A DNA stretch of 64,000 bases from Clostridia bacterium. GTDB taxonomy: Bacteria; Bacillota; Clostridia; UBA1212. How positions within the stretch are numbered: position 1 is the first letter of the stretch; each line of letters opens with the position of its first letter. Positions 1-64,000 of this stretch are shown here, piece by piece. Under the pieces are notes generated by a model. The model was given only the letters and a program-made list of their open reading frames with translations. It had not been told where the DNA came from and ran no database searches. Location: positions 4,560 to 68,559 of the forward strand of contig JAGDAX010000014.1 of NCBI GenBank assembly GCA_017848335.1, in the 5' to 3' direction. A program made the translations under genes and the position numbers.

Positions 1-1
1 G

Positions 2-1804
2 GGCGGCACGTATATTGTCAGGGGAGACCTTGCCGGGGGCGGGGTCGTCGTAAAGGCTTCCAAAGAGGCTGACGTGAAGCTGGTTCTTGACGGTGTGAAT
101 ATCGAGAATGACGGCTTCGCGGCACTGTACGTGTTCTCTGCCAATAACGTGATCGTGACGCTGGCGGAGGGCTCCGAGAACAGGCTGGCGACAAAGGGCG
201 ACTTTGTGCAGATCGACGAAAACAACGTGAATGCCTGTGTGTATTCGAAGGATGATATTGCTTTTAACGGCGGCGGCAGGCTTGTTGTAAGCTGCGACAG
301 CGGCCACGGGATTGCGGCGAAGGACGACCTGACGGTGTCCGGGACGGGCATTGAAATTACCGCGGGAAATCACGGAATCAACGTCAATGACAGCATCAAA
401 ATCGACGGGGCATCGATCACCGTGAAGTCCGGCAAGGACGCGCTGCATTGCGAGAATACCGAGGATATCAGCCTCGGCAATATTTACATTTCAAAGGGCA
501 GCTTCAGCTTTGTCACCGCCGGCGACGGAATTGACGCGTCAGGCATCGTGAGAATCGATGACGGAGCGTTTGATATCGAATCAGGAAATTACCGGGATCC
601 GGAGCAGAGCGCGGATTTCGGAGAAATAGGCTTTGGCAGAATGGAATCCGGCAGGACGGGCCCTGGTGGAGCTGTTTCCGGGTCGGAGACAAATACAGCC
701 AGCACCAAGGGCATCAAGGCCGACAAAGAGGTGGATATTCTGGGCGGTTCCTTCAGGCTTGTCTGCGAGGACGACGCGGTTCACTCAAACGGCAGGATAC
801 TTATTCAGGGCGGCAGCTTTGATATCAGCACAGGGGACGACGGAATTCACGCGGACTCGGAGGTGATGATTCACACGCCGGAGGGCTGCGACATCAGGAT
901 CAACAACAGCTACGAGGGCATCGAGGGTGCGTCCATTACCGTGAATGCGGGACCGGGGACCGTCTCCGTGAAGGCCGTCGACGACGGATTCAACGCATCG
1001 AACGGACAGGGTAATGAATTCGGCGGACCGGGGCCCGGAGGAATGGGCTACGGCGGACGAGGTTCAGGCGGACGCGGCAATCGCGGACAGCAGACCGCGC
1101 CGGGTCAGGAAAGCGAAGGCGGCGGCACGAACGGCGCGCCGGGTCAGGAAAGCCCGGTCAGCCTGAGATTTCTCAGCGGAAAGGTCTTCGTTGACTGCTT
1201 CGGCGACGGCCTTGACAGCAACGGAACGCTTGAAGTTAAGGGCGGCACGATCTTCGTGTCCGGCCCCACAAGCAGCAACAACGGCGCTGTTGACTACAAC
1301 CGGAAGGGCGTTATCACGGGCGGCACGGTCATTGCCTGCGGAGCTTCTCAAATGGCTCAGAATTTCGGCAGCGAATCCACGCAGGGGTCGATTCTCGTGA
1401 ATTGCGGCACCGTCAAGGGCGGCACGGAGGTCAGGCTTTTAAGCGGCAGCACGGTTCTGGCTTCCTTCACGCCCGCGAAGCAGTTCGGCAGCATATTGGT
1501 GAGCTCGCCGGAGCTCAAGGCCGGAGGCACGTACACGGTTACCGCGGGAAGCTTCAGCAGCGAGATCAAGCTTGATTCGCTTATTTACAACAGCAACGGC
1601 AGAGGAACGAATCCCGGCCGGAATCCCGGGAAAATTGATCCCGGCGGCAATCCCGGGAGCGATCCGGGCGAAAATCCGGGAAGCGACCCGGGCGGTTCAG
1701 GGGAGGATCCCGGCGGTGACGATCCAAACGGAGACAATCCCGACGGAATGGGCTCCGGAGAAGTGGCTCCGGGCGATTTCGGACAGCTCAATCCCGGCAG
1801 GTGA
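2..1804 (+). CDS. Cthe_2159-like (PF14262/DUF4353-type) carbohydrate-binding beta-helix protein, 5' partial
   Basis: The frame is open from the window edge (GGTYIVRGDL... precedes the GTG listed at 74), so the N-terminus lies upstream. Iterated beta-helix rungs (KDDI/L-x-x-x-G-G, GDGIDA/GDDGIHA, SFDI/AFDI) fit my memory of this family. Gly/Pro/Asn/Asp low-complexity C-terminal tail. Confidence 0.75.
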   Translation, partial: GGTYIVRGDLAGGGVVVKASKEADVKLVLDGVNIENDGFAALYVFSANNVIVTLAEGSENRLATKGDFVQIDENNVNACVYSKDDIAFNGGGRLVVSCDSGHGIAAKDDLTVSGTGIEITAGNHGINVNDSIKIDGASITVKSGKDALHCENTEDISLGNIYISKGSFSFVTAGDGIDASGIVRIDDGAFDIESGNYRDPEQSADFGEIGFGRMESGRTGPGGAVSGSETNTASTKGIKADKEVDILGGSFRLVCEDDAVHSNGRILIQGGSFDISTGDDGIHADSEVMIHTPEGCDIRINNSYEGIEGASITVNAGPGTVSVKAVDDGFNASNGQGNEFGGPGPGGMGYGGRGSGGRGNRGQQTAPGQESEGGGTNGAPGQESPVSLRFLSGKVFVDCFGDGLDSNGTLEVKGGTIFVSGPTSSNNGAVDYNRKGVITGGTVIACGASQMAQNFGSESTQGSILVNCGTVKGGTEVRLLSGSTVLASFTPAKQFGSILVSSPELKAGGTYTVTAGSFSSEIKLDSLIYNSNGRGTNPGRNPGKIDPGGNPGSDPGENPGSDPGGSGEDPGGDDPNGDNPDGMGSGEVAPGDFGQLNPGR

Positions 1805-1842
1805 TATGCCTTAGGCGAAGGGACGGATCCGCCGGTGATGAT

Positions 1843-1891
1843 GGTTTCGCCGGTGGGGATGGCTTCGCCGGTGGGGATGGCTTCGCGAAGG
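1843..1891. repeat. 18-bp tandem repeat, about 2.7 copies (GGYTTCGCCGGTGGGGAT)
   Basis: Adjacent near-identical units read directly, 39 nt after the stop at 1804. Confidence 0.8.
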
Positions 1892-1912
1892 CCTGACGCG
1901 GGATAAAAAAGA

Positions 1913-1956
1913 CAGCAGAGGGGCGCCCCGTGATGTGGCAGGGCGCCCCTCTGCTG
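1913..1956 (-). terminator. Rho-independent terminator hairpin (perfect 16-bp stem)
   Basis: CAGCAGAGGGGCGCCC (1913-1928) pairs with GGGCGCCCCTCTGCTG (1941-1956). The A-run at 1905-1910 gives a T-tract on the minus strand, i.e. downstream of the minus-strand ORF ending at 1994. Confidence 0.65.
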
Positions 1957-1993
1957 CGTCAGGTGTCAGGTGTTGCCGACTGCGGCGAATGCG

Positions 1994-2284
1994 CTACAGG
2001 GCGATTTCCTGAAGCGTACGGGTGTAGATGCAGTCTTCGGTTTCGGAGAGGATATTGACCGAGAACGCTTTGTTGTCGGAGGTGATGACAATGGCACTGT
2101 CGCGGCTGCCGGCCTTGGGGATTTTTGCGACACAGTCCAGCCGACGGATGCACACGTCGTCGCCGTCCGGGAAGTCGCGGCTTCTGAGGAGCATGACGGT
2201 GAAATTGCAGCGCCTTGACGCGGAGGGAGAGGCTTCGGGGCAGGCGGCTTTTATCTTGTCGAAAATGTTTTCGGAGTCAACCAT
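1994..2284 (-). CDS. hypothetical small protein (96 aa)
   Basis: ORF with an AGAAGG-type RBS upstream of its ATG and a terminator hairpin downstream. No family recognised. Confidence 0.45.
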   Translation of the reverse strand: MVDSENIFDKIKAACPEASPSASRRCNFTVMLLRSRDFPDGDDVCIRRLDCVAKIPKAGSRDSAIVITSDNKAFSVNILSETEDCIYTRTLQEIAL

Positions 2285-2644
2285 TGTTTGACCTTCTTTC
2301 GGATCTGTGTTTGCGGTGGCTGGCGGGCATTGCCCTCCAAGGGTATTTTACCATCAAAAAATGAGTTGTAAACCCGGCGGTATTCGAGGAGTAAAGCCTT
2401 GATATTTTCAAGGTTCAGAGCTTCAATCAGGGGCAAGATGAGGTTTTGGGTAACTGTTGTGCGACTTTTAGGGTGAGAAGATCGGGGGGATTATTGCGGA
2501 GGCCGCAGCTGGCGGGGGAAAATGACAGGCGCGGCGTGATTGATTTTCGGGCATGAAATCGGGTATAATACCGTTCGGCGGAACAGTGTTTTGCGGTAGC
2601 TTTCGGGTGGCCGGAATAGGCTTCCCGGTGTGAGGTGCGACGTC

Positions 2645-3631
2645 ATGAAGGAAGTTTTGACAGCTGTTTTGATTATCGTTGGCGCACTGTCGGCAGTGGT
2701 GGCGGCGGGGCTTGTCGCGCTTTATTTCGTTGTTTTTTACTCGCCCCACAAGGGCCAGAATGACGACCTGCAGCTGCCGCCGGGCATTGATTACAGCCCG
2801 TACGGCGAGCTGCCCGTCAATATGATAAAGGGAGCCATGAGGGAGCCCTTCGAGACGGTGGAGATCGTGTCGGAGGACGGTCTGCGGCTTCGGGGCAGGC
2901 TCTATGTGAGGCATCCTGAGAGCGCGCCGCTTGCGCTTGGCTTCCACGGGTACAGGGGTACCCCCGCAAGGGATTTCAGCGGCGGCCTGATCTCGATGCT
3001 GGAGGCCGGCTTCAACGTGCTTCTGGTGGAGCAGCGGGCGCACGGTCGGAGCGCGGGGCACACGATTACCTTCGGCATTAAGGAGCGCCGGGATTGCGTT
3101 CGGTGGGCGGAATATGCCGCCGGGCGGTTCGGGCAGGCGGTGCCGACGGTTCTTTTCGGCATTTCGATGGGCGCCTCCACGGTGCTGATGGCTTCGGGCG
3201 AGGCTCTTCCCGCGAACGTGCGGTGGATTGTCGCGGACTGTCCATACAATGCTCCGGAGGAGATCATCAAGAGCGTTATCGCGAAAATGAAGCTGCCGGC
3301 GGGGTTTTTCTACTTTTTTGTGAACCTTTCCGCGAGAATTTTCGGGCGCTTCAATCTGCGGGAAATCACCGCAAGGGACAGCGTGGCAAGGACGGGCCTC
3401 CCGGTCACGATAATTCACGGGCGCGAAGACGGGCTAGTGCCCTGCGAGATGAGCGCGAAAATACCCGGGGACAACCGGAATTGCGAGCGTTTTGTGTTCG
3501 ACAATGCGGATCACGGGCTGAGCTATCTTGAGGACAAGGCACGGTACGAGAGGATCGTGGCGGAGATTTTCAGGAGGCTGGGCGATCAGCGCACCTTTTG
3601 CGCGGGGTCTTTTCAGGGGCCGGTAGGTTAA
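2645..3631 (+). CDS. alpha/beta hydrolase, N-terminal membrane anchor
   Basis: GAGGTG RBS 8 nt before ATG 2645. N-terminal hydrophobic helix. HG oxyanion motif (GFHGY), nucleophile elbow GISMGAS, later D and H (DNADHG). Confidence 0.85.
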   Translation: MKEVLTAVLIIVGALSAVVAAGLVALYFVVFYSPHKGQNDDLQLPPGIDYSPYGELPVNMIKGAMREPFETVEIVSEDGLRLRGRLYVRHPESAPLALGFHGYRGTPARDFSGGLISMLEAGFNVLLVEQRAHGRSAGHTITFGIKERRDCVRWAEYAAGRFGQAVPTVLFGISMGASTVLMASGEALPANVRWIVADCPYNAPEEIIKSVIAKMKLPAGFFYFFVNLSARIFGRFNLREITARDSVARTGLPVTIIHGREDGLVPCEMSAKIPGDNRNCERFVFDNADHGLSYLEDKARYERIVAEIFRRLGDQRTFCAGSFQGPVG

Positions 3632-3710
3632 ACCGGGCCGTTGCGCGTGAGCTTTTCAGGGGCCGGGAGGTCAAGCTCAGCCCTTTCATATACAATTTCA
3701 GGAGGTTACA

Positions 3711-4985
3711 ATGGAAAAAGTTAAGATCGGCGTCTTCGGCGGTGCCAGAGGTTTTGTCATGGTGAGCCAGCTTTTGCACCACCCGGATGCGGAGCTTGTC
3801 GCGGTTTGCGACAAATACGAGCCGCTGCTGGACAACTGTAAAAAGGCCGCTGACGAGGCGGGCATACAGGTGGCGCTTTACACCTCGTTCGACGAGTTCA
3901 TCAGGCATGACATGGACGCAGTGGTGTTCGCCAATTATGCCAACGAGCATGCGATCTACGCGGTGAAATGCCTGAAGGCCGGCAAGCACGTGATGTCGGA
4001 GGTTCTTCCCGGGGAGACGCCGGCGCAGCTTGTCGCGCTGGTTGAGGCAGTCGAGGAGACCGGGCTCATTTATACGTACGCGGAAAATTACTGCTACATG
4101 AAGGCCCCCTTCGAGATGTGGAAGCGTTATCGGGCCGGCGACATTGGCGAGATCCAGTACGGCGAGGGCGAATACATTCACGATTGCACGGTCATCTGGC
4201 CGGATATCACCTACGGCGAGAGGGACCATTGGCGCAACAAGATGTTCGCGACCTTCTACTGTACGCATTCCTGCGGACCGCTGATCACGATTTCGGGGCT
4301 GCGGGCGGTCAAGGTGGTGGGCTTTGAGACCAATCTCAACCTGAACGAGAAGCAGATGCGCGTGGGAATTCCGGAGCGTGCGGGCATCGAGATGATCACG
4401 CTCGAAAACGGCGCGGTCGTCAAGAGCATTCACGGGGGCCTCAAGATGGAGCCGGGCAGCGTCAACTATCAGGTGTACGGTACCAAGGGCATGATGGAAT
4501 CGCAGCGCTACAGCTCCGCCGAGTTCAATATTTATCAGGAAGGCCCCAAGGTCTGCCAGGGCACGTGGGAGAACTACGACCCGCAGAACGACGTGGGCAG
4601 CTGGATCGCCGAGAAGTCCGACGGCCACGGCGGCAGCGACTTCTATACCACGCATTGCTTCGTGGAGAAGATACTCGGCAAGCCCGACGGGGAGTGGTGC
4701 ATTGACGTGTACACCGCCGCCAATATGGGCCTCTGCGGGATAATGGCCTGGCGCTCCGTGCTGGCCGGCAACGTCCCGATGGAGATACCGGATCTGCGCG
4801 ATCCCGCGGCAAGGGACAAGTGGAGGCACGACAACGCCTGCTGCACCGAGAGCGTGGCGGGGGATGCGTTGCTGCCGAAGTCGTCGTATCCGATTCCCGA
4901 GATCCCGGACGAGACCTATGAGGAGGTCAGGAAGCAGTGGCAGCGCAGCGAGGACAGCAAGATAAAGGATCTGTTCTGGCTGTAG
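3711..4985 (+). CDS. Gfo/Idh/MocA family oxidoreductase
   Basis: AGGAGG RBS. N-terminal Rossmann motif KIGVFGGARG, and the typical EVLP/EKP-like segment (HVMSEVLP). Confidence 0.9.
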   Translation: MEKVKIGVFGGARGFVMVSQLLHHPDAELVAVCDKYEPLLDNCKKAADEAGIQVALYTSFDEFIRHDMDAVVFANYANEHAIYAVKCLKAGKHVMSEVLPGETPAQLVALVEAVEETGLIYTYAENYCYMKAPFEMWKRYRAGDIGEIQYGEGEYIHDCTVIWPDITYGERDHWRNKMFATFYCTHSCGPLITISGLRAVKVVGFETNLNLNEKQMRVGIPERAGIEMITLENGAVVKSIHGGLKMEPGSVNYQVYGTKGMMESQRYSSAEFNIYQEGPKVCQGTWENYDPQNDVGSWIAEKSDGHGGSDFYTTHCFVEKILGKPDGEWCIDVYTAANMGLCGIMAWRSVLAGNVPMEIPDLRDPAARDKWRHDNACCTESVAGDALLPKSSYPIPEIPDETYEEVRKQWQRSEDSKIKDLFWL

Positions 4986-4987
4986 GG

Positions 4988-5149
4988 TGCGTGAATCGAA
5001 TGCGCGTGGATCGAATGCGCGTGAATCAAATCCGCGTGGATCGGGCCGCAGCTTCGTCCGCAAGGTGCGCGTGGATCAAATCCGCGTGGATCAAATTCGC
5101 GTGGTTCGGGCCGCGGCTTCGTCCGCAAGGTGCGCGTGGATCAAATCCG
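4988..5149. repeat. nested tandem repeat (15-bp GCGCGTGGATCAAAT-type units inside a ~60-bp higher-order repeat)
   Basis: Read directly. Starts 3 nt after the stop at 4985. The block CGTGGWTCGGGCCGCRGCTTCGTCCGCAAGGTGCGCGTGGATCAAATCC occurs twice. Confidence 0.85.
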
Positions 5150-5379
5150 TCAATGCGGACAGTCTATAAGCTGACAAGGGATATTATTTTAATTAAACGT
5201 CGTTTGACTTACAGGCTGTGACTGACAGCGACAGTCAGCGAAAGAGCGGGGAACCATGCCGGATCTTCGCTCTTTTGCTGATCGATATTTCCGTGAATTT
5301 TTGTCAGTGCTTCCTTTCGGCACTTTTTCAGCGAACCTGTGGGCGCGTCCTGTTTGCGGCCTTACTGTAAGCGGCTCTG

Positions 5380-7218
5380 TCAGCGCTTCCTTTTGGCGCC
5401 CTGTTTGTGCTTCGTTACCAGCACCGCAGTCAATACCGCGCCCCCGCCCAAAACGATCAAGGCCGCGGCCGCGGGCAGCGCTGCAGAGGTCATCAACTCC
5501 GAAAACGTCTTTGGTATCCGCGGTTTGCCTCCTTCGCCCGAATTATCCTGCGTTTCGCCTGAATTCGCCTGTCCCGGAGAAGGCGTGGCGGACTGCAAAC
5601 CGGGCGAAAAATCAGACAGTGAATCAGTTCCGTTCGGTGTGCCCTGTGCGCCGCCGGTATTCGCGTATGAATCATCGGTGGCATTGGCGGTTGAATTCCC
5701 GGTGGGAGCCCCCGAAGGATATTCTCCCGGCGATCCGGAGGCATCGCCCGTGGGCTCCCCGTCGCCTGTGGGCTTCCCGGTGGGATTGCCGCCGGGCTTG
5801 GGAGTCGTTGAAGGATCAGAGGTGGGAGTCGACGAAGCAGCTGAAGCAGGCGTAGACCCGGGAGTCGGTGTGGGTGTGGGCGCCTGAGTGGGCCCGGACG
5901 TTGCGGGTGTGACGCTTTCGTCATACCACTCGCCGTTCAGCCAGCTGACGCGCGCCTGCATAAAGTCGGAGAGGAGCTTCACGGACTCCGCGTAATTGTC
6001 GGAGAGCACAAAGACCCCGGTGTTGTTCCAGACGTCCACGTCGTATTGCACCTGCGGAGCAAGCTCGGCCGCCGCCGTGCTGACAAGCGCCAGCCAGTCG
6101 CGCAGAATGCCCTGATTGCTGAGCTGCGTCCAGCGCGTCTTCACCAGGTTCACAAAGTCCTTGCGGTTCAGAAGGTCGATGAACCAGTTGGGCCGCCCCC
6201 AGCTGTTGTCCAGAAAGTGCAGCCCGGTGGTGTCAAGGTTGTTGAAGCGGTCGATGCCCGCCAGCGCCAGGTCGTAATCCCACACCGGCCCCATGTAAAG
6301 CTTGTCGCCGTAGACGTTGTACAGGTAGATGCTGGAATTGAAGAGCGTGTCGTCGTTCTTCATGATCTCGTTGAAAATGTACCAGTCCACCAGCGTGTCG
6401 AGGTCCATGTACTTTCCGATAATATCCAGCGTTTTGCGCTCGGTAATTGAATTCTCGAAGTTCCTGAGGTTCTGCCTGGCGTCGCGCACAGCCTTGTCGA
6501 AGGTGAGGTCGGTGCCCTTCTCGGCGGCCTTCCGCTCAAATTCGTCCCTGGAGGGGTCCTTCACCACGTAAAGGTTGCCAAACTGCGTGCTGAAATTTTC
6601 GGGCTCGCCGTAGCCGTAGTTGTTGTCAAGCTCGAGAAGAACGTCCCCGTGGGAAACGCTGATATTGACGCGCCTGTCGTCGATCTCCACCTTTTCGGTG
6701 ATGAGATAGAGGCCGTTGTAGTTCCCGTTAATGAAAAGGTGCGCCGCCCGGGCCTTGGGAGTGAAGCCGAAGCGCAGCTTCGAGGCCAGCTCGAAGGCGA
6801 GGTAATTGCGGAGCTTGGTCTGGTCCGTGATATTCGCCAGCAGCACCCAGTCCTTGGCCGCCCCGAAGCCGAACCAGTTGGTTTTTTCGTCGCACTTGAT
6901 GGCGTAGGGGCGCTTGGGCTGACCCCATGTGTAATTGCCGCGGCCCTTGATCTGCGCGGTTCGCTCAATGGAGCGGCCGTCGAAGGACAGCTTGCAGGTG
7001 AGCCTTCTCCAGGAATCCTTCTCGATGTCGTACTCCTGATAGCCGTCAAGCGTCAGCTCGAGCACGGAGTATCCCTGCGCGATAAGAGACGCCGGCGTGC
7101 ATTCCGCGGCATCCGCCCCGGTGTGAACCGTGAAGGTCAGACAGCCGGAAAAAGTGACCGCGAATGCGAGCAGCAGCGCGAAGCTTTTCAGGCAATGGTG
7201 GGTGGTTGTGTTTTTCAT
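5380..7218 (-). CDS. CotH kinase family protein, secreted, with Pro/Thr-rich linker and C-terminal TM anchor
   Basis: Motifs GRGNYTWGQPKRPY, KDWVLLAN, LRNYLAFELA, PVWDYDLA as I recall for CotH (PF08757). N-terminal signal/lipobox-like FSGC. C-terminal hydrophobic helix plus KHKQGAKRKR tail. Alternative TTG start at 7230. Confidence 0.85.
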   Translation of the reverse strand: MKNTTTHHCLKSFALLLAFAVTFSGCLTFTVHTGADAAECTPASLIAQGYSVLELTLDGYQEYDIEKDSWRRLTCKLSFDGRSIERTAQIKGRGNYTWGQPKRPYAIKCDEKTNWFGFGAAKDWVLLANITDQTKLRNYLAFELASKLRFGFTPKARAAHLFINGNYNGLYLITEKVEIDDRRVNISVSHGDVLLELDNNYGYGEPENFSTQFGNLYVVKDPSRDEFERKAAEKGTDLTFDKAVRDARQNLRNFENSITERKTLDIIGKYMDLDTLVDWYIFNEIMKNDDTLFNSSIYLYNVYGDKLYMGPVWDYDLALAGIDRFNNLDTTGLHFLDNSWGRPNWFIDLLNRKDFVNLVKTRWTQLSNQGILRDWLALVSTAAAELAPQVQYDVDVWNNTGVFVLSDNYAESVKLLSDFMQARVSWLNGEWYDESVTPATSGPTQAPTPTPTPGSTPASAASSTPTSDPSTTPKPGGNPTGKPTGDGEPTGDASGSPGEYPSGAPTGNSTANATDDSYANTGGAQGTPNGTDSLSDFSPGLQSATPSPGQANSGETQDNSGEGGKPRIPKTFSELMTSAALPAAAALIVLGGGAVLTAVLVTKHKQGAKRKR

Positions 7219-7244
7219 GGATTTTCTCAAAATAAAGCGGTTGG

Positions 7245-7378
7245 GCCGTGCGGCCTTGGTTTTAACGTCAGGTTTTTACGTGCCGTGGATCCTGCACCGG
7301 GCCGCGAGGCCTTGGTTTTAACGTGCGGCCTTGTTTTGACCTGCGGCCGGTTTACCGGGCCGCGAGGCCTTGGTTTTG
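7245..7378. repeat. degenerate tandem/dispersed repeats (GGCCTTGGTTTTAACGT x3; ACCGGGCCGCGAGGCCTTGGTTTT x2)
   Basis: Read directly in the divergent intergenic region between the CotH and esterase genes. Confidence 0.8.
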
Positions 7379-7691
7379 CGCGGCGGCGGTCTGGGCGGAT
7401 TGCCGATGCTTCAGCATAGCACGGCAAAGGGGCGTTTGTCAATCGCAACTTCAAAGGCGCTTCTCAGGGCTTCGCGCGGATTCTCACGCGACTCTTTACG
7501 AGAATTATAGCGCTGCCTGTGCGACTTCCGGCAGCTTCTCGCGGCATCGGCAAAGGCAGCGAACCTTCAAAGTCAGCGAAGTCTCAAAGTCCGCAAACCT
7601 GCAAAATTTCGGAATTCGTTTCATCTTGGCGGGAAATGTGGTAAAATAACCGCAATGGGATAAACCTCGTGACGAAAAGGAGGAATTCTGC

Positions 7692-8459
7692 ATGATTTTT
7701 AACACGTTGAGGTTTTACAGCGAGGCGCTGGGGATGCAGACCGAGGTGCTGGTGCTGCTTCCGCAGGTGGGAACCGCAGGTGAAATCGGCGTCGACAGCG
7801 GAGCAAGGTCGGGCCCGTTTAAGTGCCTGTATCTGCTTCACGGTCTCAGCGACGACCAGACCATCTGGATGCGCAGAACGTCCATCGAGCGGTACGCGGA
7901 AGCATACGGTATTGCCGTGGTAATGCCCTGCGGCGGCCGAAGCTTTTACACGGACATGAAGAAGGGCCAGAATTATTACACCTTCGTGGCGAAGGAGCTG
8001 CCCGCAAGGATCTGCGACACCTTCAACATTTCCGCGGCAAGGCGCGACAATTATATTGCAGGGCTTTCAATGGGCGGCTACGGCGCGCTCAAGATCGGCC
8101 TCCGTGAATGCGCCAGGTTCTCGAAGATCGCAGCCTTCTCTGCGTGCGCGGACATCGAGGACGTGCGGGGCGTATTTGACCCGGACGGCGCCATTTTCGG
8201 GGAGAGCGACAAGGTGGACGCCGGCGACGACCTCTTCCTGCTGGCCGATAAATACAAGGATTCCGAGCTGCGGCCGGACGTATTCATGGGCGTTGGCACG
8301 GAGGACTTCCTCTACGACGCCAACAAGAGGCTCTGCGCGCACTTCAGGGACCTGGGATACAATATCTGCTGGCGCGACTCCCACGGCAATCACGAGTGGG
8401 CCTTCTGGGACGTGTACGTGCGGTTTGCGCTGGAATGGATCTTCGGGAGAGGCGATTGA
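7692..8459 (+). CDS. esterase family protein (esterase D / tributyrin esterase-like)
   Basis: AAAGGAGG RBS. LLHGLSDD motif, nucleophile elbow GLSMGGYGA, C-terminal H (GNHEW). Confidence 0.85.
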   Translation: MIFNTLRFYSEALGMQTEVLVLLPQVGTAGEIGVDSGARSGPFKCLYLLHGLSDDQTIWMRRTSIERYAEAYGIAVVMPCGGRSFYTDMKKGQNYYTFVAKELPARICDTFNISAARRDNYIAGLSMGGYGALKIGLRECARFSKIAAFSACADIEDVRGVFDPDGAIFGESDKVDAGDDLFLLADKYKDSELRPDVFMGVGTEDFLYDANKRLCAHFRDLGYNICWRDSHGNHEWAFWDVYVRFALEWIFGRGD

Positions 8460-8575
8460 GCCGCGGAAAATTCTGAGCCGCGGAAAATGAGATTTGAGCG
8501 GCGGAAAATGAGATCTGAACCGCGGAAAAAGTGCTCGAGCCGCGGAAAAAGTGCTTGAACTGTGGAAATTATTCC
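8458..8575. repeat. ~21-bp tandem repeat, 5-6 degenerate copies (GAGCCGCGGAAAATGAGATYT)
   Basis: Read directly. Begins on the esterase stop codon and ends just before the next gene. Confidence 0.85.
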
Positions 8576-8600
8576 CGGAGGCGATTGTCGCGTGAAGAAC

Positions 8601-9677
8601 ATGACTCGAAAACGGAAAATATTGATGCGGGTCCTTGTCATTGCGGCGCTTGCCGCGGTGGTTTTGTTCGTGACGCAGATGGCCGCTGCCGCCACCGTTT
8701 ACTCGACGATCTTCGCCAGAAGGTTTGAGACCGGGCAGGCATACAGATACAGCGCCGACGAATTCCCGGGCCTCACGGAGGAGACCGTCAAGTTTACCAA
8801 CAACAGCGGCACCGAGCTTTCGGGCTACTTCTACAAGTGCATCGAGGGAGAGCCGAAGGGCCTGGTGGTGATCTGCCACGGCTTCGGCGGCGACGCCAAC
8901 CAGTTTATGGACTCGGCGGCCTTCTTCGCGGGGAACGGCTTCGCGGTGTTTTCCTTCGACGTCACGGGAAGCGGAAAAAGCGGCGGCAGCGGCGCGGGCG
9001 GCTTTCCCCAATACACGATGGACCTCATGTCGGCCATCGATTTTGCCAAGGGTCTCCCGGAAATGCAGGGCCTGCCGGTGATGCTTCTCGGGCACAGTAT
9101 GGGTGCGTACGCGGCCGTCAACGTTTTCAATTTCAGGGACGACGTGAGCTCGGCGGCGCTGCTGGCAGGGTTCGAGAAGAGCATCGACCTCATCAACGCA
9201 GGCGGCGCGAAGCTGGCCGGGCCGCTGGTGAAGCTGATTTCGCCGCTGGTGAAGCTTTGGGAGAGCATAAAATTCGTCAGGTTTTCCACCGGTGAGGGCG
9301 TCAGGCGGCTGGTCGAATCGGACGCCGGCGTGCTGGTGGCTCAGAGCACGGACGACGACAACGTGCCCTTTTCGATAGGCTTCGAGCGCTTTCTGAAGGC
9401 CGCCGCGGGCGACAAGGACTTCGAGTTCGTCGAGCTCACCGGCCGCGGCCACGACTGCGTGGACTTTTCCCTCGAAGCGACGGAATACGTCAAGGCCTTT
9501 GACTGGGCGCTGGAGGAATTCAAGGCCTCGGGCAACGTCACGCCTGAGGAAATCGACGCCTTCATCACCGACAACCTTGACCGGAGCGTTTGGGAAAACA
9601 CGCTCGATCCCGGTCTGTACGGCAGGATTCTTGCGCTCTTCGAGAATGCGGCGGCAAAGGCGGCGGATGCGGGGTGA
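8601..9677 (+). CDS. alpha/beta hydrolase, N-terminal membrane anchor
   Basis: TM helix after MTRKRK. HGFGG oxyanion motif, GHSMGAY nucleophile elbow, D and H near the C-terminus (STDDDNV, GRGHD). The listed ORF start of 8562 is probably too far upstream. Confidence 0.8.
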   Translation: MTRKRKILMRVLVIAALAAVVLFVTQMAAAATVYSTIFARRFETGQAYRYSADEFPGLTEETVKFTNNSGTELSGYFYKCIEGEPKGLVVICHGFGGDANQFMDSAAFFAGNGFAVFSFDVTGSGKSGGSGAGGFPQYTMDLMSAIDFAKGLPEMQGLPVMLLGHSMGAYAAVNVFNFRDDVSSAALLAGFEKSIDLINAGGAKLAGPLVKLISPLVKLWESIKFVRFSTGEGVRRLVESDAGVLVAQSTDDDNVPFSIGFERFLKAAAGDKDFEFVELTGRGHDCVDFSLEATEYVKAFDWALEEFKASGNVTPEEIDAFITDNLDRSVWENTLDPGLYGRILALFENAAAKAADAG

Positions 9678-9681
9678 TACC

Positions 9682-10335
9682 GTGAAGATACTTTATGAAG
9701 ACAGAGATATAGTGGTATGCGTGAAGCCTCACGGCCTGTCCTCCGAGGACGGCCCCTCTTCGATGCCCGCGAAGCTGCGCGAATATTTTGCCTCAAAGCA
9801 GGGGAAAGACGCCGCTCAAACGGAGGTATATACCGTGCACAGGCTGGACCGCGACGCCGGCGGCCTTATGGTGTATGCGCTTAACAGGAAGGCCGCCGCG
9901 GCCCTTTCTGCGCAATTCGGGGGCCGCGGGGTCACCAAGGAATACGAAGCGCTGGTCTCAGGCGAGGTGACCCCCGATGCGGCGCGCCTTACCGACTACC
10001 TTTTCAAGGACAGCTCAAAAAACAAGGTGTATGCCGTCAAAAGCCCCCGCAAAGGCGTCAAGGAGGCGGCGCTTTCTTATGTTGTCGCGGACAGGGACAT
10101 TTACGAGGGCGAGCCCTTCACAAGAGTCCGCGTCACCCTCGAAACGGGCAGAACACACCAGATAAGGGTGCAAATGGCTTCGCGCGGCTGGCCTGTACTG
10201 GGTGACCGAAAATACGGCTCCCGCGTCGGCCTTGGCTTCGTGGCTCTCGAATCCGTACGCCTCACGTTCGTTCATCCCGCCAAGGGTGTTGAAATGACCT
10301 TTGAAGAGCCCGCTGCCTTTGAGGGAATTGTCTGA
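9682..10335 (+). CDS. RluA-family pseudouridine synthase
   Basis: GTG start 5 nt after the upstream stop. Catalytic HRLDRDAGG motif, and TGRTHQIRVQ near the C-terminus. The N-terminal 61 codons of listed ORF 9499 overlap the previous gene and look non-coding. Confidence 0.85.
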   Translation: MKILYEDRDIVVCVKPHGLSSEDGPSSMPAKLREYFASKQGKDAAQTEVYTVHRLDRDAGGLMVYALNRKAAAALSAQFGGRGVTKEYEALVSGEVTPDAARLTDYLFKDSSKNKVYAVKSPRKGVKEAALSYVVADRDIYEGEPFTRVRVTLETGRTHQIRVQMASRGWPVLGDRKYGSRVGLGFVALESVRLTFVHPAKGVEMTFEEPAAFEGIV

Positions 10336-10359
10336 CCGATGCCCGACAATGAAAAACAG

Positions 10360-10405
10360 GCCAACGGCCGGGGAATTAAACCCCGTGCCGTTGGCTTATT
10401 TTTTA
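10360..10405 (+). terminator. Rho-independent terminator
   Basis: GCCAACGGCCGGGG / CCCCGTGCCGTTGGC hairpin followed by TTATTTTTT. Confidence 0.75.
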
Positions 10406-10607
10406 CCGGCGCGCAACCGCCGTGAAGCAGACTCGTAACTCAGCGCTAAGAACTCGCCACTCAGCCGCGAAGCGGCCCTCCGGCCACCGCGCAGCATATT
10501 GAGCCCCTCACTAAGCACGCTCGCGCGTGAACCGTTCGTGTCTCAAAATGCAGACGCGGGATCAGATTCGTCGGGCAGCGCGCTCGCCGCTCAGCCGCGA
10601 AGCGCCT

Positions 10608-13136
10608 TTAGCCTTGGCACTCAAACGAAACCGTCCAACTCCCGCCCGTCAGCGCCTTCTCGAGTCCGCCGGCCCTGAGCGTCGCCTTCATGCCGAAGGG
10701 CACCGTCACGGTGATCACGGTCTTGCCGTAGCGCTTCGCCCAGCGCACCGAAAGCCTGCCGAAGGGCGTCTCGACGGAGCCGCGTGCGGACAGGAGCTTC
10801 CCGGGCATGACCGGCGCAATGACGCACTCCGAAAAGCCAGGCTTGACGTTGGTGATGCCCAGAAGGTACTTGTAGAACCATATGTCGCAGGCCGCGTACA
10901 TCGGGTGGTTGTGGGAGTTCATTGACGGGTTCTTCTTGAGCTCGAAGCGCTCCCAGACCGTGGTGGCCTCGTTCTGCAGCATGTAGCCGATGCCCGGGTA
11001 GGCGTCGTCGGTCATCACGCTGTACACGGTGTCCGCGAAGCCGTAGTCCGAAAGCACCTCCAGAATATATCTGGAAGTGAGGTTGCCGCAGCTCAGCTTG
11101 AAGCCGTTTTCGGTGACCAGACGGTTCAGAAGCTCGGCCAGCCCGGCGCGGTGCTTCTCGGGAATAATGCCTAAATATAGCGCAAATGCGATGCTGCCCT
11201 GAGAATTGCCGGCCACGGCGAGAGGCTTTTCGGTGAACCACCTGCGGAGGAAGGCGTCCTTGATGCGGTCGGAGAGCTCCTCGTAGCGCGAAGCCTCCTT
11301 GTAAAGGCGCAGCTCGCGGGCAAAGAATGCCAGCAGGCGGCAGTTGTAATACGAATAGCCTGTGGACATGAGAATGCCCGGGGTGTCCTTGGAGCGCGCG
11401 TCCTCGTCGCTCATGCAGGAGGAAACGGGGCCCGCCCAGTCGCCGTAGTAGGAATAATTCACGATATAGTCCTCGGAGTGCCGGAGAAGGCATTCCTCCC
11501 AGGCCTTGAAGCGCGGGAAGTATTCGCGGAGGGTTGCCTTGTCGCCGCTGCGCATGTAATATTCATAGCCTTCCACAAGGAACGCGCTGCACACCGGGTC
11601 CGCCGGGCGGCTGCCGATAATAAAGGGCGCGGTGCAGGTGAGGGCGCCGTCTTCGCCCTGGGCGTCGGAGATATCCCGCAGTATTTTCGGGAAAATCCGG
11701 TTGATCTCAAAATTGTACGGGAAGGTGCCGAAGCGCACCGTGGCGTCGTTCATCCAGCCCATGCGCTCGTCCCGCTGGGGGCAGTCCGTGAGTATCGAGT
11801 GGACGTTGGCCTTTTCGGTGGCCACGTTGGCGGCGTGGATCGCGTTAAGAACGGGGCTGCCGCAGCTGAAATCGCCCACCTGCTCGACGGCGGTGCAAAG
11901 CACAACTGCCTTGATCGCGTTGTCGGGAATGGGCCCGCCGTAGCCCTTGACGGAGGCGTAGCGGAAGCCGTGGTACGTGTAATCGGGCGACCAGAAGACC
12001 GGCGAAGGGGAGGGCTCCCCTGTGATATACCTGTCCTCGGCAAGCGCGCTCCGCAGCGTGTCCGTAAAGAGCCTGCCGTCCTCCGTGAGCTCCTCCGAGT
12101 GCCTCAGGACGATCTCGCTTCCGGGCTCCAGATAAGAGGGAATTTCAACGGAGAGAACGCCGGCGACGTTGCGGCCGAAATCCAGTATCCACTCGCCGTC
12201 CCCGGCATTCGTCACCTCCACCGGCGAAAGCTTTTCCTGCTTCATCACCGGAGGAATATTCATGAGCTTCATTTCGCCTCCCGGCGCCCCGCAAAGCCGC
12301 ACAGGCCGGCGTCCCATTATCGCGGCGCCCGCGTCGTATACCGTGCCGTCGTAGATCGAGGCCGTCACAGTGTTTGAATAGGTCCACCGCCAGGTCTCGT
12401 CGGTCACGGTGACTTCGCGCGTTCCGTCGGTATACTCGATAACGATCGCCGCAGACAGCATATTTCCGCCCGCGAAGACAGGCCGCGCCACGCCCATTTC
12501 CTTCAGGTAGGGGCTGTCAAAGGCCCGCCAGCCGTCCGCCACCTCGAAGGCCAGCTTCAGCTGCCGGGAATCCTCCGCGCTGTAGTAGACGTCGTCGATA
12601 ACGTAGTAGCACGTCTTTGTGTAGTCCGAGAATGCCGGATCCAGCGCAATGTCCGGATTGGTGCGCCGCCCGTTTACGAAAAGCGTGCAATAGCCAATGC
12701 CGCAGTAGATCGCGAAGGCGGACTTCAGCGCCTTCCGGGTGTCGACCGTGACGGTTTTGAGGAATCTCACCACGCGGCGGGGTTCGTCGTTGGCGGAGGC
12801 GATCCACGGGAAGTCAAAGCCGTCGGTATAGGTGGCAAAGCTCTTCTCGGTCCAGGCGTCGTCGCCGCTTCTCGCGGTCACGTAAAGCTCCGCAAAAAGT
12901 GTCTCAAGGGACGGCAGGGGCCGGCCGCCGTATGCTGCTTCGCAGGCCTTTGAATTGACCGTGCCGGTGTCCCAGAATATCTCGTTCTCCGAGCGCACGA
13001 TCATTCTGTAGCTTCGCTGCGTGTCTCCCGGAACGTCCGAAACGAGCTTCCACCTGAACACGGGCGCCCTGCTGTCCGTCACCGCGGGCAGGTAAAGATC
13101 CTGATGGTCTATCGATAATTGCTTGATGTCTAACAT
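10608..13136 (-). CDS. alpha-L-rhamnosidase, glycoside hydrolase family 78
   Basis: 842 aa. N-terminal rhamnosidase-N-type start (PVFRWKL), central TDCPQRDERMGWMNDA motif, YYGDW, and C-terminal beta-sandwich; all as I recall for GH78. Confidence 0.9.
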   Translation of the reverse strand: MLDIKQLSIDHQDLYLPAVTDSRAPVFRWKLVSDVPGDTQRSYRMIVRSENEIFWDTGTVNSKACEAAYGGRPLPSLETLFAELYVTARSGDDAWTEKSFATYTDGFDFPWIASANDEPRRVVRFLKTVTVDTRKALKSAFAIYCGIGYCTLFVNGRRTNPDIALDPAFSDYTKTCYYVIDDVYYSAEDSRQLKLAFEVADGWRAFDSPYLKEMGVARPVFAGGNMLSAAIVIEYTDGTREVTVTDETWRWTYSNTVTASIYDGTVYDAGAAIMGRRPVRLCGAPGGEMKLMNIPPVMKQEKLSPVEVTNAGDGEWILDFGRNVAGVLSVEIPSYLEPGSEIVLRHSEELTEDGRLFTDTLRSALAEDRYITGEPSPSPVFWSPDYTYHGFRYASVKGYGGPIPDNAIKAVVLCTAVEQVGDFSCGSPVLNAIHAANVATEKANVHSILTDCPQRDERMGWMNDATVRFGTFPYNFEINRIFPKILRDISDAQGEDGALTCTAPFIIGSRPADPVCSAFLVEGYEYYMRSGDKATLREYFPRFKAWEECLLRHSEDYIVNYSYYGDWAGPVSSCMSDEDARSKDTPGILMSTGYSYYNCRLLAFFARELRLYKEASRYEELSDRIKDAFLRRWFTEKPLAVAGNSQGSIAFALYLGIIPEKHRAGLAELLNRLVTENGFKLSCGNLTSRYILEVLSDYGFADTVYSVMTDDAYPGIGYMLQNEATTVWERFELKKNPSMNSHNHPMYAACDIWFYKYLLGITNVKPGFSECVIAPVMPGKLLSARGSVETPFGRLSVRWAKRYGKTVITVTVPFGMKATLRAGGLEKALTGGSWTVSFECQG

Positions 13137-13248
13137 GTTGTCCTCTCAATCTGGTCGTGAAGACCGGTGCGGGGTTTTGTTCGCGAGAATATATCCGCGA
13201 ATGGAATTGCGCGGGTTTGCTTTCCGCCGAAGGCTCAGGCCCCGGGGC

Positions 13249-14430
13249 TCATTCCACCGCAAGCACAAAAAATTTGAGGTACGAGCTCTCCTCCTCGATC
13301 AGAAGCGGAGCGTGGTCAGGCGCCTGCGACCTGATCTCCACCTGCCGGACCCTTCGTCCGCTCTGCTCGGCGGCCTCCTTCAGCATATTCTCGAACTGCG
13401 CGAGGGAAATGAAATGCGAGCACGAGGAAGTCACCAGGAATCCCCCGGGCGCGGTAAGCTTCATCCCGAGAAGGTTGACGTCCCGATAGCCTCTCAGCGC
13501 GTCCTTGACGTCGCTGCGGGACTTGCAGAACGCCGGCGGGTCAAGGATCACCAGGCCGAACCTCCGGCCCTCCTTCTTGAAGTCCCGAAGCACCTGAAAC
13601 ACGTCCCCGGCAATGCCCGTTACAACGTCCGGGAAGCCGTTCAGCGCGGCATTCTCACGCACCTCGGCAATGGCACGCTCCGAAATATCGACAGCAGTCA
13701 CAGTCGCTGCGCCCGCCGCTGCGGCGTTTATCGAGAAGCCCCCTACGTTCGAAAAGCAGTCCAGCACGTCCGCGCCCGCGGCATATTTGCGCACGGCCAG
13801 CCGGTTGTATTTCTGGTCCAGGAAGTATCCCGTTTTCTGGCCCTCGGCCACGTCCACGCGCATCCTGAGCCCGTTCTCGGTGATACACACCAGCGGGTCA
13901 AACTCCCCGTAGACAGGGCCCTTCGAGGGCTTAAGGCCTTCCTTGGCGGACACCGGGGCGTCGTTCCTGAGGTAGATCCCGCGCGGCCTGAAAACGTTCA
14001 CCAGCGCCTTCACGATAATATCGCGCCGCATATCCATGCCCAGCGTGAGAAGCTGCACCGCGAGAATATCCCCGTACCTGTCAGCCACAAGCCCCGGCAG
14101 GTCGTCGCTTTCCCCGAAGACCACCCTGCAGCAGTCCTCAGCGGCAACGCCTGTGCGTTCCCTGAACCTTTTGGCCGCCTCGATCCTCCCCGTGAAGAAC
14201 GCCTCGTCCGGCACCTCCGCCTCGTTTCGGATGAAGATGCGCACCAGAATTTTGGAAAGGTGGTTGATGAACCCTTTCCCGACGAAGCGGCCCTCAGACG
14301 TCAGAACCGTGGCAAGGTCACCGTTTTTGCCTTCGCCCTCGATTCGTGCGGCCTCGTTGGCAAACACCCAGGGATGGCCCCTCAGGAGCCTTTTCTCTTC
14401 GTTTTTCTTGAGGTAAACAACGTATGGCAT
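13249..14430 (-). CDS. class I SAM-dependent rRNA (cytosine-C5) methyltransferase, RlmI-like (PUA + MTase)
   Basis: AAGGAGG RBS before ATG 14430 (MPYVVYLKK...). RLLRGHPWVF PUA-like start, SAM motif DCFSNVGGFS, DPPAF motif. The upstream 206 codons of listed ORF 13249..15048 are Arg/Cys/Pro repeat read-through, not coding. Confidence 0.85.
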   Translation of the reverse strand: MPYVVYLKKNEEKRLLRGHPWVFANEAARIEGEGKNGDLATVLTSEGRFVGKGFINHLSKILVRIFIRNEAEVPDEAFFTGRIEAAKRFRERTGVAAEDCCRVVFGESDDLPGLVADRYGDILAVQLLTLGMDMRRDIIVKALVNVFRPRGIYLRNDAPVSAKEGLKPSKGPVYGEFDPLVCITENGLRMRVDVAEGQKTGYFLDQKYNRLAVRKYAAGADVLDCFSNVGGFSINAAAAGAATVTAVDISERAIAEVRENAALNGFPDVVTGIAGDVFQVLRDFKKEGRRFGLVILDPPAFCKSRSDVKDALRGYRDVNLLGMKLTAPGGFLVTSSCSHFISLAQFENMLKEAAEQSGRRVRQVEIRSQAPDHAPLLIEEESSYLKFFVLAVE

Positions 14431-14548
14431 TGCGCGCCTCCTTAAGCTGCGGCGGTTACCCGGAATACTGCGGCTGTGCCGGTTGCCGCGGCAATGAACA
14501 CTGCGGCTGCTCCGTCTGCCGCGACGATAAAAACTGCGGCTTCTCCGG

Positions 14549-14728
14549 CAACCGGGTCTTCTGTGACAGCCGGGTCTTCTATGGCAGCCGGGTCTTCTGT
14601 GACAGCAGGGTCTTCTGTGGCAGCCGGGTCTTCTGTGGCAACCGGGTCTTCTGTGACAGCCGGGTCTTCTATGGCAGGCGGGTCTTCTGTGACAGCAGGG
14701 TCTTCTGTGGCAGCCGGGTCTTCTCCGG
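14549..14728. repeat. 18-bp tandem repeat x10 (CARCCGGGTCTTCTRTGR)
   Basis: Ten head-to-tail units counted directly. The most regular array in the window. Confidence 0.95.
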
Positions 14729-15047
14729 CACCTGCGCCTTCTCCGAAAGCGGCCGCGCCGGCCTGTTAAAAATCTCTCCGCGCCGATATTATACCACATC
14801 GCCGCGCCGTTTGGTACTGCGAAAAAGAGCAGGTTTTCACGGAGGGTTATACGGAGGTTTTCAAGGAAGCTGTCCGGATTTTTGATATTCACGCGATGCT
14901 TCGCAAAGGGATGACAAAAAAATTGATAAAAAAACGCCCGTTTGCTACAATTCAAACAGGCCGAAAGCTGTTTTAAAGCCTTTTTCAAGCGGCGGCGCGA
15001 CAATGAAATTCCACAGCCGGGGCGGCTGCGCAGAAAGCGGGAACACA

Positions 15048-15536
15048 ATGCGAAATACTACTCTTTGCTACGTTGAGAAGGACGGGCAGTACCTGATGCT
15101 GCACCGTGTCAAAAAGGAGCGCGACGTCAACAGGGACAAATGGATAGGCATTGGCGGGGGCTTCCTGGAGGACGAGTCGCCGGAGGATTGCATTCTGCGG
15201 GAAGCCCTCGAAGAGACGGGGCTTGTGCTTCACGAGCCAAAGCTCAGGGCCGTTGTCACCTTCGTGATCGAGGACGGCGAATGCGAGCAGATGTTCCTGT
15301 TTAAGTGCGACCGTTTCAGCGGCGAGCTCCGCGAATGCGACGAGGGCGTGCTGGAGTTTATCGACAAGGACCGCCTTTTCGAGCTGGACATCTGGGAGGG
15401 CGACCGGTTCTTCCTGCAGAGGATCCGGGATGAAGGCGAATTCTTCACCATGAAGCTTGTGTACGACCGCGAAGGGCGGCTTCTGGAGGCTTCGGAGAAC
15501 GGCAAGCGGTTCCTGGGGCCACGGGACAAAGCCTGA
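15048..15536 (+). CDS. NUDIX hydrolase (MutT / 8-oxo-dGTP diphosphatase-like)
   Basis: Nudix box GGGFLEDESPEDCILREALEETGL. Start chosen at MRNTTLCYV (15048) rather than 15003. Confidence 0.85.
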   Translation: MRNTTLCYVEKDGQYLMLHRVKKERDVNRDKWIGIGGGFLEDESPEDCILREALEETGLVLHEPKLRAVVTFVIEDGECEQMFLFKCDRFSGELRECDEGVLEFIDKDRLFELDIWEGDRFFLQRIRDEGEFFTMKLVYDREGRLLEASENGKRFLGPRDKA

Positions 15537-15599
15537 ATCCGGGGCGCCGGGCACCGGCACTAAATTCGATGACTTGTTGCGCAAATCCCGCTTTTAGGG

Positions 15600-15780
15600 T
15601 AAAATATTATCGGAAAATGTAATCGGCTTAAGGCCTTGCTTGGCGTGAGCTAAAGGGTGAGGCCCGACTCAGAGAACGGGCTCGGAGCTCCGACGCAAAC
15701 GGGCGCGCCTAAAGCCGGGGATAATCAGACCGGTCACAAGCACCGGACGTAAGGGAAGGGCTTCAGGCGCCCTGTTATCA
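15600..15780 (+). promoter_or_regulatory. GC-rich structured 5' leader; possible riboswitch-like element (unclassified)
   Basis: About 260 nt lie between the NUDIX stop and ATG 15800. Hairpin GCCCG-N10-CGGGC (15662-15681). Strings GACGCAAA (15692-15699), CCTAAAG (15708-14) and GCCGGGG (15714-20) are loosely reminiscent of cyclic-dinucleotide riboswitch cores. Not scored. Confidence 0.25.
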
Positions 15781-15799
15781 AGTGAAGGAGGCAAACGTT

Positions 15800-16714
15800 A
15801 TGGCTCTTGATAAGAATGACATTTTAGACAGACTTGAATTCATCTGCGGCAAGTGGCGGGTTGATTTTCTCGTGAATTTCTTCTCGAACGACCTGGCGCA
15901 CATTCCGGCCACCGAGTTTAAGAGCGAGGACGGCAGGGACTTCTCGGCGATCACCTTCGAGTTCACCGAGGACTACAATATGGTCATGCGCGACGAGTCC
16001 TCCGGCAAGGAGGTCCCGGGCACCTGGGAGATCGTCGACAGCTACGGGTTCGATTACCGCTACACGCTGAACGAATTCCTGGAGATTCCGGAGGGTGCGT
16101 TTAAGGAAAACGTCGAGAAGCTTTCCGTGCAGGACGGGTATCTCTGCTTTACGCTGGGCTTCCTGACGATTGCGATGAAGAAGTTCGAGGACGGCACCGT
16201 CACACCGGAGCCGGACATCGGCGACATTGAGCCTTCTCCCGAGGACGAAAAGCTGATGGGGATCGTCGGCGAATACGTGCCCTTCAAGTGCCTGTCAATG
16301 GTGGGTGACGATTTCGGGATGTTCACGAAAGACGAGGTCACTGCAGAGTTCGAGAAGAAGGTCGCGGCGGGCGAGGCTGATCCTTCTGAGATCGGTGAGC
16401 TGCTGGGGCTCTTCAATATGAAGCTCGAAATCACCGAATCCCACAAGGTCAAGCAGTGGCAGGCTCTTCCTGCGGGCGTCACCGAGGAGCAGATTCAGGA
16501 GGCGCTCAAGGCGGGCGAGATCGAGGACTATTGCGACGGCTTCTTCTGCATGCACAGCCAGCCCTGGAAGGCCGTGAACGGCAAGTACTACTACGACACC
16601 GGCGAGACCCGCGAATTGTTCGGCAGACCGCAGTCCTCCTGGGACGAGCTGGCTTTGGACGAGGAGGGCTGCCTCCCGTTTGGTTCGGGCTTAATGCTGC
16701 TGAAGAAGATCTGA
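15800..16714 (+). CDS. hypothetical protein (304 aa, acidic, cytoplasmic)
   Basis: GAAGGAGG RBS 8 nt before ATG 15800. Host-like codon usage. No family recognised. Confidence 0.7.
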   Translation: MALDKNDILDRLEFICGKWRVDFLVNFFSNDLAHIPATEFKSEDGRDFSAITFEFTEDYNMVMRDESSGKEVPGTWEIVDSYGFDYRYTLNEFLEIPEGAFKENVEKLSVQDGYLCFTLGFLTIAMKKFEDGTVTPEPDIGDIEPSPEDEKLMGIVGEYVPFKCLSMVGDDFGMFTKDEVTAEFEKKVAAGEADPSEIGELLGLFNMKLEITESHKVKQWQALPAGVTEEQIQEALKAGEIEDYCDGFFCMHSQPWKAVNGKYYYDTGETRELFGRPQSSWDELALDEEGCLPFGSGLMLLKKI

Positions 16715-16886
16715 GGCACCGGGGCGGAATCTGTCGGCCTGCGTGTCCGGGCTATAATTCCGCGACAATTGATCCGCGATCCGCACGGATAAAAAGTTAT
16801 AAAACAGCGAAAAACAGTCGGGGGTTTTGGCTTCCGGCTGTTTTGACGTATGGTGCGCCGGCCGGGCAAGGCGCGGCCCTGCGCAG

Positions 16887-17065
16887 CGCGACAAAGAATG
16901 AGGCGCAGCGGCACTGTGGCGGCAAAGAGTGAAATGCTGCGGCACTGTGGCACTGTGGAGGCACCGGGGCGCGACAAAGAGTGAGGCACTGCGGCACTGC
17001 GGCGGCAAAGAGTGAGGCGCGGCGGCACTGCGGCACCGTGGCGCGACAAAGAGTGAGGCACTGCG
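16887..17065. repeat. degenerate tandem repeats (GCGACAAAGAGTGAGGC / GGCACTGCGGC units)
   Basis: Read directly downstream of the stop at 16714. Confidence 0.8.
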
Positions 17066-17321
17066 TACAGCGCGGCGCTTCGTTATGGGTCAGAAACTGC
17101 GCCGCTGCCTGAGACTGCCGCCGCTTCCAAAGACTGCGGCCGCAGTGAAAACACGCCTGAAAATCACTCAAAGAAAACTGCCTAAAACGCGTCAATTTCA
17201 AGTATTTTCAAAAATAACCCTTGGCAGATAGGTTAAAATAGGTTATAATAGGTTATGCGGAAATCATGCGGAGATTGAGCGGATTCCGCTGCGGCATGCT
17301 TGCTGCGAAGGAGGTGTAAAA

Positions 17322-19190
17322 GTGGGGGATTTCTTGTCGGATTATTATTGCGCGGACGAACACGATTATTTTGCGGAAAATTATTTCGACAGAGAAGCGG
17401 CATTGCGTGAGTTTGAAAGTCTCCCTAAGGGTTACATTTCCAACAAGGTCATCGGCGGAAAGGTCCGTCACTATTTGCAGTGGAACGACGGAGGGAAAAT
17501 ACGCAGCCGTTATATTAAGGACAGCGAATATGAGGACGTGAAGGCGCAGATCGCACGCCGCAAGGAGCTTGCAGAGAGTCTCAGAAAATACGCCGCTGTT
17601 GTTCAAGAGCCGCAGCCTTTAGAATACGGGAGCGCTCCGGGTGCTCTTACCGGGATGAGGCTTCAGAATATCGCAGCGGGACCGATGAAGCTGAAAACAC
17701 GGGATTGCTTCGCGGACATTGAGAAATATATTTACGGGCCGGTATCGCCGCGCATTATGGTGATTTACGGGCTCAGGAGAACAGGGAAAACAACGCTTCT
17801 TCTGCAGGCTGTCGGACACATGAAGACGGAGGACATGGCGAAGGCTTTTTACATCAAGGCGCGCAAAGGTCAGACGATGGCGGGCCTGTACCGTGATATC
17901 GACCGACTGTACGGCAGCGGTTACAGGTACGGCTTCATTGACGAGATAACCTTCATCGATGATTTCGTTGATACCGCGGGAGTGCTTGCTGATATTTACG
18001 CCGCCATGGGCATGAAGCTTGTAATCTCAGGCACGGATTCGCTGGGCCTCTGGCTTGCGGGGCAGAATGAGCTTTATGACAGGACTTATACCATCCACAC
18101 CACGAGGATTTCCTATGCGGAGCACGCGAAGCTACTGAATACCGAAGACGTGGATGACTATATCCGGTTTGGGGGCACTCTTAGGGCGGGTGAATACGAT
18201 TTCGACGACCCGGAGCTTAGGGACGAGTCGATTTCGTTCCGCGACGACGAGAGCACACGCAGGTACATTGACACCGCGATCTGCATGAACATTCAGCACA
18301 GTCTCAAATGCTACGAGAGCGGCACGCGTTTCCTGCATCTGCAGGAGCTTTACGAGGCCGGGGAGCTCGCGAACGCAATCAACCGCGTTATCGAGGACAT
18401 GAACCACCGATTCGTATTATCGGTCCTGCAGAACGATTTTGTGTCCGCTGACTTTGCCCTTGCCCGAAAGAATCTTCTGCGCGAAAAGAACCCCGCGCTG
18501 AGGACGGATATTCTCGAGAAAGTTGACCTCGCCACGATCACCGCAAGGCTGATGGAGGTCATACACGTCAAGAACAAGCATGACACAGGAGTCGGGCTGA
18601 AGCCTGTTCACGCGGCCGAAATCAGGGACTACCTTTCGGCGCTGGACCTTATCGACAACGTGCCCGTGAGGTACGCTTACGGAGCGGAAGCCGATGCGGA
18701 CGAGGTCATAATTACGCAGCCGGGCATACGGTATTGTCAGGCAGAAGCACTGGTTTGGTCGCTGGGGAAGGACACCCTGTTCGCGGCCCTTTCCGAGACC
18801 GAAAAGGATTACGTCATAGGCAGGATTCTCGAGGAGGTCAAGGGCCGCATGCTTGAAGAAATCGTGCTGGCTGACGTCAGGCGCGCGCTCACAGGCAGGC
18901 GGTATGACGTGTTCAGATACCGTTTCCACGGCGGCGAAATCGATATGGTCATATACGACAGCCTCGCCAACACCTGCCGGCTTTATGAAATCAAACACGC
19001 CGTAAAGCCTGTTATCGAGCAATGCAGACACCTGCTCAATGAGCAGGAATGCGCCCGGATCGAGCTGCTGTTTGGAAAAATAACCGATAAGGCAATAATA
19101 TACCGCGGCGAAAAATGCCGCAACGATCAAGGGATAGAATACCTGAATGCGTCTAATTTTCTGCGCGACGTGGCGGGGGCTGTTGGCTGA
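17322..19190 (+). CDS. AAA+ ATPase fused to a DUF4143-type PD-(D/E)xK nuclease-like domain
   Basis: GAAGGAGGTG RBS, GTG start. Walker A GLRRTGKTT, Walker B GFIDEITF. C-terminal GGEIDMVIY...LYEIKH resembles a D...ExK nuclease motif. Confidence 0.85.
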   Translation: MGDFLSDYYCADEHDYFAENYFDREAALREFESLPKGYISNKVIGGKVRHYLQWNDGGKIRSRYIKDSEYEDVKAQIARRKELAESLRKYAAVVQEPQPLEYGSAPGALTGMRLQNIAAGPMKLKTRDCFADIEKYIYGPVSPRIMVIYGLRRTGKTTLLLQAVGHMKTEDMAKAFYIKARKGQTMAGLYRDIDRLYGSGYRYGFIDEITFIDDFVDTAGVLADIYAAMGMKLVISGTDSLGLWLAGQNELYDRTYTIHTTRISYAEHAKLLNTEDVDDYIRFGGTLRAGEYDFDDPELRDESISFRDDESTRRYIDTAICMNIQHSLKCYESGTRFLHLQELYEAGELANAINRVIEDMNHRFVLSVLQNDFVSADFALARKNLLREKNPALRTDILEKVDLATITARLMEVIHVKNKHDTGVGLKPVHAAEIRDYLSALDLIDNVPVRYAYGAEADADEVIITQPGIRYCQAEALVWSLGKDTLFAALSETEKDYVIGRILEEVKGRMLEEIVLADVRRALTGRRYDVFRYRFHGGEIDMVIYDSLANTCRLYEIKHAVKPVIEQCRHLLNEQECARIELLFGKITDKAIIYRGEKCRNDQGIEYLNASNFLRDVAGAVG

Positions 19191-19338
19191 GCTTATCAAA
19201 GCATATGGAGTTTCACGGCCGGCTGGATATCGCTGCCGGTTTGTCCTCACGGCCTGCGGGTTTCGCGGCGAATGGGATCTTGCGCCACATTGGCTTTCAC
19301 GGCATGCTGCCAGGCTGCACAGAAGGCAAAACAAAAGC

Positions 19339-19376
19339 AAAAACAGCCGGAAGCCCTAAAGCCTCCGGCTGTTTTT
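19339..19376. terminator. bidirectional Rho-independent terminator
   Basis: AACAGCCGGA / TCCGGCTGTT 10-bp stem, flanked by an A-run and a T-run. Lies between convergent genes ending at 19190 (+) and 19509 (-). Confidence 0.75.
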
Positions 19377-19508
19377 AAGATGCTATTACAATGCTTTTAC
19401 AATGTGTTCTAAGAGCTTCGGCCTGCAGCTTTAAGCCTATAGGCCATAGAAGTAAGCCTGCAGCTTTAAGGCTATAGCCTTACGCCCACAGACTAAGAGC
19501 AGGGAAGG

Positions 19509-20627
19509 TCAATCCTTCCAGGAAGGGATCTGGTCCTTGAAGATTTCGTAGAATTCGGCGTTGGTCACGAATTCTATGCCTTCCTGTTCGCTCATCATCT
19601 TGATGAAGGCCTCAAACTCGTCCCACGTATTGTTCAGGTCAAATTCGAAACCGTGACCCCAGACGTAGAAGAGCAGGTCTCTGTCGGTGGGCTCAGCCGC
19701 GATGAATTTTTTGGCGTAGCTGTTCACCGTTGAAAAACCGTTGCCGAAAGCCGTGGTGGGATACCACTTCATCCAGTATTCGGGAAGGGCGAACTGCGAA
19801 GGTCTCTTTTGGTTTACGGCCATGCGGGCGAATCTTACGCCGGTATTCTCGAGGATCGTGCGGATGACTTCGTCGCTGGTGTTGGCCTCCTGACCGCCGG
19901 GATAAGCCATGCCGACGGGCTTGATGCCGGTAAGGGCGGCGATGTTTTCGGCGTCTTTCTTGACCTCGTTAATGACGTTGTTTTTGCCGTAATTTACGTA
20001 ATTTGCGGCGAGATCGGGATGAGTGAGGGTGTGGACCTCAACGTCGAAACCCTTATAGAGGCCCGACTGGACCTGCGCCCTGGTAAGACAGGTGTGCACG
20101 TTTGGCTTGCCGTAGGGCTCTCCGACCCACGTCCAGACCTGGCCGAAACGGCCCGTGTTGATGTTGAAAGTGCAGGGCATATTGTATTTTTTGAGTATCT
20201 CGATGATCCTGACGTCCTGGACAGTGCCGTCGTCAAAGCTCATTGTGAAATATTTTTTGTAACCCGTGGACGGGGGATCCGTGGGAGCCGGGGTAGGTGT
20301 AGGTGTAGGCGTCGCGGTGGGGGCAGCCGTAGGCGCGTCAGTCGGAGCGGCCGTGGGAGCTTCAGTGGGAGCCTCGGTCACCTCTTCGGTTGGCTCCTCG
20401 GTTGGTTCCCCGGTGGGCTCGATCACGGGCTCTTCGGTAGGTTCCTCAGTGGGGACTATGCCCTCCGGGGCCGTATCGGAAGGCTCCGCGGTAACTTCCG
20501 GGGCTGCAGTTGCTTCGGGAACCGCAGTGGGTACCTCAATAGGCTTTTCTGTGTTACATCCGAAAACGCCTGTCAGCATGATCATCACTCCTACAAAGGC
20601 TATTAACCTCAATAACGTTTTTTTCAT
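19509..20627 (-). CDS. polysaccharide deacetylase (CE4 / NodB-homology) lipoprotein
   Basis: GGAGG RBS. Lipobox LTGVFGC. Pro/Thr/Glu linker. NodB motifs FTMSFDDG and HTLTH. Confidence 0.85.
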   Translation of the reverse strand: MKKTLLRLIAFVGVMIMLTGVFGCNTEKPIEVPTAVPEATAAPEVTAEPSDTAPEGIVPTEEPTEEPVIEPTGEPTEEPTEEVTEAPTEAPTAAPTDAPTAAPTATPTPTPTPAPTDPPSTGYKKYFTMSFDDGTVQDVRIIEILKKYNMPCTFNINTGRFGQVWTWVGEPYGKPNVHTCLTRAQVQSGLYKGFDVEVHTLTHPDLAANYVNYGKNNVINEVKKDAENIAALTGIKPVGMAYPGGQEANTSDEVIRTILENTGVRFARMAVNQKRPSQFALPEYWMKWYPTTAFGNGFSTVNSYAKKFIAAEPTDRDLLFYVWGHGFEFDLNNTWDEFEAFIKMMSEQEGIEFVTNAEFYEIFKDQIPSWKD

Positions 20628-20659
20628 AATACATACCTCCGATTATAATTCGGTTAAGC

Positions 20660-20790
20660 GCGTCACAAGACTTCAGTCATACGTTACAAGACATCAGTCA
20701 TACGTCACAAGAGCGCGGCCACGCGTTACAGAACCTCAGCCGTGCGTCGCAGAGCCTCAGTCATATGTTACAAGACCTCAGCTGTGCACG
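20660..20790. repeat. 21-bp tandem repeat, about 6 degenerate copies (GTYACAAGACNTCAGTCATAC)
   Basis: Read directly just upstream of the deacetylase start. Confidence 0.85.
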
Positions 20791-21013
20791 TAAAGAATAC
20801 CCGGTTACGCATGCCGCGGGAAAAACTCCCCGGCCGCCGTAATGCGGCCAATCGCCGGAATGCATCCGGCACGTTTTACCGAACCGGCGGCCGCGGCTAC
20901 AGGGCGCGCCCGAATTGTCTGCGGCGCGCCCTTGTTGCGTCCGAACCGCGGCCCTCGCAGCGGATCACACCGCGGCGCGGCTTCGGCTTCGGTCAGTGCT
21001 TATCGCGTTTTTA

Positions 21014-22498
21014 TCACGAAGCATCCAGAAGGGCGGCGTATGTCGTGGGCAGATGCTGCGATGCGATCTTCTCGAGCATTCCCTCAGAGGTGTAAAGCGC
21101 CATTGCCTCGTACGCGAACTCGACGAACGGGTAGAGCTGGGATTCTTCGGTGATCTGTCCGATCTTGCCAAGCACCTTCATCAGGACCGTCGTGTCGATA
21201 TCCGTCGGGCTTCCGATTCCCACGGCAATGTCTTCGATGAGCTCAAACACAGTCATGCCTTCCTCGTTGTCGATGCCGGGGCCGTCCAGTTTGTACTTGC
21301 TTTCGTACATTGCCTTGATGCCCATCTTGGACAGGTCGTCAAGGTGCGAGATCAGCGCGGTGGTGCTGGCAGCGAGATTCTGCGAATCCGCGAGCACGAT
21401 ATCCTTGCCGGCGCGCTTGTAATTGAGGGACTTGAAGGGAACCATCGTTACCGGATCCGCGGGGTTGATGATGTTGAAAACATTGGAAGCGGAGGGGGTG
21501 ACGTTCCTGATGGTGTTGGGCGCCGCGAAGGTGTAAATGAAGCCGTTGGCTGCGCCGAAGTCGTTGTTGTAAAGCGTACCGAGAAGGTTGGCCGCACCGG
21601 CGCCGCGGCTGAAGCCCGTAAAGAGCACCAGCGGGTTGGAAAGCTTGTTGATCTCAGGCTTCACATATGAGTAGACGTTCTGAGCGCACTGCAGGAAATT
21701 CTCGGAATATTTGGTGTTATCGTCGTGCGAAGGCGCGAAATCGAAATTGGAGCGCCACTCACCGGCCGACATTGTGCTTCTTATGACCACTACCAGCACG
21801 TCCCTGGTGGCGCCCTTGTAGGACACCTTGCCTATGCCGTAGGTGAATGCGGCGGTGTGGGACTGGTCGTCGGCGGCCTTGTCATAGTTCACCTGGTACT
21901 GGGGCTTCACGGTAAGGCCGATGCTTGTCAGTATGTTGGCAACGCCCTGCTTGTCGGCGCCCATGTTGAGGCTGAGCACCTGTTTGGCGAACTCCTTGGA
22001 GTATGTGGTGTTGCTGGCCGGGAAATCGAGAGCTACCAGATTGGCAGGGGGATTTTGATCTGTGGGGTTGGAAGCCGTGGCCGTCGGATTGGCCGGCGTC
22101 GGGGTAGGCGTATTTCCGGCGGGAGTCGCTGTGCTGTCCGCAGGCGGCTCGGTTCCGGTCGCGTCCCCGGTGTTATCCTCCGTGGGGATCTCGTCGGTGG
22201 GCTGCACGTCGGTAGGCTGCTCGGAGTCCTCCGGATTCTCATCAGTCCCGGAAGGCGTCTCAACGGGCTCTTCGTCTGTGGCAGAAGGATCGCCGGTCTC
22301 CGCTGCTTCGGTGGCTTCCTCTGTGGCTTCGGGGTCACCGGTTTCGTTGCCTGCTGTCTCTTCGGGCGTCTCGCCTGCGGGAGAAGCGGTAACATCCTGC
22401 GGAACCGGATCGGGCTGGTCTTTGTTGCACGCGACAAAAATCAGCGCAAGAGCGGTGATGATTATCGCCAAGACTATCAGTAAATTAACCTTTTTCAT
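21014..22498 (-). CDS. class-3 lipase family lipoprotein
   Basis: Lipobox LIFVAC. Acidic Pro/Thr/Glu linker. Nucleophile elbow in LVLFTGFSRGAGAANLLG. Confidence 0.8.
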   Translation of the reverse strand: MKKVNLLIVLAIIITALALIFVACNKDQPDPVPQDVTASPAGETPEETAGNETGDPEATEEATEAAETGDPSATDEEPVETPSGTDENPEDSEQPTDVQPTDEIPTEDNTGDATGTEPPADSTATPAGNTPTPTPANPTATASNPTDQNPPANLVALDFPASNTTYSKEFAKQVLSLNMGADKQGVANILTSIGLTVKPQYQVNYDKAADDQSHTAAFTYGIGKVSYKGATRDVLVVVIRSTMSAGEWRSNFDFAPSHDDNTKYSENFLQCAQNVYSYVKPEINKLSNPLVLFTGFSRGAGAANLLGTLYNNDFGAANGFIYTFAAPNTIRNVTPSASNVFNIINPADPVTMVPFKSLNYKRAGKDIVLADSQNLAASTTALISHLDDLSKMGIKAMYESKYKLDGPGIDNEEGMTVFELIEDIAVGIGSPTDIDTTVLMKVLGKIGQITEESQLYPFVEFAYEAMALYTSEGMLEKIASQHLPTTYAALLDAS

Positions 22499-22519
22499 AT
22501 TTCACTCCATTAAAATAAA

Positions 22520-22996
22520 TCAACCGATGGACCTGGAAAGAATGCGTTCCAGTTCCTCGAAAACGTCTTTGTTTCCGGCATTTTCCACAAGCCTTGAAAT
22601 CAGCTTTCTGCCGGAGAATACCCTTATCTCGCGATAAGAGCGGTCCTTGCGGGGAGGCCTTCCGGGCGGATAGCTCTGAGGCAGCCTGCGGCTGTCCACG
22701 AGATTCCTGACGCCGGCGGTGACGGACTCCTGAATCTTGTAATATTTGCTCTCGGAATCGAATTCCGCGTCAATATCATACCTTCTGGTATACGTGACCC
22801 GTGAGACAAGCTCGCCTGTCCTGGTGGGGAAGCAGTCGTAGTCAAGCCTTATTGAAGATATGCGGTTTTTTTCGTAATTTTTTTCGTTAAGCTCAACGGC
22901 GGTGACGTCCTTGCCCGAGAATTCCCCGGCGCGTCTCTCCGTTGACGCTTTGGTCGCTTTTGATTTTTCCATAGAAGTTAGATTTTCCGAAGGCAT
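22520..22996 (-). CDS. hypothetical protein (158 aa, basic)
   Basis: ORF 21 nt upstream of, and co-directional with, the lipase gene. No family recognised. Alternative start at 22972. Confidence 0.55.
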   Translation of the reverse strand: MPSENLTSMEKSKATKASTERRAGEFSGKDVTAVELNEKNYEKNRISSIRLDYDCFPTRTGELVSRVTYTRRYDIDAEFDSESKYYKIQESVTAGVRNLVDSRRLPQSYPPGRPPRKDRSYREIRVFSGRKLISRLVENAGNKDVFEELERILSRSIG

Positions 22997-23077
22997 TGCG
23001 CCTTAAAACAGCGGTAAGGTAAAGGCTGCCTGATTCTCAAAAAAGTCGTAAAATGAACTGCGATGCTTCCTTTTTGC

Positions 23078-23140
23078 GCTTCGGCCAGCGCCGGAATGCT
23101 TCGGTCAGCGCCGGAATGCTTCGGCCAGCGCCGGAACGGC
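23078..23140. repeat. 20-bp tandem repeat x3 (GCTTCGGYCAGCGCCGGAAT)
   Basis: Read directly. Confidence 0.85.
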
Positions 23141-23309
23141 TTGGCAGAGGCCGTAAGGGGTCGGAAGATTTTGGTTTTTACCGGATTTTTACCGATAGTA
23201 TTTTTTACAGATAGAATGCCGGATAAATACAATTATTGCGGTTTTTGACCATATTTTTGGATTTTTCGGTAAATGACACAACCCGGCGTCCTGAGACTAT
23301 ATTATACAC

Positions 23310-25487
23310 TTATTTTACAAATATTCCACTAATATTTTCAGAAACAACGTTTTTGACCGAGCCGAAATAGAGTTTATTGAGGCCTGAGCCTCTGAAATCG
23401 CCTGTAAATACCACGCTTCCGTTGCCGGTGACCGCGAAGGCGTGAACGTCGTCCGCAACCTTTTTGCTCTTCCTTCCGCCGTACCTGTACAGCGTGCCGC
23501 TCTTGTTGCCGGAATAGTCCGTGAAGTAGAAAAGGCTTTTACCTGAGGCCACCGGCGAGCCGAGAGTCACGTCCTCAGCTATTTTTTTGCCCTTAAAATA
23601 GAGGATGCCGCGGCCGCGTTCCTCGTTGACCTCTTTGAAATAGATGCAGTCCCCGGGGACGAAGCCGACGGAGGATGCGCCGCTGTCAATAACTGTATCG
23701 GTGAGCTTCGCGAGGTCCACCTCGTGAACCGCGTAAAGGGCAGCGCCGGAGCTCGGGGCTGTGGCGGAGGCGGCGCCCGCCCCTGCGCCTGCTTCGGGCG
23801 CCGCGGACAGGTAGTAGAAATATTTTCCGTCTCCCGAGAAGCCGCCTGCAGGGCATCCGCGCGCTTCTGTGTACAGCTTGCGTGTGCCTCTTGCAAATTC
23901 AAGCTCGTACGTGCTTCCGTGGGTATTCTCCGCTGCCTTGAGGGCTGACTGGTAGTCGTCGAAGGCTTCAAGATCGGCCATTACAGGCTCCGACTCCTTG
24001 GCCTTAAAGTATGCGACCGCGTCCCTGCCGCCGGTAATCGGCGGGAATACGCCGCCAAGACCGTTGCCGGCAGCGTAGCCTGCGGGGGTGCTGCCCTGTG
24101 GAGGGCTGCCTTCCTGAGGGGCGTCCTGAGGGTTGTCCGCAGCCACGTCGCCGCCGTTTTGAGGGGCGTCCTGAGGGATGTCCGCAGCCACGTCGCCGCC
24201 GCCCTCCTGAGCGCCGCTCTGAGCACCTTCCCGGGTGCCTTCCTGAGAAGCTTCAGAGCCCGCGTCTCCGGAGCCGCCTGACCCGCCCGGCACAGCGGCG
24301 GAAGGGCCGCTGTTCTGATTATTGTCCTGCCAGAAATCCGCATCCGCAAACCCCTTGGCGGCGTATATGTCCCTGCAGACCGGGCTTATCTTGTCGCCGT
24401 CGCAGTAGTTGAGGGTGACGCGCGCCCTCACGATGGTCATGCCGCGAAGCTGCGTCCGGATATTGTCGCGCGAGAGCTTGCGGCTGTATTCCGCAAGGTC
24501 CTTCCGGTATTGCTCGTAGTCCTGATTGTACCTGGACAGGGCCGCCTCGTATTCCTCGGAGGAGGGATATGCGCTTCTGCTGGGAAGAACCGGCTCTGCG
24601 GGCTCGGCCATGGCATTGTCGGACGCGAGAAGATCGTCGTGCAAAAGGTCGTAGGCCACGTCAACGATCCGCTCGTAGGTGAGGAAATAGAAGCCGGAGG
24701 AGCTGCCCTTTCGGATGAAGCCCTGCTCGTATGCGTCGCTGGTGATCTTGACCTTGTCGGCGCCGGGGGCCTTCTTATACAAGACCTCGTTCTTTACGTA
24801 CCAGACGGTGCCGCCGGGCAGAATGACTCCCACAGAGGTGGCGTCGCGGTCCAGCTCCTCGGGCGCCTTGCTGCCGTTTTTGAGGAACAGGCTGCCGGAT
24901 CCGTCGATATACGCGACAATATCAAGGCTTCCCGTGACAACGTAGTCCCTGAAGCCGTAGACAAGCACCTCAGTGCCGCCTGAGGGCGAAAACCTGTAGA
25001 GGGCGTCCGCCTTTTCGTACAGTATCCCGTGGTTTTTAGTGGATGGAATGATCCTGGTGATGCCGCTGTCGACTCTTACCGGCTCGTCGCTGCCGTCGGT
25101 TTTGCGGCAATAAACGGTCACCGCGGGGTCCTCGGCGGAATTATTGTCGGGGTAGTAAATATATCTGCCTGAGCCGCTTTCCGTGACGTATTCGGTCAGA
25201 CCGGGAATGAGAAGCTCCGCGCTTTCGGAGCTCGCCGCAGCGCTGCCTGTGATGAATCTCCCGGAGACGGGTATGCCGGAATTCGTGCCGTTGGCGCGGT
25301 AGAGTTCGTTGTTTTCGACGTAGTAAAAGACCGTCCCGCCCGGTGAATTCTGGAAGAACGCGACAATAACGCCCGCCAGCACCGCGACGATCAAAACCGC
25401 GGACACTATGGACCTGAAGGGCCTTTTTTTGACGAAATCCCTGATGGCGTCGAACAGCCTTACGAAAACGTTATCGCGGCGTCTCAT
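23310..25487 (-). CDS. membrane-anchored hypothetical protein (725 aa)
   Basis: AAGGAGG RBS. N-terminal TM helix (IVSAVLIVAVLAGVIVAFF). Internal duplicated GGDVAAD(I/N)PQDAPQ(N/E)G segment. Repetitive beta-rich segments (YY..., LY...) on either side. Confidence 0.75.
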   Translation of the reverse strand: MRRRDNVFVRLFDAIRDFVKKRPFRSIVSAVLIVAVLAGVIVAFFQNSPGGTVFYYVENNELYRANGTNSGIPVSGRFITGSAAASSESAELLIPGLTEYVTESGSGRYIYYPDNNSAEDPAVTVYCRKTDGSDEPVRVDSGITRIIPSTKNHGILYEKADALYRFSPSGGTEVLVYGFRDYVVTGSLDIVAYIDGSGSLFLKNGSKAPEELDRDATSVGVILPGGTVWYVKNEVLYKKAPGADKVKITSDAYEQGFIRKGSSSGFYFLTYERIVDVAYDLLHDDLLASDNAMAEPAEPVLPSRSAYPSSEEYEAALSRYNQDYEQYRKDLAEYSRKLSRDNIRTQLRGMTIVRARVTLNYCDGDKISPVCRDIYAAKGFADADFWQDNNQNSGPSAAVPGGSGGSGDAGSEASQEGTREGAQSGAQEGGGDVAADIPQDAPQNGGDVAADNPQDAPQEGSPPQGSTPAGYAAGNGLGGVFPPITGGRDAVAYFKAKESEPVMADLEAFDDYQSALKAAENTHGSTYELEFARGTRKLYTEARGCPAGGFSGDGKYFYYLSAAPEAGAGAGAASATAPSSGAALYAVHEVDLAKLTDTVIDSGASSVGFVPGDCIYFKEVNEERGRGILYFKGKKIAEDVTLGSPVASGKSLFYFTDYSGNKSGTLYRYGGRKSKKVADDVHAFAVTGNGSVVFTGDFRGSGLNKLYFGSVKNVVSENISGIFVK

Positions 25488-25523
25488 GGGTGTTCCTCCT
25501 TGCTGATGGTTCGCAAACGGCCC

Positions 25524-25657
25524 GGCGGCGTGTTCGGGCCGGGGCTGCGGGTTATTTCCGGCGGCGTGCTCTGGCCGGGGCTGCGGGTTATTTCCGGCGG
25601 CGTGTTCGGGCCTGGCCTGCCGGTTATTTCCGGCGGCGTGTTCGGGCAGGGCATTTC
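25524..25657. repeat. 36-bp tandem repeat, 3.7 copies (GGCGGCGTGTTCGGGCCGGGGCTGCGGGTTATTTCC)
   Basis: Counted directly. Lies between the permease stop (25677) and the start at 25487. Confidence 0.95.
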
Positions 25658-25676
25658 TAACCCTTACCGGGCATTC

Positions 25677-26522
25677 CTAAGCCTTCCTGAGCCTTCCGAC
25701 CGCCATAAAGATCACAAATACAAGCGCCTGAATTATCACGACCGTTGCGCCCACCGGCGTATCCGCGGCGATGGAAATCAAAAACCCGGTAACGTAGCAG
25801 GCCGCTGACAGAATTATCGCACAAATCGTCACACTTTTAAAGCTTTTATACACGCGCATGGCCGACAGCGCTGGGAAAACCACGAGGGCCGAAATGAGAA
25901 GCGACCCCACCAGATTCATGGCCAGCACGATGACCACCGCGATGATCATTGACATTGCGACGTTCACGGCGCCGGCTTTGATTCCTGCGGAGGCCGCGAA
26001 ATTCTCGTCGAAGGTGACCGCGAATATCCTGTTATAGAAGAAAATGAAGAACAGAACCGTCACCAGCGTGATGCCCACGGACAGCAGCGTGTCGGTAAGC
26101 GACAGCGAAATGATGCGCGTGGAGCCGAAAAGCGATGAGCAGACGTCGCCGGAGACATTGGCGGACACCGGGAACAGGTTCAGAAGCAGATAGCCCGCGG
26201 CAAGAGCCGTCACCGAAATGATCGCAATGGCTGCGTCGCCCTTGATCCTGACGCTTCGGCCCAGCCTCAGCAGCAGGACCGCGCAGAGGATCGTCACCGG
26301 CAGCACGATGATGAGATTGTTGAACACGCGAAGGACAGTGGCGATGGCAAGGGCGCCGAAGGCCACGTGGGACAGGCCGTCACCGATGAAGGAGAAGCGC
26401 TTCAGGACCAGGGAGGTCCCGAGAAGAGCGGAGCACAGCGACAGCAGCACGCCGCAAATGAGCGCGTATCTCACGAAGGGAAATGCGAAATATGAGAGCG
26501 TTGAACTGATGATCTCAGGCAC
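25677..26522 (-). CDS. metal ABC transporter permease (ABC-3 family, ZnuB-like)
   Basis: 281 aa, multi-TM. GTG start preceded by GGAGGTG, 6 nt after the ATPase stop. GDGLSHVAFGA motif typical of ABC-3 permeases. Confidence 0.85.
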   Translation of the reverse strand: MPEIISSTLSYFAFPFVRYALICGVLLSLCSALLGTSLVLKRFSFIGDGLSHVAFGALAIATVLRVFNNLIIVLPVTILCAVLLLRLGRSVRIKGDAAIAIISVTALAAGYLLLNLFPVSANVSGDVCSSLFGSTRIISLSLTDTLLSVGITLVTVLFFIFFYNRIFAVTFDENFAASAGIKAGAVNVAMSMIIAVVIVLAMNLVGSLLISALVVFPALSAMRVYKSFKSVTICAIILSAACYVTGFLISIAADTPVGATVVIIQALVFVIFMAVGRLRKA

Positions 26523-26528
26523 TCTGAC

Positions 26529-27218
26529 TCACCTCCTGTATAGCTGCGAGGCCGTGTAAGCCGCCGTGGTTCCGAAAAACGCCGCGTCGCCGATTCTGAG
26601 CACGTGCGAAGCGTTCCGGAGCGCCGCCTCCGGGTCGTGGGTGATCATAATTATCGTGATGTCGCTGTCCCTGTTGAGCGACAATAAAGTCCTGTACAGC
26701 TCGTCCGTGGCGGCCGGGTCAAGCCCCGACACAGGCTCGTCCAAAAGCAGCAGCTCCTCCGCCGCGCAAAGCGCCCTCGCAAGAAGCACCCTCTGCTGCT
26801 GTCCTCCCGAAAGCTCCCTGTAGCTCCTTTTTTTGAGACTCAATATGCCGAGCTTCGACATGGCCGCCTCCGCTCTTTTGCGCTCGCCGGGGCCGTAGAA
26901 GGGCTTCCACGACATTTTGCCTAAATTGCCGGAAAGCACGATCTCGCTCACGGACGCCGGGAAATCCCGCTGGATAAGGCTCTGCTGCGGCATGTAGCCG
27001 ATCCGCCCGGGCCTTGCCATCAGGCCGTCGCCATAGATTACGGTGCCGGAGACAGGCGGCAGAAGCCCCAGAATCGTCTTCATGAGGGTGGTTTTGCCGG
27101 CGCCGTTCTCCCCGAAAATGCAAAGATAGTCGCCCTTGCACACCGTGAAGTCGATGCCGGAGAGGACCTTGCGCCCGTCGTAGCCTATTGTGAGATTTTT
27201 GCAGGAAATGAGTTCCAT
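26529..27218 (-). CDS. metal ABC transporter ATP-binding protein (ZnuC-like)
   Basis: Walker A GENGAGKTT, signature LSGGQQQR, Walker B LLLLDEP. Start at MELISCKNL. Confidence 0.85.
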   Translation of the reverse strand: MELISCKNLTIGYDGRKVLSGIDFTVCKGDYLCIFGENGAGKTTLMKTILGLLPPVSGTVIYGDGLMARPGRIGYMPQQSLIQRDFPASVSEIVLSGNLGKMSWKPFYGPGERKRAEAAMSKLGILSLKKRSYRELSGGQQQRVLLARALCAAEELLLLDEPVSGLDPAATDELYRTLLSLNRDSDITIIMITHDPEAALRNASHVLRIGDAAFFGTTAAYTASQLYRR

Positions 27219-27828
27219 ATGTTTGCTCCGGGATTGTGTCACTTTTCGAAGGATGACGCGCGTTTTGCGCGTGAATGGCGGTGCTTTGCGCGTGAAGGGC
27301 GGTGCTTTGCGCGTGAAGGGTGCGCGGCTCGTCTTCAGGTGCGGCTGATCCTGCCGGCGCGGTGTGATGCCGCCCGTCTATTCGGGTGCGGCTGATCCTG
27401 CCGGCGCAGTGTGCAGCCCGTCTTTTAGGGCGCGGCTTGTCAAGACATTCCTTGCACGTGCCGTAAACCACCGTATCGCCCCTGTCCACCGTGAATTCCT
27501 GTGAGCCCTCGATGCTCCGCACGAACGAGTCCGCTATCTTCTGATCCGCGTGAAGGCTCCTGCCGCAAATCTTGCAGGCGAGGTGAATCGCGCCGCGGCA
27601 GCCTTCGGGGTCGTGATACTGGTAGAAGATCCTGCCGCTGCCTTCCTTTGGGAGCTTCTTGACGCGCCCCTCTGCTTCCAGCTTTGACAGGCTGCGGTAA
27701 ACGGTGCTCCTGCTGATGCCGTATTGCGACAGAAAGCCGACGATCTCCTCCGCAGACAGCAGACTGTCGGTGCGGCGTGAGAAAAAATCTGTGATTATTT
27801 GCCTTTGTTTAGTGGAATATGTGGCCAT
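26719..27828 (-). CDS. Fur-family metalloregulator (Zur-like); the ORF has no stop at the expected end and runs on to 26719
   Basis: The conserved Fur-like part spans about 27436-27828 (winged helix ISRSTVYRSL, HLACKICG, C-terminal YGTCKEC). The frame then continues about 240 codons through tandem repeats and into znuC out of frame. Confidence 0.65.
   Translation of the reverse strand: MATYSTKQRQIITDFFSRRTDSLLSAEEIVGFLSQYGISRSTVYRSLSKLEAEGRVKKLPKEGSGRIFYQYHDPEGCRGAIHLACKICGRSLHADQKIADSFVRSIEGSQEFTVDRGDTVVYGTCKECLDKPRPKRRAAHCAGRISRTRIDGRHHTAPAGSAAPEDEPRTLHAQSTALHAQSTAIHAQNARHPSKSDTIPEQTYGTHFLQKSHNRLRRAQGPLRHRLHGVQGRLSLHFRGERRRQNHPHEDDSGASAACLRHRNLWRRPDGKARADRLHAAAEPYPAGFPGVRERDRAFRQFRQNVVEALLRPRRAQKSGGGHVEARHIESQKKELQGAFGRTAAEGASCEGALRGGGAAAFGRACVGA
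27260..27432. repeat. two adjacent tandem arrays: 21 bp x3 (GTGCTTTGCGCGTGAAGGGCG) then 47 bp x2 (GTGCGGCTGATCCTGCCGGCGC...)
   Basis: Counted directly. Occupies the expected Fur-ZnuC intergenic space. Confidence 0.9.
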
Positions 27829-27910
27829 GATCCGCGTTTCCGTTTTGTGATGGTAGGGTGTTTGGAGGCTCTGCGCGCGAATTTGCGACAGTGTCTCAAA
27901 TTGCGTTGAC

Positions 27911-27938
27911 AGTATATCACGTTTTCCGGTCTTGTCAA
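27911..27938 (-). promoter_or_regulatory. candidate sigma-A promoter of the Fur/ZnuCB operon
   Basis: On the minus strand: TTGACA (27938-27933), 16-nt spacer ending in TGA, then TATACT (27916-27911). This is an extended -10 arrangement about 85 nt upstream of ATG 27828. Confidence 0.5.
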
Positions 27939-28188
27939 ACAGTATCCGCGGAAAAGGATCCGGCAAACGCTAGCCCGCAGCCCGTAAACGCAGGCTTGCA
28001 TTCTGCAAAAGCCATCCGCGCCGCAAGCCGCGAATCCGCGCAGGCCGCAAACCGCGCCGCAAGCCCTTTACACGGCCGCGCAAATATTATAAACTCACGG
28101 CAGCGCCGATCTGATGCTCTTTTCGCGAGTGGCGGTATTCTCATGCCATGATCCGGCGGGAATTGAGCAGGATATCCGACGGAAAAAT

Positions 28189-28310
28189 CCCGGGAAATAC
28201 CGGGGAAATGCCGGGGAAATATCCGGGAAATGCCGGGGAAATATCCGGGAAATGCCGGGAAATACCGGGGAAATGCCCGGAAAATACCGGAAAAACTGCG
28301 GAAAACCCGG
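28189..28310. repeat. 12-14-bp tandem repeat, about 9 copies (CCGGGGAAATRY)
   Basis: Read directly upstream of the GH78-like gene. Confidence 0.9.
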
Positions 28311-28351
28311 TGGCCACGACACTGCGTAAGCAACGGAGGTTTAAGGACGTT

Positions 28352-30895
28352 ATGGAAAAAATGGACTATACGATATTGAACAAAGCGCAGGCAATCTTCC
28401 TCAAGGGGCTTGAAAATGAGACGAACGTACAGGCAGGCTTTGTGACGGAGGTTTACTTTGAAGGAACCCCGGCTGAGGTCTGCGCCTCCGGGGATCTGCC
28501 GGTTGAAGGAACACCGGCTGGGCCTTGTGCTTCCGGGCCTGCGCCGAAGGTCGGGGCCGCGCCCTTGGCAAAGGTCTTTGTCGCCGCCAGGAGCTTTTAC
28601 CGGCTCTATATCAACGGCGAGCTTGCGATGCACGGCCCGGCAAGGGCGGCAGAGGGCTTCCTGCGTGCGGACGAGATCGACGTGGGAAAATTCCTGCGGA
28701 CGGGGAATAATATTTTCGCGTTCGAGGTGTCCTCCTACGGCGACTTCTTCGGCTCCTACTCCAACGATATCGTGCTCGGCAAGGGGCTCCTCCGGGCCGC
28801 GATCTTCGTGGGTCAGAGTGTGATTCTGACGTCGCCGGAGAGCTTCCGGGGCATAAGGCTGAGCGGGCGGGCGCAGCTGGCGGAGCGCATTTCGCATTGT
28901 CGGGAAATGGCGGAGGTGTATACGATTGACGCGAATTATACGCGCTGGCGCACCGATCCGGGAGTTTTAGCCCATGAGGTGGCGGCGGTGCTTTCGGACG
29001 AGAAGATCATCCCCCGCGGGTCGGAGCTTCCGTCGCTTGAGAGGCTTGGCGGGGCGCGGCTTGCGGAATGCGGCAGCGCTTTTATCGACCCCGGCGCTCC
29101 GTTTACCGAGAGCTGGTTCGAAAAGGGATACACGTACTACGACAGTCTGCCCGACAGGCCCCTAAAGGATTACAAAATGACCGTTGAGCGGCCGCTTCAA
29201 GCCGGGACTTCGGTTGTCTTCGCGGACGGGGCTGTTTGCAAAGAGGCCGCCGGCAAAGAGGCTGCTGACAGAGAAGCTGCCGGCAAAGAAGCCGCCGGCA
29301 AAGAGGCCGCCGGCAAAGGTATCGTCTGCAAAACATCCGGCGCATCGGCGGACGACACTGTATATTTTTACCTTGATTTAGGCAAACCGGCGGTGGGCTT
29401 CATTGACGTGGAGCTCGAGGCCGAGCTGCCCGGAATCATCGACATTGTCCATATTGAATCGCCGGTGCTTTACGACGAAAAGGACGAGCTCAGCGGCGGC
29501 GCGAACCCGGTCACGAGGCTTAAGCTGAAGGAGGCGGGGCTTAGGGTGTCATTCCTGAGCTTCGAACCTGCGCTGGCGAGGTTTTACAGGATCTACGCGC
29601 GAAACTGCGGCAACGTCACGCTGCATTCCTTCGCGATAAGGGACTACACGGCCCGCGACAAGTGCGGCGGCAGCTTCCTCTGCAGCGACGACGACCTCAA
29701 CCGGATCTACGAGGCCTCGCGGCTCACGCTCAAGCTGAACACGCTGGATATATTCATGGACTGCCCCGACAGGGAGCGCGGCGGCTGGCTTTGCGACTCC
29801 TACTGGACCGGCCGGGCGGAGAGAATGCTTTACGGCGAGACGCGCGTCGAGAAGGATTTTCTGGAAAATTTCCTTCAGACGGACGCGGAAAAAATGTGGA
29901 AGGGGTTCTTCCCGGAATGCTACCCGGCCACCAAGGCGAACTACGGGACAAGCCCCAACATCACCACCTGGTCCTTCTGGCTCATTAAGGAGCTCAGCGA
30001 ATACGTGCGCTGCTCCGGCGACACGGACATGCCCCGCAGGTACGAGAATAGACTCCGGGCATTTACAGACGGCGCACTGAGCTTCGTGGGCGACAGCGGG
30101 CTGCTGGAAGATCTGCCCTGCATTTTCGTTGACTGGTCGTTTTCCAACGACGAAAGGTTTCTGGGAAATATTTCCACCGCCGCCAACTGCCTTTTTGCCT
30201 CGGCTCTGAAGGACCTGGGCGGGCTTCTGGGCGACGAAGCGCTCTCTGCAAGGGGAGACGCGATGCTTGAGATAATCCGCGGAGCTCTCGGGACACACCG
30301 CAGGGACTTCGATTACGTGCCGGACGCGATAATAAAAAACGCAGACGGCAGCCTCCGCGGCGGCGGCCTCTGCACCGAAAGCTGCAATTATCTGGCGGTC
30401 TGGTCCGGTCTTCTCAGGCCCGGCGAAGGCGAAAAGCTGATTTTCAACATCGTCAACGCCATGGGCCCGCACCCGCGTTACACTCCCGCGACAAGGCTCG
30501 GCCGCGCAGGGCTCTTCATAGGCCTCCAGTACCGGTTCGACCTTCTGGCAAGGCTCGGCGCGCAGGAGGTGCTCCTCAAGGAGCTGGCGCAGTTCTACGG
30601 ATATCAGCTGAAGGAGGGCCCCGGCACGCTCTGGGAAAGCACCGACATGAACAATACCAGCCGCTGCCACGGCTTCACGGCGTACACGGGCGTCCAGCTG
30701 ATGAGGGACGTTCTCGGACTGGGCGTGCCTGACGAGCTCACCAAGACCGTGAAGATCGACCCGCACCCGGGAGACCTGCGCTGGGCAAGGGGCTTCGTGA
30801 ACACAAGCGACGGCGTGATCTCGCTGTCCTGGGTGCAGAAGCACGGGAAGCCGGAAATGAGGCTGAGCCTCCCCGAGGGCTGGAAGGCGGTTTGA
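28352..30895 (+). CDS. GH78-like (alpha-L-rhamnosidase six-hairpin type) glycoside hydrolase
   Basis: Start at MEKMDYTIL (RBS GGAGG/AAGGA upstream). MDCPDRERGGWLCDSYW parallels the DCPQRDERMGW motif of the GH78 gene at 10608. The upstream 68 codons of the listed ORF lie in a tandem repeat. Confidence 0.75.
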   Translation: MEKMDYTILNKAQAIFLKGLENETNVQAGFVTEVYFEGTPAEVCASGDLPVEGTPAGPCASGPAPKVGAAPLAKVFVAARSFYRLYINGELAMHGPARAAEGFLRADEIDVGKFLRTGNNIFAFEVSSYGDFFGSYSNDIVLGKGLLRAAIFVGQSVILTSPESFRGIRLSGRAQLAERISHCREMAEVYTIDANYTRWRTDPGVLAHEVAAVLSDEKIIPRGSELPSLERLGGARLAECGSAFIDPGAPFTESWFEKGYTYYDSLPDRPLKDYKMTVERPLQAGTSVVFADGAVCKEAAGKEAADREAAGKEAAGKEAAGKGIVCKTSGASADDTVYFYLDLGKPAVGFIDVELEAELPGIIDIVHIESPVLYDEKDELSGGANPVTRLKLKEAGLRVSFLSFEPALARFYRIYARNCGNVTLHSFAIRDYTARDKCGGSFLCSDDDLNRIYEASRLTLKLNTLDIFMDCPDRERGGWLCDSYWTGRAERMLYGETRVEKDFLENFLQTDAEKMWKGFFPECYPATKANYGTSPNITTWSFWLIKELSEYVRCSGDTDMPRRYENRLRAFTDGALSFVGDSGLLEDLPCIFVDWSFSNDERFLGNISTAANCLFASALKDLGGLLGDEALSARGDAMLEIIRGALGTHRRDFDYVPDAIIKNADGSLRGGGLCTESCNYLAVWSGLLRPGEGEKLIFNIVNAMGPHPRYTPATRLGRAGLFIGLQYRFDLLARLGAQEVLLKELAQFYGYQLKEGPGTLWESTDMNNTSRCHGFTAYTGVQLMRDVLGLGVPDELTKTVKIDPHPGDLRWARGFVNTSDGVISLSWVQKHGKPEMRLSLPEGWKAV
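29240..29317 (+). repeat. in-frame 15-bp tandem repeat x5 inside the CDS (KEAAG units)
   Basis: AAAGAGGCCGCCGGC-type units counted directly. They encode KEAAGKEAADREAAGKEAAGKEAAGKG. Confidence 0.9.
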
Positions 30896-30969
30896 GGGAG
30901 CGGGCGCGGCGGCCTCCGGGCACATCACGTCAGCCGCGTTACCGCGCAGCTTTTCACCGAAATACCTGA

Positions 30970-31016
30970 AAAAAGAAAGACGCGATGCCTCAAAATCAAA
31001 GCATCGCGTCTTTTTC
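30970..31016. terminator. bidirectional Rho-independent terminator
   Basis: AGACGCGATGC / GCATCGCGTCT 11-bp stem with an A-run before and TTTTT after. Lies between convergent genes. Confidence 0.8.
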
Positions 31017-31138
31017 CGGCTGATTGCCCGCGGGTTCAGTAAAGTCCGCGGTTATTTGTGCGGCCCGCGGATCCGGTAAGGCCCGCTGAATGCACGCGCT
31101 TATTGCGCCGCATTGCGCTTCCTGCGCCCCTGAGATCA

Positions 31139-31996
31139 TCAGCCCCTGCAGGAATGATTCTCCGTCCTGGAAATGTTGAGGAACGTTTCGCCGTCGATCT
31201 GCATGGCGCAGGGCTTGTCGAACTCCACCGTGATGTCGTGGCCCTTGAGCACCACCACGTGCTTCTTTTCGTTGACCAGCTCGCCCTTGAAAATCTTGGG
31301 GAAAATCATGAGAGCGTGGAGGGGAACCTTGTCGAACATCACGACGCAGGTAAGCTCGCGGGACTCATTGAGGCGGTCCTGGTCGGGCGCGACGTTCATG
31401 CCGCCGCCGTAGAACCTGCCGTTCATAACGGGCGCAAGCCACACGTTGTCGTATTCGTAAACCTTGCCGTCCACGGTAATTTTGGCGCTGCGGGGCTTGA
31501 ATTTGAAGAGAAGGCCCTTGATGGCGATGGAGGTGTAATTGATGGGCTTGTCGCTGGCGGCGCGCTGTCTGTCGCCCTCCTCGCAGCAATACCCGTCGAT
31601 TCCGTAGCCCACGCCGTTGATGAAGTAGTATTCCTTGCCGTCCACAACGGTCACCGGAAGCTTCTCGAGGTACGGATTGAGCCTGAGAAGAGCATCCTTG
31701 GAGGCGCCCTTTACGTCGTTCCAGAAATCGTTGCCGGATCCCGACGGGAAATAAAAAATGTCCCTTTCGACCGGTTTGTTTCGGATGCTGTTGACAAGGT
31801 AATTCAGCGTTCCGTCGCCGCCGGTGATGATGACGGTGTCTTCCGCCGGGAAGGACATGATGCATTCAAAGGTGTCATCGACCTTGGTGACGTCTATGTA
31901 CTCGAAGGTTTCCCCGCCCAAAAGGGGCTCGATAAGCTTTGCGCCGTCAAGGCCGTGGCCATTGTTTGCCTTTGTATTGTAAAGAATACGAACCAT
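31139..31996 (-). CDS. diacylglycerol kinase-family lipid kinase
   Basis: AAGGAG RBS before MVRILYNTK. GGDGTL catalytic-domain motif. C-terminal IDGE motif. Confidence 0.85.
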   Translation of the reverse strand: MVRILYNTKANNGHGLDGAKLIEPLLGGETFEYIDVTKVDDTFECIMSFPAEDTVIITGGDGTLNYLVNSIRNKPVERDIFYFPSGSGNDFWNDVKGASKDALLRLNPYLEKLPVTVVDGKEYYFINGVGYGIDGYCCEEGDRQRAASDKPINYTSIAIKGLLFKFKPRSAKITVDGKVYEYDNVWLAPVMNGRFYGGGMNVAPDQDRLNESRELTCVVMFDKVPLHALMIFPKIFKGELVNEKKHVVVLKGHDITVEFDKPCAMQIDGETFLNISRTENHSCRG

Positions 31997-32384
31997 TATT
32001 AACTCCTTCAAACAAGCTGTATAAAAAATGAAATAAGCGCTGATTTTGCGGGAAGGGCATTTAATCAGCGTTTTTCTTGAGAGCCTAACGCTCAATAATG
32101 ATGATACCACAGGGGCGCGGTCGTGTCAATGGATTTCCGTGTCCTTGCGGTGCATCTGCGGCGTTTCCGCGTTTCCGCAGGGCAGCCTTGGGAGGCAACT
32201 CTGCGTGTTCTTCGCGATTCACTTTAAGGGTACCTCCGCGCGCTTTCGGCCCGGTTCTCCGCAGCGCATTTTCTGCCCGAAGCAATGCAGCACATTAGCC
32301 GGGTATTGGCCGCAGCATCTCTGCCGGAAGCATCGCCGCGCATTATCGTGTCAAAGCCCCGCCGCGCATTAGCGCATTATCTGC

Positions 32385-33104
32385 TCAAAGCTCCACCACC
32401 GCCACGTAAGGCCTGTGGTCCGACGCCACTATCGGAGGAATATCCGCCGACAGCACTTTAAGGTCCCTTGACGCGAAAATGTAGTCGATCTTAACGTTCG
32501 GCTCCGGGGAGGGGAAGCTGAGCCTGGGCTCGCTGAAAAGCTCCGCGGTGTCAAACATACGCTCCTTGATGGGCGCGAGAATCGGATCGTCGGGCGTCAC
32601 GTTGAAGTCGCCCATAAGCACGCAGTCGCGGTCCTTGAGCGTCTTGACGGCAAATCTCACGGCGTTGCGCTGCTCATCCGGATTGAGTCCGAAATGGGAA
32701 ACCAGCACGTTCAGCGGCCTGGCGCCCTCCACGTCCACCACCGCGGAAATGATGCAGCGCGTCTCGTAGTAACTGTTTTTGCACTGGCGTTTTTGGGGAT
32801 CCGGAATGCGCACGACCTTGGCGGAAATTATCGGGAAGCGCGACAGCAGCGCGTTGCCGTAGGGGTTGACGCCTCCGAATTTGACTGCGGGCCCGAAATA
32901 ATAGTGGTACCCGAGCTTCTCCGCGAGAATCTTAGCCTGCGGTCTGTACTCGAGAAGAGCCATGCCCTTGCCGCGAATCTCCTGCAGCCCCACAATGTCT
33001 GCGCCCTGCTCCCGGATAACGCGGGCCATCAGGGCGTAGTCGATGCGCCTGGTAATGAAATTCAGGCAGTGCTGCGTGTTGAAAGACATTATTTTTACGT
33101 TCAT
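32385..33104 (-). CDS. endonuclease/exonuclease/phosphatase (EEP) family protein
   Basis: Start MNVKIMSFN. Motifs GLQE, GDFN, SDHRP in the canonical EEP order. Confidence 0.85.
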   Translation of the reverse strand: MNVKIMSFNTQHCLNFITRRIDYALMARVIREQGADIVGLQEIRGKGMALLEYRPQAKILAEKLGYHYYFGPAVKFGGVNPYGNALLSRFPIISAKVVRIPDPQKRQCKNSYYETRCIISAVVDVEGARPLNVLVSHFGLNPDEQRNAVRFAVKTLKDRDCVLMGDFNVTPDDPILAPIKERMFDTAELFSEPRLSFPSPEPNVKIDYIFASRDLKVLSADIPPIVASDHRPYVAVVEL

Positions 33105-33226
33105 GGTCGTGTTTTTATTCAGGGACGGGCGGCCGACAGGCTTATCAAAACCGGCCGCCCGTCCGGGCTTCCAAAGTCCGCCATACAGCCGGACAGGAAA
33201 TACCAAATTGCTCTGAGGCTCCCGTA

Positions 33227-33286
33227 GCATCACAGCGGCTTCCGAGGCATTACAACTGCTTCCGAAGCATCACAGCGGCCCGGCAG
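33227..33286. repeat. 20-bp tandem repeat x3 (GCATYACARCKGCTTCCGAR)
   Basis: Read directly. A further CCCCGT(GT)CACCG pair follows up to about 33340. Confidence 0.8.
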
Positions 33287-33359
33287 AGCGCCCCGTCACC
33301 GAAAATCAGTGTTACCGAAGCCCCGTGTCACCGGGGCCCGCGGAGCGCACCTTCGCCTG

Positions 33360-34793
33360 TCATCTGTCGATGAAAGCCAGATACCCTTTGTACGCCCAGT
33401 AAATGTCGCTCTTCGATGCGAGCTCCAAAGGAGCATGCATTGACCAGAGCGGCACGCCGCAGTCCAAGACCTCGACACCCTTGTCGGCCATGAACTGGGC
33501 GATGGTTCCGCCGCCGCCGGAGTGGATCTTGCCCATTTCGTTGATCTGCCAGGCAACGCCGTTCTCGTCGAAAATGTCTGTGACTTCACGGACAAATTCC
33601 GCGGGGCAGTCGGAGGTGCCGGATTTTCCGCCGTGGCCGGTATACTTCTCGATAGCGATGCCGCCGCCCATAAACGCCGCGTTGCTCTCGTCATAAACGT
33701 CCGCGTAGGAGGGGTCGAAGGCCGCTGTGACGTCCGCTGAAAGCATCTTGGAGGCCGCGAGACATCTGTTGGCGGTGAGCATTACCTCGCCGGGGCCGTA
33801 CAGGGCGGCGATCTCAATGGCAAAAAGCTCAAGTGAGTTGGACCTTGCGCCCGTGTTGCCGACGCTGCCGATCTCTTCCTTGTCGGCGAAATAAGCCACA
33901 GCGGTGCGGGTGGGGACGTTCTTCATGTCAAGAAGCGCCCGAAGCTCGGTGTACGCGCAGACCCTGTCGTCGTGGCCGTAAGCCGCGATCATGCCTCTGT
34001 CGAAGCCGATGTCCGTGGCTTTGGCGGCGGGTGTGATGACAAGCTCGGCGCGCTGGAAGTCCTTCTCGTCAACGCCGTACTTCTCGTTGAAGTAAGCGAG
34101 AATCTGCTGCTTCACGGTGAGCGTCTTGCTGTCCTTGTCTTCCTCGTCGATTTTGCCGGGAATGGAACCGATGATCACGTTAAGGTTCTCCGGGTCAATG
34201 AAGCTCCCCGCCGGCTTCGACATCTGGCCGCCTCCCATATGCGGAAGCAGATCCGAGATCATAAACTTGGGCTCGTCGTCATTTTCACCTATTTTTACGG
34301 TGATCTTCTCGCCGTTCTTCTTGACGATGACGCCGTGAAGAGAGAGCGGAATGGTGGGCCACTGGTACATCTTGATGCCGCCGTAATAGTGAGTGCGGAA
34401 GTAGAGGACGTTGTTCTTTTCGGAGAGGGGATTGGGCTTGAGGTCAAGTCGCGGGCAGTCCACGTGGGCGCCGACCATATTGAACCCGACCTCGGGATTT
34501 TCCTTGCCGAGCACGGCAATAAAAATGCAGCGGTTGCGGTGTACGTAATAGAGCTTCGTCCCGGGAAGCTTCTCTTTAGGAAGCTTCAGATCACGCACCT
34601 CTTCAATGGAAAGGAAGCCGGAGGCACGCAGAAGCTTAATCGCGGAATCGACCGCCTCGCGCTCGGTCTTGCTCTCGTCAAGGAACTTCTTGTAATCCTC
34701 GCAAAGCGCCGTGACCTCGGCCTTCACGGACTCGTCCATGTACTGCCAGGAATTTCTGCGCTTAAATTCCAGTTTCTCATCAAAATCAGCCAT
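33360..34793 (-). CDS. M18-family aminopeptidase (aspartyl aminopeptidase-like)
   Basis: AAGGAGG RBS. GAHVDCPRLDLKP, AYGHDDRVC, ADKEEIGS and SMHAP motifs fit the M18 metallopeptidase pattern. Confidence 0.85.
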   Translation of the reverse strand: MADFDEKLEFKRRNSWQYMDESVKAEVTALCEDYKKFLDESKTEREAVDSAIKLLRASGFLSIEEVRDLKLPKEKLPGTKLYYVHRNRCIFIAVLGKENPEVGFNMVGAHVDCPRLDLKPNPLSEKNNVLYFRTHYYGGIKMYQWPTIPLSLHGVIVKKNGEKITVKIGENDDEPKFMISDLLPHMGGGQMSKPAGSFIDPENLNVIIGSIPGKIDEEDKDSKTLTVKQQILAYFNEKYGVDEKDFQRAELVITPAAKATDIGFDRGMIAAYGHDDRVCAYTELRALLDMKNVPTRTAVAYFADKEEIGSVGNTGARSNSLELFAIEIAALYGPGEVMLTANRCLAASKMLSADVTAAFDPSYADVYDESNAAFMGGGIAIEKYTGHGGKSGTSDCPAEFVREVTDIFDENGVAWQINEMGKIHSGGGGTIAQFMADKGVEVLDCGVPLWSMHAPLELASKSDIYWAYKGYLAFIDR

Positions 34794-35120
34794 AAAAAAT
34801 ACCTCCTTGGAGATTTCAATCAGGAGGTATTATATCAGTTTTGGAAAAATAGTACACTCAAAAATTGAATAGTTTTGGATCGGTTTGGATCGGTTTGGAC
34901 CGATATTTCCGGATAAGTGTTCACGAGATATTCACAGGATTTCTTAGGTCTGACAGCATCATCGGACAAGTGAAATAGTTTGTGCTGTCAGTGATGTATG
35001 TGATTATCACAACGAGGAATATAACAATTGCAGGATGTTGACATATAATATAATGACAAAGAAGTCATTTAAGCATAAAAGACCTAAATGGCTATAATAC
35101 AATGCATGCGGAGGATTATT

Positions 35121-35963
35121 ATGAACGTTAGACTGATTACATTGGATTTACTGTCTGAATTCCAAGCGAAACTTATTGATGACGAAAAAAGCAAATATAC
35201 TATCGAAAAGTATCTGCGCGATGTTAGGCAATTTATGGTCTTTTCTGAACAAAAGAATGTAGACAAGGCACTCGTAGTGTCATACAAGGCTATGTTAAAA
35301 GACAGTTATACAGTTGAAAGCGCTAATTCCATGCTGGCGTCGATAAATGCATTCTTCAGATTTGTCGGCTGGTTGGATATTATCGTAAAACAATACAGAG
35401 TACAGAAAAAAGTTTTTTGTGAAGAAGAGAAGGAGCTCACTCGTGAAGAATATCTTCGCCTTGTTCGAGCGGCAGAACATCAACACAACGAAAGATTGTC
35501 GCTCCTTTTGCAAACAATTTGCAGTACAGGAATTCGAATAAGCGAGCTTCAATACATAACAGTTGAAGCCGTACGAACGGGCAAAGCTATTGTTTCTTGC
35601 AAAAATAAAACAAGAAGTATTTTTATTGTTAAGAAGCTCCAAAACCTACTTATTTCATATTGTGAACGCAATTCAATCAAAACCGGACAGATATTCGTTA
35701 CTAAAACAGGAAACCCAATAAATCGCTCAAATGTGTGGCGCGAAATGAAAGCTGTCTGTAAGGAGGCAGGAGTAAATCCACAGAAAGTATTCCCTCATAA
35801 CCTGCGGCACCTTTTTGCAAGAGTTTTCTACGGTATCGAAAAAGATCTTGCAAAGCTGGCTGATATTATGGGACACAGTAACATAAATACCACCAGAATT
35901 TATATTATTGCTACCGGCATTGAGCATAAGAGAAAGATGGAAAATATGAAACTACTAATCTAA
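35121..35963 (+). CDS. tyrosine-type site-specific recombinase/integrase (280 aa, Xer/Cre-size, no arm-binding domain)
   Basis: GGAGG RBS before MNVRLITL. Catalytic signature in order: R (TGIRISEL), H-x-x-R (HNLRHLF), H (GHSNINTT), Y (TRIYI; Tyr codon 35901-35903). Confidence 0.9.
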   Translation: MNVRLITLDLLSEFQAKLIDDEKSKYTIEKYLRDVRQFMVFSEQKNVDKALVVSYKAMLKDSYTVESANSMLASINAFFRFVGWLDIIVKQYRVQKKVFCEEEKELTREEYLRLVRAAEHQHNERLSLLLQTICSTGIRISELQYITVEAVRTGKAIVSCKNKTRSIFIVKKLQNLLISYCERNSIKTGQIFVTKTGNPINRSNVWREMKAVCKEAGVNPQKVFPHNLRHLFARVFYGIEKDLAKLADIMGHSNINTTRIYIIATGIEHKRKMENMKLLI

Positions 35964-35988
35964 AAATAGGCAAATTAAGCGCTTTGAC

Positions 35989-36010
35989 AACATTATGAAT
36001 ATAATGTTGT
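35989..36010. repeat. left inverted repeat of the switch (ACATTATGAATATAATGTTGTA)
   Basis: Perfect 22-bp reverse complement of 36246-36267. Itself made of 10-bp inverted arms ACAACATTAT/ATAATGTTGT (35986-36009) around an asymmetric GAAT core. Confidence 0.9.
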
Positions 36011-36052
36011 AATGATTGGCTGAAATAGTTTAGATATTCATCAACACCGCGG

Positions 36053-36082
36053 TATTATATCACGCAATACCTTTTCTTCGCA
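36053..36082 (-). promoter_or_regulatory. candidate sigma-A promoter inside the switch, currently facing the recombinase gene
   Basis: On the minus strand: TTGCGA (36082-36077), 18-nt spacer ending in TGA, then TATAAT (36058-36053). This gives a perfect extended -10. Confidence 0.45.
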
Positions 36083-36245
36083 AGTTTTTTTACACGCAAA
36101 TCCATTTTTATGAAAAATGAGTGATGGAGAGAATCTACAGCTGATAATTTAAATCAAAATCAACTGTAAGAAATCTGTCACTAATTTCATTTAAATGGCT
36201 AAAAAGCTTTAAATCAAGATGTCTATAGATGAAGGGCGCAGGGGT

Positions 36246-36267
36246 ATACAACATTATATTCATAATG
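36246..36267. repeat. right inverted repeat of the switch (TACAACATTATATTCATAATGT)
   Basis: Perfect reverse complement of 35989-36010. The central core is ATTC, i.e. opposite orientation to the left site. Confidence 0.9.
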
Positions 36268-36363
36268 TATTCATTTGACTTTCTTACAAGTCTTTTTTAA
36301 AAGCAATTTCAATAAAAAACAGAAAACTACTGATTCCGGTGATTTAAAAAGAAAGGAAAAACT

Positions 36364-38538
36364 ATGAAAACCACCAAGTTTAAGTGCTTTTTTTTCGTTT
36401 TTTTGATGCTCTTGCTTCTCTGTTCAGGTATGACGTTAAGCAACTTTTTTGCTGCTGATGTACCTAACAGAGTTTTTTCTTCTCTGGCCATAGCAGAAGC
36501 AGGAAGCACAATAGAAATACCAATATTAATCGACAATAATACCGGCTTTGCAGGTATGGGCCTTGTGTTTAAGTATGATTCAACAAAAGTCCTGCCATTG
36601 GCCATTAAAACTTCCGGAAGTATTTTTAACGGAGGCATTGAAAATGATATCGGCAGATTTGATGGATTATTTTCAGTGAACTTAAGCGGAATTGATGACG
36701 AAACAGACAACGGACTTTTGTTCACTATCACTTTTCATGTAAATGAATCTGCTGACGGAAGTACCATTATTAACGTCAGTTATGATCAAGAAAACACATT
36801 TGATGAATCGATTGAAGATGTTGCTCTCTTTTGCGAAGATATCAGTTTGACAATTCAAAACGACTTTGGAGATATGCCTGTACTCCGGCTCTCGTCCTCC
36901 CCGGTATACGCAGGGGAAAATGTGAAAATTACAGGTTCATTTGCTAAAGCAGGATTGTTAGATGAAGCTGAAATTATCTTGTCCTTTGATTCCTCTGCTT
37001 TTGAGTATGTCTCAATGAACGCTTTAAATGGTTCAATTGCTATCTCAAATATTATTTTTACGGAAAACAACTTAAGATTTCGAATGACGGTTACATCACC
37101 CATAGCTGGAGATGACTTGTTTGTTTTAACATTACACGCCAACCCGTCTGCCACCGGTAATTATTCTGTAACCGGTTACTCAAAGTTCATGTCAATTATT
37201 GAAGGCAATGTCACTGTTAATTCTCTTGACAGTATTGCAATAATAAGAAGCGATTCAGACATGAGTGCGCTGCAGCACGAATCTCTGGTTATTCCGGTAT
37301 ATCTGGAGAATAATCCCGGACTAATGGGATATAAGCTTACCATTAAGTATAATCCAACGATTATGACGCCTCTTTCTGTTGCAAACAGTGGTGTTTTCAC
37401 AGGAACATTTGATGACAATATAGGAATTCATACAGATTATTTTGACGTTAAATGGTATGGTACTGAACAGGAAACACAAAATGGTAAATTATTTGACATT
37501 ACGTTTAGAATCGATACTGATGAGTATTGTGTTCCTACGGTTTTAATAGAATACTCTCAACCTGATACTTTCAATGAGGAATACCAAGATGTTGCTATGA
37601 ATTGCAGAAGCGTGAAAGTCCTAGTTAATCCGAACCTTAGGCCTGAACTGAAGTTTTCGGGTGCATCTCTGACCTTGCACGATAATATCGCAATCAATTT
37701 TAAGGCTGATAGGAAGTTGTTTACGGATCTGGGGTATTCTGATCCTTTTGTAATATTTACCATGAATGGTGTAGAAACAACAGTTCATAAATATCGAATA
37801 ATTGATGACAAGGTGGTTTTTGATTTCAACAATATTGCTCCTCATAAGCTGAATGACACCGTCTATGTCACATTATATGCCACATACTCAGGCGAGGAAA
37901 CAATAAGCATGACACGCGAATACAGTGTCGCAACATACTGCTACAATATGCTTACTAAATATTCAACAGATGAGTATTCAAAGCTGCGCACATTGCTAGT
38001 GAATCTCTTAAATTATGGCGAATCGTCTCAAATATACGCTAACTACAAAACCGATGCTCTTGTGACAAAGGACTTAACACCGCTTCAAAAGATGTGGGGA
38101 ACGCAAGAATCTCCTTCACTGAAAACAGTCTACAATCCTGCATACACCGTCCTTGATTCACCATCCGTTCAATGGGAAGGCGTAGGCCTGAATTTAACAA
38201 ACTCTGTTGCAATGAGATTCAGGATCACGACAGCCGGCATCGCGGGTTTATCAGTTAAGGTGTCCGGTTCATCGGGTGGCGAATGGATAATCAATAATAC
38301 ATCTTTTGTACCGACTAATGGCGGGTATTATGTTTACTTTAACGGTTTGAATGTTGCTCAACTGAGCGAACCGGTTTATCTTACGGTTTATGATGGCAAC
38401 GTACCTGTCAGCAATACAATATGTTACAGTGTTGAATCATATGCATACGCAAATCAGAATGATTCAGATCAAAAGCTTTCGGATTTAGTTATTTCTATGA
38501 TGAATTACGGGAATTCTGCGTATGCATATGTGCATTGA
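36364..38538 (+). CDS. secreted protein with three cohesin-like modules and a duplicated C-terminal domain
   Basis: Signal peptide (KCFFFVFLMLLLLCSG). Cohesin-like blocks at about nt 36475-36861, 36877-37224 and 37231-37626 (e.g. AGSTIEIPILIDNNTGFAGMGLVFKYD...NGLLFTITFHV). C-terminal ~300 aa is an internal duplication ending ...LLNYGESSQIY / ...MMNYGNSAYAY. Confidence 0.8.
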   Translation: MKTTKFKCFFFVFLMLLLLCSGMTLSNFFAADVPNRVFSSLAIAEAGSTIEIPILIDNNTGFAGMGLVFKYDSTKVLPLAIKTSGSIFNGGIENDIGRFDGLFSVNLSGIDDETDNGLLFTITFHVNESADGSTIINVSYDQENTFDESIEDVALFCEDISLTIQNDFGDMPVLRLSSSPVYAGENVKITGSFAKAGLLDEAEIILSFDSSAFEYVSMNALNGSIAISNIIFTENNLRFRMTVTSPIAGDDLFVLTLHANPSATGNYSVTGYSKFMSIIEGNVTVNSLDSIAIIRSDSDMSALQHESLVIPVYLENNPGLMGYKLTIKYNPTIMTPLSVANSGVFTGTFDDNIGIHTDYFDVKWYGTEQETQNGKLFDITFRIDTDEYCVPTVLIEYSQPDTFNEEYQDVAMNCRSVKVLVNPNLRPELKFSGASLTLHDNIAINFKADRKLFTDLGYSDPFVIFTMNGVETTVHKYRIIDDKVVFDFNNIAPHKLNDTVYVTLYATYSGEETISMTREYSVATYCYNMLTKYSTDEYSKLRTLLVNLLNYGESSQIYANYKTDALVTKDLTPLQKMWGTQESPSLKTVYNPAYTVLDSPSVQWEGVGLNLTNSVAMRFRITTAGIAGLSVKVSGSSGGEWIINNTSFVPTNGGYYVYFNGLNVAQLSEPVYLTVYDGNVPVSNTICYSVESYAYANQNDSDQKLSDLVISMMNYGNSAYAYVH

Positions 38539-38630
38539 CACATATAAAAGAATAAAATGACCCATTAGAACAGTATAAAATTATGCAAGAAATTATGAAT
38601 AAATATGTATTTAGTACGGAGGAAAAGCTT

Positions 38631-41600
38631 ATGAAAAAAACAGCCTTGAGATTGCTGAGCATAGGTTTGGCGATAATAATGCTTGTTTCGGTTTTGCCGC
38701 TGAATGTGTTGGCAGTGAAAACTTCGTTGCAAGAAATCAATCTTTTTAGGGCAGAGATATATGCAAATGGTAAAAAAGCAACAAATACCAAAAGTTTTGT
38801 GGAGTATATTTCAGTCAATCAAGCAAATATATTTTCGAGTGTTGGCAACATATCAACACCTGTTCAAGTGTACTACAAGTTAGCTAAGGAAGACTTTTGG
38901 TATCAGTTTGGATTAAAAGAGTGGGAGGCGATACATGTTTTTGCTTCGCCTTCACATATTACTGAAACGGGTGAAGTGACCATTTACGAGTATTATGAAG
39001 CCATTTTGATGGACTTGATTAACAGAAATACTAATGGTACAAACGAAACACTTAAAATGGTCGATGGTGTGGCGAGTGGGGTTTACAACTCGATTTATAG
39101 TTCTTATACGAAAACATTTACGACTTTGATGCAACAAGTTTTTGCTGAGAATCCCGATATTACTGTTGAAACAATTACAACAGCAAAAACATCAAAAACA
39201 GTTAAAAATTTGTTATCAAAAGTAACAGATGAAAACTCTTACAAAAAGACCTCTGCTCTTCTCGACTTGTTAGAAACCTGTGGAAATGTTAGAGATGCTA
39301 TAAAAACCGTTTCTGCGTACAGTGCGCTATGTGATTATTTTGACGGGACAAAAGAGGTTTTGTCGTTTATTGCTAACGATCAAAACTCAACAAATCCAGT
39401 TCAATTAAAGATAGCAGCGAATAACATATTGTCCTGCTTTGATGAATCTGTTCAATCCTCGTTGAAATCGCTGGAAATTGGCGGGATAGAAATGGCAATC
39501 AAGACTGCCGGTCAAGTTATCGACAACAGTTATTCAAAAGCAATAAGTTCTAATCCGTATTTACTTGCTGCATATTTGACGGCAAAAACTGGACGGTTTA
39601 TTTTTAATGAGTTATGTAGTGTAGATAAACAAGCTGCAACGTATTATCAAATTGAGGCCAATGCCATATTTGAAAACGAATTAAAGCGTGTAGTTGATGA
39701 GTTTAGAAGTCGTTTCAATGCAAGTAAAACCGAGAAAGATGCGAAAGCATATCTTCGTGCCGTACAGATGTTCGAAGATAATATTCTTTTAGGTTGTGAT
39801 TATGTTTACGAATTTGCCTCGACAAATATCAATACAGTTTGGAATACTATTTTTGGATTAAATAAAAAGCACCAAGAGGCACTTAATGAAATCATATCTC
39901 TCAAGGGGTTGTATCAGATGGCTTTTGAAGACTATGAGAATTCTCACGTTTCAAAAGCATGGAGACAAACGTATGGTATTACTGCTGAGGAAGAGGATAT
40001 TATTAATGAAACAAACGATAATGGAACTGCTCTTTCTGGAGAAAAGGTGTTCGCTGATAAAATTGCAGTCCTAAAAAAGGAATACCCACAAGGAAAATAC
40101 TGGAATCAATATAATGGATTGGATTCGAATGGTGTAGCAAAAGCGGGAGATATAATTTGCAGTGGGACTGCGTCTTATGATAGTAAACAATGTATTTCTC
40201 ATGGGTACTGTGCATACAAAGGAAAATCATGTAGTTGTAAGTGCGGATACTTCCACGGTTGGCAATGCTTTGGATTTGCAAATCTGATGGCTTATAAAGT
40301 GTTTGGATCATATGCAACTAATGGGTATACTGCAAGCGATGTCAATTCAAGCAAGGGCTGGGTGTATTATAAATCTGTCTCGTCGTATTACGTTGGCGAT
40401 GTTGTAAGAATTAATAATAATCACTCAATCTTCATTACAAAAATAATAGGCGCTGGGATACAATATGTGGATTGCAATAATTCCGGTCCGTGCAAAATCA
40501 ACTGGAATAACACTATCACCGCCGAGAACTTAGCAAAGAAAACGACTTTTGTTGTCAGAAACACTAATTCATCGCTATCATCACTAAGTGGTTCAAGTGT
40601 TAACGGAAGTACGGTTAGTAACACTGTTTCTTATAAAATATCAAGCGCAAAAGCAACATCAATCACCAATAAATCTGCAACTATTTCTGTTGGTTTAAAT
40701 CAAAAGGCATCTGTTTCAAAGTGGACTTATTTTGTAAGCACAAACAAAAATGCGCTGGTTAATCTGGACGGAACAAGCGGAAGCACACATAAATCGACCA
40801 ATACTGTTACATGCCGTCGTATTCTTGATTACCAAGCCAACCCGAAATATGAGAAATCTGATACTTTCACAATTTCAAAACATCAGGGAGAAGATTTGAA
40901 ACCGAATACCACTTATTACTATAAAGTAACCGTATCTATAAATGGTAAGTGGTATTCAACAGGCGTTCAAAGCTTCAAAACCACCAATTATCTGCCGGAC
41001 GCTGCAAGCCTTCGTGTTTCGCGGGATAGCCAGGTGGTTGGTGTAGGCGATTCAATCACGCTTCTTTGGGATTCCACAAAGAATACAGATACCTACAGCA
41101 TTGAAGTTAAAGACGTTAATGGTATAACTGTTCAAAAGAAGACGAATATTAAAGGATTAACATACACTTTAGATCCTATTTCTGAAAGCGGCGCATATAC
41201 CGCTACAATCACCTCCGTTAATGCGGTAGGTGAGAAGTTCGGAACGAGTGCAGAATTCACCGTAGAGCCCAATCGTCTTGTGCGGTTTTATGACACGATT
41301 TCGGATGAGATGATTTACGAAGAATCTGTTCCATATGGGCACAGTGCGAATGCCCCGAAAGCGCCTACTCATTATGGACATACGTTCAGTCAATGGAACA
41401 GAAGTTATGAAAAAATCAAAGATAGCGGTGAAGGCGATGAACACATCATTACTGTTAATACGGTTTATGATCTGAACACGTATACCGTTAGATTCATTGA
41501 TGCATTTACCAATGAAATAATCAGTTCGCAATCGGTCAAGTATAAAAAATCCGCTGTTGCGCCGGTATCATTGCCGGAGCACAAAGGTTTTGAGTTTATC

Positions 41601-44600
41601 TCATGGGACAAAGGATATTCAAGTATTGAAAAGGATACGGATATCTATACTGTCTATCAGTGGGAGGATCCGGATCATCTTGCTATTCTAACAATTGATG
41701 GTGTAACACGCACAATTCCGAAAGAAAACAGCGAAGAAAATGTTGGATACGATGTTTCGGTAACGATCAGCAATTCTGCCGATAGAATTATCAGCGGAAG
41801 AGTGGTTGCCGTATTAAAATCTGCGGAGGGGACTATTCTTTCGCAGTCCGAATCTGCCGCTTTCGCGGTGGATAAGGCGCCGATGGATGCATCGGGTTCG
41901 ATTATCGGAACGACGGATAGGCAAGTAACCTTTACAGTCTTGTATGATGATTTTGCACCTCAAATCGAATTGTACCTGATCAACGACTATGACAAACTGG
42001 GGCAATTGGCACCTATGGTCAGCACTGATATTGATAATACCGGTGTATGGTCCGGATTGATTCGATTTGAAGGTGATGAACCTCCGGTTCAGTCTGACCC
42101 CGAAAAAGGTATCACGGTAGCTCTTGAAGGTCCCTTCAATGAGACAATCAAGTATTATCGTTATCGTATCCTTGAAAAGTCATATGAAACTTCTGCCTCC
42201 ACAGCCGGATACACGCAGTCAGGATATACAAAGGTGAACGCGCAGCAAAAGAGCGTAGATTATGTTGTCTCTTGGCCTTCCGGGTTTTTGAAGACAAATT
42301 CACTTTATACGCAGTATAACAAACAGCCCGTTACGGCTTCTGAAACAGCAACGCAGATTATAGAGGTCAGTTCGCCGACAACCAAGGGATATATTTATTA
42401 TCATTGGTGCATGGGGACGTATGCAAACGGTCCGATTAACCGTGGAATCAACGGCTCTAAGACTTCAACTTACAAGCAGTTCCATGCGTTCTATACCACC
42501 TCCGCAGTTTCATTTGATTCATCGGCGAAGGCTTATAAAAAATCAGTTTCCGGAACTTGTAAGGATACTTATTGGTGGTATGGCCTCACTCCGGATAAAA
42601 GCGGTAACATAATCGTTAAAACTCAGAATTATACGGTATATGACAAACTATACAATTACTATTCCGAGTATTCTGAATGGATTCCATATGTCGGTGAATG
42701 TCCTCTGACAAATGGGGCGTTGGTTGATGGTGATGCCAACAAAACTTATGAGGTGGAAACAAAGACAGAGACCAATGATTATTATTGCTATAAGTATTGC
42801 ATAAATAATACTCCTGAAGAACCTGTGTTTTCTGATGATGATCCCAGGGTTGTTAGTATCTCTGGTACGATTAGTTCGAAATTTGCAGCAAAGACAGCGA
42901 CCGTATGGATTTACAAGTATTCTCAGGCATCGGATTACACAACTGAATATGTTGGAAACACCATCGTTGGATGCGAAGGTCAATTATCTATTGAGCGTGC
43001 CGTGTTAAGAGAGGCTCCTTCTGTGCAAAGCGGTGACTATACTATTGTTGTATCTGTGCCGGGACAGGAACAAGCACTTCATCTTGGAACAATCAAAGCA
43101 CCAAAAGCAAAATATACAGTTGTTTTTGAAGATTATTTCGGCAATGTTATTTCTTCGCAAGAAATAACAGAAGGAGACTCAGCATTTGTTCCCGATTCTT
43201 CGCTTACTTGCGCTCCGGCCGGGTACCGTTTTGCCCGTTGGTCAGAATCTGTTGTCAACGTTAGGGGCAATTTAACTGTAAAGCCGGAGTTTGAAAAGAT
43301 GACCTTTGTCGTTGCATTTGTTGATTGGAATGATCAAAGCGTTATTTTGAACGAAAATATTGAATATGGATCAGAGTTGGTTTCTATAAGCTCACCTGCG
43401 GAAATCGAGGGTTATGATACTGAATGGGTCGTCCAAATCGACGATCAGTATTTAACTATCGAGGAGTTTACAGATAGCGGATACACAGTGACAGGTAATA
43501 TGGTAGTTACAACAAGAAATACGCCTAAGGATTACTCTGTCATCTTCCTGGATGCCGATCCCGAAGTTGTTCTTGAAAACAAACTACAAAATATTGATAG
43601 CGATAAGCTTTCGCCAATTGGTATTTCAGAGAACACAAATAATATTGAGGTTTTGGCAAACACCACTGTAACTTATGGTATCGGTATTGATTATTCCGCC
43701 GTTATTGAACTGGAAGAAAACGAAGATTACGTTTTCATGGGATGGATCAATGCTGCAACAGGGGAAGCATTAGAGTCTGCTGATATAACCGAATCGGTTG
43801 TTCTATACCCACGTTATGTCTTTGCTGAGACAGTTGAAATACCCGTTGCATCTATGGATAACGGAGAATATTCAGAAACGATTGAAGTTGAATTAACTCA
43901 GGAATTTGAAAGCGCTTCCATTTGGTATACATTGGATGGAACTGATCCGAAGATATCTAACACAGCAATGGAGTATACAGGAACGATAATAATCGATCAT
44001 TCGTGTGTTCTTCGGTATTATTCGAGCGCTCTCGGATTCAATGATAGTGATGAAGGATATAGGGCTTTTGCTGTCAACCTTTCTGATGATAATCGTTATC
44101 ATGTTGTTACGGTGTATGCAGTTGCAAATGTTGGACCCCTGGTGAAAGGGGAACCCTCGATTGGTCTGGTAAAAGAAGGAATTACATTACCAAACAGTTT
44201 GTTCTCCGATGCATTTGAAGGATATGCTTTTAATGGGGTTTATAAAGATTTTGACTGTAGCGAATTATTTGTTCCCGAGGCAGAAGAAATTACAGACTCC
44301 TTAGCTTTCTATGCACATTATGAGCCAATCGAGTATACTGTACATTTCTATGGGTTTGATGGAAGCTCACTTTCAACACAGACAGTTTCTTACGGAAACA
44401 AAGCTGAAGCGCCCATTGCTCCGGAAGTTGACGGATATGTGCTTGCAGGATGGGATGGTGATTACTCGTTTGTTGACGACGATCTTGACGTTTTCGCTCG
44501 ATATATTACTCCTGACGAATACGCGACAATCAGCCTTGATAAAAAGGCTATCACATTGAATGTTGGCGCATCTTACGCAAACCTTCAGACGACAATTACC

Positions 44601-45203
44601 CCGACCATCCATTCCAATTACGAGATCGAATGGTATTCCTCAAATGACGATATTGCCTCCGTAGATGAAAACGGTGTGATTACAGCGCTCTCGATTGGAT
44701 TCACAACGATTACAGCCAAACTTCCTTACACTGGTGAAACTGCAGAAGTTACTGTTAAAGTTGCTTACGATTTGGATCGTGAAATTGTCCTTTTACAGGG
44801 TGCCACAATGGGATTTGACGTGAATCGCAATCTTCGATTAACTCCAAATAATGATCTGACTGTAGATGGGGTTTTGAGATGGTTTGAAAATGCAAATCTT
44901 TCTATTTGTAAAGCTGATGGAACTGAACTTTCAGGAGATGATTTGGTCGGGACCGGATGTGTCGTCAGGCTTATGAATGATGGCGATTTAATCGACTTTT
45001 CGATAATCATTTTGACCGGTGATTACAATGGAGATGGCAAAATCAACAACAGAGACGTGGTAATGCTGAACCAGCTGATTATGGATAAACGCGATGCGGA
45101 TATCTGGCAAATAATGGCTCTTGATGTGAACGGTGACGGATATATAAATAATCGTGACAGCGCGATGCTGGCCAGATACCTTGTAGGTAAAGAAACTCTT
45201 TAG
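38631..45203 (+). CDS. giant secreted multidomain protein (2,190 aa): helical N-domain, Cys/His papain-like module, FN3, Listeria-Bacteroides repeats, BIG2, C-terminal dockerin
   Basis: GGAGGA RBS before MKKTALRLLSIGLAIIMLV (signal peptide). GWQCFGFA...NNNHSIFI module. At least five Y-x-V-x-F...G-(Y/F)-x-F-x-x-W repeats. BIG2-like block ISLDKKAITLNVG...ITAKL. Dockerin GDYNGDGKINNRD / DVNGDGYINNRD at 45018-45200. Confidence 0.9.
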   Translation: MKKTALRLLSIGLAIIMLVSVLPLNVLAVKTSLQEINLFRAEIYANGKKATNTKSFVEYISVNQANIFSSVGNISTPVQVYYKLAKEDFWYQFGLKEWEAIHVFASPSHITETGEVTIYEYYEAILMDLINRNTNGTNETLKMVDGVASGVYNSIYSSYTKTFTTLMQQVFAENPDITVETITTAKTSKTVKNLLSKVTDENSYKKTSALLDLLETCGNVRDAIKTVSAYSALCDYFDGTKEVLSFIANDQNSTNPVQLKIAANNILSCFDESVQSSLKSLEIGGIEMAIKTAGQVIDNSYSKAISSNPYLLAAYLTAKTGRFIFNELCSVDKQAATYYQIEANAIFENELKRVVDEFRSRFNASKTEKDAKAYLRAVQMFEDNILLGCDYVYEFASTNINTVWNTIFGLNKKHQEALNEIISLKGLYQMAFEDYENSHVSKAWRQTYGITAEEEDIINETNDNGTALSGEKVFADKIAVLKKEYPQGKYWNQYNGLDSNGVAKAGDIICSGTASYDSKQCISHGYCAYKGKSCSCKCGYFHGWQCFGFANLMAYKVFGSYATNGYTASDVNSSKGWVYYKSVSSYYVGDVVRINNNHSIFITKIIGAGIQYVDCNNSGPCKINWNNTITAENLAKKTTFVVRNTNSSLSSLSGSSVNGSTVSNTVSYKISSAKATSITNKSATISVGLNQKASVSKWTYFVSTNKNALVNLDGTSGSTHKSTNTVTCRRILDYQANPKYEKSDTFTISKHQGEDLKPNTTYYYKVTVSINGKWYSTGVQSFKTTNYLPDAASLRVSRDSQVVGVGDSITLLWDSTKNTDTYSIEVKDVNGITVQKKTNIKGLTYTLDPISESGAYTATITSVNAVGEKFGTSAEFTVEPNRLVRFYDTISDEMIYEESVPYGHSANAPKAPTHYGHTFSQWNRSYEKIKDSGEGDEHIITVNTVYDLNTYTVRFIDAFTNEIISSQSVKYKKSAVAPVSLPEHKGFEFISWDKGYSSIEKDTDIYTVYQWEDPDHLAILTIDGVTRTIPKENSEENVGYDVSVTISNSADRIISGRVVAVLKSAEGTILSQSESAAFAVDKAPMDASGSIIGTTDRQVTFTVLYDDFAPQIELYLINDYDKLGQLAPMVSTDIDNTGVWSGLIRFEGDEPPVQSDPEKGITVALEGPFNETIKYYRYRILEKSYETSASTAGYTQSGYTKVNAQQKSVDYVVSWPSGFLKTNSLYTQYNKQPVTASETATQIIEVSSPTTKGYIYYHWCMGTYANGPINRGINGSKTSTYKQFHAFYTTSAVSFDSSAKAYKKSVSGTCKDTYWWYGLTPDKSGNIIVKTQNYTVYDKLYNYYSEYSEWIPYVGECPLTNGALVDGDANKTYEVETKTETNDYYCYKYCINNTPEEPVFSDDDPRVVSISGTISSKFAAKTATVWIYKYSQASDYTTEYVGNTIVGCEGQLSIERAVLREAPSVQSGDYTIVVSVPGQEQALHLGTIKAPKAKYTVVFEDYFGNVISSQEITEGDSAFVPDSSLTCAPAGYRFARWSESVVNVRGNLTVKPEFEKMTFVVAFVDWNDQSVILNENIEYGSELVSISSPAEIEGYDTEWVVQIDDQYLTIEEFTDSGYTVTGNMVVTTRNTPKDYSVIFLDADPEVVLENKLQNIDSDKLSPIGISENTNNIEVLANTTVTYGIGIDYSAVIELEENEDYVFMGWINAATGEALESADITESVVLYPRYVFAETVEIPVASMDNGEYSETIEVELTQEFESASIWYTLDGTDPKISNTAMEYTGTIIIDHSCVLRYYSSALGFNDSDEGYRAFAVNLSDDNRYHVVTVYAVANVGPLVKGEPSIGLVKEGITLPNSLFSDAFEGYAFNGVYKDFDCSELFVPEAEEITDSLAFYAHYEPIEYTVHFYGFDGSSLSTQTVSYGNKAEAPIAPEVDGYVLAGWDGDYSFVDDDLDVFARYITPDEYATISLDKKAITLNVGASYANLQTTITPTIHSNYEIEWYSSNDDIASVDENGVITALSIGFTTITAKLPYTGETAEVTVKVAYDLDREIVLLQGATMGFDVNRNLRLTPNNDLTVDGVLRWFENANLSICKADGTELSGDDLVGTGCVVRLMNDGDLIDFSIIILTGDYNGDGKINNRDVVMLNQLIMDKRDADIWQIMALDVNGDGYINNRDSAMLARYLVGKETL

Positions 45204-45218
45204 AGGAAGGTGTTTATA

Positions 45219-45332
45219 ATGAACATTTTTGAATTCCCAATCATTGAGATATTTTGCTTTAATACAGAAGCCGATATAGTTACAGCCAGTAATCAAGGCG
45301 ATGGCGTCGTTTTACCGGATGATAACTGGTGA
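45219..45332 (+). CDS. unlisted small ORF (37 aa): MNIFEFPIIEIFCFNTEADIVTASNQGDGVVLPDDNW
   Basis: AGGAAGG RBS 8 nt upstream of the ATG. Begins 16 nt after the giant gene's stop and ends 46 nt before the island terminator. Below the 60-aa cutoff of the ORF track. Confidence 0.4.
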   Translation: MNIFEFPIIEIFCFNTEADIVTASNQGDGVVLPDDNW

Positions 45333-45378
45333 TTCATAATAGCAGGCGTTAAAACTTTAACATTATCATATATAATCA

Positions 45379-45422
45379 AGCCGGGACAGATGCTTTATTC
45401 ATTGCTTTGTCCCGGCTTTTTA
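45379..45422 (+). terminator. Rho-independent terminator closing the island operon
   Basis: AGCCGGGACA / TGTCCCGGCT 10-bp stem followed by TTTTT. Confidence 0.8.
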
Positions 45423-45448
45423 TTTAAGAAGCTGTTGGGCTTTTCAGT

Positions 45449-45556
45449 AATTTTGTGATGAGATGAGGATAAAAAGCCGGAATTTTGTGATGAAACGGCT
45501 CGAATTATCCGGAATTTTGTGATGAAACAGCCCAAATTATATGTAATTTTGTGATG
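45449..45556. repeat. 32-bp period tandem repeat x4 (AATTTTGTGATGAAAC...)
   Basis: AATTTTGTGATG recurs at 45449, 45481, 45513 and 45545 (exact 32-bp spacing). Ends 5 nt from the aminotransferase stop. Confidence 0.9.
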
Positions 45557-45560
45557 GCGG

Positions 45561-46865
45561 TCATTCCGCCAGCAGCTTCTCGATAGAGCAGATCTTAACG
45601 CACACGCACAAGATCTTGATGGCCGCTTCAAGCTCTTCCGGCGGAGGAAGGGTAGGCGCGATGCGGATGTTCCTGTCCTCGGGGTCATTCTTGCGGGGGT
45701 AGGTCGAGCCGGCGGGCGTAAATTTCACGCCGCACTCCTTGGCCTTCGCCACCACCGCGGAAGCGCAGCCGGGAAGTGTGTCTATGCTTATAAAATAGCC
45801 GCCGTCGGGATGGGTCCAGGTGAGTATGCCAAGGCCCTCCAGCTCATTGGTGAGTATCTTGTCCACCGCCGCGAACTTGGGCCGCAGGATCTCGGCGTGT
45901 CTCTTCATGTGCGCGATAATACCCTTGTAATCCTTGAGGAAACGCGCGTGCCTCAGCTGGTTGATCTTGTCGTAGCCGATGGTCTGCACCGTCAGGTATG
46001 ACAGGAGGTATTTGATATTGGCGATGGAGCCGCAGACCGCGGAAATGCCGCTGCCCGGGAAGGTGATCTTAGAGGTTGACCCGAAAAGGAAGACCCGCTC
46101 CGGGTTGCCGGCCTCCTTGCAGGCGTCGAGAAGGTTGAGCTGCTTCGCCGGGGCGTCGCCCAGGAAGTGCACCGTGTATGCGTCGTCGCACATAATGCGG
46201 AAGTCGGGAGCGGCGGTCTTCATGGCGGCCAGGCGTCTTATTTTCGCGTCGGAAAACACCTCGCCTGTGGGGTTTGAGTACTTCGGAACCATCCACATGC
46301 CCTTCACGGCGGGATCCTTCACCAGTTCCTCCACCAGATCCATGTCCGGGCCGTCGCCTGTCAGCGGCACGTTGATCATCTCAAAGCCCAGCTTTTCGGT
46401 GACCAGGAAGTGCCTGTCGTACCCGGGAACGGGGCACAGCCACTTGATCTTGCCCTGCTTCGTCCAGGGCTCCGAGCCGCCTGAGCTGCCGTTGCCGCCG
46501 GTGCCGAAAAGCATGAACCTCACCAGCATGTCGTACATGAGGTTGAGGCTCGAGTTGCCGCACACGACAATCTCATCCGTGCCGACGCCCATCATCTCGG
46601 CCATCAGCTGCTTCGCCTCCGGTATGCCGTCCAGCACGCCGTAGTTTCTGACCTCCTGATTGGATATGGAATTGAAGCCCTTGAGGTACTTTCTGCTGAC
46701 CATGTCGTTGGAGAGGTCCAGCTGGTCGCGGCAAGGCTTCCCGCGGGTGAGGTCGTAGGAAAGCTCGAGGTTCTTATAGCGGTTGAACGTGACGTATTGC
46801 TCGGAAAGCAGCTCCGAAAGCTGTTCTTTGCTCATTTTTGCGTATTCCATATTTGCGTGTTCCAT
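45561..46865 (-). CDS. class I/II PLP-dependent aminotransferase
   Basis: AAGGAG RBS before MEHANMEYAKMSKEQ. PKYSNPTG and GSTSKITFPGSGIS (PLP-lysine region) fit the aspartate-aminotransferase fold family. The upstream 44 codons of the listed ORF lie in a repeat. Confidence 0.85.
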   Translation of the reverse strand: MEHANMEYAKMSKEQLSELLSEQYVTFNRYKNLELSYDLTRGKPCRDQLDLSNDMVSRKYLKGFNSISNQEVRNYGVLDGIPEAKQLMAEMMGVGTDEIVVCGNSSLNLMYDMLVRFMLFGTGGNGSSGGSEPWTKQGKIKWLCPVPGYDRHFLVTEKLGFEMINVPLTGDGPDMDLVEELVKDPAVKGMWMVPKYSNPTGEVFSDAKIRRLAAMKTAAPDFRIMCDDAYTVHFLGDAPAKQLNLLDACKEAGNPERVFLFGSTSKITFPGSGISAVCGSIANIKYLLSYLTVQTIGYDKINQLRHARFLKDYKGIIAHMKRHAEILRPKFAAVDKILTNELEGLGILTWTHPDGGYFISIDTLPGCASAVVAKAKECGVKFTPAGSTYPRKNDPEDRNIRIAPTLPPPEELEAAIKILCVCVKICSIEKLLAE

Positions 46866-46913
46866 CTTTGCGCTCCTTGAAAAGTTTTGTGCGGTCTGTT
46901 CGACAATGTGCTG

Positions 46914-47025
46914 CCTGCGCGGCAACGTGCGGTCTGCGCGGCAATCTGTCTGCGCGGCAATCTGTCTGCGCGGCAATCTGTCTGCGCGGTAATACATTCG
47001 TGCGGTAATAGTGCGGCAAACGCGG
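46914..47025. repeat. 16-bp tandem repeat, about 5 copies (CTGCGCGGCAATCTGT) with degenerate tail
   Basis: Read directly between the amidohydrolase stop and the aminotransferase start. Confidence 0.9.
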
Positions 47026-47044
47026 GGTCAGCCGCTCACGTCCT

Positions 47045-47848
47045 TCAAGCGTTTTCGCGGAAAAACTCCGCCGCGTTCTTCCCGAGAATCCTCTCCTTGT
47101 CGTCGTCGGAGAGCGGCAGGCGCATGAAGTTCCCCAGCTCGGTCTCGGGATCCCACATCGGGTAGTCGGTGCCCCAGAATACGTTGCCGATCCCGTGCCG
47201 CCTGATAATGGCCGCGGCGTCCTCAGGCTCCATCATCTGGATAGAGCTGCTGGTGTCAATGTAAATGTTGGGGTTGCCGAGGTAGCCGTCCAGCGACACC
47301 ACCTTGTCCCACTCGCTGTAGCCGCCCAGATGTGCGCATATCACGATAAGCCGCGGAAAATCCTTCAGGATCTTAAGAACCTTGTCGGGGTTCGAGTACC
47401 CGTAGCGCTTGTCGCCGGTGTGGAAAAGTATGGGGAGCCGCCCCTCCGCGGCCTCGTAGATCCCGTAGGCCTCCGGGTCGTCAATGGCGAATTTCTGAAA
47501 GTCTGGGTGAAGCTTGATGCCCCTAAGGCCGAGGCTCTCGATCCGCGCCACCTCCCCGGGAATATCCTCAAACGCCGGGTGAAGCGAGCCGAAGCCGATA
47601 AATTCGGGGTGCCTCTCGACCTCGCCTGCGATGAAGCTGTTAATGGCGGTGACCTGGAGGGGCGTGGTGGCCGTTGAGCAGACGAGAATTCTGCAGGCGC
47701 CGGCCTTCTTCTCGGCCTCGATAAGGTCGTCAGAGTATCCCTTCTCCTCCATGGGAATCCCGTAAAAGTCGCCGATGGAGCTTACCGCTTTGTGGGCGAT
47801 CTTTTGGGGGAATATATGTGTGTGCATATCGTAAATCAGCGTGCTCAA
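47045..47848 (-). CDS. amidohydrolase-2 family metal-dependent TIM-barrel hydrolase
   Basis: TTG start with GGAGA RBS. N-terminal DMHTH metal motif. Later HPDFQ, HTGD, AHLGG and D (WGTDYP). Confidence 0.85.
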   Translation of the reverse strand: MSTLIYDMHTHIFPQKIAHKAVSSIGDFYGIPMEEKGYSDDLIEAEKKAGACRILVCSTATTPLQVTAINSFIAGEVERHPEFIGFGSLHPAFEDIPGEVARIESLGLRGIKLHPDFQKFAIDDPEAYGIYEAAEGRLPILFHTGDKRYGYSNPDKVLKILKDFPRLIVICAHLGGYSEWDKVVSLDGYLGNPNIYIDTSSSIQMMEPEDAAAIIRRHGIGNVFWGTDYPMWDPETELGNFMRLPLSDDDKERILGKNAAEFFRENA

Positions 47849-48128
47849 GGTAATTCTCCGTATGCGGCTTAATCAAAAGCAAATGCGGAGGCCGGGAATA
47901 AACCCTGTCTCCGCACCAAACTATAAGTGTATCACCAAAGATGTGTGATGGCAAGAAAAAAATGAAGGGTGAGTGCCGCTTTGCTGCTGCCGTAAGGATA
48001 GAGGCCGGAGGCCAGAGACTTCGGCGGCCGGTGAGTTCACGGTGCCGGGTGCCGCTTCACGGGCACTTACACGCGTTTCACAGACGCATCCACGCGCTTC
48101 GCAGGAGATTTACTGCGTTTCCCGCATT

Positions 48129-48581
48129 TTACCGCCGCGCCAGAGCGGCGTCCGTTATATTCCCGGCCTTCACGGCAAGCCTTTTGGCGGCCAGGCCGTC
48201 CTGGATCTGCCCGAAAATATGCTCCTCCAAACCGTTGTCGGCAAGGAGCTTTTTGAATCTGTACAGCGTGGTCGCGTCGGGCACTCTCTCCTCAAGGAAA
48301 TTCAGGTGCATAAATCTGCGCATGGCGTAGCTGTCGTATATCGCGTCCTCAATGCCTTCGTCCGAGAGGCCAAACCACCGTTGAAGCAGGTACATCCGCA
48401 GCATGGTCTCGATGGATTTTGCCCTGCGCCCGCGCGCGTTCCTGTAGTAAAACGGCTTGATCTCCGCGACAATTTCGTCCCAACTGACGATTTCATCCAT
48501 CGCGTCAAGAAACTCCTCGCGCTTTGTTTTGCGTTCGCGGTTACTGTATTCAAGGTCCGTAAAGCTCAGCTGATTTCCCAT
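48129..48581 (-). pseudogene. IS5-family transposase, N-terminal fragment only (150 aa; DDE domain absent)
   Basis: MGNQLSFTDLEYSNRERKTKREEFL...ETMLRMYLLQRWFGLSDEGIEDAIYDSYAMRRF...VPDATTLYRFKKLL aligns with the InsH-type N-terminal domain (DUF772). The similarity ends where VDATII would begin, and no catalytic domain follows. Confidence 0.8.
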
Positions 48582-48894
48582 ACCCGCAGCCTCCTTCCTC
48601 AGTACTTGTATTGTACCACAAAAAGGCCGGCTTGTCGCGCTCAAAAGCCCGATTTTGTGCCGGAATTCGCGCAAAACAGAGAAAAACCCGATAATTCGCG
48701 GGAATTTCCGGGAATTATCGGGAAAATGCATGATCGGGTGATTTTAAAAGCCGGCGGTTTGCGTGAGCAACGGGCGTCGCGCGGGCTTCACGGGCAATGC
48801 TTCGGGCCGCGTGAAGCCTTCACGGATCACGAGGAGAAGGGAAGCTCGCTCAGCCTTCAGGGCAGCCATTCAAGCGTCTGCTTCCTGGGCCCGG

Positions 48895-48966
48895 CAAGCG
48901 TCCGTTCCATCAGCCCTTCAAGCGTCCGTTCGCTCAGTCCTTCAAGCTGCCGTTCGACCGTCCCTG
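48895..48966. repeat. 24-bp tandem repeat x3 (CAAGCGTCCGTTCNNTCAGYCCTT)
   Basis: Read directly. Ends about 20 nt from the stop at 48988. Confidence 0.85.
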
Positions 48967-48987
48967 CACCGGAGCCGGATTGTCGCG

Positions 48988-50919
48988 TCAGTCCGCGCCT
49001 TTCAGCCTGATCGCCCGGACGTACATCACGTCTCCGTCGGCGCAGTCCATGAAGTAATCAAACCGGATCTGGTTGATCGTCCCCGTCCAGACCTTGTTTT
49101 TGGAAAGCCTGACGGTGGCCGTGTGGTACATGCCGTCGCAGACGAGAGCCGTCGAGACAGAGTTCCCCGCCATGGCGCCTGTGACGACGCCGGCAGAAAG
49201 GAAAAGCTCGGACTTCCAGGGCTGGTTCGAATTGGACAGGGGTATCATGTACTCGATCTCGAGCAGCGGATAGTCCTCGGCCATAAGGTCGTCCGCGGAA
49301 TTGTCCGCGAGGCTCAGCGTGCAGTACACGTCGTATCCGGTGGTGACGGTGAGCTTCACGCAGCCTTCTTCCTCGTCATAGCTGACTGCGGTGTTGTTGA
49401 GGTTGACGAACAGATCCTCGGAGCCGCTCTTCGTGAAGTCGAGGTCCGTGAAGTCGTAGAAATCGCCGGTGCCCTCAGGGGGCTTCTTGGCGAGCGTCAG
49501 CCCTGCGTTGTGGGCAAATGTCCTGTTGGCGGTAAAAACGTCGCGTATCTCGCGCGCAGAGCCCGACGCAATCAGATAGCTGTACTCGATAGGCTCAAAG
49601 GAGGTGATCCTCAGCTCGCTGCGGAGACCGATGTAATTGGTGGGATCCGCCATGGAATCCTTGGAGCCGTCGAACTTGAGCCTTCCCGCGTGAATAATAT
49701 CGGTGTTGGGCGTGTATACGCCGATGCCGAAATCGTGCTCGAGGTTCACCCACGCCGCCCAGCTCTCGGTGTTGCCGCGCACCAGATCGAAATGGTTCTG
49801 GCCGGTGTTGTCCTTGCTGGTCCAGTCGGAGACGTCGCTCTTTACGGTAAGCTCCGCGCCCGTCCAGGGCTCCCGGCCGTTGTAAAACACAAGGCTCTCC
49901 AGGTAGCTGACGGTGTAGAACGCGGGCAGCTCCTGCAGGAAATAGGGGTGCGTGAAGCCCGAGAAGTCGACGAACCGGTTGTCCACCTGAATGCGGTCCT
50001 CCAGCAGAACGTAGGTGTTCTCATAGTAGCAGGGGAGCAGCAGGTCGTTGTTGCCCCAGTCCTTGGGCTGGCACTTCACGTATATCTGATTTTCGCCAGT
50101 TTTTACGTCAATCAGGCGCGAATTTGTGTTGAATCTGTCGCCGCCCTGCACCGGGTTGTAGTTCCACGGGAGATCCAGGAACGTCCCCGGGTCGTAAACG
50201 CCTTCGATCGCCCCGGTGCCGTAGAAGGACTGCTGCACCAGCCGCCCCGTGTCGTGCTGGTTGACCAGATTTTCCACACCGTCAATGCGCGCGTTCTTGT
50301 CGGCAATATAGCTGACGGCGCCGCCCCAGGCCAGCCTTACGCCCAGCCTGTACCGCGCGTTCTCGATGAAGCTGTTTCCGTCCTTGTCGGCGGCGGGGAG
50401 CTCCGCTGCTTCGGTGGTGATCTCTTTCAGGGCGAAGCTGACTTTTCCGACGGTTTTTCCAGTGCTTCCTGCGCTTCCTGCGCTTCCTGCGGCCGGCAGC
50501 GGTTTGACGGTTAATTTGCGAAGCCCTGTGCCGCTTTTTCCGTCAAGCGCCCTGCTGATCAAGCCCGTGAATATACCGCCCTCCGCTTTTTCCAAAAAGT
50601 AATTGTCCGACAATATCTCGTCGCCGTCCTTATATTCGATCAGAATTTCAACGGGTCCGGAGCTGTTGTAGCTGACGGTGAATTTATTGAACGGGTCCGC
50701 GAAGCGCTCCGCTTCAAGCTCGAAGGAATAGCTTCCGTCGACCTCGACACCGTTCTCCGAAGATACGTCGCCTGTGCCCGAAGGCGCTGCAGTGGCTTTG
50801 CCTGTGTTCCCGCTGCCTTCACCGTTTTGCCCGGCACACGAAGACAGTCCCGCCGCGACAGCCGGCAGCAGGAATGCCGCCAATATCAAAGCAATGATCC
50901 TCTTGAAATGCTTTGCCAT
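48988..50919 (-). CDS. hypothetical lipoprotein (643 aa), probable glycan-active or glycan-binding
   Basis: GGAGG RBS. Lipobox AAGLSSC. C-terminal beta-sandwich-like tail (INQIRFDYFMDCADGDVMYVRAIRL). No catalytic family recognised. Confidence 0.8.
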   Translation of the reverse strand: MAKHFKRIIALILAAFLLPAVAAGLSSCAGQNGEGSGNTGKATAAPSGTGDVSSENGVEVDGSYSFELEAERFADPFNKFTVSYNSSGPVEILIEYKDGDEILSDNYFLEKAEGGIFTGLISRALDGKSGTGLRKLTVKPLPAAGSAGSAGSTGKTVGKVSFALKEITTEAAELPAADKDGNSFIENARYRLGVRLAWGGAVSYIADKNARIDGVENLVNQHDTGRLVQQSFYGTGAIEGVYDPGTFLDLPWNYNPVQGGDRFNTNSRLIDVKTGENQIYVKCQPKDWGNNDLLLPCYYENTYVLLEDRIQVDNRFVDFSGFTHPYFLQELPAFYTVSYLESLVFYNGREPWTGAELTVKSDVSDWTSKDNTGQNHFDLVRGNTESWAAWVNLEHDFGIGVYTPNTDIIHAGRLKFDGSKDSMADPTNYIGLRSELRITSFEPIEYSYLIASGSAREIRDVFTANRTFAHNAGLTLAKKPPEGTGDFYDFTDLDFTKSGSEDLFVNLNNTAVSYDEEEGCVKLTVTTGYDVYCTLSLADNSADDLMAEDYPLLEIEYMIPLSNSNQPWKSELFLSAGVVTGAMAGNSVSTALVCDGMYHTATVRLSKNKVWTGTINQIRFDYFMDCADGDVMYVRAIRLKGAD

Positions 50920-51078
50920 TCAAATGACCTCCTGAGGTGGTTGAATCACTCATTATTTTACACTGTTTTCGGTGTAAAAGCCAACTTTTCCGATCTTGGT
51001 TTTTTCTTCGCACGCTTTGCCGCAAGACGGAGCGCCCTAAGCGCCTCATAAGGCGGAATTGCCGCGGCGCCTGTTTAA

Positions 51079-52668
51079 CTATTTAAATCCGTACTTTCTT
51101 ATGAAATACGCCGGGGTGCAGCTCCAGGCGTGACAATAGCTGTTCATGAGCGGCGAGCCGTAGGGCGAGGCATCCGGATTCCCGGGCACGTAGACCTCGT
51201 AGAAGCAATCCGCTCCTTCTTTTACCATGCCGCCCCAGTAATCCTTGATGAGCTTCAGGGCGTCCCTGCGGAGGTCTGCTGCGACCAGCGCTTCCGCCAG
51301 GAAATGCATCGCGAAGGGGGTCACCGGGCGCACTATATCGCCGCCGTCCATGAGGGCGAGAGTGTTCTTCATGATGACGCGGGAGGTGGCCTTGTCGAAT
51401 ACGCCGGAAAGCACGCCGAAGGCCTGAGACAGCACCGACACCTGACCGCTCGCGGGCACCAGAAGGCCGGATTCGACGCGGAAATAACCTCTCATGCGGG
51501 CAATTCCCGGGCCGACAATACCTGCCAGCCTTTGGGCGTCCTTGCTGCGCTTGAGGATGCCTGCCAGCTCCGAAGCCTCTTTGAGCATCATGATGAAAAC
51601 GCCCTCCGCGGGAATGGTCTTGTCGAGGGAGGGGCACCAGTCTATGAAATACCTGTCCGCGGGAAGGTATTCGGCGACGCGGGTATCGGCGTTCGCGTGA
51701 ACGTCTTCGTCCGTGTGAACGTCTTCGCCCCCGTGAACGTCTTCGTCCGCGTGAATGCTTTCGTCCTCGTGAAAATATTCGTCCGAATGAACGGATCCCG
51801 CGACGGCTTCCGCCTGCCGCAGGGCAACCGGCCACAGCTCGCGCAGCGTCTCAACGTCCTTTGTGGCCCTATAATAATCCGCCAGTGTGCCGATGAAAAA
51901 CAGTGCGTAATCGTGCAGTATCCAGGCCTGGCCGCGCAGCACCGGTTCGTGGAAAACGGCGGAGCTTACAAGGCCGTCGGGGTGGGGGAGCCCGGCGAAA
52001 AGATACAGGCAGCGCTTCACGAGGTCGTTGTTTCCGAAGGTGTAATAATTCGTCCTTGCCTGCAGATAAAGGTCGCCCAGCCACAGGCGGCGGTCCCGCT
52101 TGGGCCCGTCCTCAAAGACCTCCTGCATGCAGTCCCTCAAGGTTCTGACGGCGGTTTCGTCTATCTTCCTGACAAGTGACGACGTCTGCGGGGGCAGCGG
52201 TGCAATTGCCGCCTCATCCGCGGAGGTGACCGCCGTGACGGTGCAGCCCGCGTATCTGACGGAGTAGCTTGTATTGGCGGTGAAGGTGATCTTTGCGTAC
52301 CTGAAAGCATACCGCCTGGGGAGCGTGAATGCCTCCAGAGGGTTGTCGATATGCACGGTTTCGTGCTGGAACCAGGAACGGGACATGCCGCCGCTGTAGG
52401 GCCTTTCTTCAAGCTCGCTGAGGACCTCCGCGAATTTGAACTCGACCAGAAGCGGCGAGTCCGGCGACAGGTCGTCGTCCCTCCGGCAATCCAGAGCGAG
52501 GGTGATGCGGCCCACCAGGTGCGTGCCGAAATCCAGAAGGAGCGAGCCGCCGTCCCTGAGCCATTCGCCCTCGCCGGTAACCTTGACGGGGCGCACCGTT
52601 TTTTTGTTCAGGAGAGGCTTCAGGCTCAAGGCCTTTTCGAGATAATGAGCGCCGCTGTTTTCTCTCAT
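51079..52668 (-). CDS. GH78-like six-hairpin glycoside hydrolase (no signal peptide)
   Basis: FEDGPKRDRRLWLGDLY parallels the DCPxRER-GW motif. C-terminal SYCHAWSCTPAYF resembles the GH78 C-terminal region. The ATG overlaps the upstream stop (ATGA at 52665-52668). Confidence 0.75.
   Translation of the reverse strand: MRENSGAHYLEKALSLKPLLNKKTVRPVKVTGEGEWLRDGGSLLLDFGTHLVGRITLALDCRRDDDLSPDSPLLVEFKFAEVLSELEERPYSGGMSRSWFQHETVHIDNPLEAFTLPRRYAFRYAKITFTANTSYSVRYAGCTVTAVTSADEAAIAPLPPQTSSLVRKIDETAVRTLRDCMQEVFEDGPKRDRRLWLGDLYLQARTNYYTFGNNDLVKRCLYLFAGLPHPDGLVSSAVFHEPVLRGQAWILHDYALFFIGTLADYYRATKDVETLRELWPVALRQAEAVAGSVHSDEYFHEDESIHADEDVHGGEDVHTDEDVHANADTRVAEYLPADRYFIDWCPSLDKTIPAEGVFIMMLKEASELAGILKRSKDAQRLAGIVGPGIARMRGYFRVESGLLVPASGQVSVLSQAFGVLSGVFDKATSRVIMKNTLALMDGGDIVRPVTPFAMHFLAEALVAADLRRDALKLIKDYWGGMVKEGADCFYEVYVPGNPDASPYGSPLMNSYCHAWSCTPAYFIRKYGFK
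51696..51785 (-). repeat. in-frame 18-bp tandem repeat x5 inside the CDS (encodes HSDEYFHEDESIHADEDVHGGEDVHTDEDVH)
   Basis: GTGAACGTCTTCGTCCGT-type units counted directly on the plus strand. Confidence 0.9.
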
Positions 52669-55232
52669 TGGTCATCATGCTCCTTTTCTTTTTTTGCTTT
52701 GGCGCGGGCTGCGTAAACGGCAGCTGCAGAGCAAACGGCGCCGGCTGAAACGGCCGCGGCTGAAACGGCAGCCGCGCCTGAAGGCAGCGCACCCTTGCAG
52801 CCCCTTGCGCTTCTGTCACCGTCGGACTTGGGCGGAATCATCCCGGCGGCAAGCTGATATTTGAATCTGCCGCCCGGCGCAGTGTCGCCCATAGTATAAA
52901 GCTCCAGCACGTCCGGAGCCCCGGCCTTCTCCAAAAGGTTGTTGTCCGCCCATTTGAAATTGAGCACGAACCCGCCTTCGGCCACGCCGAGGTCTGCACG
53001 CTTCACGCGCACCTGGATCGTATTGCCGGTCACGCGGTAGTCCGCGTCGGAAACCTTCTCCCAGCTCCAGCCGCCCTTTGACCTCTCGAGGGCAGTCAGG
53101 CTGTCGCTTTCGGGGGTGCTCCTGTTGATAATGAAGTTGAAGCTTTCCCAGGAGGGCAGGGCGCTCTTCTTGCCGGAGGTCGGGACCACCTCTATGAGAA
53201 GCCGCATCCAGGCATTGTCGGTGCGGGCCGTGATATTTTCCGCGGTTTCGGCGAGGAAATAGACGTATTCCGCGTCGTAGGATGCCTTGGCGGACACGAT
53301 GTCGTTGCGGCCCGAATCGTCGGTGTAGCGGAAAAACTCGCCGGTGTAATTGTTTTTGTACCCCAAAGAATCGCGGTCTCCGGTGTCGCCGCCGTAGGAT
53401 TCGTACACGCTTGTCACGTCGTCCCAGCCCTCGCCGGTGGCTATGTCAACTGTCACGGGGCCTGCGGCCGGAGAGGCAGCGGGCACGCCCTTGTACTTGC
53501 GGATAAACTCGCACAGCTGGTAGTAATAGTGATCCTTGAGGTCGCCCTTGGAGGGCTCGATGTCGCGGCTGAATTCGTCGCTGAAATTGTCCGGGAACGC
53601 GTTGGGCACGCCCAGGAAGTCCTCGAAGCGGCCGGCCACACCCTCGTTCCAGCCAGTGACCCACACAAATTCGGGGTCCACCGAGAGAGCGTATTCCCAC
53701 TGCTCCTCGAAATAGGCGCCGTAAAGCTTGGCATCGGGACGCGGGTCGTAGTCCTTGAGTGAGGGCCTGTAATGCCTGCCGAAGACCTTGTACTCGCTGT
53801 TGTTCATTGCGGTGAGATGCGTCTCTGCGCACCAATTGTGGGCGATGGCCACCGCCACCTCCTCCGGCGTGCCGTCCGGGTTTTTATTCACGAGCTGCGG
53901 ACTGACCGCGATCCAGTTCCACAGAATATAATTGTCCTCGATCTCCTTCTGGATGGCGCCCATGATGCGCGGCGTGCCGTCCGGATCCATGACCTGAACG
54001 TGGTCCTGCGACTGGGCGTGGTTGATCACGCGATAATTGAAAAAGTCGATTATTTCCGCGTCAAGGGGATCCCGCCCGGACAGCATTCCCGGCCATCCCA
54101 CGATGAGAGGCTTGCCCTTCCAGAAGAACCACAGATCCTTGTAAATTCCCTCTTTATAGAGCTTTTTGTATATCTCGCGAAGCTGCGCCGCGGTGTCGCC
54201 GTACTCAAACATCGGGAGCATAAACGAAATCTTGGGCGCGTTGACGCCTTCCGCTCTCGCCTCGGACCAGACCTTGAGAAGCACCAGCACGTCGTCCATA
54301 AAGGTCGCGGTTCCGTTGGTGTTGTCAAAGAAGACCGCGTCCACGCCTGCGTCCGCCAGAAGCTCCGCCTGCCGCCTCAGCACCCATTCGTCGCTTGACC
54401 GGTAGTAGCCCCACAGCGGCTCGTTCCAGTGGTAGGCGCCGGCATTTCCCCACAGCGGGCTCGTGAAGTCGTTCCTGATCTCAGGGTGTTCACTGAGAAT
54501 CTCGGTAATGTTGCGTGTGCCCAAGGGGGCGTTGCTGCTGTGCCACGTGTGGAAAAAGATGCCGACGGTCTTGCCGGGCCTCGAGGTGTCGGTGTATGAG
54601 TTATGGACGCTTCTCCCGAGCCCGTCGGTGGCTACCCAGGTGCCCTGCGAGCTGACCAGGTAAATATTGTTTGGGGAGATCTCCTGCAGCGTGCCGCCTC
54701 CTTCCTTGTAGACGACCCGCGCGTTGACGTTCCCGTCGCGGGCAGACGCGTTAAGGTAGGTCCGGGCGAAGTCGGAATTGCCGCGCTCCAGCGTCAGCTG
54801 AACGTTGCCCTTGCTGTCCTTTATGACCAGCAGATACTCGCCTGCGGGTGCGCTGACCTTGAGGCTCAGCCACACGTCCATGTCAAAGCCCTCGAAGACC
54901 TGTGAAGCGATGGGCGTGCCCTTCACGGTCTGCCCGTAACCGCCCTGCCACGCGTAAAGCTCGGCGGTGAGGCCGGTCAGGCTGTTCATCGACACCTTCG
55001 CCACGTAAATTTCGACCGCGGCGATCTCCTGACAGGGTGCAAACTGCACCGCGTAGGTGTTGCCGGAGAGCTTCACGAGCTCGGTGGCGTTGTCAGGGTT
55101 TGCAAAATACTGTACGCTTCCTTTGGCCATACTTTTGATCAGTCCTCCCGTCAATATTATCAGTCCGCAAAGCACGGCGCACACGGCTGAGGCTATGCGG
55201 CTTTGGCCGGTCTTTTTGTGATTGTGGTTCAT
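52665..55232 (-). CDS. membrane-anchored putative glycoside hydrolase-like TIM-barrel protein (855 aa)
   Basis: N-terminal signal anchor. GIFFHTWH...WGYYRSSDEWVLRRQAELLADAGVDAVFFDNTNG is typical of (beta/alpha)8 glycosidase-like families. C-terminal Ala-rich helix plus a KAKKEKE tail. Family assignment is tentative. Confidence 0.7.
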   Translation of the reverse strand: MNHNHKKTGQSRIASAVCAVLCGLIILTGGLIKSMAKGSVQYFANPDNATELVKLSGNTYAVQFAPCQEIAAVEIYVAKVSMNSLTGLTAELYAWQGGYGQTVKGTPIASQVFEGFDMDVWLSLKVSAPAGEYLLVIKDSKGNVQLTLERGNSDFARTYLNASARDGNVNARVVYKEGGGTLQEISPNNIYLVSSQGTWVATDGLGRSVHNSYTDTSRPGKTVGIFFHTWHSSNAPLGTRNITEILSEHPEIRNDFTSPLWGNAGAYHWNEPLWGYYRSSDEWVLRRQAELLADAGVDAVFFDNTNGTATFMDDVLVLLKVWSEARAEGVNAPKISFMLPMFEYGDTAAQLREIYKKLYKEGIYKDLWFFWKGKPLIVGWPGMLSGRDPLDAEIIDFFNYRVINHAQSQDHVQVMDPDGTPRIMGAIQKEIEDNYILWNWIAVSPQLVNKNPDGTPEEVAVAIAHNWCAETHLTAMNNSEYKVFGRHYRPSLKDYDPRPDAKLYGAYFEEQWEYALSVDPEFVWVTGWNEGVAGRFEDFLGVPNAFPDNFSDEFSRDIEPSKGDLKDHYYYQLCEFIRKYKGVPAASPAAGPVTVDIATGEGWDDVTSVYESYGGDTGDRDSLGYKNNYTGEFFRYTDDSGRNDIVSAKASYDAEYVYFLAETAENITARTDNAWMRLLIEVVPTSGKKSALPSWESFNFIINRSTPESDSLTALERSKGGWSWEKVSDADYRVTGNTIQVRVKRADLGVAEGGFVLNFKWADNNLLEKAGAPDVLELYTMGDTAPGGRFKYQLAAGMIPPKSDGDRSARGCKGALPSGAAAVSAAAVSAGAVCSAAAVYAARAKAKKEKEHDDQ

Positions 55233-55428
55233 GGTTTTGTTCTCCGTTTTTTGATGCGGATCCGGACGCGGCCTGGCGCGGCAGGAGGCCCGGATGCGGT
55301 TTGGGTCGGTTTGGGTTTGGATTTTCGGGTTGCGGGTCGGTCTGGGCTTTGGGGCCGCGGGACGGGCCCTTCTGCCGCCCGTACTTTTCCCGGCTTCAGG
55401 GACCGGCTTCAGATAAAGATCCGGCGTC

Positions 55429-56274
55429 CTATTCCAGCCCGGAGTCGCTGAGCGGCCCGTACTTATTGTTGGGCGTGTCGACGTACGTCAGCTTCGCGCA
55501 GACTGAAACGTCGTACCATATCTCATCGTCAAGATACGCCCGCTGATAAGGGCATTCCGCGTTCACGAACCACACGCCCGAATTGCACATTGCCGCGGTG
55601 GAGCCGTATTCCGCCGCGAGAATATATTCCCCCGCGGGCAGACTTTCTGCTTCCAGCGGCACCAGTACGCCGTCCTGCCAGTCCTCGAGGAACGCGGTCG
55701 CCACAGGCTTCCCGGTCATTGTGGAATCGTAATCGCCCGCCCATTTGTACAGGCTGTATTCAACGTTGTATCCTTCTTTGGCGGTCCAGGTAGGCGACTC
55801 AAAGCCGACGGAAGAAAACGCTGCCGTGGCACGGAACTGCATCGCGATAATATGCCCCGTTCCGCAATAAGCCTCCTTGGCCCCGTTTTCGTAAAGCGCG
55901 GCAGTGCTTTTCCTGCCTTCCGCTTTGATGCCGCCGGAATAATCGGTCTCCTCCGTCCCCGAAGGCTTCCCGGTGGGAGCTGTGCCCTCTGTCCCGGATC
56001 CTCCTGTCTTGATTTCCTCAGTCCCGGTTTCTCCGGTATCGCCGCCCGGAGTCCCTGAAGGGTCGCTGCTGGGCACGGGAGAGGTGGTCCTCCTTGGCGC
56101 GTCAGGGCTGCCTTCTTCCGCACCGGCGGTGTCAAAAGCGGGAACAGGGGAGGCGTCGGAATGCATTTTCCCCGGATCTGTGTTACCGGTCTGCCCGGTG
56201 CACCCGCCAATGCCTGCCGCCGCGATAATGACCGCCAGAAGCGCCGTTATTGTTACCGTAAATTTTGTCCTCAT
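55429..56274 (-). CDS. hypothetical lipoprotein (281 aa)
   Basis: GGAGG RBS. Lipobox AAGIGGC. Gly/Thr/Pro/Glu linker. The C-terminal domain is paralogous to the N-terminal domain of the 855-aa neighbour. Confidence 0.8.
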   Translation of the reverse strand: MRTKFTVTITALLAVIIAAAGIGGCTGQTGNTDPGKMHSDASPVPAFDTAGAEEGSPDAPRRTTSPVPSSDPSGTPGGDTGETGTEEIKTGGSGTEGTAPTGKPSGTEETDYSGGIKAEGRKSTAALYENGAKEAYCGTGHIIAMQFRATAAFSSVGFESPTWTAKEGYNVEYSLYKWAGDYDSTMTGKPVATAFLEDWQDGVLVPLEAESLPAGEYILAAEYGSTAAMCNSGVWFVNAECPYQRAYLDDEIWYDVSVCAKLTYVDTPNNKYGPLSDSGLE

Positions 56275-56575
56275 GGCAAGAAGATCCTCCTGCTGTTTAT
56301 GGGAGCATTATATCATAGGAACGGGGCGCGTGCCAAGGGCTTCAGCATCGTTTCAGCATCGTTTCAAGCCTCGCGGCCGGAGCATCGAGCTTTGCGGCAG
56401 GAGCCGGTCGCAGCCGCGAAAAGAGGATATCAGAACTACGACAAGAGCCATCCGGAGCCACGCCTGCCGCCACGCCGGCCGCCACGTCTGCCGCCGCGCC
56501 GAAAGCTGCGCCCGCCGCCACTCCGAAGGCCGCGCGCAAGGAAACACCTGAAGACGTTCAAAAGCTGAAGACATG

Positions 56576-56640
56576 CAAAAAACCTGCCGCAGCAGGATCC
56601 CGAAGCAGAAGCTTTGGATCCCGAGGGCAGGGCTTTTGTT
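56576..56640. terminator. bidirectional Rho-independent terminator (compound hairpin)
   Basis: CCTGCC...GGATCC / GGATCC...GGCAGG stems, flanked by AAAAAA (56577-82) and CTTTTGTTT. About 90 nt downstream of the minus-strand stop at 56730. Confidence 0.6.
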
Positions 56641-56729
56641 TACGCTTGATTTGTGACGATCAGGCAGTCCGAGACCGAACTATCCGATACCGGTCCGTCC
56701 GATACCGGTCCGTCAAAAATCGATCCGCA

Positions 56730-57734
56730 TCAGTAAGCCTTCACGGTGACGTTGTCGATTATCGCACCGACGCAGTGCGTCCAGATGGAGAAGCTTGCGC
56801 CATCCAGAATGCCCGGATCGTTTTCGATCGACTTGACGAGGGTGCCGCTTGCGTCGTACACGGAGACGTTGTCGCCGCTCGCGTCAACGGAGCAGACAAG
56901 CGCGGAGTTGACGTAGAGGAACGCCTTCTTCTCGTTGGTGGTAACCATCGTGACGTGGGCCTCGCTCTTGAAGAGGTCCTTTTCGCCCTTTACCACGGCT
57001 GCGCCGGTCGGGAAGCCGCCGTCACCCAAGCCTGTGACGCCGATAAGCGGGAACTGGCCGCGGTTGTTCAAGCCGATGAAGAGACCGTCCGTGGGGTCGA
57101 CCGGAATACGTGAAATGGGATTCGTAAGGAAGAAACCCACAAACGAAGCAAACCACACGCCGTCGTCTCTTACGGTGCCGCTGTTCTCGCCCAGATACGC
57201 GAGCTTGAGGTCAAAGGAAAGCTGAACCTGCTGGTAGCCGGACGCGCTGAAGTCCTCGAGTTCGTCGATGAGCGGGTAGTATGCGTTGTGGTTGTCCAGA
57301 GCCTCGCCGTCAAGAATGTTGAGGCAGAGCTTGCCGTCCACAACCTCTTCTCTGCCCTCGGTGTTGAGTCCCGCGTTGTCGAGGAAGGTGGAGTCGTCGT
57401 CAAACGCCTCCGAGAAGAGCGTCTCAAGGCCTTCAAGGTCATCCTTGAAGATCTTGCCCTTGTCCTCGCCAAGGTCCACCTTCACGACGGGAACCTCTGT
57501 GGGAGCTTCGGTAGGTGCCTCGGTAGGCTCTTCCGTGGGCTCTTCAGCCGGTTCGTCCGTGGGATCCCCGACCGGAACGTCAGTGGGCTCTTCAGCGGGA
57601 GCCTCTGTGTTCTGCCCGGATGGTACTTCCGTGGGGGTGGTCTGTTCATCGGGTGCTTTTGTGCAGGCAGCAAAAGATAAAATGATGCAGAGAGCCGTAA
57701 TTACAGCGATTATGCACGTTCCTATTCTTTTCAT
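56730..57734 (-). CDS. hypothetical lipoprotein (334 aa), concanavalin/LamG-like by eye
   Basis: AGGAGG RBS. Lipobox LSFAAC. Pro/Thr/Glu linker (EEPTEEPTEAPTEAPTE). Confidence 0.8.
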   Translation of the reverse strand: MKRIGTCIIAVITALCIILSFAACTKAPDEQTTPTEVPSGQNTEAPAEEPTDVPVGDPTDEPAEEPTEEPTEAPTEAPTEVPVVKVDLGEDKGKIFKDDLEGLETLFSEAFDDDSTFLDNAGLNTEGREEVVDGKLCLNILDGEALDNHNAYYPLIDELEDFSASGYQQVQLSFDLKLAYLGENSGTVRDDGVWFASFVGFFLTNPISRIPVDPTDGLFIGLNNRGQFPLIGVTGLGDGGFPTGAAVVKGEKDLFKSEAHVTMVTTNEKKAFLYVNSALVCSVDASGDNVSVYDASGTLVKSIENDPGILDGASFSIWTHCVGAIIDNVTVKAY

Positions 57735-57885
57735 ATTGTTCCTCCTGATGGAATTGTCGAAGCAAAATATGGCCTTGCTTCATGATAAATGAAGTATAAA
57801 GCGAAAACTGCCTGATGTCAATAGAGGTGATTCCCGTTGAACAAGACCACCCGTTACAATTTTACACCGTCATTCCCATTGACTG

Positions 57886-58716
57886 CTACAACACTATAAC
57901 CAGTTCGATCATTTGTTCGCACACAGATGAGTCGCCGATACTCACATCGTACTGTCTTACGACGGCTGTTTGATTGTTTTCAAGTATCGTGAGCAGTGTA
58001 TTTTTGATTTCGTAACGATACGTGCAGCCCTCCTTTTCAATGCTCTTGAGCTTTTGCATGGCATTTTCGTCTATCATTTTCTCTGTGTCGTCGGGAAGAG
58101 TCAGATCGTCGGGAACACGCTCTGTCATTGTGGACGCATATCCGATAATATCGCCGTCATAGTTCAAAGTTACGGAAAAGGAATCCGTGGCTGTGAATCC
58201 TGCCACTTCTTGCGAGAAACAGACTGCGGTATATTTTGAATATGGATCGTCAGACACATTAATGATCGTGTATGCGGATATATTCCTCAGTGAGGAAGCA
58301 AACTGCTTAGCCTTTTCTATACATTCGGAATCGGATAATGCTTGAACTTCAGAAGCGGCTTTTCTGGGAAAGATGAAGAAAGACAGCTTTCCGTCGGTTT
58401 CAGTCATAAACAATCCTTCATCACTCATATATTCATACTCCAAATAAGTGTTATATTTTCTTTTGGACGTGCCGGAGTATGTTCCTTTAACATCGTGACC
58501 GTCTATTGAGATCGTCATTTCTCCCGGCGCATCCGGGGATTCGCTGACAGTACAGAATTGAAAATCCGCTTCCGCTATGATGAAGTCGGCATTGTCCGAT
58601 ATATCGGACGCGTAAACCGATAACGTTTTGTTGTTTCTATACGGGTCGGTCGCACATCCGAAGGCAGAACCTGCAACCAGTACGACGGTAATTACTAATA
58701 TGATCATCTTTTTCAT
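57886..58716 (-). CDS. hypothetical lipoprotein (276 aa) in a low-GC islet
   Basis: AAGGAG RBS before MKKMIILVITVVLVAGSAFGC (lipobox). The local sequence is visibly more AT-rich than its neighbours. Confidence 0.75.
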   Translation of the reverse strand: MKKMIILVITVVLVAGSAFGCATDPYRNNKTLSVYASDISDNADFIIAEADFQFCTVSESPDAPGEMTISIDGHDVKGTYSGTSKRKYNTYLEYEYMSDEGLFMTETDGKLSFFIFPRKAASEVQALSDSECIEKAKQFASSLRNISAYTIINVSDDPYSKYTAVCFSQEVAGFTATDSFSVTLNYDGDIIGYASTMTERVPDDLTLPDDTEKMIDENAMQKLKSIEKEGCTYRYEIKNTLLTILENNQTAVVRQYDVSIGDSSVCEQMIELVIVL

Positions 58717-59041
58717 GGTTTGTGTCTCCTTATTCATAATTGTTCATAAATCAGAAAGTTGGCACGCCGAAAATCTTCAGCAGCTTAAGTCTACCGTATC
58801 ATTTCGTAACAGTCTTACTACAAAACGTTACACTATCCGGCACACAGCACACCTGGCACACAGAGCGCAGCACATGGAACACAGAGCGCATACGGTGATT
58901 TGCGGTCTTTGAAACACTGCAGTCATTGAAACGATGAGAGCAAAGCAAAACCGGCGGAAGGTGGAAATGCCGGGCGAAAAACGTAATATTCCTGCGGAGC
59001 TGCCGTGCGGCAAACCGTTTTATTCGATAAACACTGAAAAC

Positions 59042-59187
59042 CCGAAAAAAACGATATTCCGCGACGATCTCGAAAAGCCCCGAAAAAAAACGATATTCCG
59101 CGACGATCTCGAAAAGCTCCGAAAAAAACCGACATTCCGCGATACCTCCGAAAAACCGCGATACCCCCGAAAAACCGCGATAGCCCC
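59042..59187. repeat. tandem repeat: ~38 bp x2 (GAAAAAAACGATATTCCGCGACGATCTCGAAAAGCYCC) then ~19-29 bp x3 (GAAAAACCGCGATA-type)
   Basis: Read directly. A further CGGCKTTTYC-type array follows at about 59250-59335. Confidence 0.9.
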
Positions 59188-59588
59188 GGATATGATCCGG
59201 CGTTTTAACTGTCATATTCCCTGCCGGCCGATTCTCTGTTATTTCCCGCGGGAACCGGCTTTTTCGGCTTTTCCGGCGTTTTCCGGCGTTTTCTGCTTTT
59301 GCGGCGCGATTTGCGGCTTTTTTGCACCTGTTGAGGCGTTTTTTTCCTTGACTAATTTGCCGCGCTGGTATACTATTTACACAGCAGATTTGAGGGGCAT
59401 TTTTTTTACCGCAGGAGTCTGCGTTATTTTTGGGATTTCAGCAGACTTAACGTGCGGCCTTTCCATTCGCGGGCCTTATTCAAACGGGTATTGACGCGGA
59501 TCTGCGGCGGGTTTGCGGCGTCCGGCTGTCTGTTATTCACGATTCTAAACCATCCACACGATCAAACTATTTTTAAGGAGACCAGATT

Positions 59589-60641
59589 ATGATTAAGCAC
59601 AATATTATTCTTGTCGGTTGCGGCGCGATTGCGTTCCGCTGGCTCGACCACATCACCAAACGCGACGATTGCAGGCTTGTTGCTCTCGTGGACAAAAATC
59701 CCGAGAACGCTCAAAAATACAGCGAGCGGTACAGTCTTACCTGCCCCATCTACACCGACATCGACGAAGCCCTTGACAAGGAAAAAGGCGACCTTCTGAT
59801 CGACCTTACCTTCGTGACGGTCCACTGGCAGATAGTCACAAAGGCGCTCAGGGCCGGCTACGACGTTTTCGGCGAGAAGCCCATGGCGTTCACGGTGGAC
59901 CAGGTCAACGAGATCCTCAAGACCGTCAAGGAAACCGGCAAGCACTACTTCGTGATGCAGAACCGCCGCTTCATCGACCGCGTCGAAAAAATGAGAAACC
60001 TTGTAAAATCCGGCCTTCTCGGCGATCCCACGCTCCTCAGCGGCGAGATATACGTCAATGCCGATATGGGCAGCGTGCGCAACGCTTTCAAGTATCCTCA
60101 GCTTCAGGACAACAACATCCACAGCTTCGATCTGGGACGCTATCTGGTGGACGGCAAGCCCAAGTCTGTCATATACCACAGCTTCCGTCCGAAGGACTCC
60201 ATGTACACGGGCGACTCGGCCTGCGACGCTGTGTTCGAGTTTGACAACGGCGTGACGTTCCTTTTCCGCGGATACAACGGCGCTCAGGCCTGCTGGACCT
60301 CCTGGGACAACCAGTGGCGCATCGACTGCGAAAAGGGCTCGATAGTCTGGGACGGCTTCGGCGACGTGCATTACCAGTATTTTGAGACAAGCAACGGTCT
60401 CCATTACGGCGAGTGGTTCAAGGAGGGCGTTTTCGAGAAGCCTGAGGTGGTACGCGACCAGCACGACGGAGCTCTCGAGGATCTGTTCGACGCTCTCGAG
60501 ACAGGCCGCACGCCGGGTACCGATTGCTGGGATAACGTCTACAGCATTGCCATGGTGCTGGCGAGCATCAAGAGTATAGAAGAGAACCGGAAGGTGGAAA
60601 TCGAAGTCAACGACACCTATCCGTTCCTTGTTTTGAAATAA
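59589..60641 (+). CDS. Gfo/Idh/MocA family oxidoreductase
   Basis: AAGGAG RBS. N-terminal ILVGCGAIA Rossmann motif. EKP motif (GEKPMA). Confidence 0.9.
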   Translation: MIKHNIILVGCGAIAFRWLDHITKRDDCRLVALVDKNPENAQKYSERYSLTCPIYTDIDEALDKEKGDLLIDLTFVTVHWQIVTKALRAGYDVFGEKPMAFTVDQVNEILKTVKETGKHYFVMQNRRFIDRVEKMRNLVKSGLLGDPTLLSGEIYVNADMGSVRNAFKYPQLQDNNIHSFDLGRYLVDGKPKSVIYHSFRPKDSMYTGDSACDAVFEFDNGVTFLFRGYNGAQACWTSWDNQWRIDCEKGSIVWDGFGDVHYQYFETSNGLHYGEWFKEGVFEKPEVVRDQHDGALEDLFDALETGRTPGTDCWDNVYSIAMVLASIKSIEENRKVEIEVNDTYPFLVLK

Positions 60642-60651
60642 GGGGGTATGT

Positions 60652-62439
60652 ATGAAATTAACAGGCGGAGAAGTAATCGTAAAAAAACTTGTAAATGAAG
60701 AGGTACCGTACATTATCGGTATTCCCGGCCACGGCGTGCTGGGACTCTTCGACGCGATCCGCAGGGCTGACGACGAGGGCAAGATCAAATACCTTCAGGT
60801 GAAGCACGAGCAGGCCGCAACGGCAATGGCTGACGGCTATTACCGCGTGAAGGGCAGACCCCTGGCGGTGTTTGCTTCCATCGGCCCCGGCACGCTCAAC
60901 CTTGCCATCGGCCTCGGTACGGCTTATGCGGATTCGACACCGTTCCTGGCTCTCTGCGGCGACACCCACACCAATCTGTACGGCGTAGGCGTGCTTCAGG
61001 AGCTGGAGAGATATCACGACAGCAATATCCAGCGCGTGCTGGAGCCTATCACCAAGCGCTGCTGGCGCGCCGAGACGTCGGACCAGCTTCCGCGCATAAT
61101 GAACAACGCGTTCAAGGAAATGCTCACCGGAAGGCGCGGCCCCGTGGCCGTTACGCTTCCCATGGACGTTCAGGCGGCTTCCACCTGCAAGGACATTCCG
61201 CTTGACAGGCAGTCCATCTGGCCTCTACCCGCGGCGGACAAAAATTCCGTCAAGGAAGCCGTCGCGCTCATGAAGACAGCCAAAAGGCCGCTCATTTTTG
61301 TGGGCGCCGGAGCGATGCACGCCAAGGCGGGTGACCTTATCGAGAAGCTTGCCGAGAAGTGGGGCGCAGCCATCATCACGACGCTGGCCGCCAAGGGAAC
61401 CGTTCGCGAGACGCATCCCCAGTACTGCTTCCACACGGGCAGCAAGGGCACAAAAATCGGTCTTGAGATCAGCCGCTCCGCGGACGTGGTGCTGGCGCTC
61501 GGAACCCGCTTCGCGGACGAGTCGACCTGCTCCTACAGAAAGGGCGTGGCGTTTAATTTCCCGGATCAGAAGCTGGTGCAGGTGGATCTGGATTCCCATG
61601 AGATCGGCAAAAACTACAAGGCGGACGTGGGCGTGTACGCAGACGTGATCTCCTTCCTCAAGGCTCTCGAAGAGGAGAATCCTTCCTTCGATATCAACGA
61701 AGCGTATCTTGAGGAGATCGCCTCAAAGCGCAAGGCGTGGTTCGAATATGTGGGAAAAAAGCACGAGCCTAAGACCAAAGAGTTTACGATCTCAAGGCTT
61801 ATAGGTGTGCTCAATGAAAACCTTCCGGCGGATACCATTATTTCCACGTCCTCCGGCAACACACAGGCACAGCTGTTCCAGGAGTACTGCTATAAGGAGC
61901 GCTACTGCAACCTTACCACAGGCGGCTTCTCCACTATGGGATGGGCGGTGCCGGCGGCCTTCGGAGCCAAGCTTGCGGCGCCTGAGAGGCCTGTTGTGGC
62001 TCTCGTGGGAGACGGCGACTTCATGATGGTCATGCAGGAGCTCTCCACGGCGGCACAGTACGATATTCCGGTGATCACGATCGTCGCGGACAACAGAGGC
62101 TGGATGGCCATCAAGGACCTCCAGACCGACGTGCTGGGCATCGAGAACACCTTCGGAAATGACTTCCAACAGAGCGGCGAAATGTATGCCCCCGACTTCA
62201 AGATGATCGCGGAAGGCTTCAACATCAAGGCCTACAAGGCTGCGGACGAAGCCGAGCTCAGGGAAGCTCTCAGCGACGCCTTGACGCAGAAGGGTCCGAC
62301 GCTCATCCACGTACCGGTATCCTCGGAATTCCCGTATTCGGGCGGCGAGGCATTCGGCTGGTGGGATGTGCCGATCCCGGGCTACATGGAGGACAAGAGA
62401 AAGGCGTACGAAAATGCCATCAAAGAAGAAACCGTTTGA
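60652..62439 (+). CDS. thiamine-diphosphate-dependent enzyme (acetolactate synthase / IolD-like superfamily)
   Basis: 595 aa. N-terminal Pyr domain (HEQAATAMADGY), central domain, and C-terminal TPP motif GDGDFMM...N. Specific activity not assignable. Confidence 0.85.
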   Translation: MKLTGGEVIVKKLVNEEVPYIIGIPGHGVLGLFDAIRRADDEGKIKYLQVKHEQAATAMADGYYRVKGRPLAVFASIGPGTLNLAIGLGTAYADSTPFLALCGDTHTNLYGVGVLQELERYHDSNIQRVLEPITKRCWRAETSDQLPRIMNNAFKEMLTGRRGPVAVTLPMDVQAASTCKDIPLDRQSIWPLPAADKNSVKEAVALMKTAKRPLIFVGAGAMHAKAGDLIEKLAEKWGAAIITTLAAKGTVRETHPQYCFHTGSKGTKIGLEISRSADVVLALGTRFADESTCSYRKGVAFNFPDQKLVQVDLDSHEIGKNYKADVGVYADVISFLKALEEENPSFDINEAYLEEIASKRKAWFEYVGKKHEPKTKEFTISRLIGVLNENLPADTIISTSSGNTQAQLFQEYCYKERYCNLTTGGFSTMGWAVPAAFGAKLAAPERPVVALVGDGDFMMVMQELSTAAQYDIPVITIVADNRGWMAIKDLQTDVLGIENTFGNDFQQSGEMYAPDFKMIAEGFNIKAYKAADEAELREALSDALTQKGPTLIHVPVSSEFPYSGGEAFGWWDVPIPGYMEDKRKAYENAIKEETV

Positions 62440-63274
62440 CGTTAAGGAGACGATGAAAGCCGCCGCCGAGATAAGAAAGGGTGTCCTGAGGGCACTGGCG
62501 GCGGCGGGCTCCGGCCACATCGGCGGGAGCATGTCTCTCGCCGAAATGCTGGCCGTTCTGTATACCGACGTGCTCAATATCGACTCGTCGGTGCCGGACA
62601 TGCCGGAGAGGGACTACGTGGTGCTGTCAAAGGGCCACTGCGGCCCGGCGCTCTATTCCACGCTGGCTTACAAGGGATATTTCCCGGCGGAGGAGCTGCT
62701 GACGCTCAACAAGGGCGGCACCAATCTTCCCAGCCATTGCGACAGGCTCAAAACCACAGGCATTGACATAAGCACCGGTTCTCTGGGTCAGGGTATTTCT
62801 CTGGCCACAGGCGTTGCCATGGGCAAAAAGCTTCAGGGCATCCCGGGCACCGTATACGTGATCGTCGGCGACGGCGAGCTCCAGGAGGGCCAGAACTGGG
62901 AAGCGCTCATGTTTATTGCACATCACAAGCTTTCCAACATCGTGGTGATCGTGGACAATAACGGACGCCAGCTGGACGGCTACACGGCGGACATCTGCGC
63001 CGAGGAGGACCTCAAGGCCAAATTCGAAGCCTTCGGGTTTGAAGCCGTGAGGGCCGACGGACACGACGTCAGGGCGCTTTACGACGCCTTCTGCGCAGCC
63101 TCGGAATGCGGAAAACCTGCGGCTGTCATCTGCGACACCGTCAAGGGGCACGGCTGCTCATTGTCGGAAATTGACGGATTTAACCACTATATGCCGGTAT
63201 CCCCCGAGGACGCTGAAGCCGCCATCGCAGAGATCGACCGGAGACTGGAGGTGGCCTATGAGCATATTGCTTGA
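62414..63274 (+). CDS. transketolase, N-terminal (TPP-binding) subunit
   Basis: AGSGHIGGSMS, SKGHCGPALY, GDGELQEGQNWE motifs. Alternative start ATG 62453 (AAGGAG RBS) would remove the 26-nt overlap with the upstream gene. Confidence 0.85.
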   Translation: MPSKKKPFDVKETMKAAAEIRKGVLRALAAAGSGHIGGSMSLAEMLAVLYTDVLNIDSSVPDMPERDYVVLSKGHCGPALYSTLAYKGYFPAEELLTLNKGGTNLPSHCDRLKTTGIDISTGSLGQGISLATGVAMGKKLQGIPGTVYVIVGDGELQEGQNWEALMFIAHHKLSNIVVIVDNNGRQLDGYTADICAEEDLKAKFEAFGFEAVRADGHDVRALYDAFCAASECGKPAAVICDTVKGHGCSLSEIDGFNHYMPVSPEDAEAAIAEIDRRLEVAYEHIA

Positions 63275-64000
63275 CAATTTCGCGCCGGACACCGTGGAAA
63301 TGCGCCAGGCCTACTGCGACGCCATGATCAGGGAGGCGACCGCCAACGAAAAAATCATGGTCATCGACGCCGACGTGAGCCATTCCGTGGGCACCGGACG
63401 TTTCTATGAGGCGTTTCCGGACAGAGCCATTAACTGCGGAATAATGGAAGCCCACGCCGTGGGAATGAGCGCGGGAATGTCCGCCACGGGCCTTATACCG
63501 TTTTTCCACGCCTTCGGGATATTCGCCACCAGGAGAGTCTTCGATCAGATATTCATATCCTGCGCGTACCAGAAGCTCAACGTAAAGATAATCGGCGCGG
63601 ATCCGGGCGTTACCGCGGCCACCAACGGCGGCACGCACATGCCCTTTGAGGACCTGGGCCTTATGAGGCTCATACCCGGGGCCACGATAATAGAACCCGC
63701 CGACGCCACCATGTACGGCCAGATCGTCCACGACATGGCTTCGAATTACGGAATCTATTATCTCAGGACGTCCCGCCGCAAGACCGTCCGCATTTACCGC
63801 GACGGCGTGAAGTTTGAGACCGGCAAGGCCATTCAGCTGTACGACGGCAGCGACGTTGCCATTATCGCCTGCGGGATCATGGTTTACGAGGCCATCAAGG
63901 CCCGCGACCTTCTCAAGGCGGAGGGCATTGACGCGAGGGTTCTGGATATGCACACGCTGAAGCCTCTTGACAAGGCTGCCGTGATCGGCGCGGCCGTGGA
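63258..64000 (+). CDS. transketolase, C-terminal (pyrimidine-binding) subunit, 3' partial
   Basis: GGAGG RBS. MSILLDNFAPDTVEMRQAY...INCGIMEAHAVGMSAGMS...GGTHMPFEDL. The frame is open to the window edge, which is why it is absent from the ORF track. Confidence 0.85.
   Translation, partial: MSILLDNFAPDTVEMRQAYCDAMIREATANEKIMVIDADVSHSVGTGRFYEAFPDRAINCGIMEAHAVGMSAGMSATGLIPFFHAFGIFATRRVFDQIFISCAYQKLNVKIIGADPGVTAATNGGTHMPFEDLGLMRLIPGATIIEPADATMYGQIVHDMASNYGIYYLRTSRRKTVRIYRDGVKFETGKAIQLYDGSDVAIIACGIMVYEAIKARDLLKAEGIDARVLDMHTLKPLDKAAVIGAAV

Follow-up and report, generated by a model that had tools for sequence, protein, structure and literature searches.

Dense, locus-specific tandem repeat arrays in the intergenic DNA of a Clostridia bacterium differ between near-identical strains

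Introduction

Bacterial VNTR loci are head-to-tail arrays of units of about 10 to 100 bp that lie mostly in intergenic DNA or in frame within genes, and their copy number varies among closely related strains. Slipped-strand mispairing or unequal recombination is generally held responsible. The pathogens that are typed by such loci have a few dozen usable ones per genome. VNTR or minisatellite loci have been used for MLVA typing in Yersinia pestis, Bacillus anthracis, Brucella, and Xanthomonas (PMC1781188, PMC1513380, PMC4045669), and a count over 7,006 prokaryotic genomes found 161,465 periodic DNA repeats of every type, ∼23 per genome, with intergenic heptamer repeats being common (10.1101/309039). 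The MIRUs of mycobacteria and the REP/BIME elements of enterobacteria are short spacer repeats that are sometimes tandem and sometimes overlap stop or start codons; these are dispersed families in which one related unit recurs genome-wide, palindromic in the case of REP. Contingency loci of Neisseria, Haemophilus, and Campylobacter consist of 1- to 8-bp units, are hypermutable by slippage, and may sit in promoters. The spacers of compact organelle genomes in certain lineages also seem to be filled with young, locus-specific repeats, as reported for Plantago plastomes (PMC11354287) and for the Balanophora mitogenome, where DNA repair and recombination genes were lost (PMC12625411). In these cases, the accumulation has been connected with accelerated sequence evolution and with changes in repair or recombination.

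Here, we describe arrays in a 64-kb stretch of the genome of an uncultured gut or rumen Clostridia bacterium (the window, on which all density figures for this genome rest). Like VNTR loci, they consist of head-to-tail units, are mostly intergenic or in frame within genes, and vary among closely related strains. They differ from VNTR loci in density (0.75 arrays per kb, a quarter of the intergenic DNA) and in their complete turnover between sister species. Unlike MIRU and REP/BIME units, those of the window are unrelated from locus to locus and nonpalindromic, and unlike contingency loci, they are 10 to 83 bp long, occur in all kinds of spacers, are not centered on surface antigens, and do not switch reading frames on and off. 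Heptamer arrays are present in the sister species (L181) and in L037, L045, and L059, and there are none in the window. The organelle cases seem to work in a similar way but concern organelles, whereas the window comes from a free-living bacterium.

Results

A local Tandem Repeats Finder (TRF) search (score of ≥50, period of ≥6) gave 40 merged arrays in the window. The high-GC backbone has 0.75 arrays per kb, 187 arrays per Mb that reach 100 bp or more, and an array content of 5.65% of its bases, compared to 0.083 per kb, 17 per Mb, and 0.68%, respectively, in 160 loci (2.13 Mb) from other Clostridia. The density exceeds that of these other Clostridia by a factor of 9 to 11, and the comparators with a GC content of ≥0.53 reached only 0.109 arrays per kb. 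First-order Markov simulations of the window (n = 20) gave 0 or 1 array each, and E. coli K-12 had 1 array in the 50 kb examined. Independent short-read assemblies of the same species carry 0.57 to 0.72 arrays per kb, and the density falls off in more distant relatives.

All 20 arrays listed originally were recovered by TRF, repeat search, and direct reading, with coordinates that were exact or a few bases off. The four copies of AATTTTGTGATGA at 45449..45557 have an exact 32-bp spacing, although the TRF score gives only 2.5. Another array, placed at 28189-28310 with 12- to 14-bp units, is present, but its unit, CCGGGGAAAT(A/G), is 10 to 11 bp long and repeated ∼12 times at 28174..28305. The claim that arrays fill almost every intergenic region was overstated; they are widespread and occupy 20 of the 30 backbone spacers of at least 50 bp, about two-thirds, and make up 26.5% of intergenic bases. 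A further candidate at 1921-1963 was rejected as a terminator hairpin with a 19-bp stem.

When GC3, Pfam, and ribosome-binding sites were used to model the genes, 31 arrays were intergenic and 17 were coding. Several lie just downstream of genes. For instance, an 18-bp unit (3.2 copies by TRF, 1830..1886) is repeated 25 nt past the stop codon of a Cthe_2159-domain gene, 15-bp units nested in a 65-bp unit (2.3 copies, 4989..5149) begin 3 nt past a GFO/GH109 stop in a convergent spacer, and a 21-bp array (5.7 copies, 8456..8568) contains an esterase TGA stop inside its first unit. A 44- to 47-bp unit (2.1 copies, 27334..27437) overlaps the final codons of the Fur/Zur gene, in which the stop codon is missing at the orthologous position; next to it, a 21-bp array (2.7 copies, 27264..27320) lies in the zur-znuC spacer. 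Others lie upstream of start codons: a 17-bp array (3.2 copies, 7551..7605) 86 nt from an esterase start, a compound array of 33-bp (2.6 copies) and 18-bp (9.9 copies) units (14463..14724) 32 nt from the true start of an RlmI-like methyltransferase gene (ATG 14430), a 21-bp array with a 42-bp higher order (5.8 copies, 20661..20782) 33 nt from a polysaccharide deacetylase start, the 28174..28305 array 47 nt from a GH78-like ATG (28352), and a 16-bp array (5 copies, 46911..46993) 45 nt from an aminotransferase start. A 20-bp array (3.2 copies, 33217..33279) lies upstream of an Exo_endo_phos gene, and a 10-bp array of ATAGGTTATA (2.9 copies, 17228..17256) overlaps a promoter-like site upstream of an AAA_14 gene. 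A 36-bp array (3.6 copies, 25522..25651) lies between the ZnuB stop and the start of the next gene, and in the divergent CotH/esterase spacer (7243..7382), a 26-nt core composed of a small GC hairpin and a T-run occurs four times with spacings of 56, 19, and 39 bp.

The remaining intergenic arrays are of 31-bp units in an 83-bp higher-order unit (16886..17041), 19 bp (2.6 copies, 17096..17143), 20 bp (3.0 copies with 94% matches, 23078..23136), 17 bp (2.2 copies, 28022..28057), 24 bp (3.9 copies, 48863..48956), 21 bp (2.0 copies, 58850..58890), 39 and 19 bp (2.6 and 2.7 copies, 59041..59188), and 28 or 9 bp (2.1 or 5.6 copies by TRF, 59242..59305). One spacer (56341..56714) holds four small arrays of 11 bp (2.4 copies), 24 bp (3.3 copies), 17 bp (1.9 copies), and 15 bp (2.1 to 2.7 copies), and TRF gave a weak 10-bp array (2.0 copies) at 55297..55316. 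A low-GC island of ∼10 kb, recently acquired and absent from L181, has no array with a score of ≥50 in its interior and only small arrays at its two edges, TTTGGATCGG (10 bp, 2.6 copies, 34874..34899) on the left and the AATTTTGTGATGA array, which ends 4 nt from an aminotransferase stop, on the right. Each of these two arrays is possibly related to the island.

Some arrays are nested. In addition to the 15-bp units within 65 bp and the 31-bp units within 83 bp, the 18-bp array of 9.9 copies is a duplicated block of five units (90 bp). Such a hierarchy is typical of repeated rounds of duplication.

Comparison with nine metagenome samples that are 99.4 to 99.9% identical to the window showed whole-unit differences in 6 of 24 intergenic arrays; copy number is not invariant. 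The changes were +33 bp with reshuffled units in three samples (28174..28305), −72 bp, or two units, in ERZ27257298 (25522..25651, a site with a scaffold N-gap in ERZ28653429), +52 bp in ERZ27257298 (16886..17041), −16 or +41 bp (46911..46993, three alleles including that of the window, the +41 allele with different unit variants), −40 bp in SRR32285421, which is short of one 39- to 40-bp unit (59041..59188), and −17 bp in L081, which lacks the first 17-bp unit of the 8456..8568 array and has the same copy number as the window at 7551..7605. Array alleles differ in unit makeup as well as in number. The strain sequences are metagenome consensus contigs, and some of these allele differences could reflect assembly choices; counter to this, three samples share +33 bp and two share +41 bp. 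All strain indels of at least 4 bp were gains or losses of repeat units in intergenic DNA, and none of 12 coding arrays varied across the nine samples. The apparent SNP density was 22 per kb in intergenic arrays compared to 2.2 per kb in other intergenic DNA and 1.45 per kb in coding sequence.

A good example of local duplication is the 22-mer GCCGCAGATGCACCGCAAGGAC (minus strand, 32141..32162), which is single copy in the window and in five other samples and is a perfect tandem duplicate in one strain only, ERZ27257298. This is the birth or loss of an array. An imperfect 23-bp duplicate at ∼33128 was likewise confined to one strain, with a single copy in the window and five other samples. The units of these new duplications derive from local unique sequence.

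In the sister species L181 (∼80% nucleotide identity in coding sequence), arrays occupy the same spacers with unrelated units and periods, and the alignment ends at gene boundaries. Corresponding spacers contain 22 bp × 2 in L181 versus 16 bp × 5 in the window, 17 bp × 4.1 versus 20 bp × 3.2, and 16 bp × 2 versus 21 bp × 2.7 plus 44 bp × 2.1. The arrays were completely replaced between the two species.

Discussion

The best reading of these arrays is that they are VNTR minisatellites at exceptional density. It is probable that they are noncoding, VNTR-type minisatellites made and continually remodeled by a lineage-specific, ongoing mutational process, and most likely they represent the debris of unusually active local duplication and not a set of functional elements. 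Of the two explanations offered originally, active local duplication is supported by the differences among strains, the one-strain 22-bp duplication, the unrelated arrays in the same L181 spacers, the in-frame arrays inside genes, one of them within an insertion relative to the sister orthologue, and the drop in density in distant relatives. In such a process, segments of ∼10 to 85 bp would be copied locally in tandem and would then expand, contract, and exchange between units through slipped-strand mispairing or unequal exchange. Selection would clear the products from reading frames, unless in frame in tolerant linkers, and from ribosome-binding and start regions and other constrained signals, so that they would pile up in intergenic DNA that is free to vary. 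At the molecular level, the route may be replication slippage or template switching and not fill-in during end joining. The high density suggests a raised input in this lineage, although unusually weak removal could also produce it, and most arrays presumably have no function of their own.

Position relative to genes is consistent with this process. Many arrays were said to begin within 0 to 40 nt of a stop codon, and seven do, but a similar number (about 7 to 12) lie 23 to 90 nt upstream of start codons. Arrays may come within 3, 4, and 15 nt of stop codons but keep a distance of at least 23 to 32 nt from start codons that are placed with confidence, which is what one would expect if arrays are tolerated only in unconstrained DNA.

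Selection for regulatory or structural elements is an unlikely alternative as a general explanation. The arrays could in principle be curved DNA or UP-like elements, platforms for nucleoid-associated or regulatory proteins, insulators or terminators, or evolvable "tuning knobs" in which copy number sets the expression of the neighboring gene. The arrays upstream of start codons would fit such roles, as would the hairpin and T-run repeated three to four times at 7243-7382, the conserved cores and variable spacers of arrays in two MAGs of a related genus (L001/L002), and the recurrence of L181 arrays in the same spacers, which could mean that spacer length, or the presence of an array in itself, is under selection. 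The 28174-28305 array, a short distance upstream of a gene, is a textbook case of phased A-tracts, and its copy number varies between strains; it is the only array with A-tracts phased at 10 to 11 bp. For 15 of 31 arrays, the period fell within 1 bp of a multiple of 10.5 bp, versus 27% expected and 19 to 34% in comparators, an excess that is weak and post hoc (P ∼ 0.009 to 0.03). However, the sister species conserve neither unit sequence nor period nor copy number, and units and copy numbers differ even between strains at 99.5% identity. The 31 arrays share no motif and lie in every type of spacer (convergent, divergent, tandem, and within operons), beside housekeeping and accessory genes alike, and the same process left in-frame arrays inside genes. 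None folds better than shuffled sequence (z of −1.8 to +1.5). The proposed pattern of a GC clamp followed by an A- or T-tract was anecdotal, since an A/T run of at least 4 occurs in only 6 of 31 units. Nor do the units downstream of genes at 4989, 8456, and 1830 resemble Rho-loading sites, being G-rich or balanced and not C-rich by informal direct reading.

A second alternative, that the arrays are unannotated coding sequence, either small proteins with repeats or extensions of flanking genes at the N or C terminus, is very improbable. Long open reading frames do run through the 18-bp (13249-15048) and 11-bp (28148-30895) arrays, the Zur frame is open through two arrays, and 12 of 31 intergenic periods are divisible by 3. 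This proportion is about what chance predicts, which indicates that the intergenic arrays are noncoding, compared to 15 of 17 for coding arrays. The true starts (ATG 14430, 28352, and 46865) lie downstream of the arrays according to Pfam domains, alignments with orthologues, and strong ribosome-binding sites, orthologous proteins in L181 and L001 to L005 lack such extensions, and most strain indels have lengths that are not divisible by 3 (16, 17, 22, 23, 40, 41, and 52 bp). True coding arrays are in frame and stable: a 15-bp array (5.4 copies, GKEAA repeats, 29237..29332, plus strand) in the GH78-like gene is constant in four samples, and an 18-bp array (5.8 copies, 51690..51793, minus strand) in a GH78 gene is constant in three. 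Two others, both in frame on the minus strand, are a 12/48-bp array (57526..57635) in the PT-rich N-terminal linker of a secreted protein and a 45-bp array (1.9 copies, 24115..24201) within a low-complexity stretch of ∼80 residues that the orthologue in the sister species does not have (the full alignment contains 91 gap positions).

It is just as improbable that the arrays are one dispersed repeat family or relics of mobile elements (REP/BIME-, MITE-, or CRISPR-like) that diverged beyond easy recognition. Strings resembling CCGCGGAAA or CCGGGAAAT are shared by a few units of the window, and L001/L002 spread one 12-bp core over several spacers. However, this core, GGA[AG]AATCCAC, has no exact copy in the window or L181, relaxed matches are at chance level, and the units of new duplications come from local unique sequence. 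No k-mer or common substring was shared among window arrays beyond chance, the longest between any two being 12 nt, within the control range, which bears out the claim of locus-specific units. No inverted repeats or hairpins were found in the arrays, no constant repeat with unique spacers was seen, the Pfam hits included no cas domain, and Rfam and tRNA searches of the arrays gave no match. REP/BIME elements, CRISPR, and IS ends had thus been correctly set aside. Finally, artifacts of assembly or polishing in this single assembly have a negligible probability, because, despite frequent breaks and scaffold N-gaps of short-read contigs right at the longer arrays, the same arrays occur base for base in independent assemblies of at least nine samples by several assemblers, and neighboring copies show point differences.

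The L001/L002 arrays, with their 12-bp core, 8-bp variable spacer, and 20-bp period, match iteron-like or binding-site arrays and look selected, like protein-binding sites. The window arrays have no comparable core-plus-spacer design and do not share a core. The 8456 array comes nearest, with a core, CCGCGGAAAA, that is better conserved than the remainder of the unit.

Tandem repeat arrays are dense in the window backbone

Every array listed in the original prediction was recovered in the window, with one correction. The repeat placed at 28189-28310 is an array (28174-28305), and its unit is 10-11 bp rather than 12-14 bp. The sequence at 1921-1963 was rejected as an array because it is a terminator hairpin. 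The window has a GC content of 54.5% overall, with a backbone of ~57-61% GC that is interrupted at ~34.9-45.5 kb by an island of 36-44% GC. Our gene model, based on third-codon-position GC (GC3), Pfam domains, ribosome-binding sites, and orthologue alignments, contains 40 genes with a coding share of 84.5%. Backbone genes include GH78 rhamnosidases, esterases, CotH, an RlmI-like methyltransferase, NUDIX, Zur-ZnuCB, M18 aminopeptidase, aspartate aminotransferase, and transketolase subunits.

Using a setting that was identical for all sequences (TRF score of at least 50 and period of at least 6), 40 arrays were detected in the window, all of them within the backbone. This corresponds to 0.75 arrays/kb, 187 arrays of at least 100 bp per Mb, and 5.65% of backbone bases in arrays. 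The density is well above that of other Clostridia, where 160 loci (2.13 Mb) showed 0.083 arrays/kb, 17 arrays of at least 100 bp per Mb, and 0.68% of bases, and where the comparators with a GC content of at least 0.53 showed 0.109 arrays/kb. It is also far beyond chance, as first-order Markov simulations of the window gave 0-1 arrays per simulation. E. coli K-12 had one array in 50 kb. Short-read assemblies of the same species contain the arrays at 0.57-0.72/kb, and therefore the contrast in density is not due to sequencing technology. By comparison, the 7,006 prokaryotic genomes of a published survey averaged about 23 periodic DNA repeats each, counting every kind (10.1101/309039), whereas the 64 kb of the window alone holds 40 arrays. 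In the literature searched, no report of Clostridia with spacers saturated by arrays was found.

At a score of at least 40, 31 arrays were intergenic and 17 were coding when placed against the gene model. Over the 64 kb of genome on which our conclusions on array load rest, 26.5% of the backbone intergenic bases are array. Arrays are thus common in spacers, as predicted, but the claim that they fill almost every intergenic region was too strong; they occur in 20 of the 30 backbone spacers of at least 50 bp, or about two-thirds.

Array units are specific to each locus

The units are arranged head-to-tail with TRF periods of 10-83 bp, 2-12 copies, and 67-100% matches. Many arrays are hierarchical, for instance 15-bp units in a 65-bp unit, 31 in 83, and 21 in 42, and one 18-bp array is a duplicated 90-bp block with five units per block. 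The predicted locus specificity was borne out. Across 31 arrays, no 6-8-mer was common to more arrays than GC-rich composition explains, and the longest substring common to any pair was 12 nt, within the range of controls (maxima of 10-15 in non-overlapping random-segment replicates).

The arrays were compared with known systems. REP/BIME elements were correctly excluded by the original prediction, since no related unit was present at many loci (31 arrays) and no stable-hairpin palindrome was seen (14 arrays folded); none of the 14 folded better as single-stranded DNA than its own shuffles (z of -1.8 to +1.5), and inverted repeats were few among the arrays. The exclusion of CRISPR also held because the units abut head-to-tail with no unique spacers between them, and the Pfam hits of the 40 window ORFs scanned included no Cas domains. 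A MIRU-like repeat family was rejected for failing the defining features, and known structured RNAs were rejected because Rfam (gathering score) gave no match in the window; tRNA and tmRNA scans gave none either. Intrinsic terminators were rejected as well for the 1-20 kb scanned, where the strong terminator-like sites (1957-1912 and 19377-19338) are single hairpins and not arrays. A T-run next to a weak hairpin of 5 bp is repeated in only one array there (7243-7382), which lies upstream of both flanking genes. Each array individually is an ordinary VNTR/minisatellite; what is unusual is the array load together with complete locus specificity.

Arrays in spacers are noncoding, and those inside genes are mostly in frame

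Several long ORFs stay open across arrays. However, domains, orthologue alignments, and strong Shine-Dalgarno sequences placed the starts of the methyltransferase (ATG at 14430), GH78-like (ATG at 28352), and aminotransferase (ATG at 46865) genes such that the array lies upstream of the start in each case. Arrays are found in convergent, divergent, and tandem spacers and also within an operon (zur-znuC). They may adjoin stop codons, at distances of 3, 4, and 15 nt, and the unit of the 8456 array includes the TGA stop, whereas the distance from confidently placed start codons is at least 23-32 nt.

The period was a multiple of three in 15 of the 17 arrays inside genes compared to 12 of the 31 intergenic arrays, the latter being about the one-third expected by chance. 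Coding arrays are located in low-complexity linkers. A 45-bp x1.9 array in a 725-residue protein, for example, lies within a ~80-residue stretch that is missing from the sister-species orthologue. The duplication process is therefore not limited to spacers, and selection determines the sites at which its products survive. In a separate observation, the Fur/Zur gene (26719-27828, minus strand) lacks a stop codon where the orthologue of the sister species (L181) ends, at residue 137. Its ORF continues for a further 233 codons, crossing first the arrays at 27437-27264 and then znuC in another frame, and the normal stop may have been overwritten by tandem duplication.

Intergenic arrays are hypervariable between strains

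Exact-protein look-ups identified contigs of the same species in nine metagenome samples, 99.4-99.9% identical to the window. The population is present in samples ERZ27257298, ERZ28653429, and SRR32285416-22. These "strains" are metagenome consensus contigs, and the comparison spans 7.5-8.5 kb and ~15.7-64 kb of the window, as five of the look-ups gave no contig or one of just 1 kb. All indels of at least 4 bp relative to the window were gains or losses of repeat units in intergenic DNA. At 28185, three samples gained 33 bp (3 x 11), and at 46911, two samples gained 41 bp and another lost 16 bp. The remaining changes were losses of 72 bp (2 x 36) at 25522, 40 bp at 59041, and 17 bp at 8456, and a gain of 52 bp at 16886. 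Thus, 6 of 24 intergenic arrays but none of 12 coding arrays varied in copy number by whole units. Such differences between close strains, along with head-to-tail units of roughly 10-100 bp, are shared with bacterial VNTRs/minisatellites. Alleles also differed in their content of unit variants, and apparent substitutions reached 22/kb in intergenic arrays compared to 2.2/kb in other intergenic DNA and 1.45/kb in CDS. N-gaps in short-read scaffolds and the ends of Logan contigs fall exactly at the longer arrays.

A new duplication was also captured. One sample contains a perfect 22-bp tandem duplication (GCCGCAGATGCACCGCAAGGAC x2) of a sequence that is single copy in the window and in five other samples. 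In the same sample, the region upstream of the Exo_endo_phos gene has an imperfect duplicate of 23 bp.

Arrays turn over completely between sister species

The window species itself is absent from the species-level genome collection. Its nearest genomes there are the rumen/gut MAGs Ruminococcus sp. RUG13779, Mageeibacillus sp. UBA1212 (Mageeibacillus is assigned to Oscillospiraceae), and "Clostridia bacterium" RGIG isolates, which keep the gene order at 61-64% protein identity. The best protein identities were 64% in the genome collection and 61% in the metagenome contig collection, and these loci served as comparators, not as strain data. A closer sister species, L181, was found through its M18 aminopeptidase (91% identical). 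Its gene order is kept and its CDS are about 80% identical to the window in nucleotides, but the nucleotide alignment ends at gene boundaries, and the arrays in shared spacers are different. The amidohydrolase-aminotransferase spacer has 16 bp x5 in the window and 22 bp x2 in L181, the M18-Exo_endo_phos spacer has 20 bp x3.2 and 17 bp x4.1, and the Fur-ZnuC spacer has 21 bp x2.7 plus 44 bp x2.1 and 16 bp x2, respectively. The shared spacers sum to about 1.9 kb in the window compared to 1.1 kb in L181, the excess being mostly array. The DAGK-Fur spacer is not shared, as a GH78-like gene is inserted there in the window; in L181, it holds a heptamer array (7 bp x43). Long heptamer arrays (L181, 13582-13880; also comparator loci L037, L045, and L059) include TTTGCAA x43, AAGATAC x9.6, and TTAGTGG x32, and the window has no heptamer array. 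They match the widespread intergenic heptamer repeats reported in prokaryotes.

Array density is 0.6-0.75/kb in the window species, 0.33/kb in L181, 0.75/kb in RUG13779 (L001), 0.22/kb in UBA1212 (L002), and 0.06-0.16/kb in further relatives (L003-L005). An unrelated Hadza-gut Clostridia MAG (L074, 976-21241) has nine locus-specific arrays in 22 kb, with units of 96-175 bp (x1.8-3.6), and 10.8% of the locus is array. Dense arrays are therefore a recurrent trait among some high-GC Clostridia. The spacer arrays of L001 (5393-5592, 6823-6982, and 8366-8525; 22 copies) and L002 (6947-7066, 8302-8328, and 9739-9832; 9 copies) have a conserved 12-bp core, GGA[AG]AATCCAC, with 8 bp of variable spacer after it in a 20-bp period, and are partly at orthologous positions. 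Judged from sequence, these arrays resemble a series of protein-binding sites, and the ATCCACA within the core is similar to a DnaA box. The core has no exact copy in the window and is also absent from L181, and it was rejected as a hidden window family, with 12 relaxed matches to CGGARAATCCAC compared to 12.5 expected.

Active local duplication as the probable origin of the arrays

Our preferred reading is that active local duplication in this lineage gives rise to the arrays, which form a dense population of minisatellites that are hypervariable and largely without function. This was the first of two explanations in the original prediction, and it is backed by the hypervariability, the new duplication, the turnover between sister species, and the contrast between coding and noncoding arrays. 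Short segments would be tandemly duplicated at a high rate, and the copies would then expand, contract, and exchange. Selection would clear the products from start regions and reading frames, except in frame in tolerant linkers, and surviving arrays would build up in free intergenic DNA, turning over faster than species diverge. At the molecular level, the copies could arise by slippage or by template switching. VNTRs are generated by slippage or unequal exchange, of which whole-unit indels, higher-order units, and the 22-bp duplication would be indirect signs here; bearing on the route, the junction homology of that duplication is only 2 nt (AC). A raised input rate, rather than weak removal, probably sets this lineage apart.

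The second explanation, a selected structural role, has a low probability and is not supported in general because no property of the arrays is conserved. The sister species does have arrays in the same spacers, and periods within 1 bp of 10.5-bp multiples occur in 15 of the 31 intergenic arrays compared to 27% expected from a uniform distribution, a weak and post hoc excess; in comparators, this share is 19% of all arrays and 34% where the period is not a multiple of 3. The description of many units as a GC clamp followed by an A or T tract was anecdotal. An A/T run of at least 4 occurs in just 6 of 31 units, of which 2 have a helical period, and phased A-tracts do not seem to be a general property. 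A clear phased stretch was found only at 28174-28305, in the array located upstream of the GH78-like gene; together with the recurrence of arrays in the same spacers and the weak period excess, it leaves a structural role some small probability. The units, judged by eye, are not C-rich as for Rho loading, and unlike L001, the window arrays gave no clear signal of core-plus-spacer conservation.

A tentative and rather unlikely possibility is that a clade of uncultured high-GC Oscillospiraceae-like Clostridia carries a heritable replication/repair change under which tandem duplications of 10-100 bp arise far more often. Its members would be the window species, L181, and RUG13779, with L074 perhaps an independent case. 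If true, intergenic DNA would be in permanent flux, and the arrays that make up one quarter of it would be younger than the species, a bacterial counterpart to the repeat-filled spacers of some organelle genomes. A bolder extension takes the slight preference for about 10/20-bp periods, and the position of many arrays 25-90 bp upstream of genes, to mean that this flux could be exploited as genome-wide expression tuning knobs. In how it seems to work, the nearest analogue is the build-up of repeats in the organelle spacers of particular lineages, which is linked to altered repair (PMC11354287, PMC12625411).

These arrays have several consequences. First, they break short-read assemblies and inflate ORF calls in annotation. 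Second, they are ready markers of very high resolution for following the lineage in metagenomes. Third, if even some arrays modulate neighboring genes, they would be a source of rapid regulatory variation. Finally, the compactness of bacterial genomes is thought to be maintained by deletion bias plus selection, and a free-living gut/rumen anaerobe in which young hypervariable minisatellites make up one-quarter of the spacer DNA is an outlier. The lineage could reveal which replication/repair functions normally suppress short tandem duplication.

The low-GC island and other insertions

The island (34,850-45,560; GC of 36-44%) encodes a tyrosine integrase (35088-35963), a cohesin protein (36364-38538), and a 2206-residue dockerin/Big_2/Flg_new protein (38583-45203). 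All contigs of the same species have the island, whereas L181 lacks it and has its aminotransferase gene directly next to that for M18 aminopeptidase. Its interior has no arrays with a score of at least 50, and no flanking direct repeats (att sites) of at least 10 nt were found. The right edge (45449-45557) carries four copies of AATTTTGTGATGA spaced at exactly 32 bp, a sequence with 7 matches in the window compared to 1.3 expected, and the left edge (34874-34899) carries a 10-bp x2.6 array (TTTGGATCGG). These edge repeats may be recombinase arm-type sites of the island and not backbone arrays.

Two other blocks are extra relative to L181. One is an 11.7-kb block at 47,849-59,588, between the amidohydrolase and GFO genes, with a DUF772 transposase fragment, GH78, and several hypothetical and PT-rich proteins; the other is the GH78-like gene (28,352-30,895) between DAGK and zur. 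Both have backbone GC and contain arrays, in contrast to the low-GC island. Directly past the right end of the window, the same-species contig L172 has an AbiEi/AbiEii toxin-antitoxin (abortive infection) gene pair (16945-18559) after the transketolase/aldehyde dehydrogenase operon.

Follow-up and report, generated by a model that had tools for sequence, protein, structure and literature searches.

Horizontal origin and a probable promoter-inverting recombinase in a cohesin-dockerin island of a rumen Clostridia bacterium

The 64,000-nucleotide stretch of Clostridia DNA analysed here (the window) carries an AT-rich block that lies between two host genes and begins with a gene for a tyrosine recombinase. 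The locus raises the question of whether this enzyme brought the block to its present place or acts on something within it. We consider it highly probable that the island is a horizontally acquired cassette of three genes, the first of which encodes a dedicated DNA invertase that flips a promoter for a cohesin-dockerin operon.

Composition, bounds and origin of the island

The block, its flanks and its terminator are located as follows:
33360-34793, minus strand: M18 aminopeptidase gene, left flank (start at 34793)
34850-45445, no strand: AT-rich foreign block (bounds approximate, drawn from composition alone)
45379-45422, plus strand: intrinsic terminator at the operon end (dG -24.9 kcal/mol, z -5.9, followed by UUUUU)
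stop at 45561, minus strand: PF12897 aspartate aminotransferase gene, right flank

Measured over 500-nt intervals, GC is 0.32-0.46 within ~34,750-45,500 versus 0.54-0.63 outside, and the GC profile of the 64-kb window has no other large dip. The tetranucleotide distance to the remainder of the window is 0.55-0.74 for the island versus 0.12-0.18 for background. GC at third codon positions (GC3) is 0.36 in the recombinase gene, 0.36 in the cohesin gene and 0.35 in the gene for the giant protein described below, compared with 0.75-0.82 in four flanking host genes. These measurements bear out the drop in composition and the A/T-ending codons (G/C-ending in the host) reported in the initial annotation, which also placed the block correctly between the aminopeptidase start and the aminotransferase stop, both on the minus strand, and recognized the strong terminator. 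It counted five open reading frames, all on the plus strand; the strand is right, but we find three substantial frames (35121-35963, 36364-38538 and 38631-45203) and a 37-codon frame at 45220-45333. Our searches agree with its failure to find flanking direct repeats or a tRNA target: att-type repeats are absent from the island ends, where the two boundary regions share no direct word of at least 9 nt and their best inverted match is a 10-mer that was equalled or beaten in 27% of shuffles, and no tRNA or tmRNA was found anywhere in the window. No Rfam family matched within 34-46 kb. The tandem repeats at both island edges resemble many short tandem repeats elsewhere in the window.

In ten related species the island is absent from the same aminotransferase-aminopeptidase junction. 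The search for an empty junction that the annotation had proposed gave a mixed answer: the two genes adjoin each other in three distant relatives, six closer species have other genes of host-like GC between them, and within the species no empty site turned up, with the island present on six of six sampled contigs of the strain. Secreted lipoprotein genes at this junction in L014 and L015 are likewise host-like (GC 0.57-0.60). An AT-rich cohesin-plus-giant module, 49% identical, occurs at a different place in the 0.57-GC genome L127, without a recombinase. The island is compositionally foreign and lineage-specific, and a horizontal origin is supported. Of the recent acquisition from a low-GC Firmicute that had been suggested, the foreign block stands on GC3, the junction comparison and the L127 module; 'recent' derives only from the lack of amelioration, and a donor of that kind, which homologue searches did not identify, is plausible.

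The recombinase and its invertible segment

The left part of the island contains the following features:
35021-35049, plus strand: promoter-like site 5' of the recombinase gene, ATAACA-17-TATAAT (consensus match only)
35121-35963, plus strand: Xer-like tyrosine recombinase, 280 aa, start after a GGAGG ribosome-binding site
35985-36011, plus strand: left inverted repeat (IRL), perfect core 35990-36011
36012-36246, no strand: invertible segment of 235 bp between IRL and IRR
36054-36083, minus strand: predicted switch promoter, TTGCGA, 18-nt spacer, extended -10 TGaTATAAT (consensus match)
36247-36273, minus strand: right inverted repeat (IRR), perfect core 36247-36268, spacer TATTCA

The recombinase matches Pfam Phage_integrase (1e-25), has an N-terminal SAM-like domain and finds its best solved-structure match in the XerC-like 4a8e. 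It is Xer-like yet falls under the NCBIfam cut-offs of the Xer equivalogs (131 vs 220 and 115 vs 330), and the FimB/E-type invertase model gives it only 30 bits (cut-off 221). R139, K163, H226, R229, H252 and Y261 are invariant across 33 relatives and, by analogy with Xer recombinases, would form the catalytic set.

The inverted repeat pair between the recombinase and cohesin genes is the key feature of the locus and was overlooked by the initial annotation. Its arms are 27 nt long with 93% complementarity and a 22-nt perfect core, which in IRL starts 26 nt past the recombinase stop codon; exactly two copies, inverted, are present in the 64 kb (0 expected by chance). The IRL site reads CAACATTA-TGAATA-TAATGTTG, that is, inverted half-sites of 8 bp on either side of an asymmetric 6-bp spacer whose reverse complement is the spacer of IRR. 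The putative recombination sites lie at 35988-36009 (~25 nt past the recombinase stop) and, as a near-perfect inverted copy, at 36249-36270. The recombinase is presumably the invertase of this adjacent switch.

Both orientations of the segment occur naturally in the same organism. We compared six public contigs of the same strain (L001-L006), which are 99.4-99.9% identical to the window and encode an identical recombinase protein. The segment has the orientation of the window in L001, L002 and L004. L006 is flipped: it runs past IRL, and its positions 6491-6523 are the reverse complement of window 36214-36246. L003 and L005 terminate exactly at 36011, the inner edge of the repeat. For this species, the evidence of flipping consists of one contig end that reaches 33 nt past the repeat and two contig breaks. 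Assemblers do break at repeats; a junction that continues 33 nt past a 22-27-nt repeat should, however, need reads from flipped molecules.

The best 120 protein matches to the recombinase have lengths of 279-313 aa and share 63-70% identity with it. Of 84 relatives fetched (52-70% identical), about 60 show the layout of recombinase, inverted repeats and cargo, with a repeat pair ACATAAT-nnnn-ATTATGT(TGTA) that starts at most 58 nt from the stop codon and a segment of 196-316 bp followed by same-strand cargo. These family members sit at unrelated loci, each beside its own inverted-repeat pair, and their cargo is diverse and unrelated (surface proteins, restriction-modification, defence-like genes). 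In four pairs of related loci, an identity of 93-96% is reached only by flipping one of the two segments. The relatives have a promoter of the form TTGnnn-17-TGnTAnAAT whose end lies 21-54 nt from one edge of the segment. Of 67 distinct segments, 47 have their best-scoring promoter match directed at the recombinase and 18 at the cargo, 16 of these 18 at the conserved 21-54-nt position; the other two are ties. In related switches the DNA that precedes the recombinase often has a higher GC than the cargo; GC upstream versus cargo is 0.56 vs 0.38 in L035 and 0.51 vs 0.35 in L076.

In the window the predicted switch promoter is the best promoter match of the region (10 of 12 consensus positions plus TG) and is 42 nt away from the edge of the segment. 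It is aimed at the recombinase and away from the cargo, so consensus and position would place the cargo in an OFF state. Neither the interval between the recombinase stop and IRL nor that between IRR and the cohesin start contains a strong fixed promoter, and promoter-like sites inside the cargo are not in excess (20 found vs 29.9 expected). By eye, terminator-like hairpins are visible inside the segments of L035, L036 and L039. Between recombinase stop and IRL the window, unlike these three relatives, shows no clear hairpin by eye, so that with the cargo OFF the promoter may give antisense transcription of the recombinase gene. From consensus and position we infer that the orientation of the segment controls transcription of the cargo.

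The cohesin-dockerin cargo and a proposed mechanism

The cargo consists of two genes, with the following domains marked:
36364-38538, plus strand: secreted cohesin-domain protein, 724 aa, with a signal peptide and Pfam Cohesin (6e-16, two stretches)
38631-45203, plus strand: giant secreted protein, 2190 aa (ORF opens at 38583, 2206 codons)
40026-40652, plus strand: domain B of the giant protein (aa 482-690 of the 2206-codon ORF), cysteine-rich, putatively a CHAP-like papain fold
45018-45182, plus strand: type I dockerin at the C-terminus of the giant protein (Pfam Dockerin_1, 3.9e-11)

The cohesin protein has only distant homologues (24-40% identical), among them its L127 counterpart (37% identical over 405 aa). 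Its C-terminal ~300 residues (401-724) match no family, and Pfam and NCBIfam recognized no cell-anchoring module (SLH, sortase) in it; neither collection gave glycoside hydrolase, CBM, SLH or sortase signals on the cargo proteins. The giant protein comprises a signal anchor, a helical domain A, domain B, fn3/Ig/Flg_new repeats, CHB_HEX_C, Big_2 and the dockerin, which matches solved dockerins such as 6kg9 (2e-6). Compared with the giant protein of L127, it shows 49% identity along its whole length. The presence of partner modules, cohesin on the 724-aa protein and type I dockerin on the giant protein, suggests that the former may hold the latter at the cell surface.

Pfam CHAP has no match in the giant protein of the window. 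The AF2 model of domain B (pLDDT 81) has CHAP endolysins as its top Foldseek matches (E 2.7e-4, probability 1.0, TM only 0.36). Domain B has 741 homologues at E<1e-3. SH3_3, Peptidase_M23 and dockerin domains occur among homologues, and a Cys (WQC) and a His (HSIF) are invariant in 20 of them (alignment C88, H140). P0137, a protein of 2186 aa with the same overall architecture and 49% identity to the window protein over the full length, has a canonical Pfam CHAP at the position of domain B. The low-TM fold match, the motif and the domain context together make domain B putatively CHAP-like, and the giant protein is therefore a putative peptidoglycan amidase or endopeptidase.

In the mechanism that we propose, the recombinase would act on both inverted sites and flip the 235-bp segment, in which one strong extended -10 promoter is predicted near one end. 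In the orientation of the window this promoter would fire toward the recombinase, with the cargo OFF. After inversion its -10 would end ~42 nt before IRR and fire through IRR into the cohesin gene, and the cohesin and giant genes would be transcribed as a single operon, from a ~150-nt 5' UTR to the terminator. The switch thus most likely turns the cohesin protein and the cell-wall-hydrolase-like giant on and off. With the 2190-aa protein held by its dockerin, a large surface complex would be made only in a subpopulation of this rumen bacterium (phase variation); we infer that such switching is of benefit to it.

Alternative readings and related systems

The recombinase gene lies at the edge of a block of foreign composition, and the content of the junction differs among related species; both would also suit an integrative genomic island whose integrase inserted the block or could excise it. 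This is very unlikely. Repeats above chance at the island ends and a tRNA in the window are both missing, and recognizable recombinase sites occur only as the adjacent inverted pair, a geometry that leads to inversion, not excision. Moreover, the recombinase is a 280-aa Xer-like protein with few matches in plasmid and phage collections (5 and 1 records), its relatives occupy unrelated loci with unrelated cargo and adjacent repeat pairs of their own, and L127 has a homologous cargo module with no recombinase. The inverted site pair, the lack of att repeats and the natural flip largely refute a role as island integrase. The initial annotation had taken the recombinase for a mobility gene; this does not hold, as its two sites adjoin it and not the island ends, the segment is flipped in L006 and most relatives have the same layout.

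An inversion that is real and yet regulates the recombinase itself, or works through a terminator or antisense RNA, is unlikely. The C. difficile switches cwpV and flgB act by termination after a fixed promoter, not by a promoter inside the segment, and the OFF orientation of cwpV forms a terminator downstream of its fixed promoter. A comparable arrangement here is hinted at by the switch promoter facing the recombinase gene and by the hairpins within the L035, L036 and L039 segments; it is at odds with the lack of a strong fixed promoter beside either repeat, and with a near-consensus extended -10 that is held at a fixed 21-54 nt from the segment edge and is directed at the cargo in roughly one in four assembled copies. 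The promoter and terminator/antisense mechanisms are not exclusive. We regard it as extremely improbable that the AT-richness merely reflects gene class (large surface-protein genes) and that the flipped contig arose from misassembly at the repeat, even though assembly breaks at repeats do happen, cargo of related switches is often AT-richer than upstream DNA and the L127 module is AT-rich within its host. Gene class alone fails to explain the composition, since the cytoplasmic recombinase has an equally low GC3 (0.36 vs ~0.78 in the host), and the lipoprotein genes of L014 and L015 are not AT-rich. The annotation had held that the same genes at the same place in relatives, with no empty-site variants and with surface-protein loci similarly AT-rich genome-wide, would point to gene class; the syntenic site lacks the island in ten of ten related species. 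The artefact is opposed by the 33 nt that L006 extends beyond the repeat and by the same flip in four independent family pairs.

The preferred reading, a promoter switch, makes the system a tyrosine-recombinase inverton, which is a known kind. In E. coli fimS, the tyrosine recombinases FimB and FimE act beside a 314-bp segment whose promoter reads into a surface-structure operon in one of the two orientations. The window likewise has a tyrosine recombinase gene next to a short invertible promoter segment, but one recombinase instead of two, with the low FimB/E-type score given above, and its sites are dif/lox-like (two half-sites and a 6-bp spacer in 22-nt repeats; fim repeats are 9 bp). Xer/dif systems (XerC/D, XerA, XerH) provide the best sequence and structure matches and share inverted half-sites with a 6-bp spacer; the window differs in having an inverted pair around a promoter, not a single chromosome-dimer resolution site, and a recombinase far under the equivalog cut-offs. 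The C. difficile RecV-dependent switches cwpV, flgB, cmrRST and pdcB (PMC7446863, PMC9286219, PMC6837544) resemble the window in arrangement, in that a tyrosine recombinase of the class Clostridia inverts short segments 5' of surface or signalling genes. RecV is one enzyme for many distant switches, whereas in the window family each recombinase has its own adjacent switch.

A survey of 33 invertons in cultured human-gut strains (PhaseFinderDC, hCom2 community, Microbiome 2025; PMC11892184) linked the Clostridia 'inverton group 139' to the tyrosine-recombinase 'invertase group 35', which it put in the category of recombinases not controlled by their own switch, and recorded read-level flipping in Clostridium sp. 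D5 and Intestinimonas. Group 139 resembles the window as short intergenic Clostridia invertons with a tyrosine-type recombinase within 5 kb and repeats of 14-26 nt around ~205-230 bp, a likeness of dimensions. Among the papers searched, none had both 'inverton' and 'dockerin'. Like Clostridia and Ruminococcus cellulosomes, the island has a gene for a secreted multi-cohesin protein beside one for a type I dockerin protein. It differs from them in having no recognized glycoside hydrolase, CBM or SLH/sortase anchor, in a docked protein with a putative CHAP-like domain and Ig-like repeats, and in expression that we propose is gated by DNA inversion.

The recombinase and the adjacent invertible segment

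The AT-rich block (~34850-45445) holds three substantial plus-strand genes, where the initial annotation had counted five ORFs; the two minus-strand flanking genes and the strong terminator are as it had described them. The features are as follows.

33360-34793, minus strand: M18 aminopeptidase, flanking gene
35121-35963, plus strand: recombinase, 280 aa, true start at 35121 preceded by a GGAGG site
36364-38538, plus strand: cohesin protein, 724 aa
38583-45203, plus strand: giant gene; this is the full ORF, and the start called in public contigs is 38631, giving 2190 aa
45379-45422: strong terminator (dG -24.9 kcal/mol, z -5.9)
Stop at 45561, minus strand: PF12897 aspartate aminotransferase, flanking gene

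By exact look-up, the 280-aa recombinase product is recorded on six public contigs and the 291-aa version of the ORF has no record. Two small features were also seen. A 37-codon ORF (MNIFEFPIIEIFCFNTEADIVTASNQGDGVVLPDDNW) at 45220-45333, between the giant stop and the terminator, is a candidate gene only. A perfect 9-bp stem (CTGACAGCA ... TGCTGTCAG) with a 24-nt loop and no T-run after it lies at 34949-34992, within the AT-rich DNA that separates the aminopeptidase start from the recombinase gene.

The recombinase is Xer-like, scoring 131 bits against XerA and 115 bits against XerD (both under the cut-offs) but only 30 bits against FimB/E-type invertases, and its best solved-structure match is 4a8e. 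Residues R139, K163, H226, R229, H252 and Y261 are invariant among its relatives and, by analogy with Xer recombinases, form the putative catalytic set. Between the recombinase stop and the cohesin start lies a 27-nt inverted repeat whose left (35985-36011) and right (36247-36273) arms share 93% complementarity with a 22-nt perfect core and enclose 235 bp (36012-36246). With three mismatches allowed, these are the only two copies of the arm in the window, where none is expected by chance. Inspection of the arm sequence, CAACATTA-TGAATA-TAATGTTG, revealed an asymmetric 6-bp spacer flanked by two 8-bp inverted half-sites, an arrangement like that of dif and lox-type core sites. Since the two spacers are inverted relative to each other, inversion is predicted rather than excision.

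Six public contigs of the same strain encode the identical recombinase and are 99.4-99.9% identical to the window. The segment has the window's orientation in three of the six. Two others, L003 and L005, break off precisely at the inner edge of the left arm (window position 36011), and L006 continues beyond that arm as the reverse complement of window 36214-36246. The contigs give direct evidence of both orientations in natural populations of the strain. The recombinase is most likely a phase-variation invertase and not the mobility gene proposed in the initial annotation: its sites in the window occur only as an inverted pair, and the segment is flipped in L006. When an AT-rich island has a gene annotated as 'phage integrase family' at its edge, that gene is easily taken for the integrase of the island, a mis-annotation that is corrected here.

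The best promoter-like site between 34.7 and 36.5 kb lies inside the segment on the minus strand (TTGCGA-18 nt-TGaTATAAT, 36083 to 36054), facing the recombinase in the window's orientation. After inversion, the end of the -10 element would lie ~42 nt before the right arm and the promoter would fire into the cohesin gene. In a promoter scan, the stretch from the right arm to the cohesin start and the gap separating the cargo genes each lacked a promoter-like site, and there was no excess of such sites inside the cargo (20 found vs 29.9 expected). We infer from this arrangement that the window probably represents the OFF state and that the cargo would depend on the switch. In many relatives we noted by eye an A-run and then a GC-rich hairpin between the recombinase stop and the left repeat, for example AAAA-GCCGCC...GGCGGC (L035:9844-9870; also L036, L039, L046, L062, L081, L083 and L096). 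Read on the minus strand, this is a hairpin followed by a T-run, a terminator for transcripts from the promoter in its OFF orientation. No clear equivalent was seen by eye in the window, so that OFF-state transcription may run antisense into the recombinase gene.

DNA-inversion promoter switches are a well-known kind of system. Compared with fimS/FimB/FimE, the present one has an enzyme of another subfamily and sites of another structure; compared with C. difficile RecV, each switch has a dedicated recombinase of its own next to it. Among published systems, the nearest description is that of Clostridia 'inverton group 139', which has similar dimensions, is linked to the tyrosine-recombinase 'invertase group 35' within 5 kb and whose flipping was measured from reads (PMC11892184). 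The window switch likely belongs to this group. The DeepInverton study (PMC11602134) gives nothing specific on Clostridia.

A family of putative switches with diverse cargo

The recombinase family is large, with at least 8000 candidates at E<1e-10; the best 120 of these are 63-70% identical to the window's enzyme and 279-313 aa long. We compared three long contigs (relatives 66-69% identical) and 80 metagenome loci (52-63%), with counts taken over 84 loci. About 60 of the 84 share one layout: the stop codon, up to 58 nt, ACATAAT-nnnn-ATTATGT(TGTA), the segment, its inverted copy and same-strand cargo. Segments in family loci measure 196-316 bp, mostly 220-245. Over 67 distinct segments, a promoter of the form TTGnnn-17-TGnTAnAAT has its end 21-54 nt away from one edge; its best-scoring match points toward the recombinase in 47 and toward the cargo in 18 (16 of them at the conserved position), with two ties. 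The segments of L051/L058, L048/L055, L048/L077 and L076/L070 are 93-96% identical only when one of the pair is reverse-complemented, and several other relatives' contigs terminate at or near the repeat.

In gut and rumen Clostridia the switch can be recognized by a recombinase stop, ~25 nt, ACATAAT-n4-ATTATGT(TGTA), ~236 bp and the inverted copy, with the TTGnnn-17-TGnTAnAAT promoter 21-54 nt from one edge. We regard it as of moderate interest that a very widespread switch cassette of uncultured Clostridia, promiscuous in its cargo, carries such a clear signature. Heterogeneous expression becomes predictable for the genes behind it, which bears on the interpretation of metatranscriptomes, on phage-host and defence-system studies, and on assembly, because contigs break at switch sites.

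The cargo behind family switches, surveyed as the first two ORFs from 61 non-redundant loci, is diverse.

Cargo classes among the 118 proteins surveyed
Band-7/SHOCT proteins: 9/118
Collagen-repeat proteins: 7/118
Eco57I-type IIG restriction-modification: 7/118
BspA-type LRR giants: 5/118
Cohesin proteins: 3/118
Type III restriction-modification: 2-3/118

Zinc-ribbon, AgrB and GGDEF proteins also occur, as do a TIR-domain gene in the cargo of L036 and further cohesin or dockerin cargo at L104, L053 and L070. Operons resembling defence or toxin systems lie behind close relatives of the switch at L036-L038 (L036 cargo ~10145-14627), and also at L035 and L040-L119. Examples include Band_7/SHOCT together with a TIR_2 protein, restriction-modification of Eco57I-type IIG and of type III, and patatin/DUF87/Gln_amidase. 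Through this switch cassette, defence systems of gut Clostridia may be phase-variable.

Plasmid and phage collections yielded five plasmid records and one phage record matching the recombinase at 36-50% identity. The one plasmid record examined, L126 (NZ_OY725740.1), 'plasmid 16' of Monoglobus pectinilyticus, carries rplA, rplK, nusG, secE and rpmG beside a family recombinase; its ribosomal-protein genes make it look like a fragment of a chromosome and not a true plasmid.

Cargo proteins of the window

A signal peptide and Pfam cohesin matches were recognized in the 724-aa protein, whose last ~300 residues lack any family match. It is a near-orphan by sequence, with its own cluster and five distant matches, and an exact-protein look-up found no record of it. 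The giant protein ends in a type I dockerin and contains fn3, Big, Flg_new, CHB_HEX_C and Big_2 modules. No glycoside hydrolase was found in it, and the system differs from cellulosomes in having no carbohydrate-active modules. The N-terminus of the giant contains two unannotated domains with many homologues. In domain B (aa 482-690), the Cys of the motif WQC(F/H)GFA and the His of HS(I/V)F are both invariant. The alignment-based AF2 model of this domain (pLDDT 81) matched CHAP endolysins and Gsp amidase best among solved structures (top E 2.7e-4, probability 1.0, TM only 0.36); the domain B profile gave nothing meaningful against PDB sequences. A single-sequence AF2 model of residues 461-720 (pLDDT 31) was unusable and was replaced by the alignment-based one. 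Homologues of domain B are joined to SH3_3, ricin-B, Peptidase_M23 and dockerin. In P0137, a 2186-aa homologue built like the giant overall, the domain B position is occupied by a canonical Pfam CHAP domain; the 720-aa N-terminal query matched this protein mainly in domain A (37% identity).

On this evidence domain B looks CHAP-like, and we infer that the giant is a putative dockerin-tagged peptidoglycan amidase/endopeptidase that would be held by the cohesin protein. This suggests a role for cohesin-dockerin assembly beyond fibre degradation, in a bet-hedged display of a putative cell-wall hydrolase. A phase-variable cohesin-dockerin complex with a CHAP-like enzyme in a rumen bacterium, as the sequence would have it, is of moderate interest. 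A broader reading is tentative, and we think it rather less probable than its negation. It holds that the Xer-like invertase and its ~236-bp promoter segment form a portable, self-contained phase-variation cassette that moves horizontally with its cargo. Gut and rumen Clostridia would repeatedly have coupled this cassette to costly or exposed functions (giant adhesins, collagen-like/LRR proteins, cohesin-dockerin complexes, type IIG/III restriction-modification, and TIR or Band-7 defence-like operons). In the window it would gate the non-cellulolytic cohesin-dockerin display of a CHAP-type peptidoglycan hydrolase, as a bet-hedged, surface-docked antibacterial or cell-wall-remodelling device. 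If true, such a use of cohesin-dockerin assembly and phase variation is not described in the literature searched. That literature contained no paper combining 'inverton' and 'dockerin', and among papers joining phase-variation or DNA-inversion terms with cohesin and dockerin none appears to be on topic by title or abstract.

Origin of the block

GC content falls from 0.54-0.63 to 0.32-0.46 between ~34,750 and 45,500 (500-nt windows), a drop that is unique within the 64 kb except for a small dip near 58-59 kb. Third-position GC is 0.36, 0.36 and 0.35 in the block's genes vs 0.75-0.82 in four flanking genes, and the tetranucleotide distance to the remaining window is 0.55-0.74 inside the block vs 0.12-0.18 outside. 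All three profiles agree with the sharp compositional drop claimed in the initial annotation. The second, smaller AT-rich dip (57886-59300, GC 0.44) comprises a gene for a 283-aa lipoprotein-like protein (57886-58737, minus strand) and then a non-coding stretch dense in 19-39-nt tandem repeats.

We compared the junction in ten related species (rumen and hindgut MAGs, aminopeptidase 56-79% identical), where aminotransferase and aminopeptidase share one strand, the former upstream. The two genes are directly adjacent in L012, L013 and L033 (gaps 8-70 nt), and in six closer species they are separated by 1.9-8.4 kb of other genes with host-like GC. The recombinase, the cohesin protein and the giant are absent from the junction in all ten. 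Among related rumen species the junction is a variable spot (L007-L015): the intervening DNA is 1.9-3.7 kb in L007-L010, with two conserved genes whose GC is host-like, and in L014 and L015 it amounts to 7-8 kb and consists of genes for secreted lipoprotein-like proteins.

P0137, encoded at L127, a locus of another genome, shares 49% identity with the window's giant along the full length. The cohesin protein preceding it and that of the window are 37% identical across 405 aa. This module (3458-12561) has a GC content of 0.40-0.48 in a 0.57-GC background, its neighbour genes differ from those of the window, and no recombinase was found at it; a fixed promoter-like TTGACA-17-TGATACACT was noted upstream. 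Since the AT-rich cohesin and giant pair also occurs at L127 in another context, it is a conserved module recurring in different genomes. The switch that arrived in the window along with it, or was combined with it, has an equally low GC. These findings support a foreign origin of the block by horizontal transfer. The alternative, that composition reflects gene class, is contradicted on two counts: the recombinase is equally AT-rich, and at this junction L014 and L015 carry secreted lipoprotein genes whose GC is host-like. Of the overall interpretation in the initial annotation, horizontal acquisition is supported and the mobility role of the recombinase is not.

No direct or inverted repeats common to both boundary regions, of the kind looked for as att sites, rose above chance, the window has no third site for the recombinase, and tRNA and Rfam scans of the region were negative; flanking direct repeats and a tRNA target had likewise escaped the initial annotation. 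The block is present on each of the six contigs sampled from the strain. In a search for an empty site within the species, exact look-up of the aminopeptidase protein returned only these six contigs, and that of the aminotransferase with two candidate starts returned no records. No donor was identified: the cohesin search gave only its own cluster and the five distant matches, and a word-indexed search of the giant N-terminus was empty. Tandem repeats at the edges (34874-34899 and 45477-45556) were considered as insertion scars or att sites and dropped, as they resemble many repeats of the window. Among the window and all fetched loci, the 32-nt edge-repeat unit occurs elsewhere only in L001, a contig of the same strain. 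Short tandem repeats of period 10-65 nt are unusually frequent in the window, TRF giving 62 rows for the 64 kb, for example at 5001-5149, 8457-8568, 14547-14724, 25522-25651, 28185-28290 and 59041-59188, and at many other positions.

Follow-up and report, generated by a model that had tools for sequence, protein, structure and literature searches.

Genes of the low-GC island

We have analyzed a 64-kb stretch of DNA (the window) in which an island of low GC content, located at 35000–45500, stands out from its surroundings (GC 35–43% vs. 57–62% in the flanks). It is made up of a recombinase gene, a putative switch region and two cargo genes. Direct repeats were not found at the island borders, and a tRNA search of the window gave none.

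The first gene (35121–35963, + strand) codes for a 280-aa tyrosine recombinase of the Xer-like type, presumably the invertase, with a Phage_integrase domain (PF00589, E 9e-26) and an N-terminal SAM-like domain (PF02899). A recombinase of this kind and length had been predicted at this place by an earlier, sequence-only reading of the window, and the Pfam match bears it out. We took the ATG at 35121, located after a GGAGG, as the start because the homologues are 279–280 aa long. The gene is present as a single copy in the window. A putative promoter, ATAACA-17-TATAAT (35021–35049, + strand), lies outside the switch and is a weak candidate that comes from a consensus scan only (10/12 matches). 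The closest solved structure is the XerA-like 4a8e (E 1e-20), with which the motifs GIRISEL (Arg), HNLRH (His, Arg), GHS (His) and RIY (Tyr261) align to identical residues. In this structure alignment the catalytic Tyr261 corresponds to the TAT codon at 35901–35903, the same codon that the earlier reading had pointed out. The 280-aa protein has the Phage_integrase domain with the R-K-H-R-H/W-Y residues that define the tyrosine recombinase superfamily, the catalytic Lys being assigned by eye only. As judged by sequence comparison, its likeness to Xer proteins is confined to fold and domain order. Two groups of candidate identities were rejected with NCBIfam models: the XerA, XerD and XerC resolvases (131 vs. 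220, 115 vs. 330 and 109 vs. 335 bits against the equivalog cut-offs) and the FimB/FimE-type invertases (PRK09870, 30.4 bits vs. a cut-off of 221; PRK09871, 26.5 vs. 222).

The first cargo gene (36364–38538, + strand) codes for a secreted protein of 724 aa with two cohesin domains (Pfam Cohesin PF00963, E 6e-16, in two stretches) and a hydrophobic N-terminal signal-like sequence. An exact look-up of this cohesin protein retrieved no record. The second (38583–45203, + strand) codes for a giant protein of 2206 aa whose domains are Flg_new, Big_2, CHB_HEX_C and, at the C-terminus, a type I dockerin (Pfam PF00404), which also gave matches to dockerins of the PDB at residues 2142–2205; its N-terminal ~1750 aa belong to no recognisable family. 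A glycoside hydrolase domain was not found in this cohesin/dockerin cargo. The two genes thus provide a cohesin-bearing protein and a dockerin-bearing partner, and the two proteins presumably associate at the cell surface. A terminator-like hairpin read from the sequence (45380–45425, + strand; GCCGGGACA...TGTCCCGGC followed by TTTTTATTT) closes the cargo unit, and the gene beyond it (45561–46997) is convergent. The cohesin/dockerin operon of the earlier reading is correct as to the domains, which occur in the two downstream genes, and as an operon it consists of two genes only.

Candidate recombination sites and the segment between them

The intergenic region between the recombinase and the cargo contains a perfect 22-nt inverted repeat, detected both by reading the sequence and by a repeat search, in which 35990–36011 is the reverse complement of 36247–36268. 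The sequence-only reading had described the same perfect repeat with coordinates one base too low (35989–36010 and 36246–36267). When mismatches are allowed the repeat reaches 27 nt at 93% identity (35985–36011 and 36247–36273). The two arms bracket 235 nt (36012–36246), the length given before, and the arrangement of recombinase, sites and cargo also holds, with the ATG of the first cargo gene at 36364, 95 nt past the repeat.

The left recombination site (35987–36010, in the inverted-repeat arm 35985–36011) is a perfect 10+4+10 palindrome made up of the arm ACAACATTAT (35987–35996), the core GAAT (35997–36000) and the arm ATAATGTTGT (36001–36010). The right site (36248–36271, in the arm 36247–36273) consists of ACAACATTAT, the core ATTC and ATAATGTATT, its outer arm being degenerate beyond 7 nt. 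The two 10-bp arms per site that had been proposed are thus found in full at the left site, and at the right site the outer arm fails after 7 nt. Both sites are near-palindromic, with the common form ACAACATTAT-GAAT/ATTC-ATAATGT, and the core of the right site is the reverse complement of that of the left one, i.e., the asymmetric cores do lie in opposite orientations. The variable core has 4 nt, or 6 if the Y/R positions beside it are counted, at the lower end of the lengths usual for tyrosine recombinases. Searched as a 24-mer with up to three mismatches, the site appeared at just these two places of the 64-kb window and was absent from 100 dinucleotide-preserving shuffles. Three of the four half-sites of the window carry the arm variant CATTAT (vs. 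CATAAT), each site still being palindromic.

Inside the segment, the best promoter match of the region is an extended -10 promoter predicted by consensus, TTGCGA-18-TGaTATAAT (36054–36083, − strand). It is directed (from 36083 to 36054) at the recombinase gene, and the window would therefore represent the OFF state for the cargo. After inversion, the promoter would sit at ~36175–36204 on the + strand, reading across the right site into the gene at 36364. Presumably it is active and would drive the cargo in that orientation.

On the far side of the promoter we found a long imperfect hairpin or palindrome (36120–36182), the counterpart of a hairpin flanked by an A-tract and a T-tract in related loci (see below). 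The version of the window is weak (-17 kcal/mol for both strands, z about -2.5) and has no clear GC stem or T-run such as its relatives have, one of which (L004) reaches -27 to -30 kcal/mol with z about -6. A scan for terminators over 34800–36500 detected none, and Rfam had no match within 34800–36800. The hairpin was found in nearly all relatives, and its outer stem showed compensatory changes in 7 of 9 pairs. RNAalifold recovered just this outer 9-bp stem (the inner one was misaligned by MAFFT and appears only in single-sequence folds). The structure is symmetric, the A-tract flanking one side and the T-tract the opposite one, with G-U and A-C mismatches at about the same frequency. These folds suggest that the hairpin probably works as a bidirectional terminator. 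In some loci the outer stem (GCATAAC/GTTATGC) resembles the arms of the sites; across loci there was no covariation between them.

Orientation and conservation of the segment

Contig L003 (ENA ERZ28653711) belongs to the lineage of the window and has an identical recombinase and an identical left site; its sequence then continues as positions 36214–36246 of the window in exact reverse complement, so that the far end of the segment appears there next to the left site. This contig shows the left junction only, with 33 nt of the flipped segment, and ends 55 nt (22+33) from the start of the repeat; L071 opens with this 55-mer in reverse complement. L071 starts inside the segment, 33 nt before the right-site repeat, and L072, from the same sample as L003, starts exactly at that repeat (36247). 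Such contig breaks fit the branch points expected in an assembly graph from mixed orientations. Since a repeat of 22–27 nt is shorter than the usual final assembly k-mers, the junction of L003 should stem from real reads. The flipped form is expected to have two junctions, GCGCTTTGACAACATTATGAATATAATGTTGTA joined to TACCCCTGCG and CTATTTCAGCCAATCAT joined to TACAACATTATATTCATAATGTATTCA; the complementary right one (CTATTTCAGCCAATCAT followed by TACAACATTAT...) is absent from the contigs that we retrieved. The full-length assemblies of the lineage, four in number (the window, L001/L069, L002/L068 and L070), all have the same orientation. A scan of JGI metagenome contigs with the 22-nt repeat gave no match, the lineage of the window being absent there.

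We found complete inversions in two pairs of contigs from relatives. In L048 and L053 the flanks are 98.6% and 99.5% identical in the forward direction and the interior is 98% identical only as its reverse complement, and the interior is likewise inverted, at 97%, between L037 and L051. Together with the left junction of L003, these pairs of assembled contigs support that inversion of the segment occurs in nature. The locus presents two features of a promoter inverton, inverted repeats around a short intergenic segment and, as seen in assemblies, both orientations in natural populations.

We have compared 64 homologous recombinase loci (recombinases 52–71% identical), 54 of them with at least 450 nt downstream. 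Conservation of both sites at homologous loci had been suggested as a check by the sequence-only reading, and indeed the pair, always with reverse-complementary cores, is present in 45 of the 54, at a median distance of 35 nt from the stop codon of the recombinase. The interior has a median of 245 nt, and the spacing stays within 189–309 nt across about 50 species. There are 22 distinct 4-nt cores, none of them palindromic, and all 45 loci have left and right 6-nt cores that match exactly when read as inverted repeats. The site of the family can be written (A)ACATAAY-N4-RTTATGT(TG). The lox/FRT-like architecture of two arms and an asymmetric core proposed for the window is kept in these loci with their different cores. 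The co-occurrence of recombinase gene and site pair in 45 of 54 loci is a strong association, and the adjacent recombinase is the presumed catalyst of inversion. By analogy with RecV of Clostridium difficile, a separate, unlinked recombinase may instead act on the sites.

An extended -10 promoter (TTGnnn-17-TGnTATAAT) appears at a conserved position of the segment in nearly all relatives (about 45 loci), in most of them at a fixed distance of 27–50 nt from the site ahead. It is directed at the cargo in about 15 loci and at the recombinase in about 32. Downstream of the switch, genes are almost always co-directional with the recombinase; upstream they are in random direction (27 plus, 29 minus), suggesting that the switch serves the downstream side. 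The same count of upstream genes led us to discard the idea that the switch has a second cargo on its opposite side.

The cargo itself is not shared. When the cargo proteins of the window were compared by phmmer with the products of the genes downstream of the 64 related recombinases, there was no homology apart from one weak match in a repeat domain. We have thus rejected a conserved cohesin island, given that only the recombinase and the switch are conserved. The cargo of related loci includes NRPS, HerA-like, SPFH, collagen-like adhesins and TetR-led operons, and this variation indicates that recombinase and switch form a portable module. The family is found in Subdoligranulum variabile, which has two modules, in Oscillospiraceae and in Monoglobus pectinilyticus.

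Proposed switch, alternatives and related systems

We consider it highly probable that the locus is a phase-variation switch (an inverton) upstream of the cohesin/dockerin pair. The sequence-only reading had arrived at the same interpretation, which now gains support from the flipped junction of L003, the conserved sites and the promoter facing either way in relatives. In the mechanism that we propose, the Xer-like recombinase would bind as dimers to the two near-palindromic sites, each with arms of 9–10 bp around an asymmetric crossover core of 4–6 bp. Because the cores are oppositely oriented, strand exchange would invert the 235-bp segment with no deletion. The segment would carry one strong extended -10 promoter with the long hairpin behind it, probably terminating transcription both ways. 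In the OFF state, that of the window, the promoter would fire at the recombinase gene, antisense to it, and the hairpin, standing between this gene and the cargo, would leave the cohesin (36364) and dockerin (38583) genes silent. In the ON state the hairpin would stop read-through from the recombinase gene, and the promoter would transcribe across the right site and a leader of ~150 nt into the cohesin gene and the gene of the giant dockerin protein. The population would then divide into cells with and without the surface complex.

The segment might invert and still exert its control by termination or antisense transcription, the internal promoter not being the driver of the cargo. The cargo could then be transcribed from the promoter of the recombinase or another one upstream, with the orientation of the hairpin setting read-through as in cwpV, where the switch acts by a terminator and the promoter is outside (PMC2784873), or the main target of the switch could be the recombinase itself via the antisense promoter. 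The hairpin conserved in nearly all segments and the OFF-state promoter lying antisense to the recombinase gene are both in favor of this. However, a symmetric hairpin should act alike both ways and make by itself no ON/OFF difference, the extended -10 promoter is the sole strongly orientation-dependent conserved element, and the co-directional downstream genes fit a promoter that serves them, so that we regard control of this type as unlikely.

The Xer-like recombinase, the low-GC island around the module and a cargo that varies by locus, as if the module moved, could also be read as signs of dif-like Xer sites, or attachment or end sites of a mobile island, with the recombinase as its integrase or resolvase and inversion as an incidental outcome. 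In some plasmids, inverted pairs of Xer sites flank mobile modules. Here, however, a stretch of 300 bp to one side of the recombinase holds both sites, and what they bracket is just the promoter and the hairpin, not the island; there is no copy of the site at the other island border or elsewhere in the 64 kb, and no tRNA in the window. The spacing conserved across about 50 species and the inversion of whole segments with intact flanks also speak against such sites, to which we give a very low probability. Finally, programmed inversion might not exist at all; the repeat could be a relic or a palindrome to which a protein binds, and the flipped contig a chimera of assembly. That L003 stops 33 nt into the flipped segment and that the four full-length assemblies of the lineage share one orientation would agree with it, but a chimera at a repeat of 22–27 nt is improbable with k-mers of 55 or more. 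Moreover, contigs break at both repeats in two samples, 10 of the 64 related contigs end less than 450 nt past the recombinase gene, complete inversions with conserved flanks appear in independent lineages, and left and right cores covary over 22 core types. There is hardly any chance left for this last explanation.

Compared with known systems, the phase-variation switch proposed here resembles in layout fimS with FimB/FimE of Escherichia coli. In both, the recombinase gene is directly upstream and reads towards the switch, a tyrosine recombinase is paired with inverted-repeat sites, and the promoter for downstream surface-structure genes, a predicted one here, is located in a short invertible segment, of 314 bp in fimS and 235 bp in the window. 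Unlike fim, there is one recombinase instead of two, of 280 aa and Xer-like (FimB/E are shorter, about 200 aa, with no SAM-like domain at the N-terminus). The fim repeats are of 9 bp, whereas the sites here are full palindromes of two arms, and the segment contains a conserved terminator-like hairpin. In C. difficile, the tyrosine recombinase RecV inverts segments of ~150–200 bp upstream of surface-protein or flagellar operons (cwpV, flgB and others) (PMC2784873, PMC5903667). The likeness to these switches lies in the Clostridia host, the tyrosine recombinase and a short segment ahead of surface-protein genes. However, RecV is a remote master recombinase acting on several unrelated repeats, whereas each switch of the present family has its own adjacent recombinase and a site conserved family-wide, and the cwpV switch works by terminator formation with no promoter inside (PMC2784873), in contrast to the predicted promoter located within the segment here.

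Two inverted arms, a single recombinase species and a short asymmetric spacer whose orientation decides between inversion and excision are shared with Cre/loxP, Flp/FRT and XerA or XerH with dif. The dimensions are different (13+8+13 in loxP, arms of ~9–10 bp and a variable core of 4–6 bp here), and so is the role, gene regulation here instead of plasmid maintenance or chromosome dimer resolution. The invertible promoters of Bacteroidales (Mpi, and the tyrosine recombinases Tsr) are also promoter invertons of gut commensals for surface structures, some with an adjacent tyrosine recombinase, but differ in phylum, promoter type and repeat motifs, Mpi being a global serine recombinase.

The family has probably been seen before as inverton group 139 / tyrosine invertase group 35 of a survey of hCom2 (2025), a match by geometry and taxa. 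Those invertons are intergenic, belong to Clostridia, have repeats of 13–25 nt ~206–228 nt apart and nearly all have a tyrosine recombinase close by; their inversion was demonstrated from reads, e.g., in Intestinimonas butyriciproducens and Clostridium sp. D5 (PMC11892184). The geometry is the same, and the family described here occurs in S. variabile and Oscillospiraceae. The anatomy of the sites, the layout of promoter and terminator and a cohesin/dockerin cargo are not part of that account (PMC11892184).

A switch in which a recombinase flips a promoter is of a well-known kind, and it is the cohesin/dockerin cargo that appears unreported. In our literature search no paper joined phase variation or inversion with the cellulosome, and cohesin, dockerin and "phase-variable" met only in one paper, which reviews proteins of surface colonisation in general. 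For promoter invertons there is good documentation from Bacteroidales, Enterobacteria and C. difficile; in the uncultured Clostridia, which are dominant in the hindguts of ruminants and humans, they are to our knowledge poorly characterised. The locus and its about 50 relatives offer a complete and simple anatomy, with one recombinase, a Cre/lox-like site of freely variable core, a promoter and a terminator-like hairpin. It can be recognised from sequence without reads and could serve to annotate phase-variable operons in metagenome-assembled genomes (MAGs). Given the many natural core variants, it might also be of use as a compact orthogonal inversion module, and cultured carriers such as S. 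variabile and M. pectinilyticus make the switch testable. Recombinase, two-arm sites, bidirectional terminator and promoter might even constitute a self-contained cassette, horizontally mobile across Oscillospirales, Monoglobales and related gut Clostridia, that makes any operon behind it phase-variable, an idea that we put forward only tentatively. If the proposed switch is correct, the antisense promoter of the OFF state could give an orientation-dependent feedback on the switching rate, like the orientational control of fimE by a different mechanism, and the locus would be the first example of cohesin/dockerin display subject to phase variation. Our data suggest that cohesin-dockerin surface assemblies can be expressed heterogeneously, which bears on the origin of fibre-attached vs. 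free-living subpopulations.

Recombination sites and recombinase of the window

Reading the sequence of 35000-36700 together with a repeat finder recovered the perfect 22 nt inverted repeat described in the sequence-only reading, lying one base to the right of where it had been placed, at 35990-36011 and 36247-36268. If two mismatches are allowed its length is 27 nt (35985-36011 and 36247-36273), and the DNA between the arms measures exactly 235 nt, the length originally given. The left site (35987-36010) is a perfect 10+4+10 palindrome, ACAACATTAT-GAAT-ATAATGTTGT, and the right site (36248-36271) reads ACAACATTAT-ATTC-ATAATGTATT. The two inverted 10 bp arms attributed to each site are therefore intact on the left, while on the right the outer arm is degenerate; the asymmetric cores do have opposite orientations, GAAT at the left vs. 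ATTC at the right. The site 24-mer, with up to three mismatches, occurs in the window only at these two sites and in none of 100 shuffles.

The gene adjoining the left site (35121-35963) codes, as had been read, for a tyrosine recombinase of 280 aa, with a Pfam Phage_integrase domain (E 9e-26) and an N-terminal SAM-like domain. The closest solved structures are XerA-like; motifs aligned with them include that of the catalytic Tyr261 (codon at 35901-35903) as well as Arg, His-x-x-Arg and His of the active site. The protein scores below the cut-offs for XerA, XerC and XerD. No second recombinase was found in the window. A putative promoter of the recombinase gene, weakly predicted, is located outside the switch at 35021-35049.

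Conservation of the sites and evidence of inversion

We have scanned one genome per GTDB species for this recombinase and found 64 loci with proteins 52-71% identical (matches of at least 120 residues), every one of them in MAGs of gut Clostridia, from ruminants or humans (Oscillospiraceae, Acutalibacteraceae, Christensenellaceae and 'Eubacteriales'). A strict site pattern (CATAAY-NNNN-RTTATG, with flanks ACAA and TTGT) was tested on the 54 loci whose contigs continue for 450 nt or more downstream. Conservation of both sites at homologous loci had been proposed as a check, and a pair was present in 45 of the 54, the first site at a median of 35 nt past the recombinase stop codon and with a median gap of 245 nt between the two 16 nt site cores. 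Five of the other nine loci had a pair with slightly deviant arms. The 4 nt core took 22 different values, none self-complementary, and the 6 nt centre was the same in left and right sites, as an inverted repeat, in all 45 pairs. In the crossover region of tyrosine recombinases the sequence is free to vary, the partners must match and core asymmetry gives the direction; judged by sequence, the cores of the related loci are as expected for such a region. The window carries the arm variant CATTAT, instead of the CATAAT of its relatives, in three of the four half-sites, and each site is still palindromic.

Other arrangements were also seen. Three site copies, two direct and one inverted, are found in L024, L027, L041, L043, L052, L055, L067 and L075 (all L numbers from here to the end of this paragraph are related recombinase loci), where two alternative inversions, or deletion between the direct copies, would be possible. 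L021 (+64/+338, CTTC/ACAA) and L035 (+61/+384, CGGC/TTCG) have left and right cores that do not complement each other; by their sequences they may be locked or decayed switches. Ten of the 64 species-representative contigs (L012, L016, L017, L019, L026, L032, L039, L043, L045 and L047) stop 50-411 nt past the recombinase stop codon, within or at the switch, and this number of contig ends within 450 nt of the recombinase gene is far above chance placement. Contig ends clustered at a locus are the usual signature of polymorphic inversion in metagenome assemblies, and those found here suggest orientation heterogeneity in many of the source samples.

Direct evidence came from public contigs of the window's own lineage, retrieved by exact-protein look-up with the recombinase (L001, L002, L003) and with the cohesin protein variant P0126 (L070-L072). 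L001 and L002 are collinear with the window, and L070 contains the full locus in the same orientation. L003 (ENA ERZ28653711, scaffold_17107) is identical to the window through the recombinase gene and left site, and then continues with TACCCCTGCGCCCTTCATCTATAGACATCTTGA, which is window 36214-36246, the far end of the segment, in exact reverse complement; the contig stops there. L071 begins 33 nt inside the segment, beside the right site, and the first base of L072, from the same sample as L003, coincides with that of the right repeat. L003 ends in 55 nt, made up of the 22 nt repeat and 33 nt beyond it, that match in reverse complement the 55 nt with which L071 begins, an overlap that would match a de Bruijn graph vertex common to two configurations with k=55, a value deduced from this arithmetic. 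Since the repeat is shorter than k, the k-mers joining left flank, repeat and flipped segment should derive from reads of flipped molecules. The junction and breaks in L003, L071 and L072 thus point to mixed orientations, which at least two samples appear to hold. The complementary flipped junction, at the cohesin side, was not recovered in the retrieved contigs.

Predicted promoter and hairpin inside the switch

Nearly all segments contain one strong predicted promoter (TTGnnn-17-TGnTATAAT). The -35 begins ~135-180 nt from one end, and in most loci 27-50 nt separate the end of the -10 from the other site. The predicted promoter of the window, TTGCGA-18-TGaTATAAT, occupies 36083 to 36054 of the minus strand and is hence directed at the recombinase gene. 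Taking as ON the promoter pointing towards the downstream genes (the cargo) and as OFF the opposite, the window, L001, L002 and L070 are OFF and L003 is ON at its left junction. The promoter faces the cargo in ~15 related loci and the recombinase in ~32. Some closely related pairs of loci differ by inversion alone. In L048/L053 the flanks are 98.6% and 99.5% identical forward, while the interior is 98% identical only as reverse complement (59% forward). The interiors of L037/L051 (97%), L023/L030 (83%) and L028/L030 (78%) also match as reverse complement. With these inverted interiors, the matched cores and the flipped junction of L003, the phase-variation switch originally proposed is well supported.

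Behind the promoter there is a conserved long hairpin, with consensus GCATGAC-AAAAA-GCCTTTCC...GGAAAGGC-TTTTT-GTCATGC. In L004, a related locus, the folding energies are -27 to -30 kcal/mol for both strands (z ~ -6); the window counterpart (36120-36182) is weaker (-17 kcal/mol, z ~ -2.5). The predicted inner GC stem between A-tract and T-tract looks like a bidirectional intrinsic terminator. The outer stem of the hairpin shows compensatory changes in seven of nine pairs, with G-U and A-C mismatches about equally frequent, which fits a function of the DNA itself or of both strands. Rfam gave no family matches in the switch region. The outer stem (GCATAAC...GTTATGC or GCATGAC...GTCATGC, e.g., in L009, L042 and L043) resembles the half-site CATAAC/GTTATG, independently of the local site variant, and this likeness is missing from the window hairpin.

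In the mechanism that we propose, the recombinase, transcribed from its own promoter, would bind both arms of both sites, a synapse would form and strands would be exchanged in the core, the opposite core orientation leading to inversion. The ON order would be recombinase gene, left site, hairpin, promoter, right site and cargo, and the OFF order recombinase gene, left site, reversed promoter, hairpin, right site and cargo. If the hairpin terminates both ways, the cargo would be shielded from recombinase read-through in either state and promoter direction alone would decide. In the OFF state the promoter would give RNA antisense to the recombinase gene, whose feedback on switching is speculation.

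Cargo, portability and known systems

The window cargo starts with a gene for a 724 aa protein with two cohesin domains (36364-38538), followed by one for 2206 aa with a type I dockerin at the end (38583-45203). Both domains of the cohesin/dockerin operon that had been proposed are there, and it consists of only two genes, given that a terminator-like hairpin (45380-45425) and then a convergent gene follow. A 37 aa small ORF (~45219-45332, plus strand; MNIFEFPIIEIFCFNTEADIVTASNQGDGVVLPDDNW) with a good ribosome-binding site, GAGGAAGG, is found directly 3' of the dockerin gene, within the switched unit. A 32 nt unit (G[T/G]AATTTTGTGATG plus 18 variable nt) is repeated four times in tandem at 45447-45560, in the gap that separates the terminator-like hairpin from the stop codon of the convergent gene (45561-46997). 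Recombinase, switch and cargo (35000-45500) form a low-GC island, 35-43% vs. 57-62% in the flanks. Module and host share the same GC in most relatives, and the contrast in the window suggests that its island was recently acquired horizontally. No tRNA was detected in the window, nor border repeats of the island. At the left edge of the island, in the stretch separating the recombinase promoter from the M18 aminopeptidase gene, the short unit GGTTTGGATC(G) is repeated three times in tandem (~34866-34900).

Downstream of the related switches the genes are unrelated to the window cargo and highly varied, among them those for a HerA-like ATPase, NRPS, an SPFH/zinc-ribbon protein, a collagen/Flg_new surface protein, beta-helix/camelysin-like proteins, a trypsin-FHA protein and TetR-led operons. 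Only the recombinase and switch are conserved, which marks them as a portable module. Downstream genes are nearly always co-directional with the recombinase whereas those upstream are random (27 plus, 29 minus), indicating that the switch serves the downstream side. Among cultured carriers, Monoglobus pectinilyticus has the site ACATAAT-TTTG-ATTATGTTGTA with a 252 nt gap, and Subdoligranulum variabile has two modules. Pusillibacter faecalis MM59 (pMM59_01, 4839-5158; L074) carries a 45% identical recombinase with a different 26 nt inverted repeat (TCCTATAGACAAAAACAACATTTCGT, gap 268 nt) upstream of an S-layer-homology protein, and looks, from its sequence, like a sister branch with other site specificity.

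The layout is like that of fimE-fimS-fimA; the window recombinase, however, falls outside FimB/E (26-30 bits, with cut-offs of ~221). The C. difficile switches depend on RecV, a remote master recombinase, and that of cwpV lacks an internal promoter (PMC2784873). An 'inverton group 139' was described in 2025, when a defined gut community was surveyed by means of sequencing reads. Of its 33 invertons, 32 are from Clostridia; the repeats measure 13-25 nt and are separated by ~206-228 nt, and the group shows tight linkage to the nearby tyrosine 'invertase group 35' (PMC11892184). By geometry and taxa, the window's family is probably this one. Our literature search found no paper tying inversion to the cellulosome, and cohesin, dockerin and 'phase-variable' together gave a single paper, a general review of surface-colonisation proteins. 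The cohesin/dockerin class of cargo appears unreported for such a switch. The switch is real on comparative sequence evidence, a proof that is unusually clean, and the kind of system to which it belongs is already known. Specialists will not be surprised to meet an inverton next to a tyrosine recombinase in a gut Clostridium; useful by-products are the anatomy worked out for the family and the large number of core variants that occur naturally.
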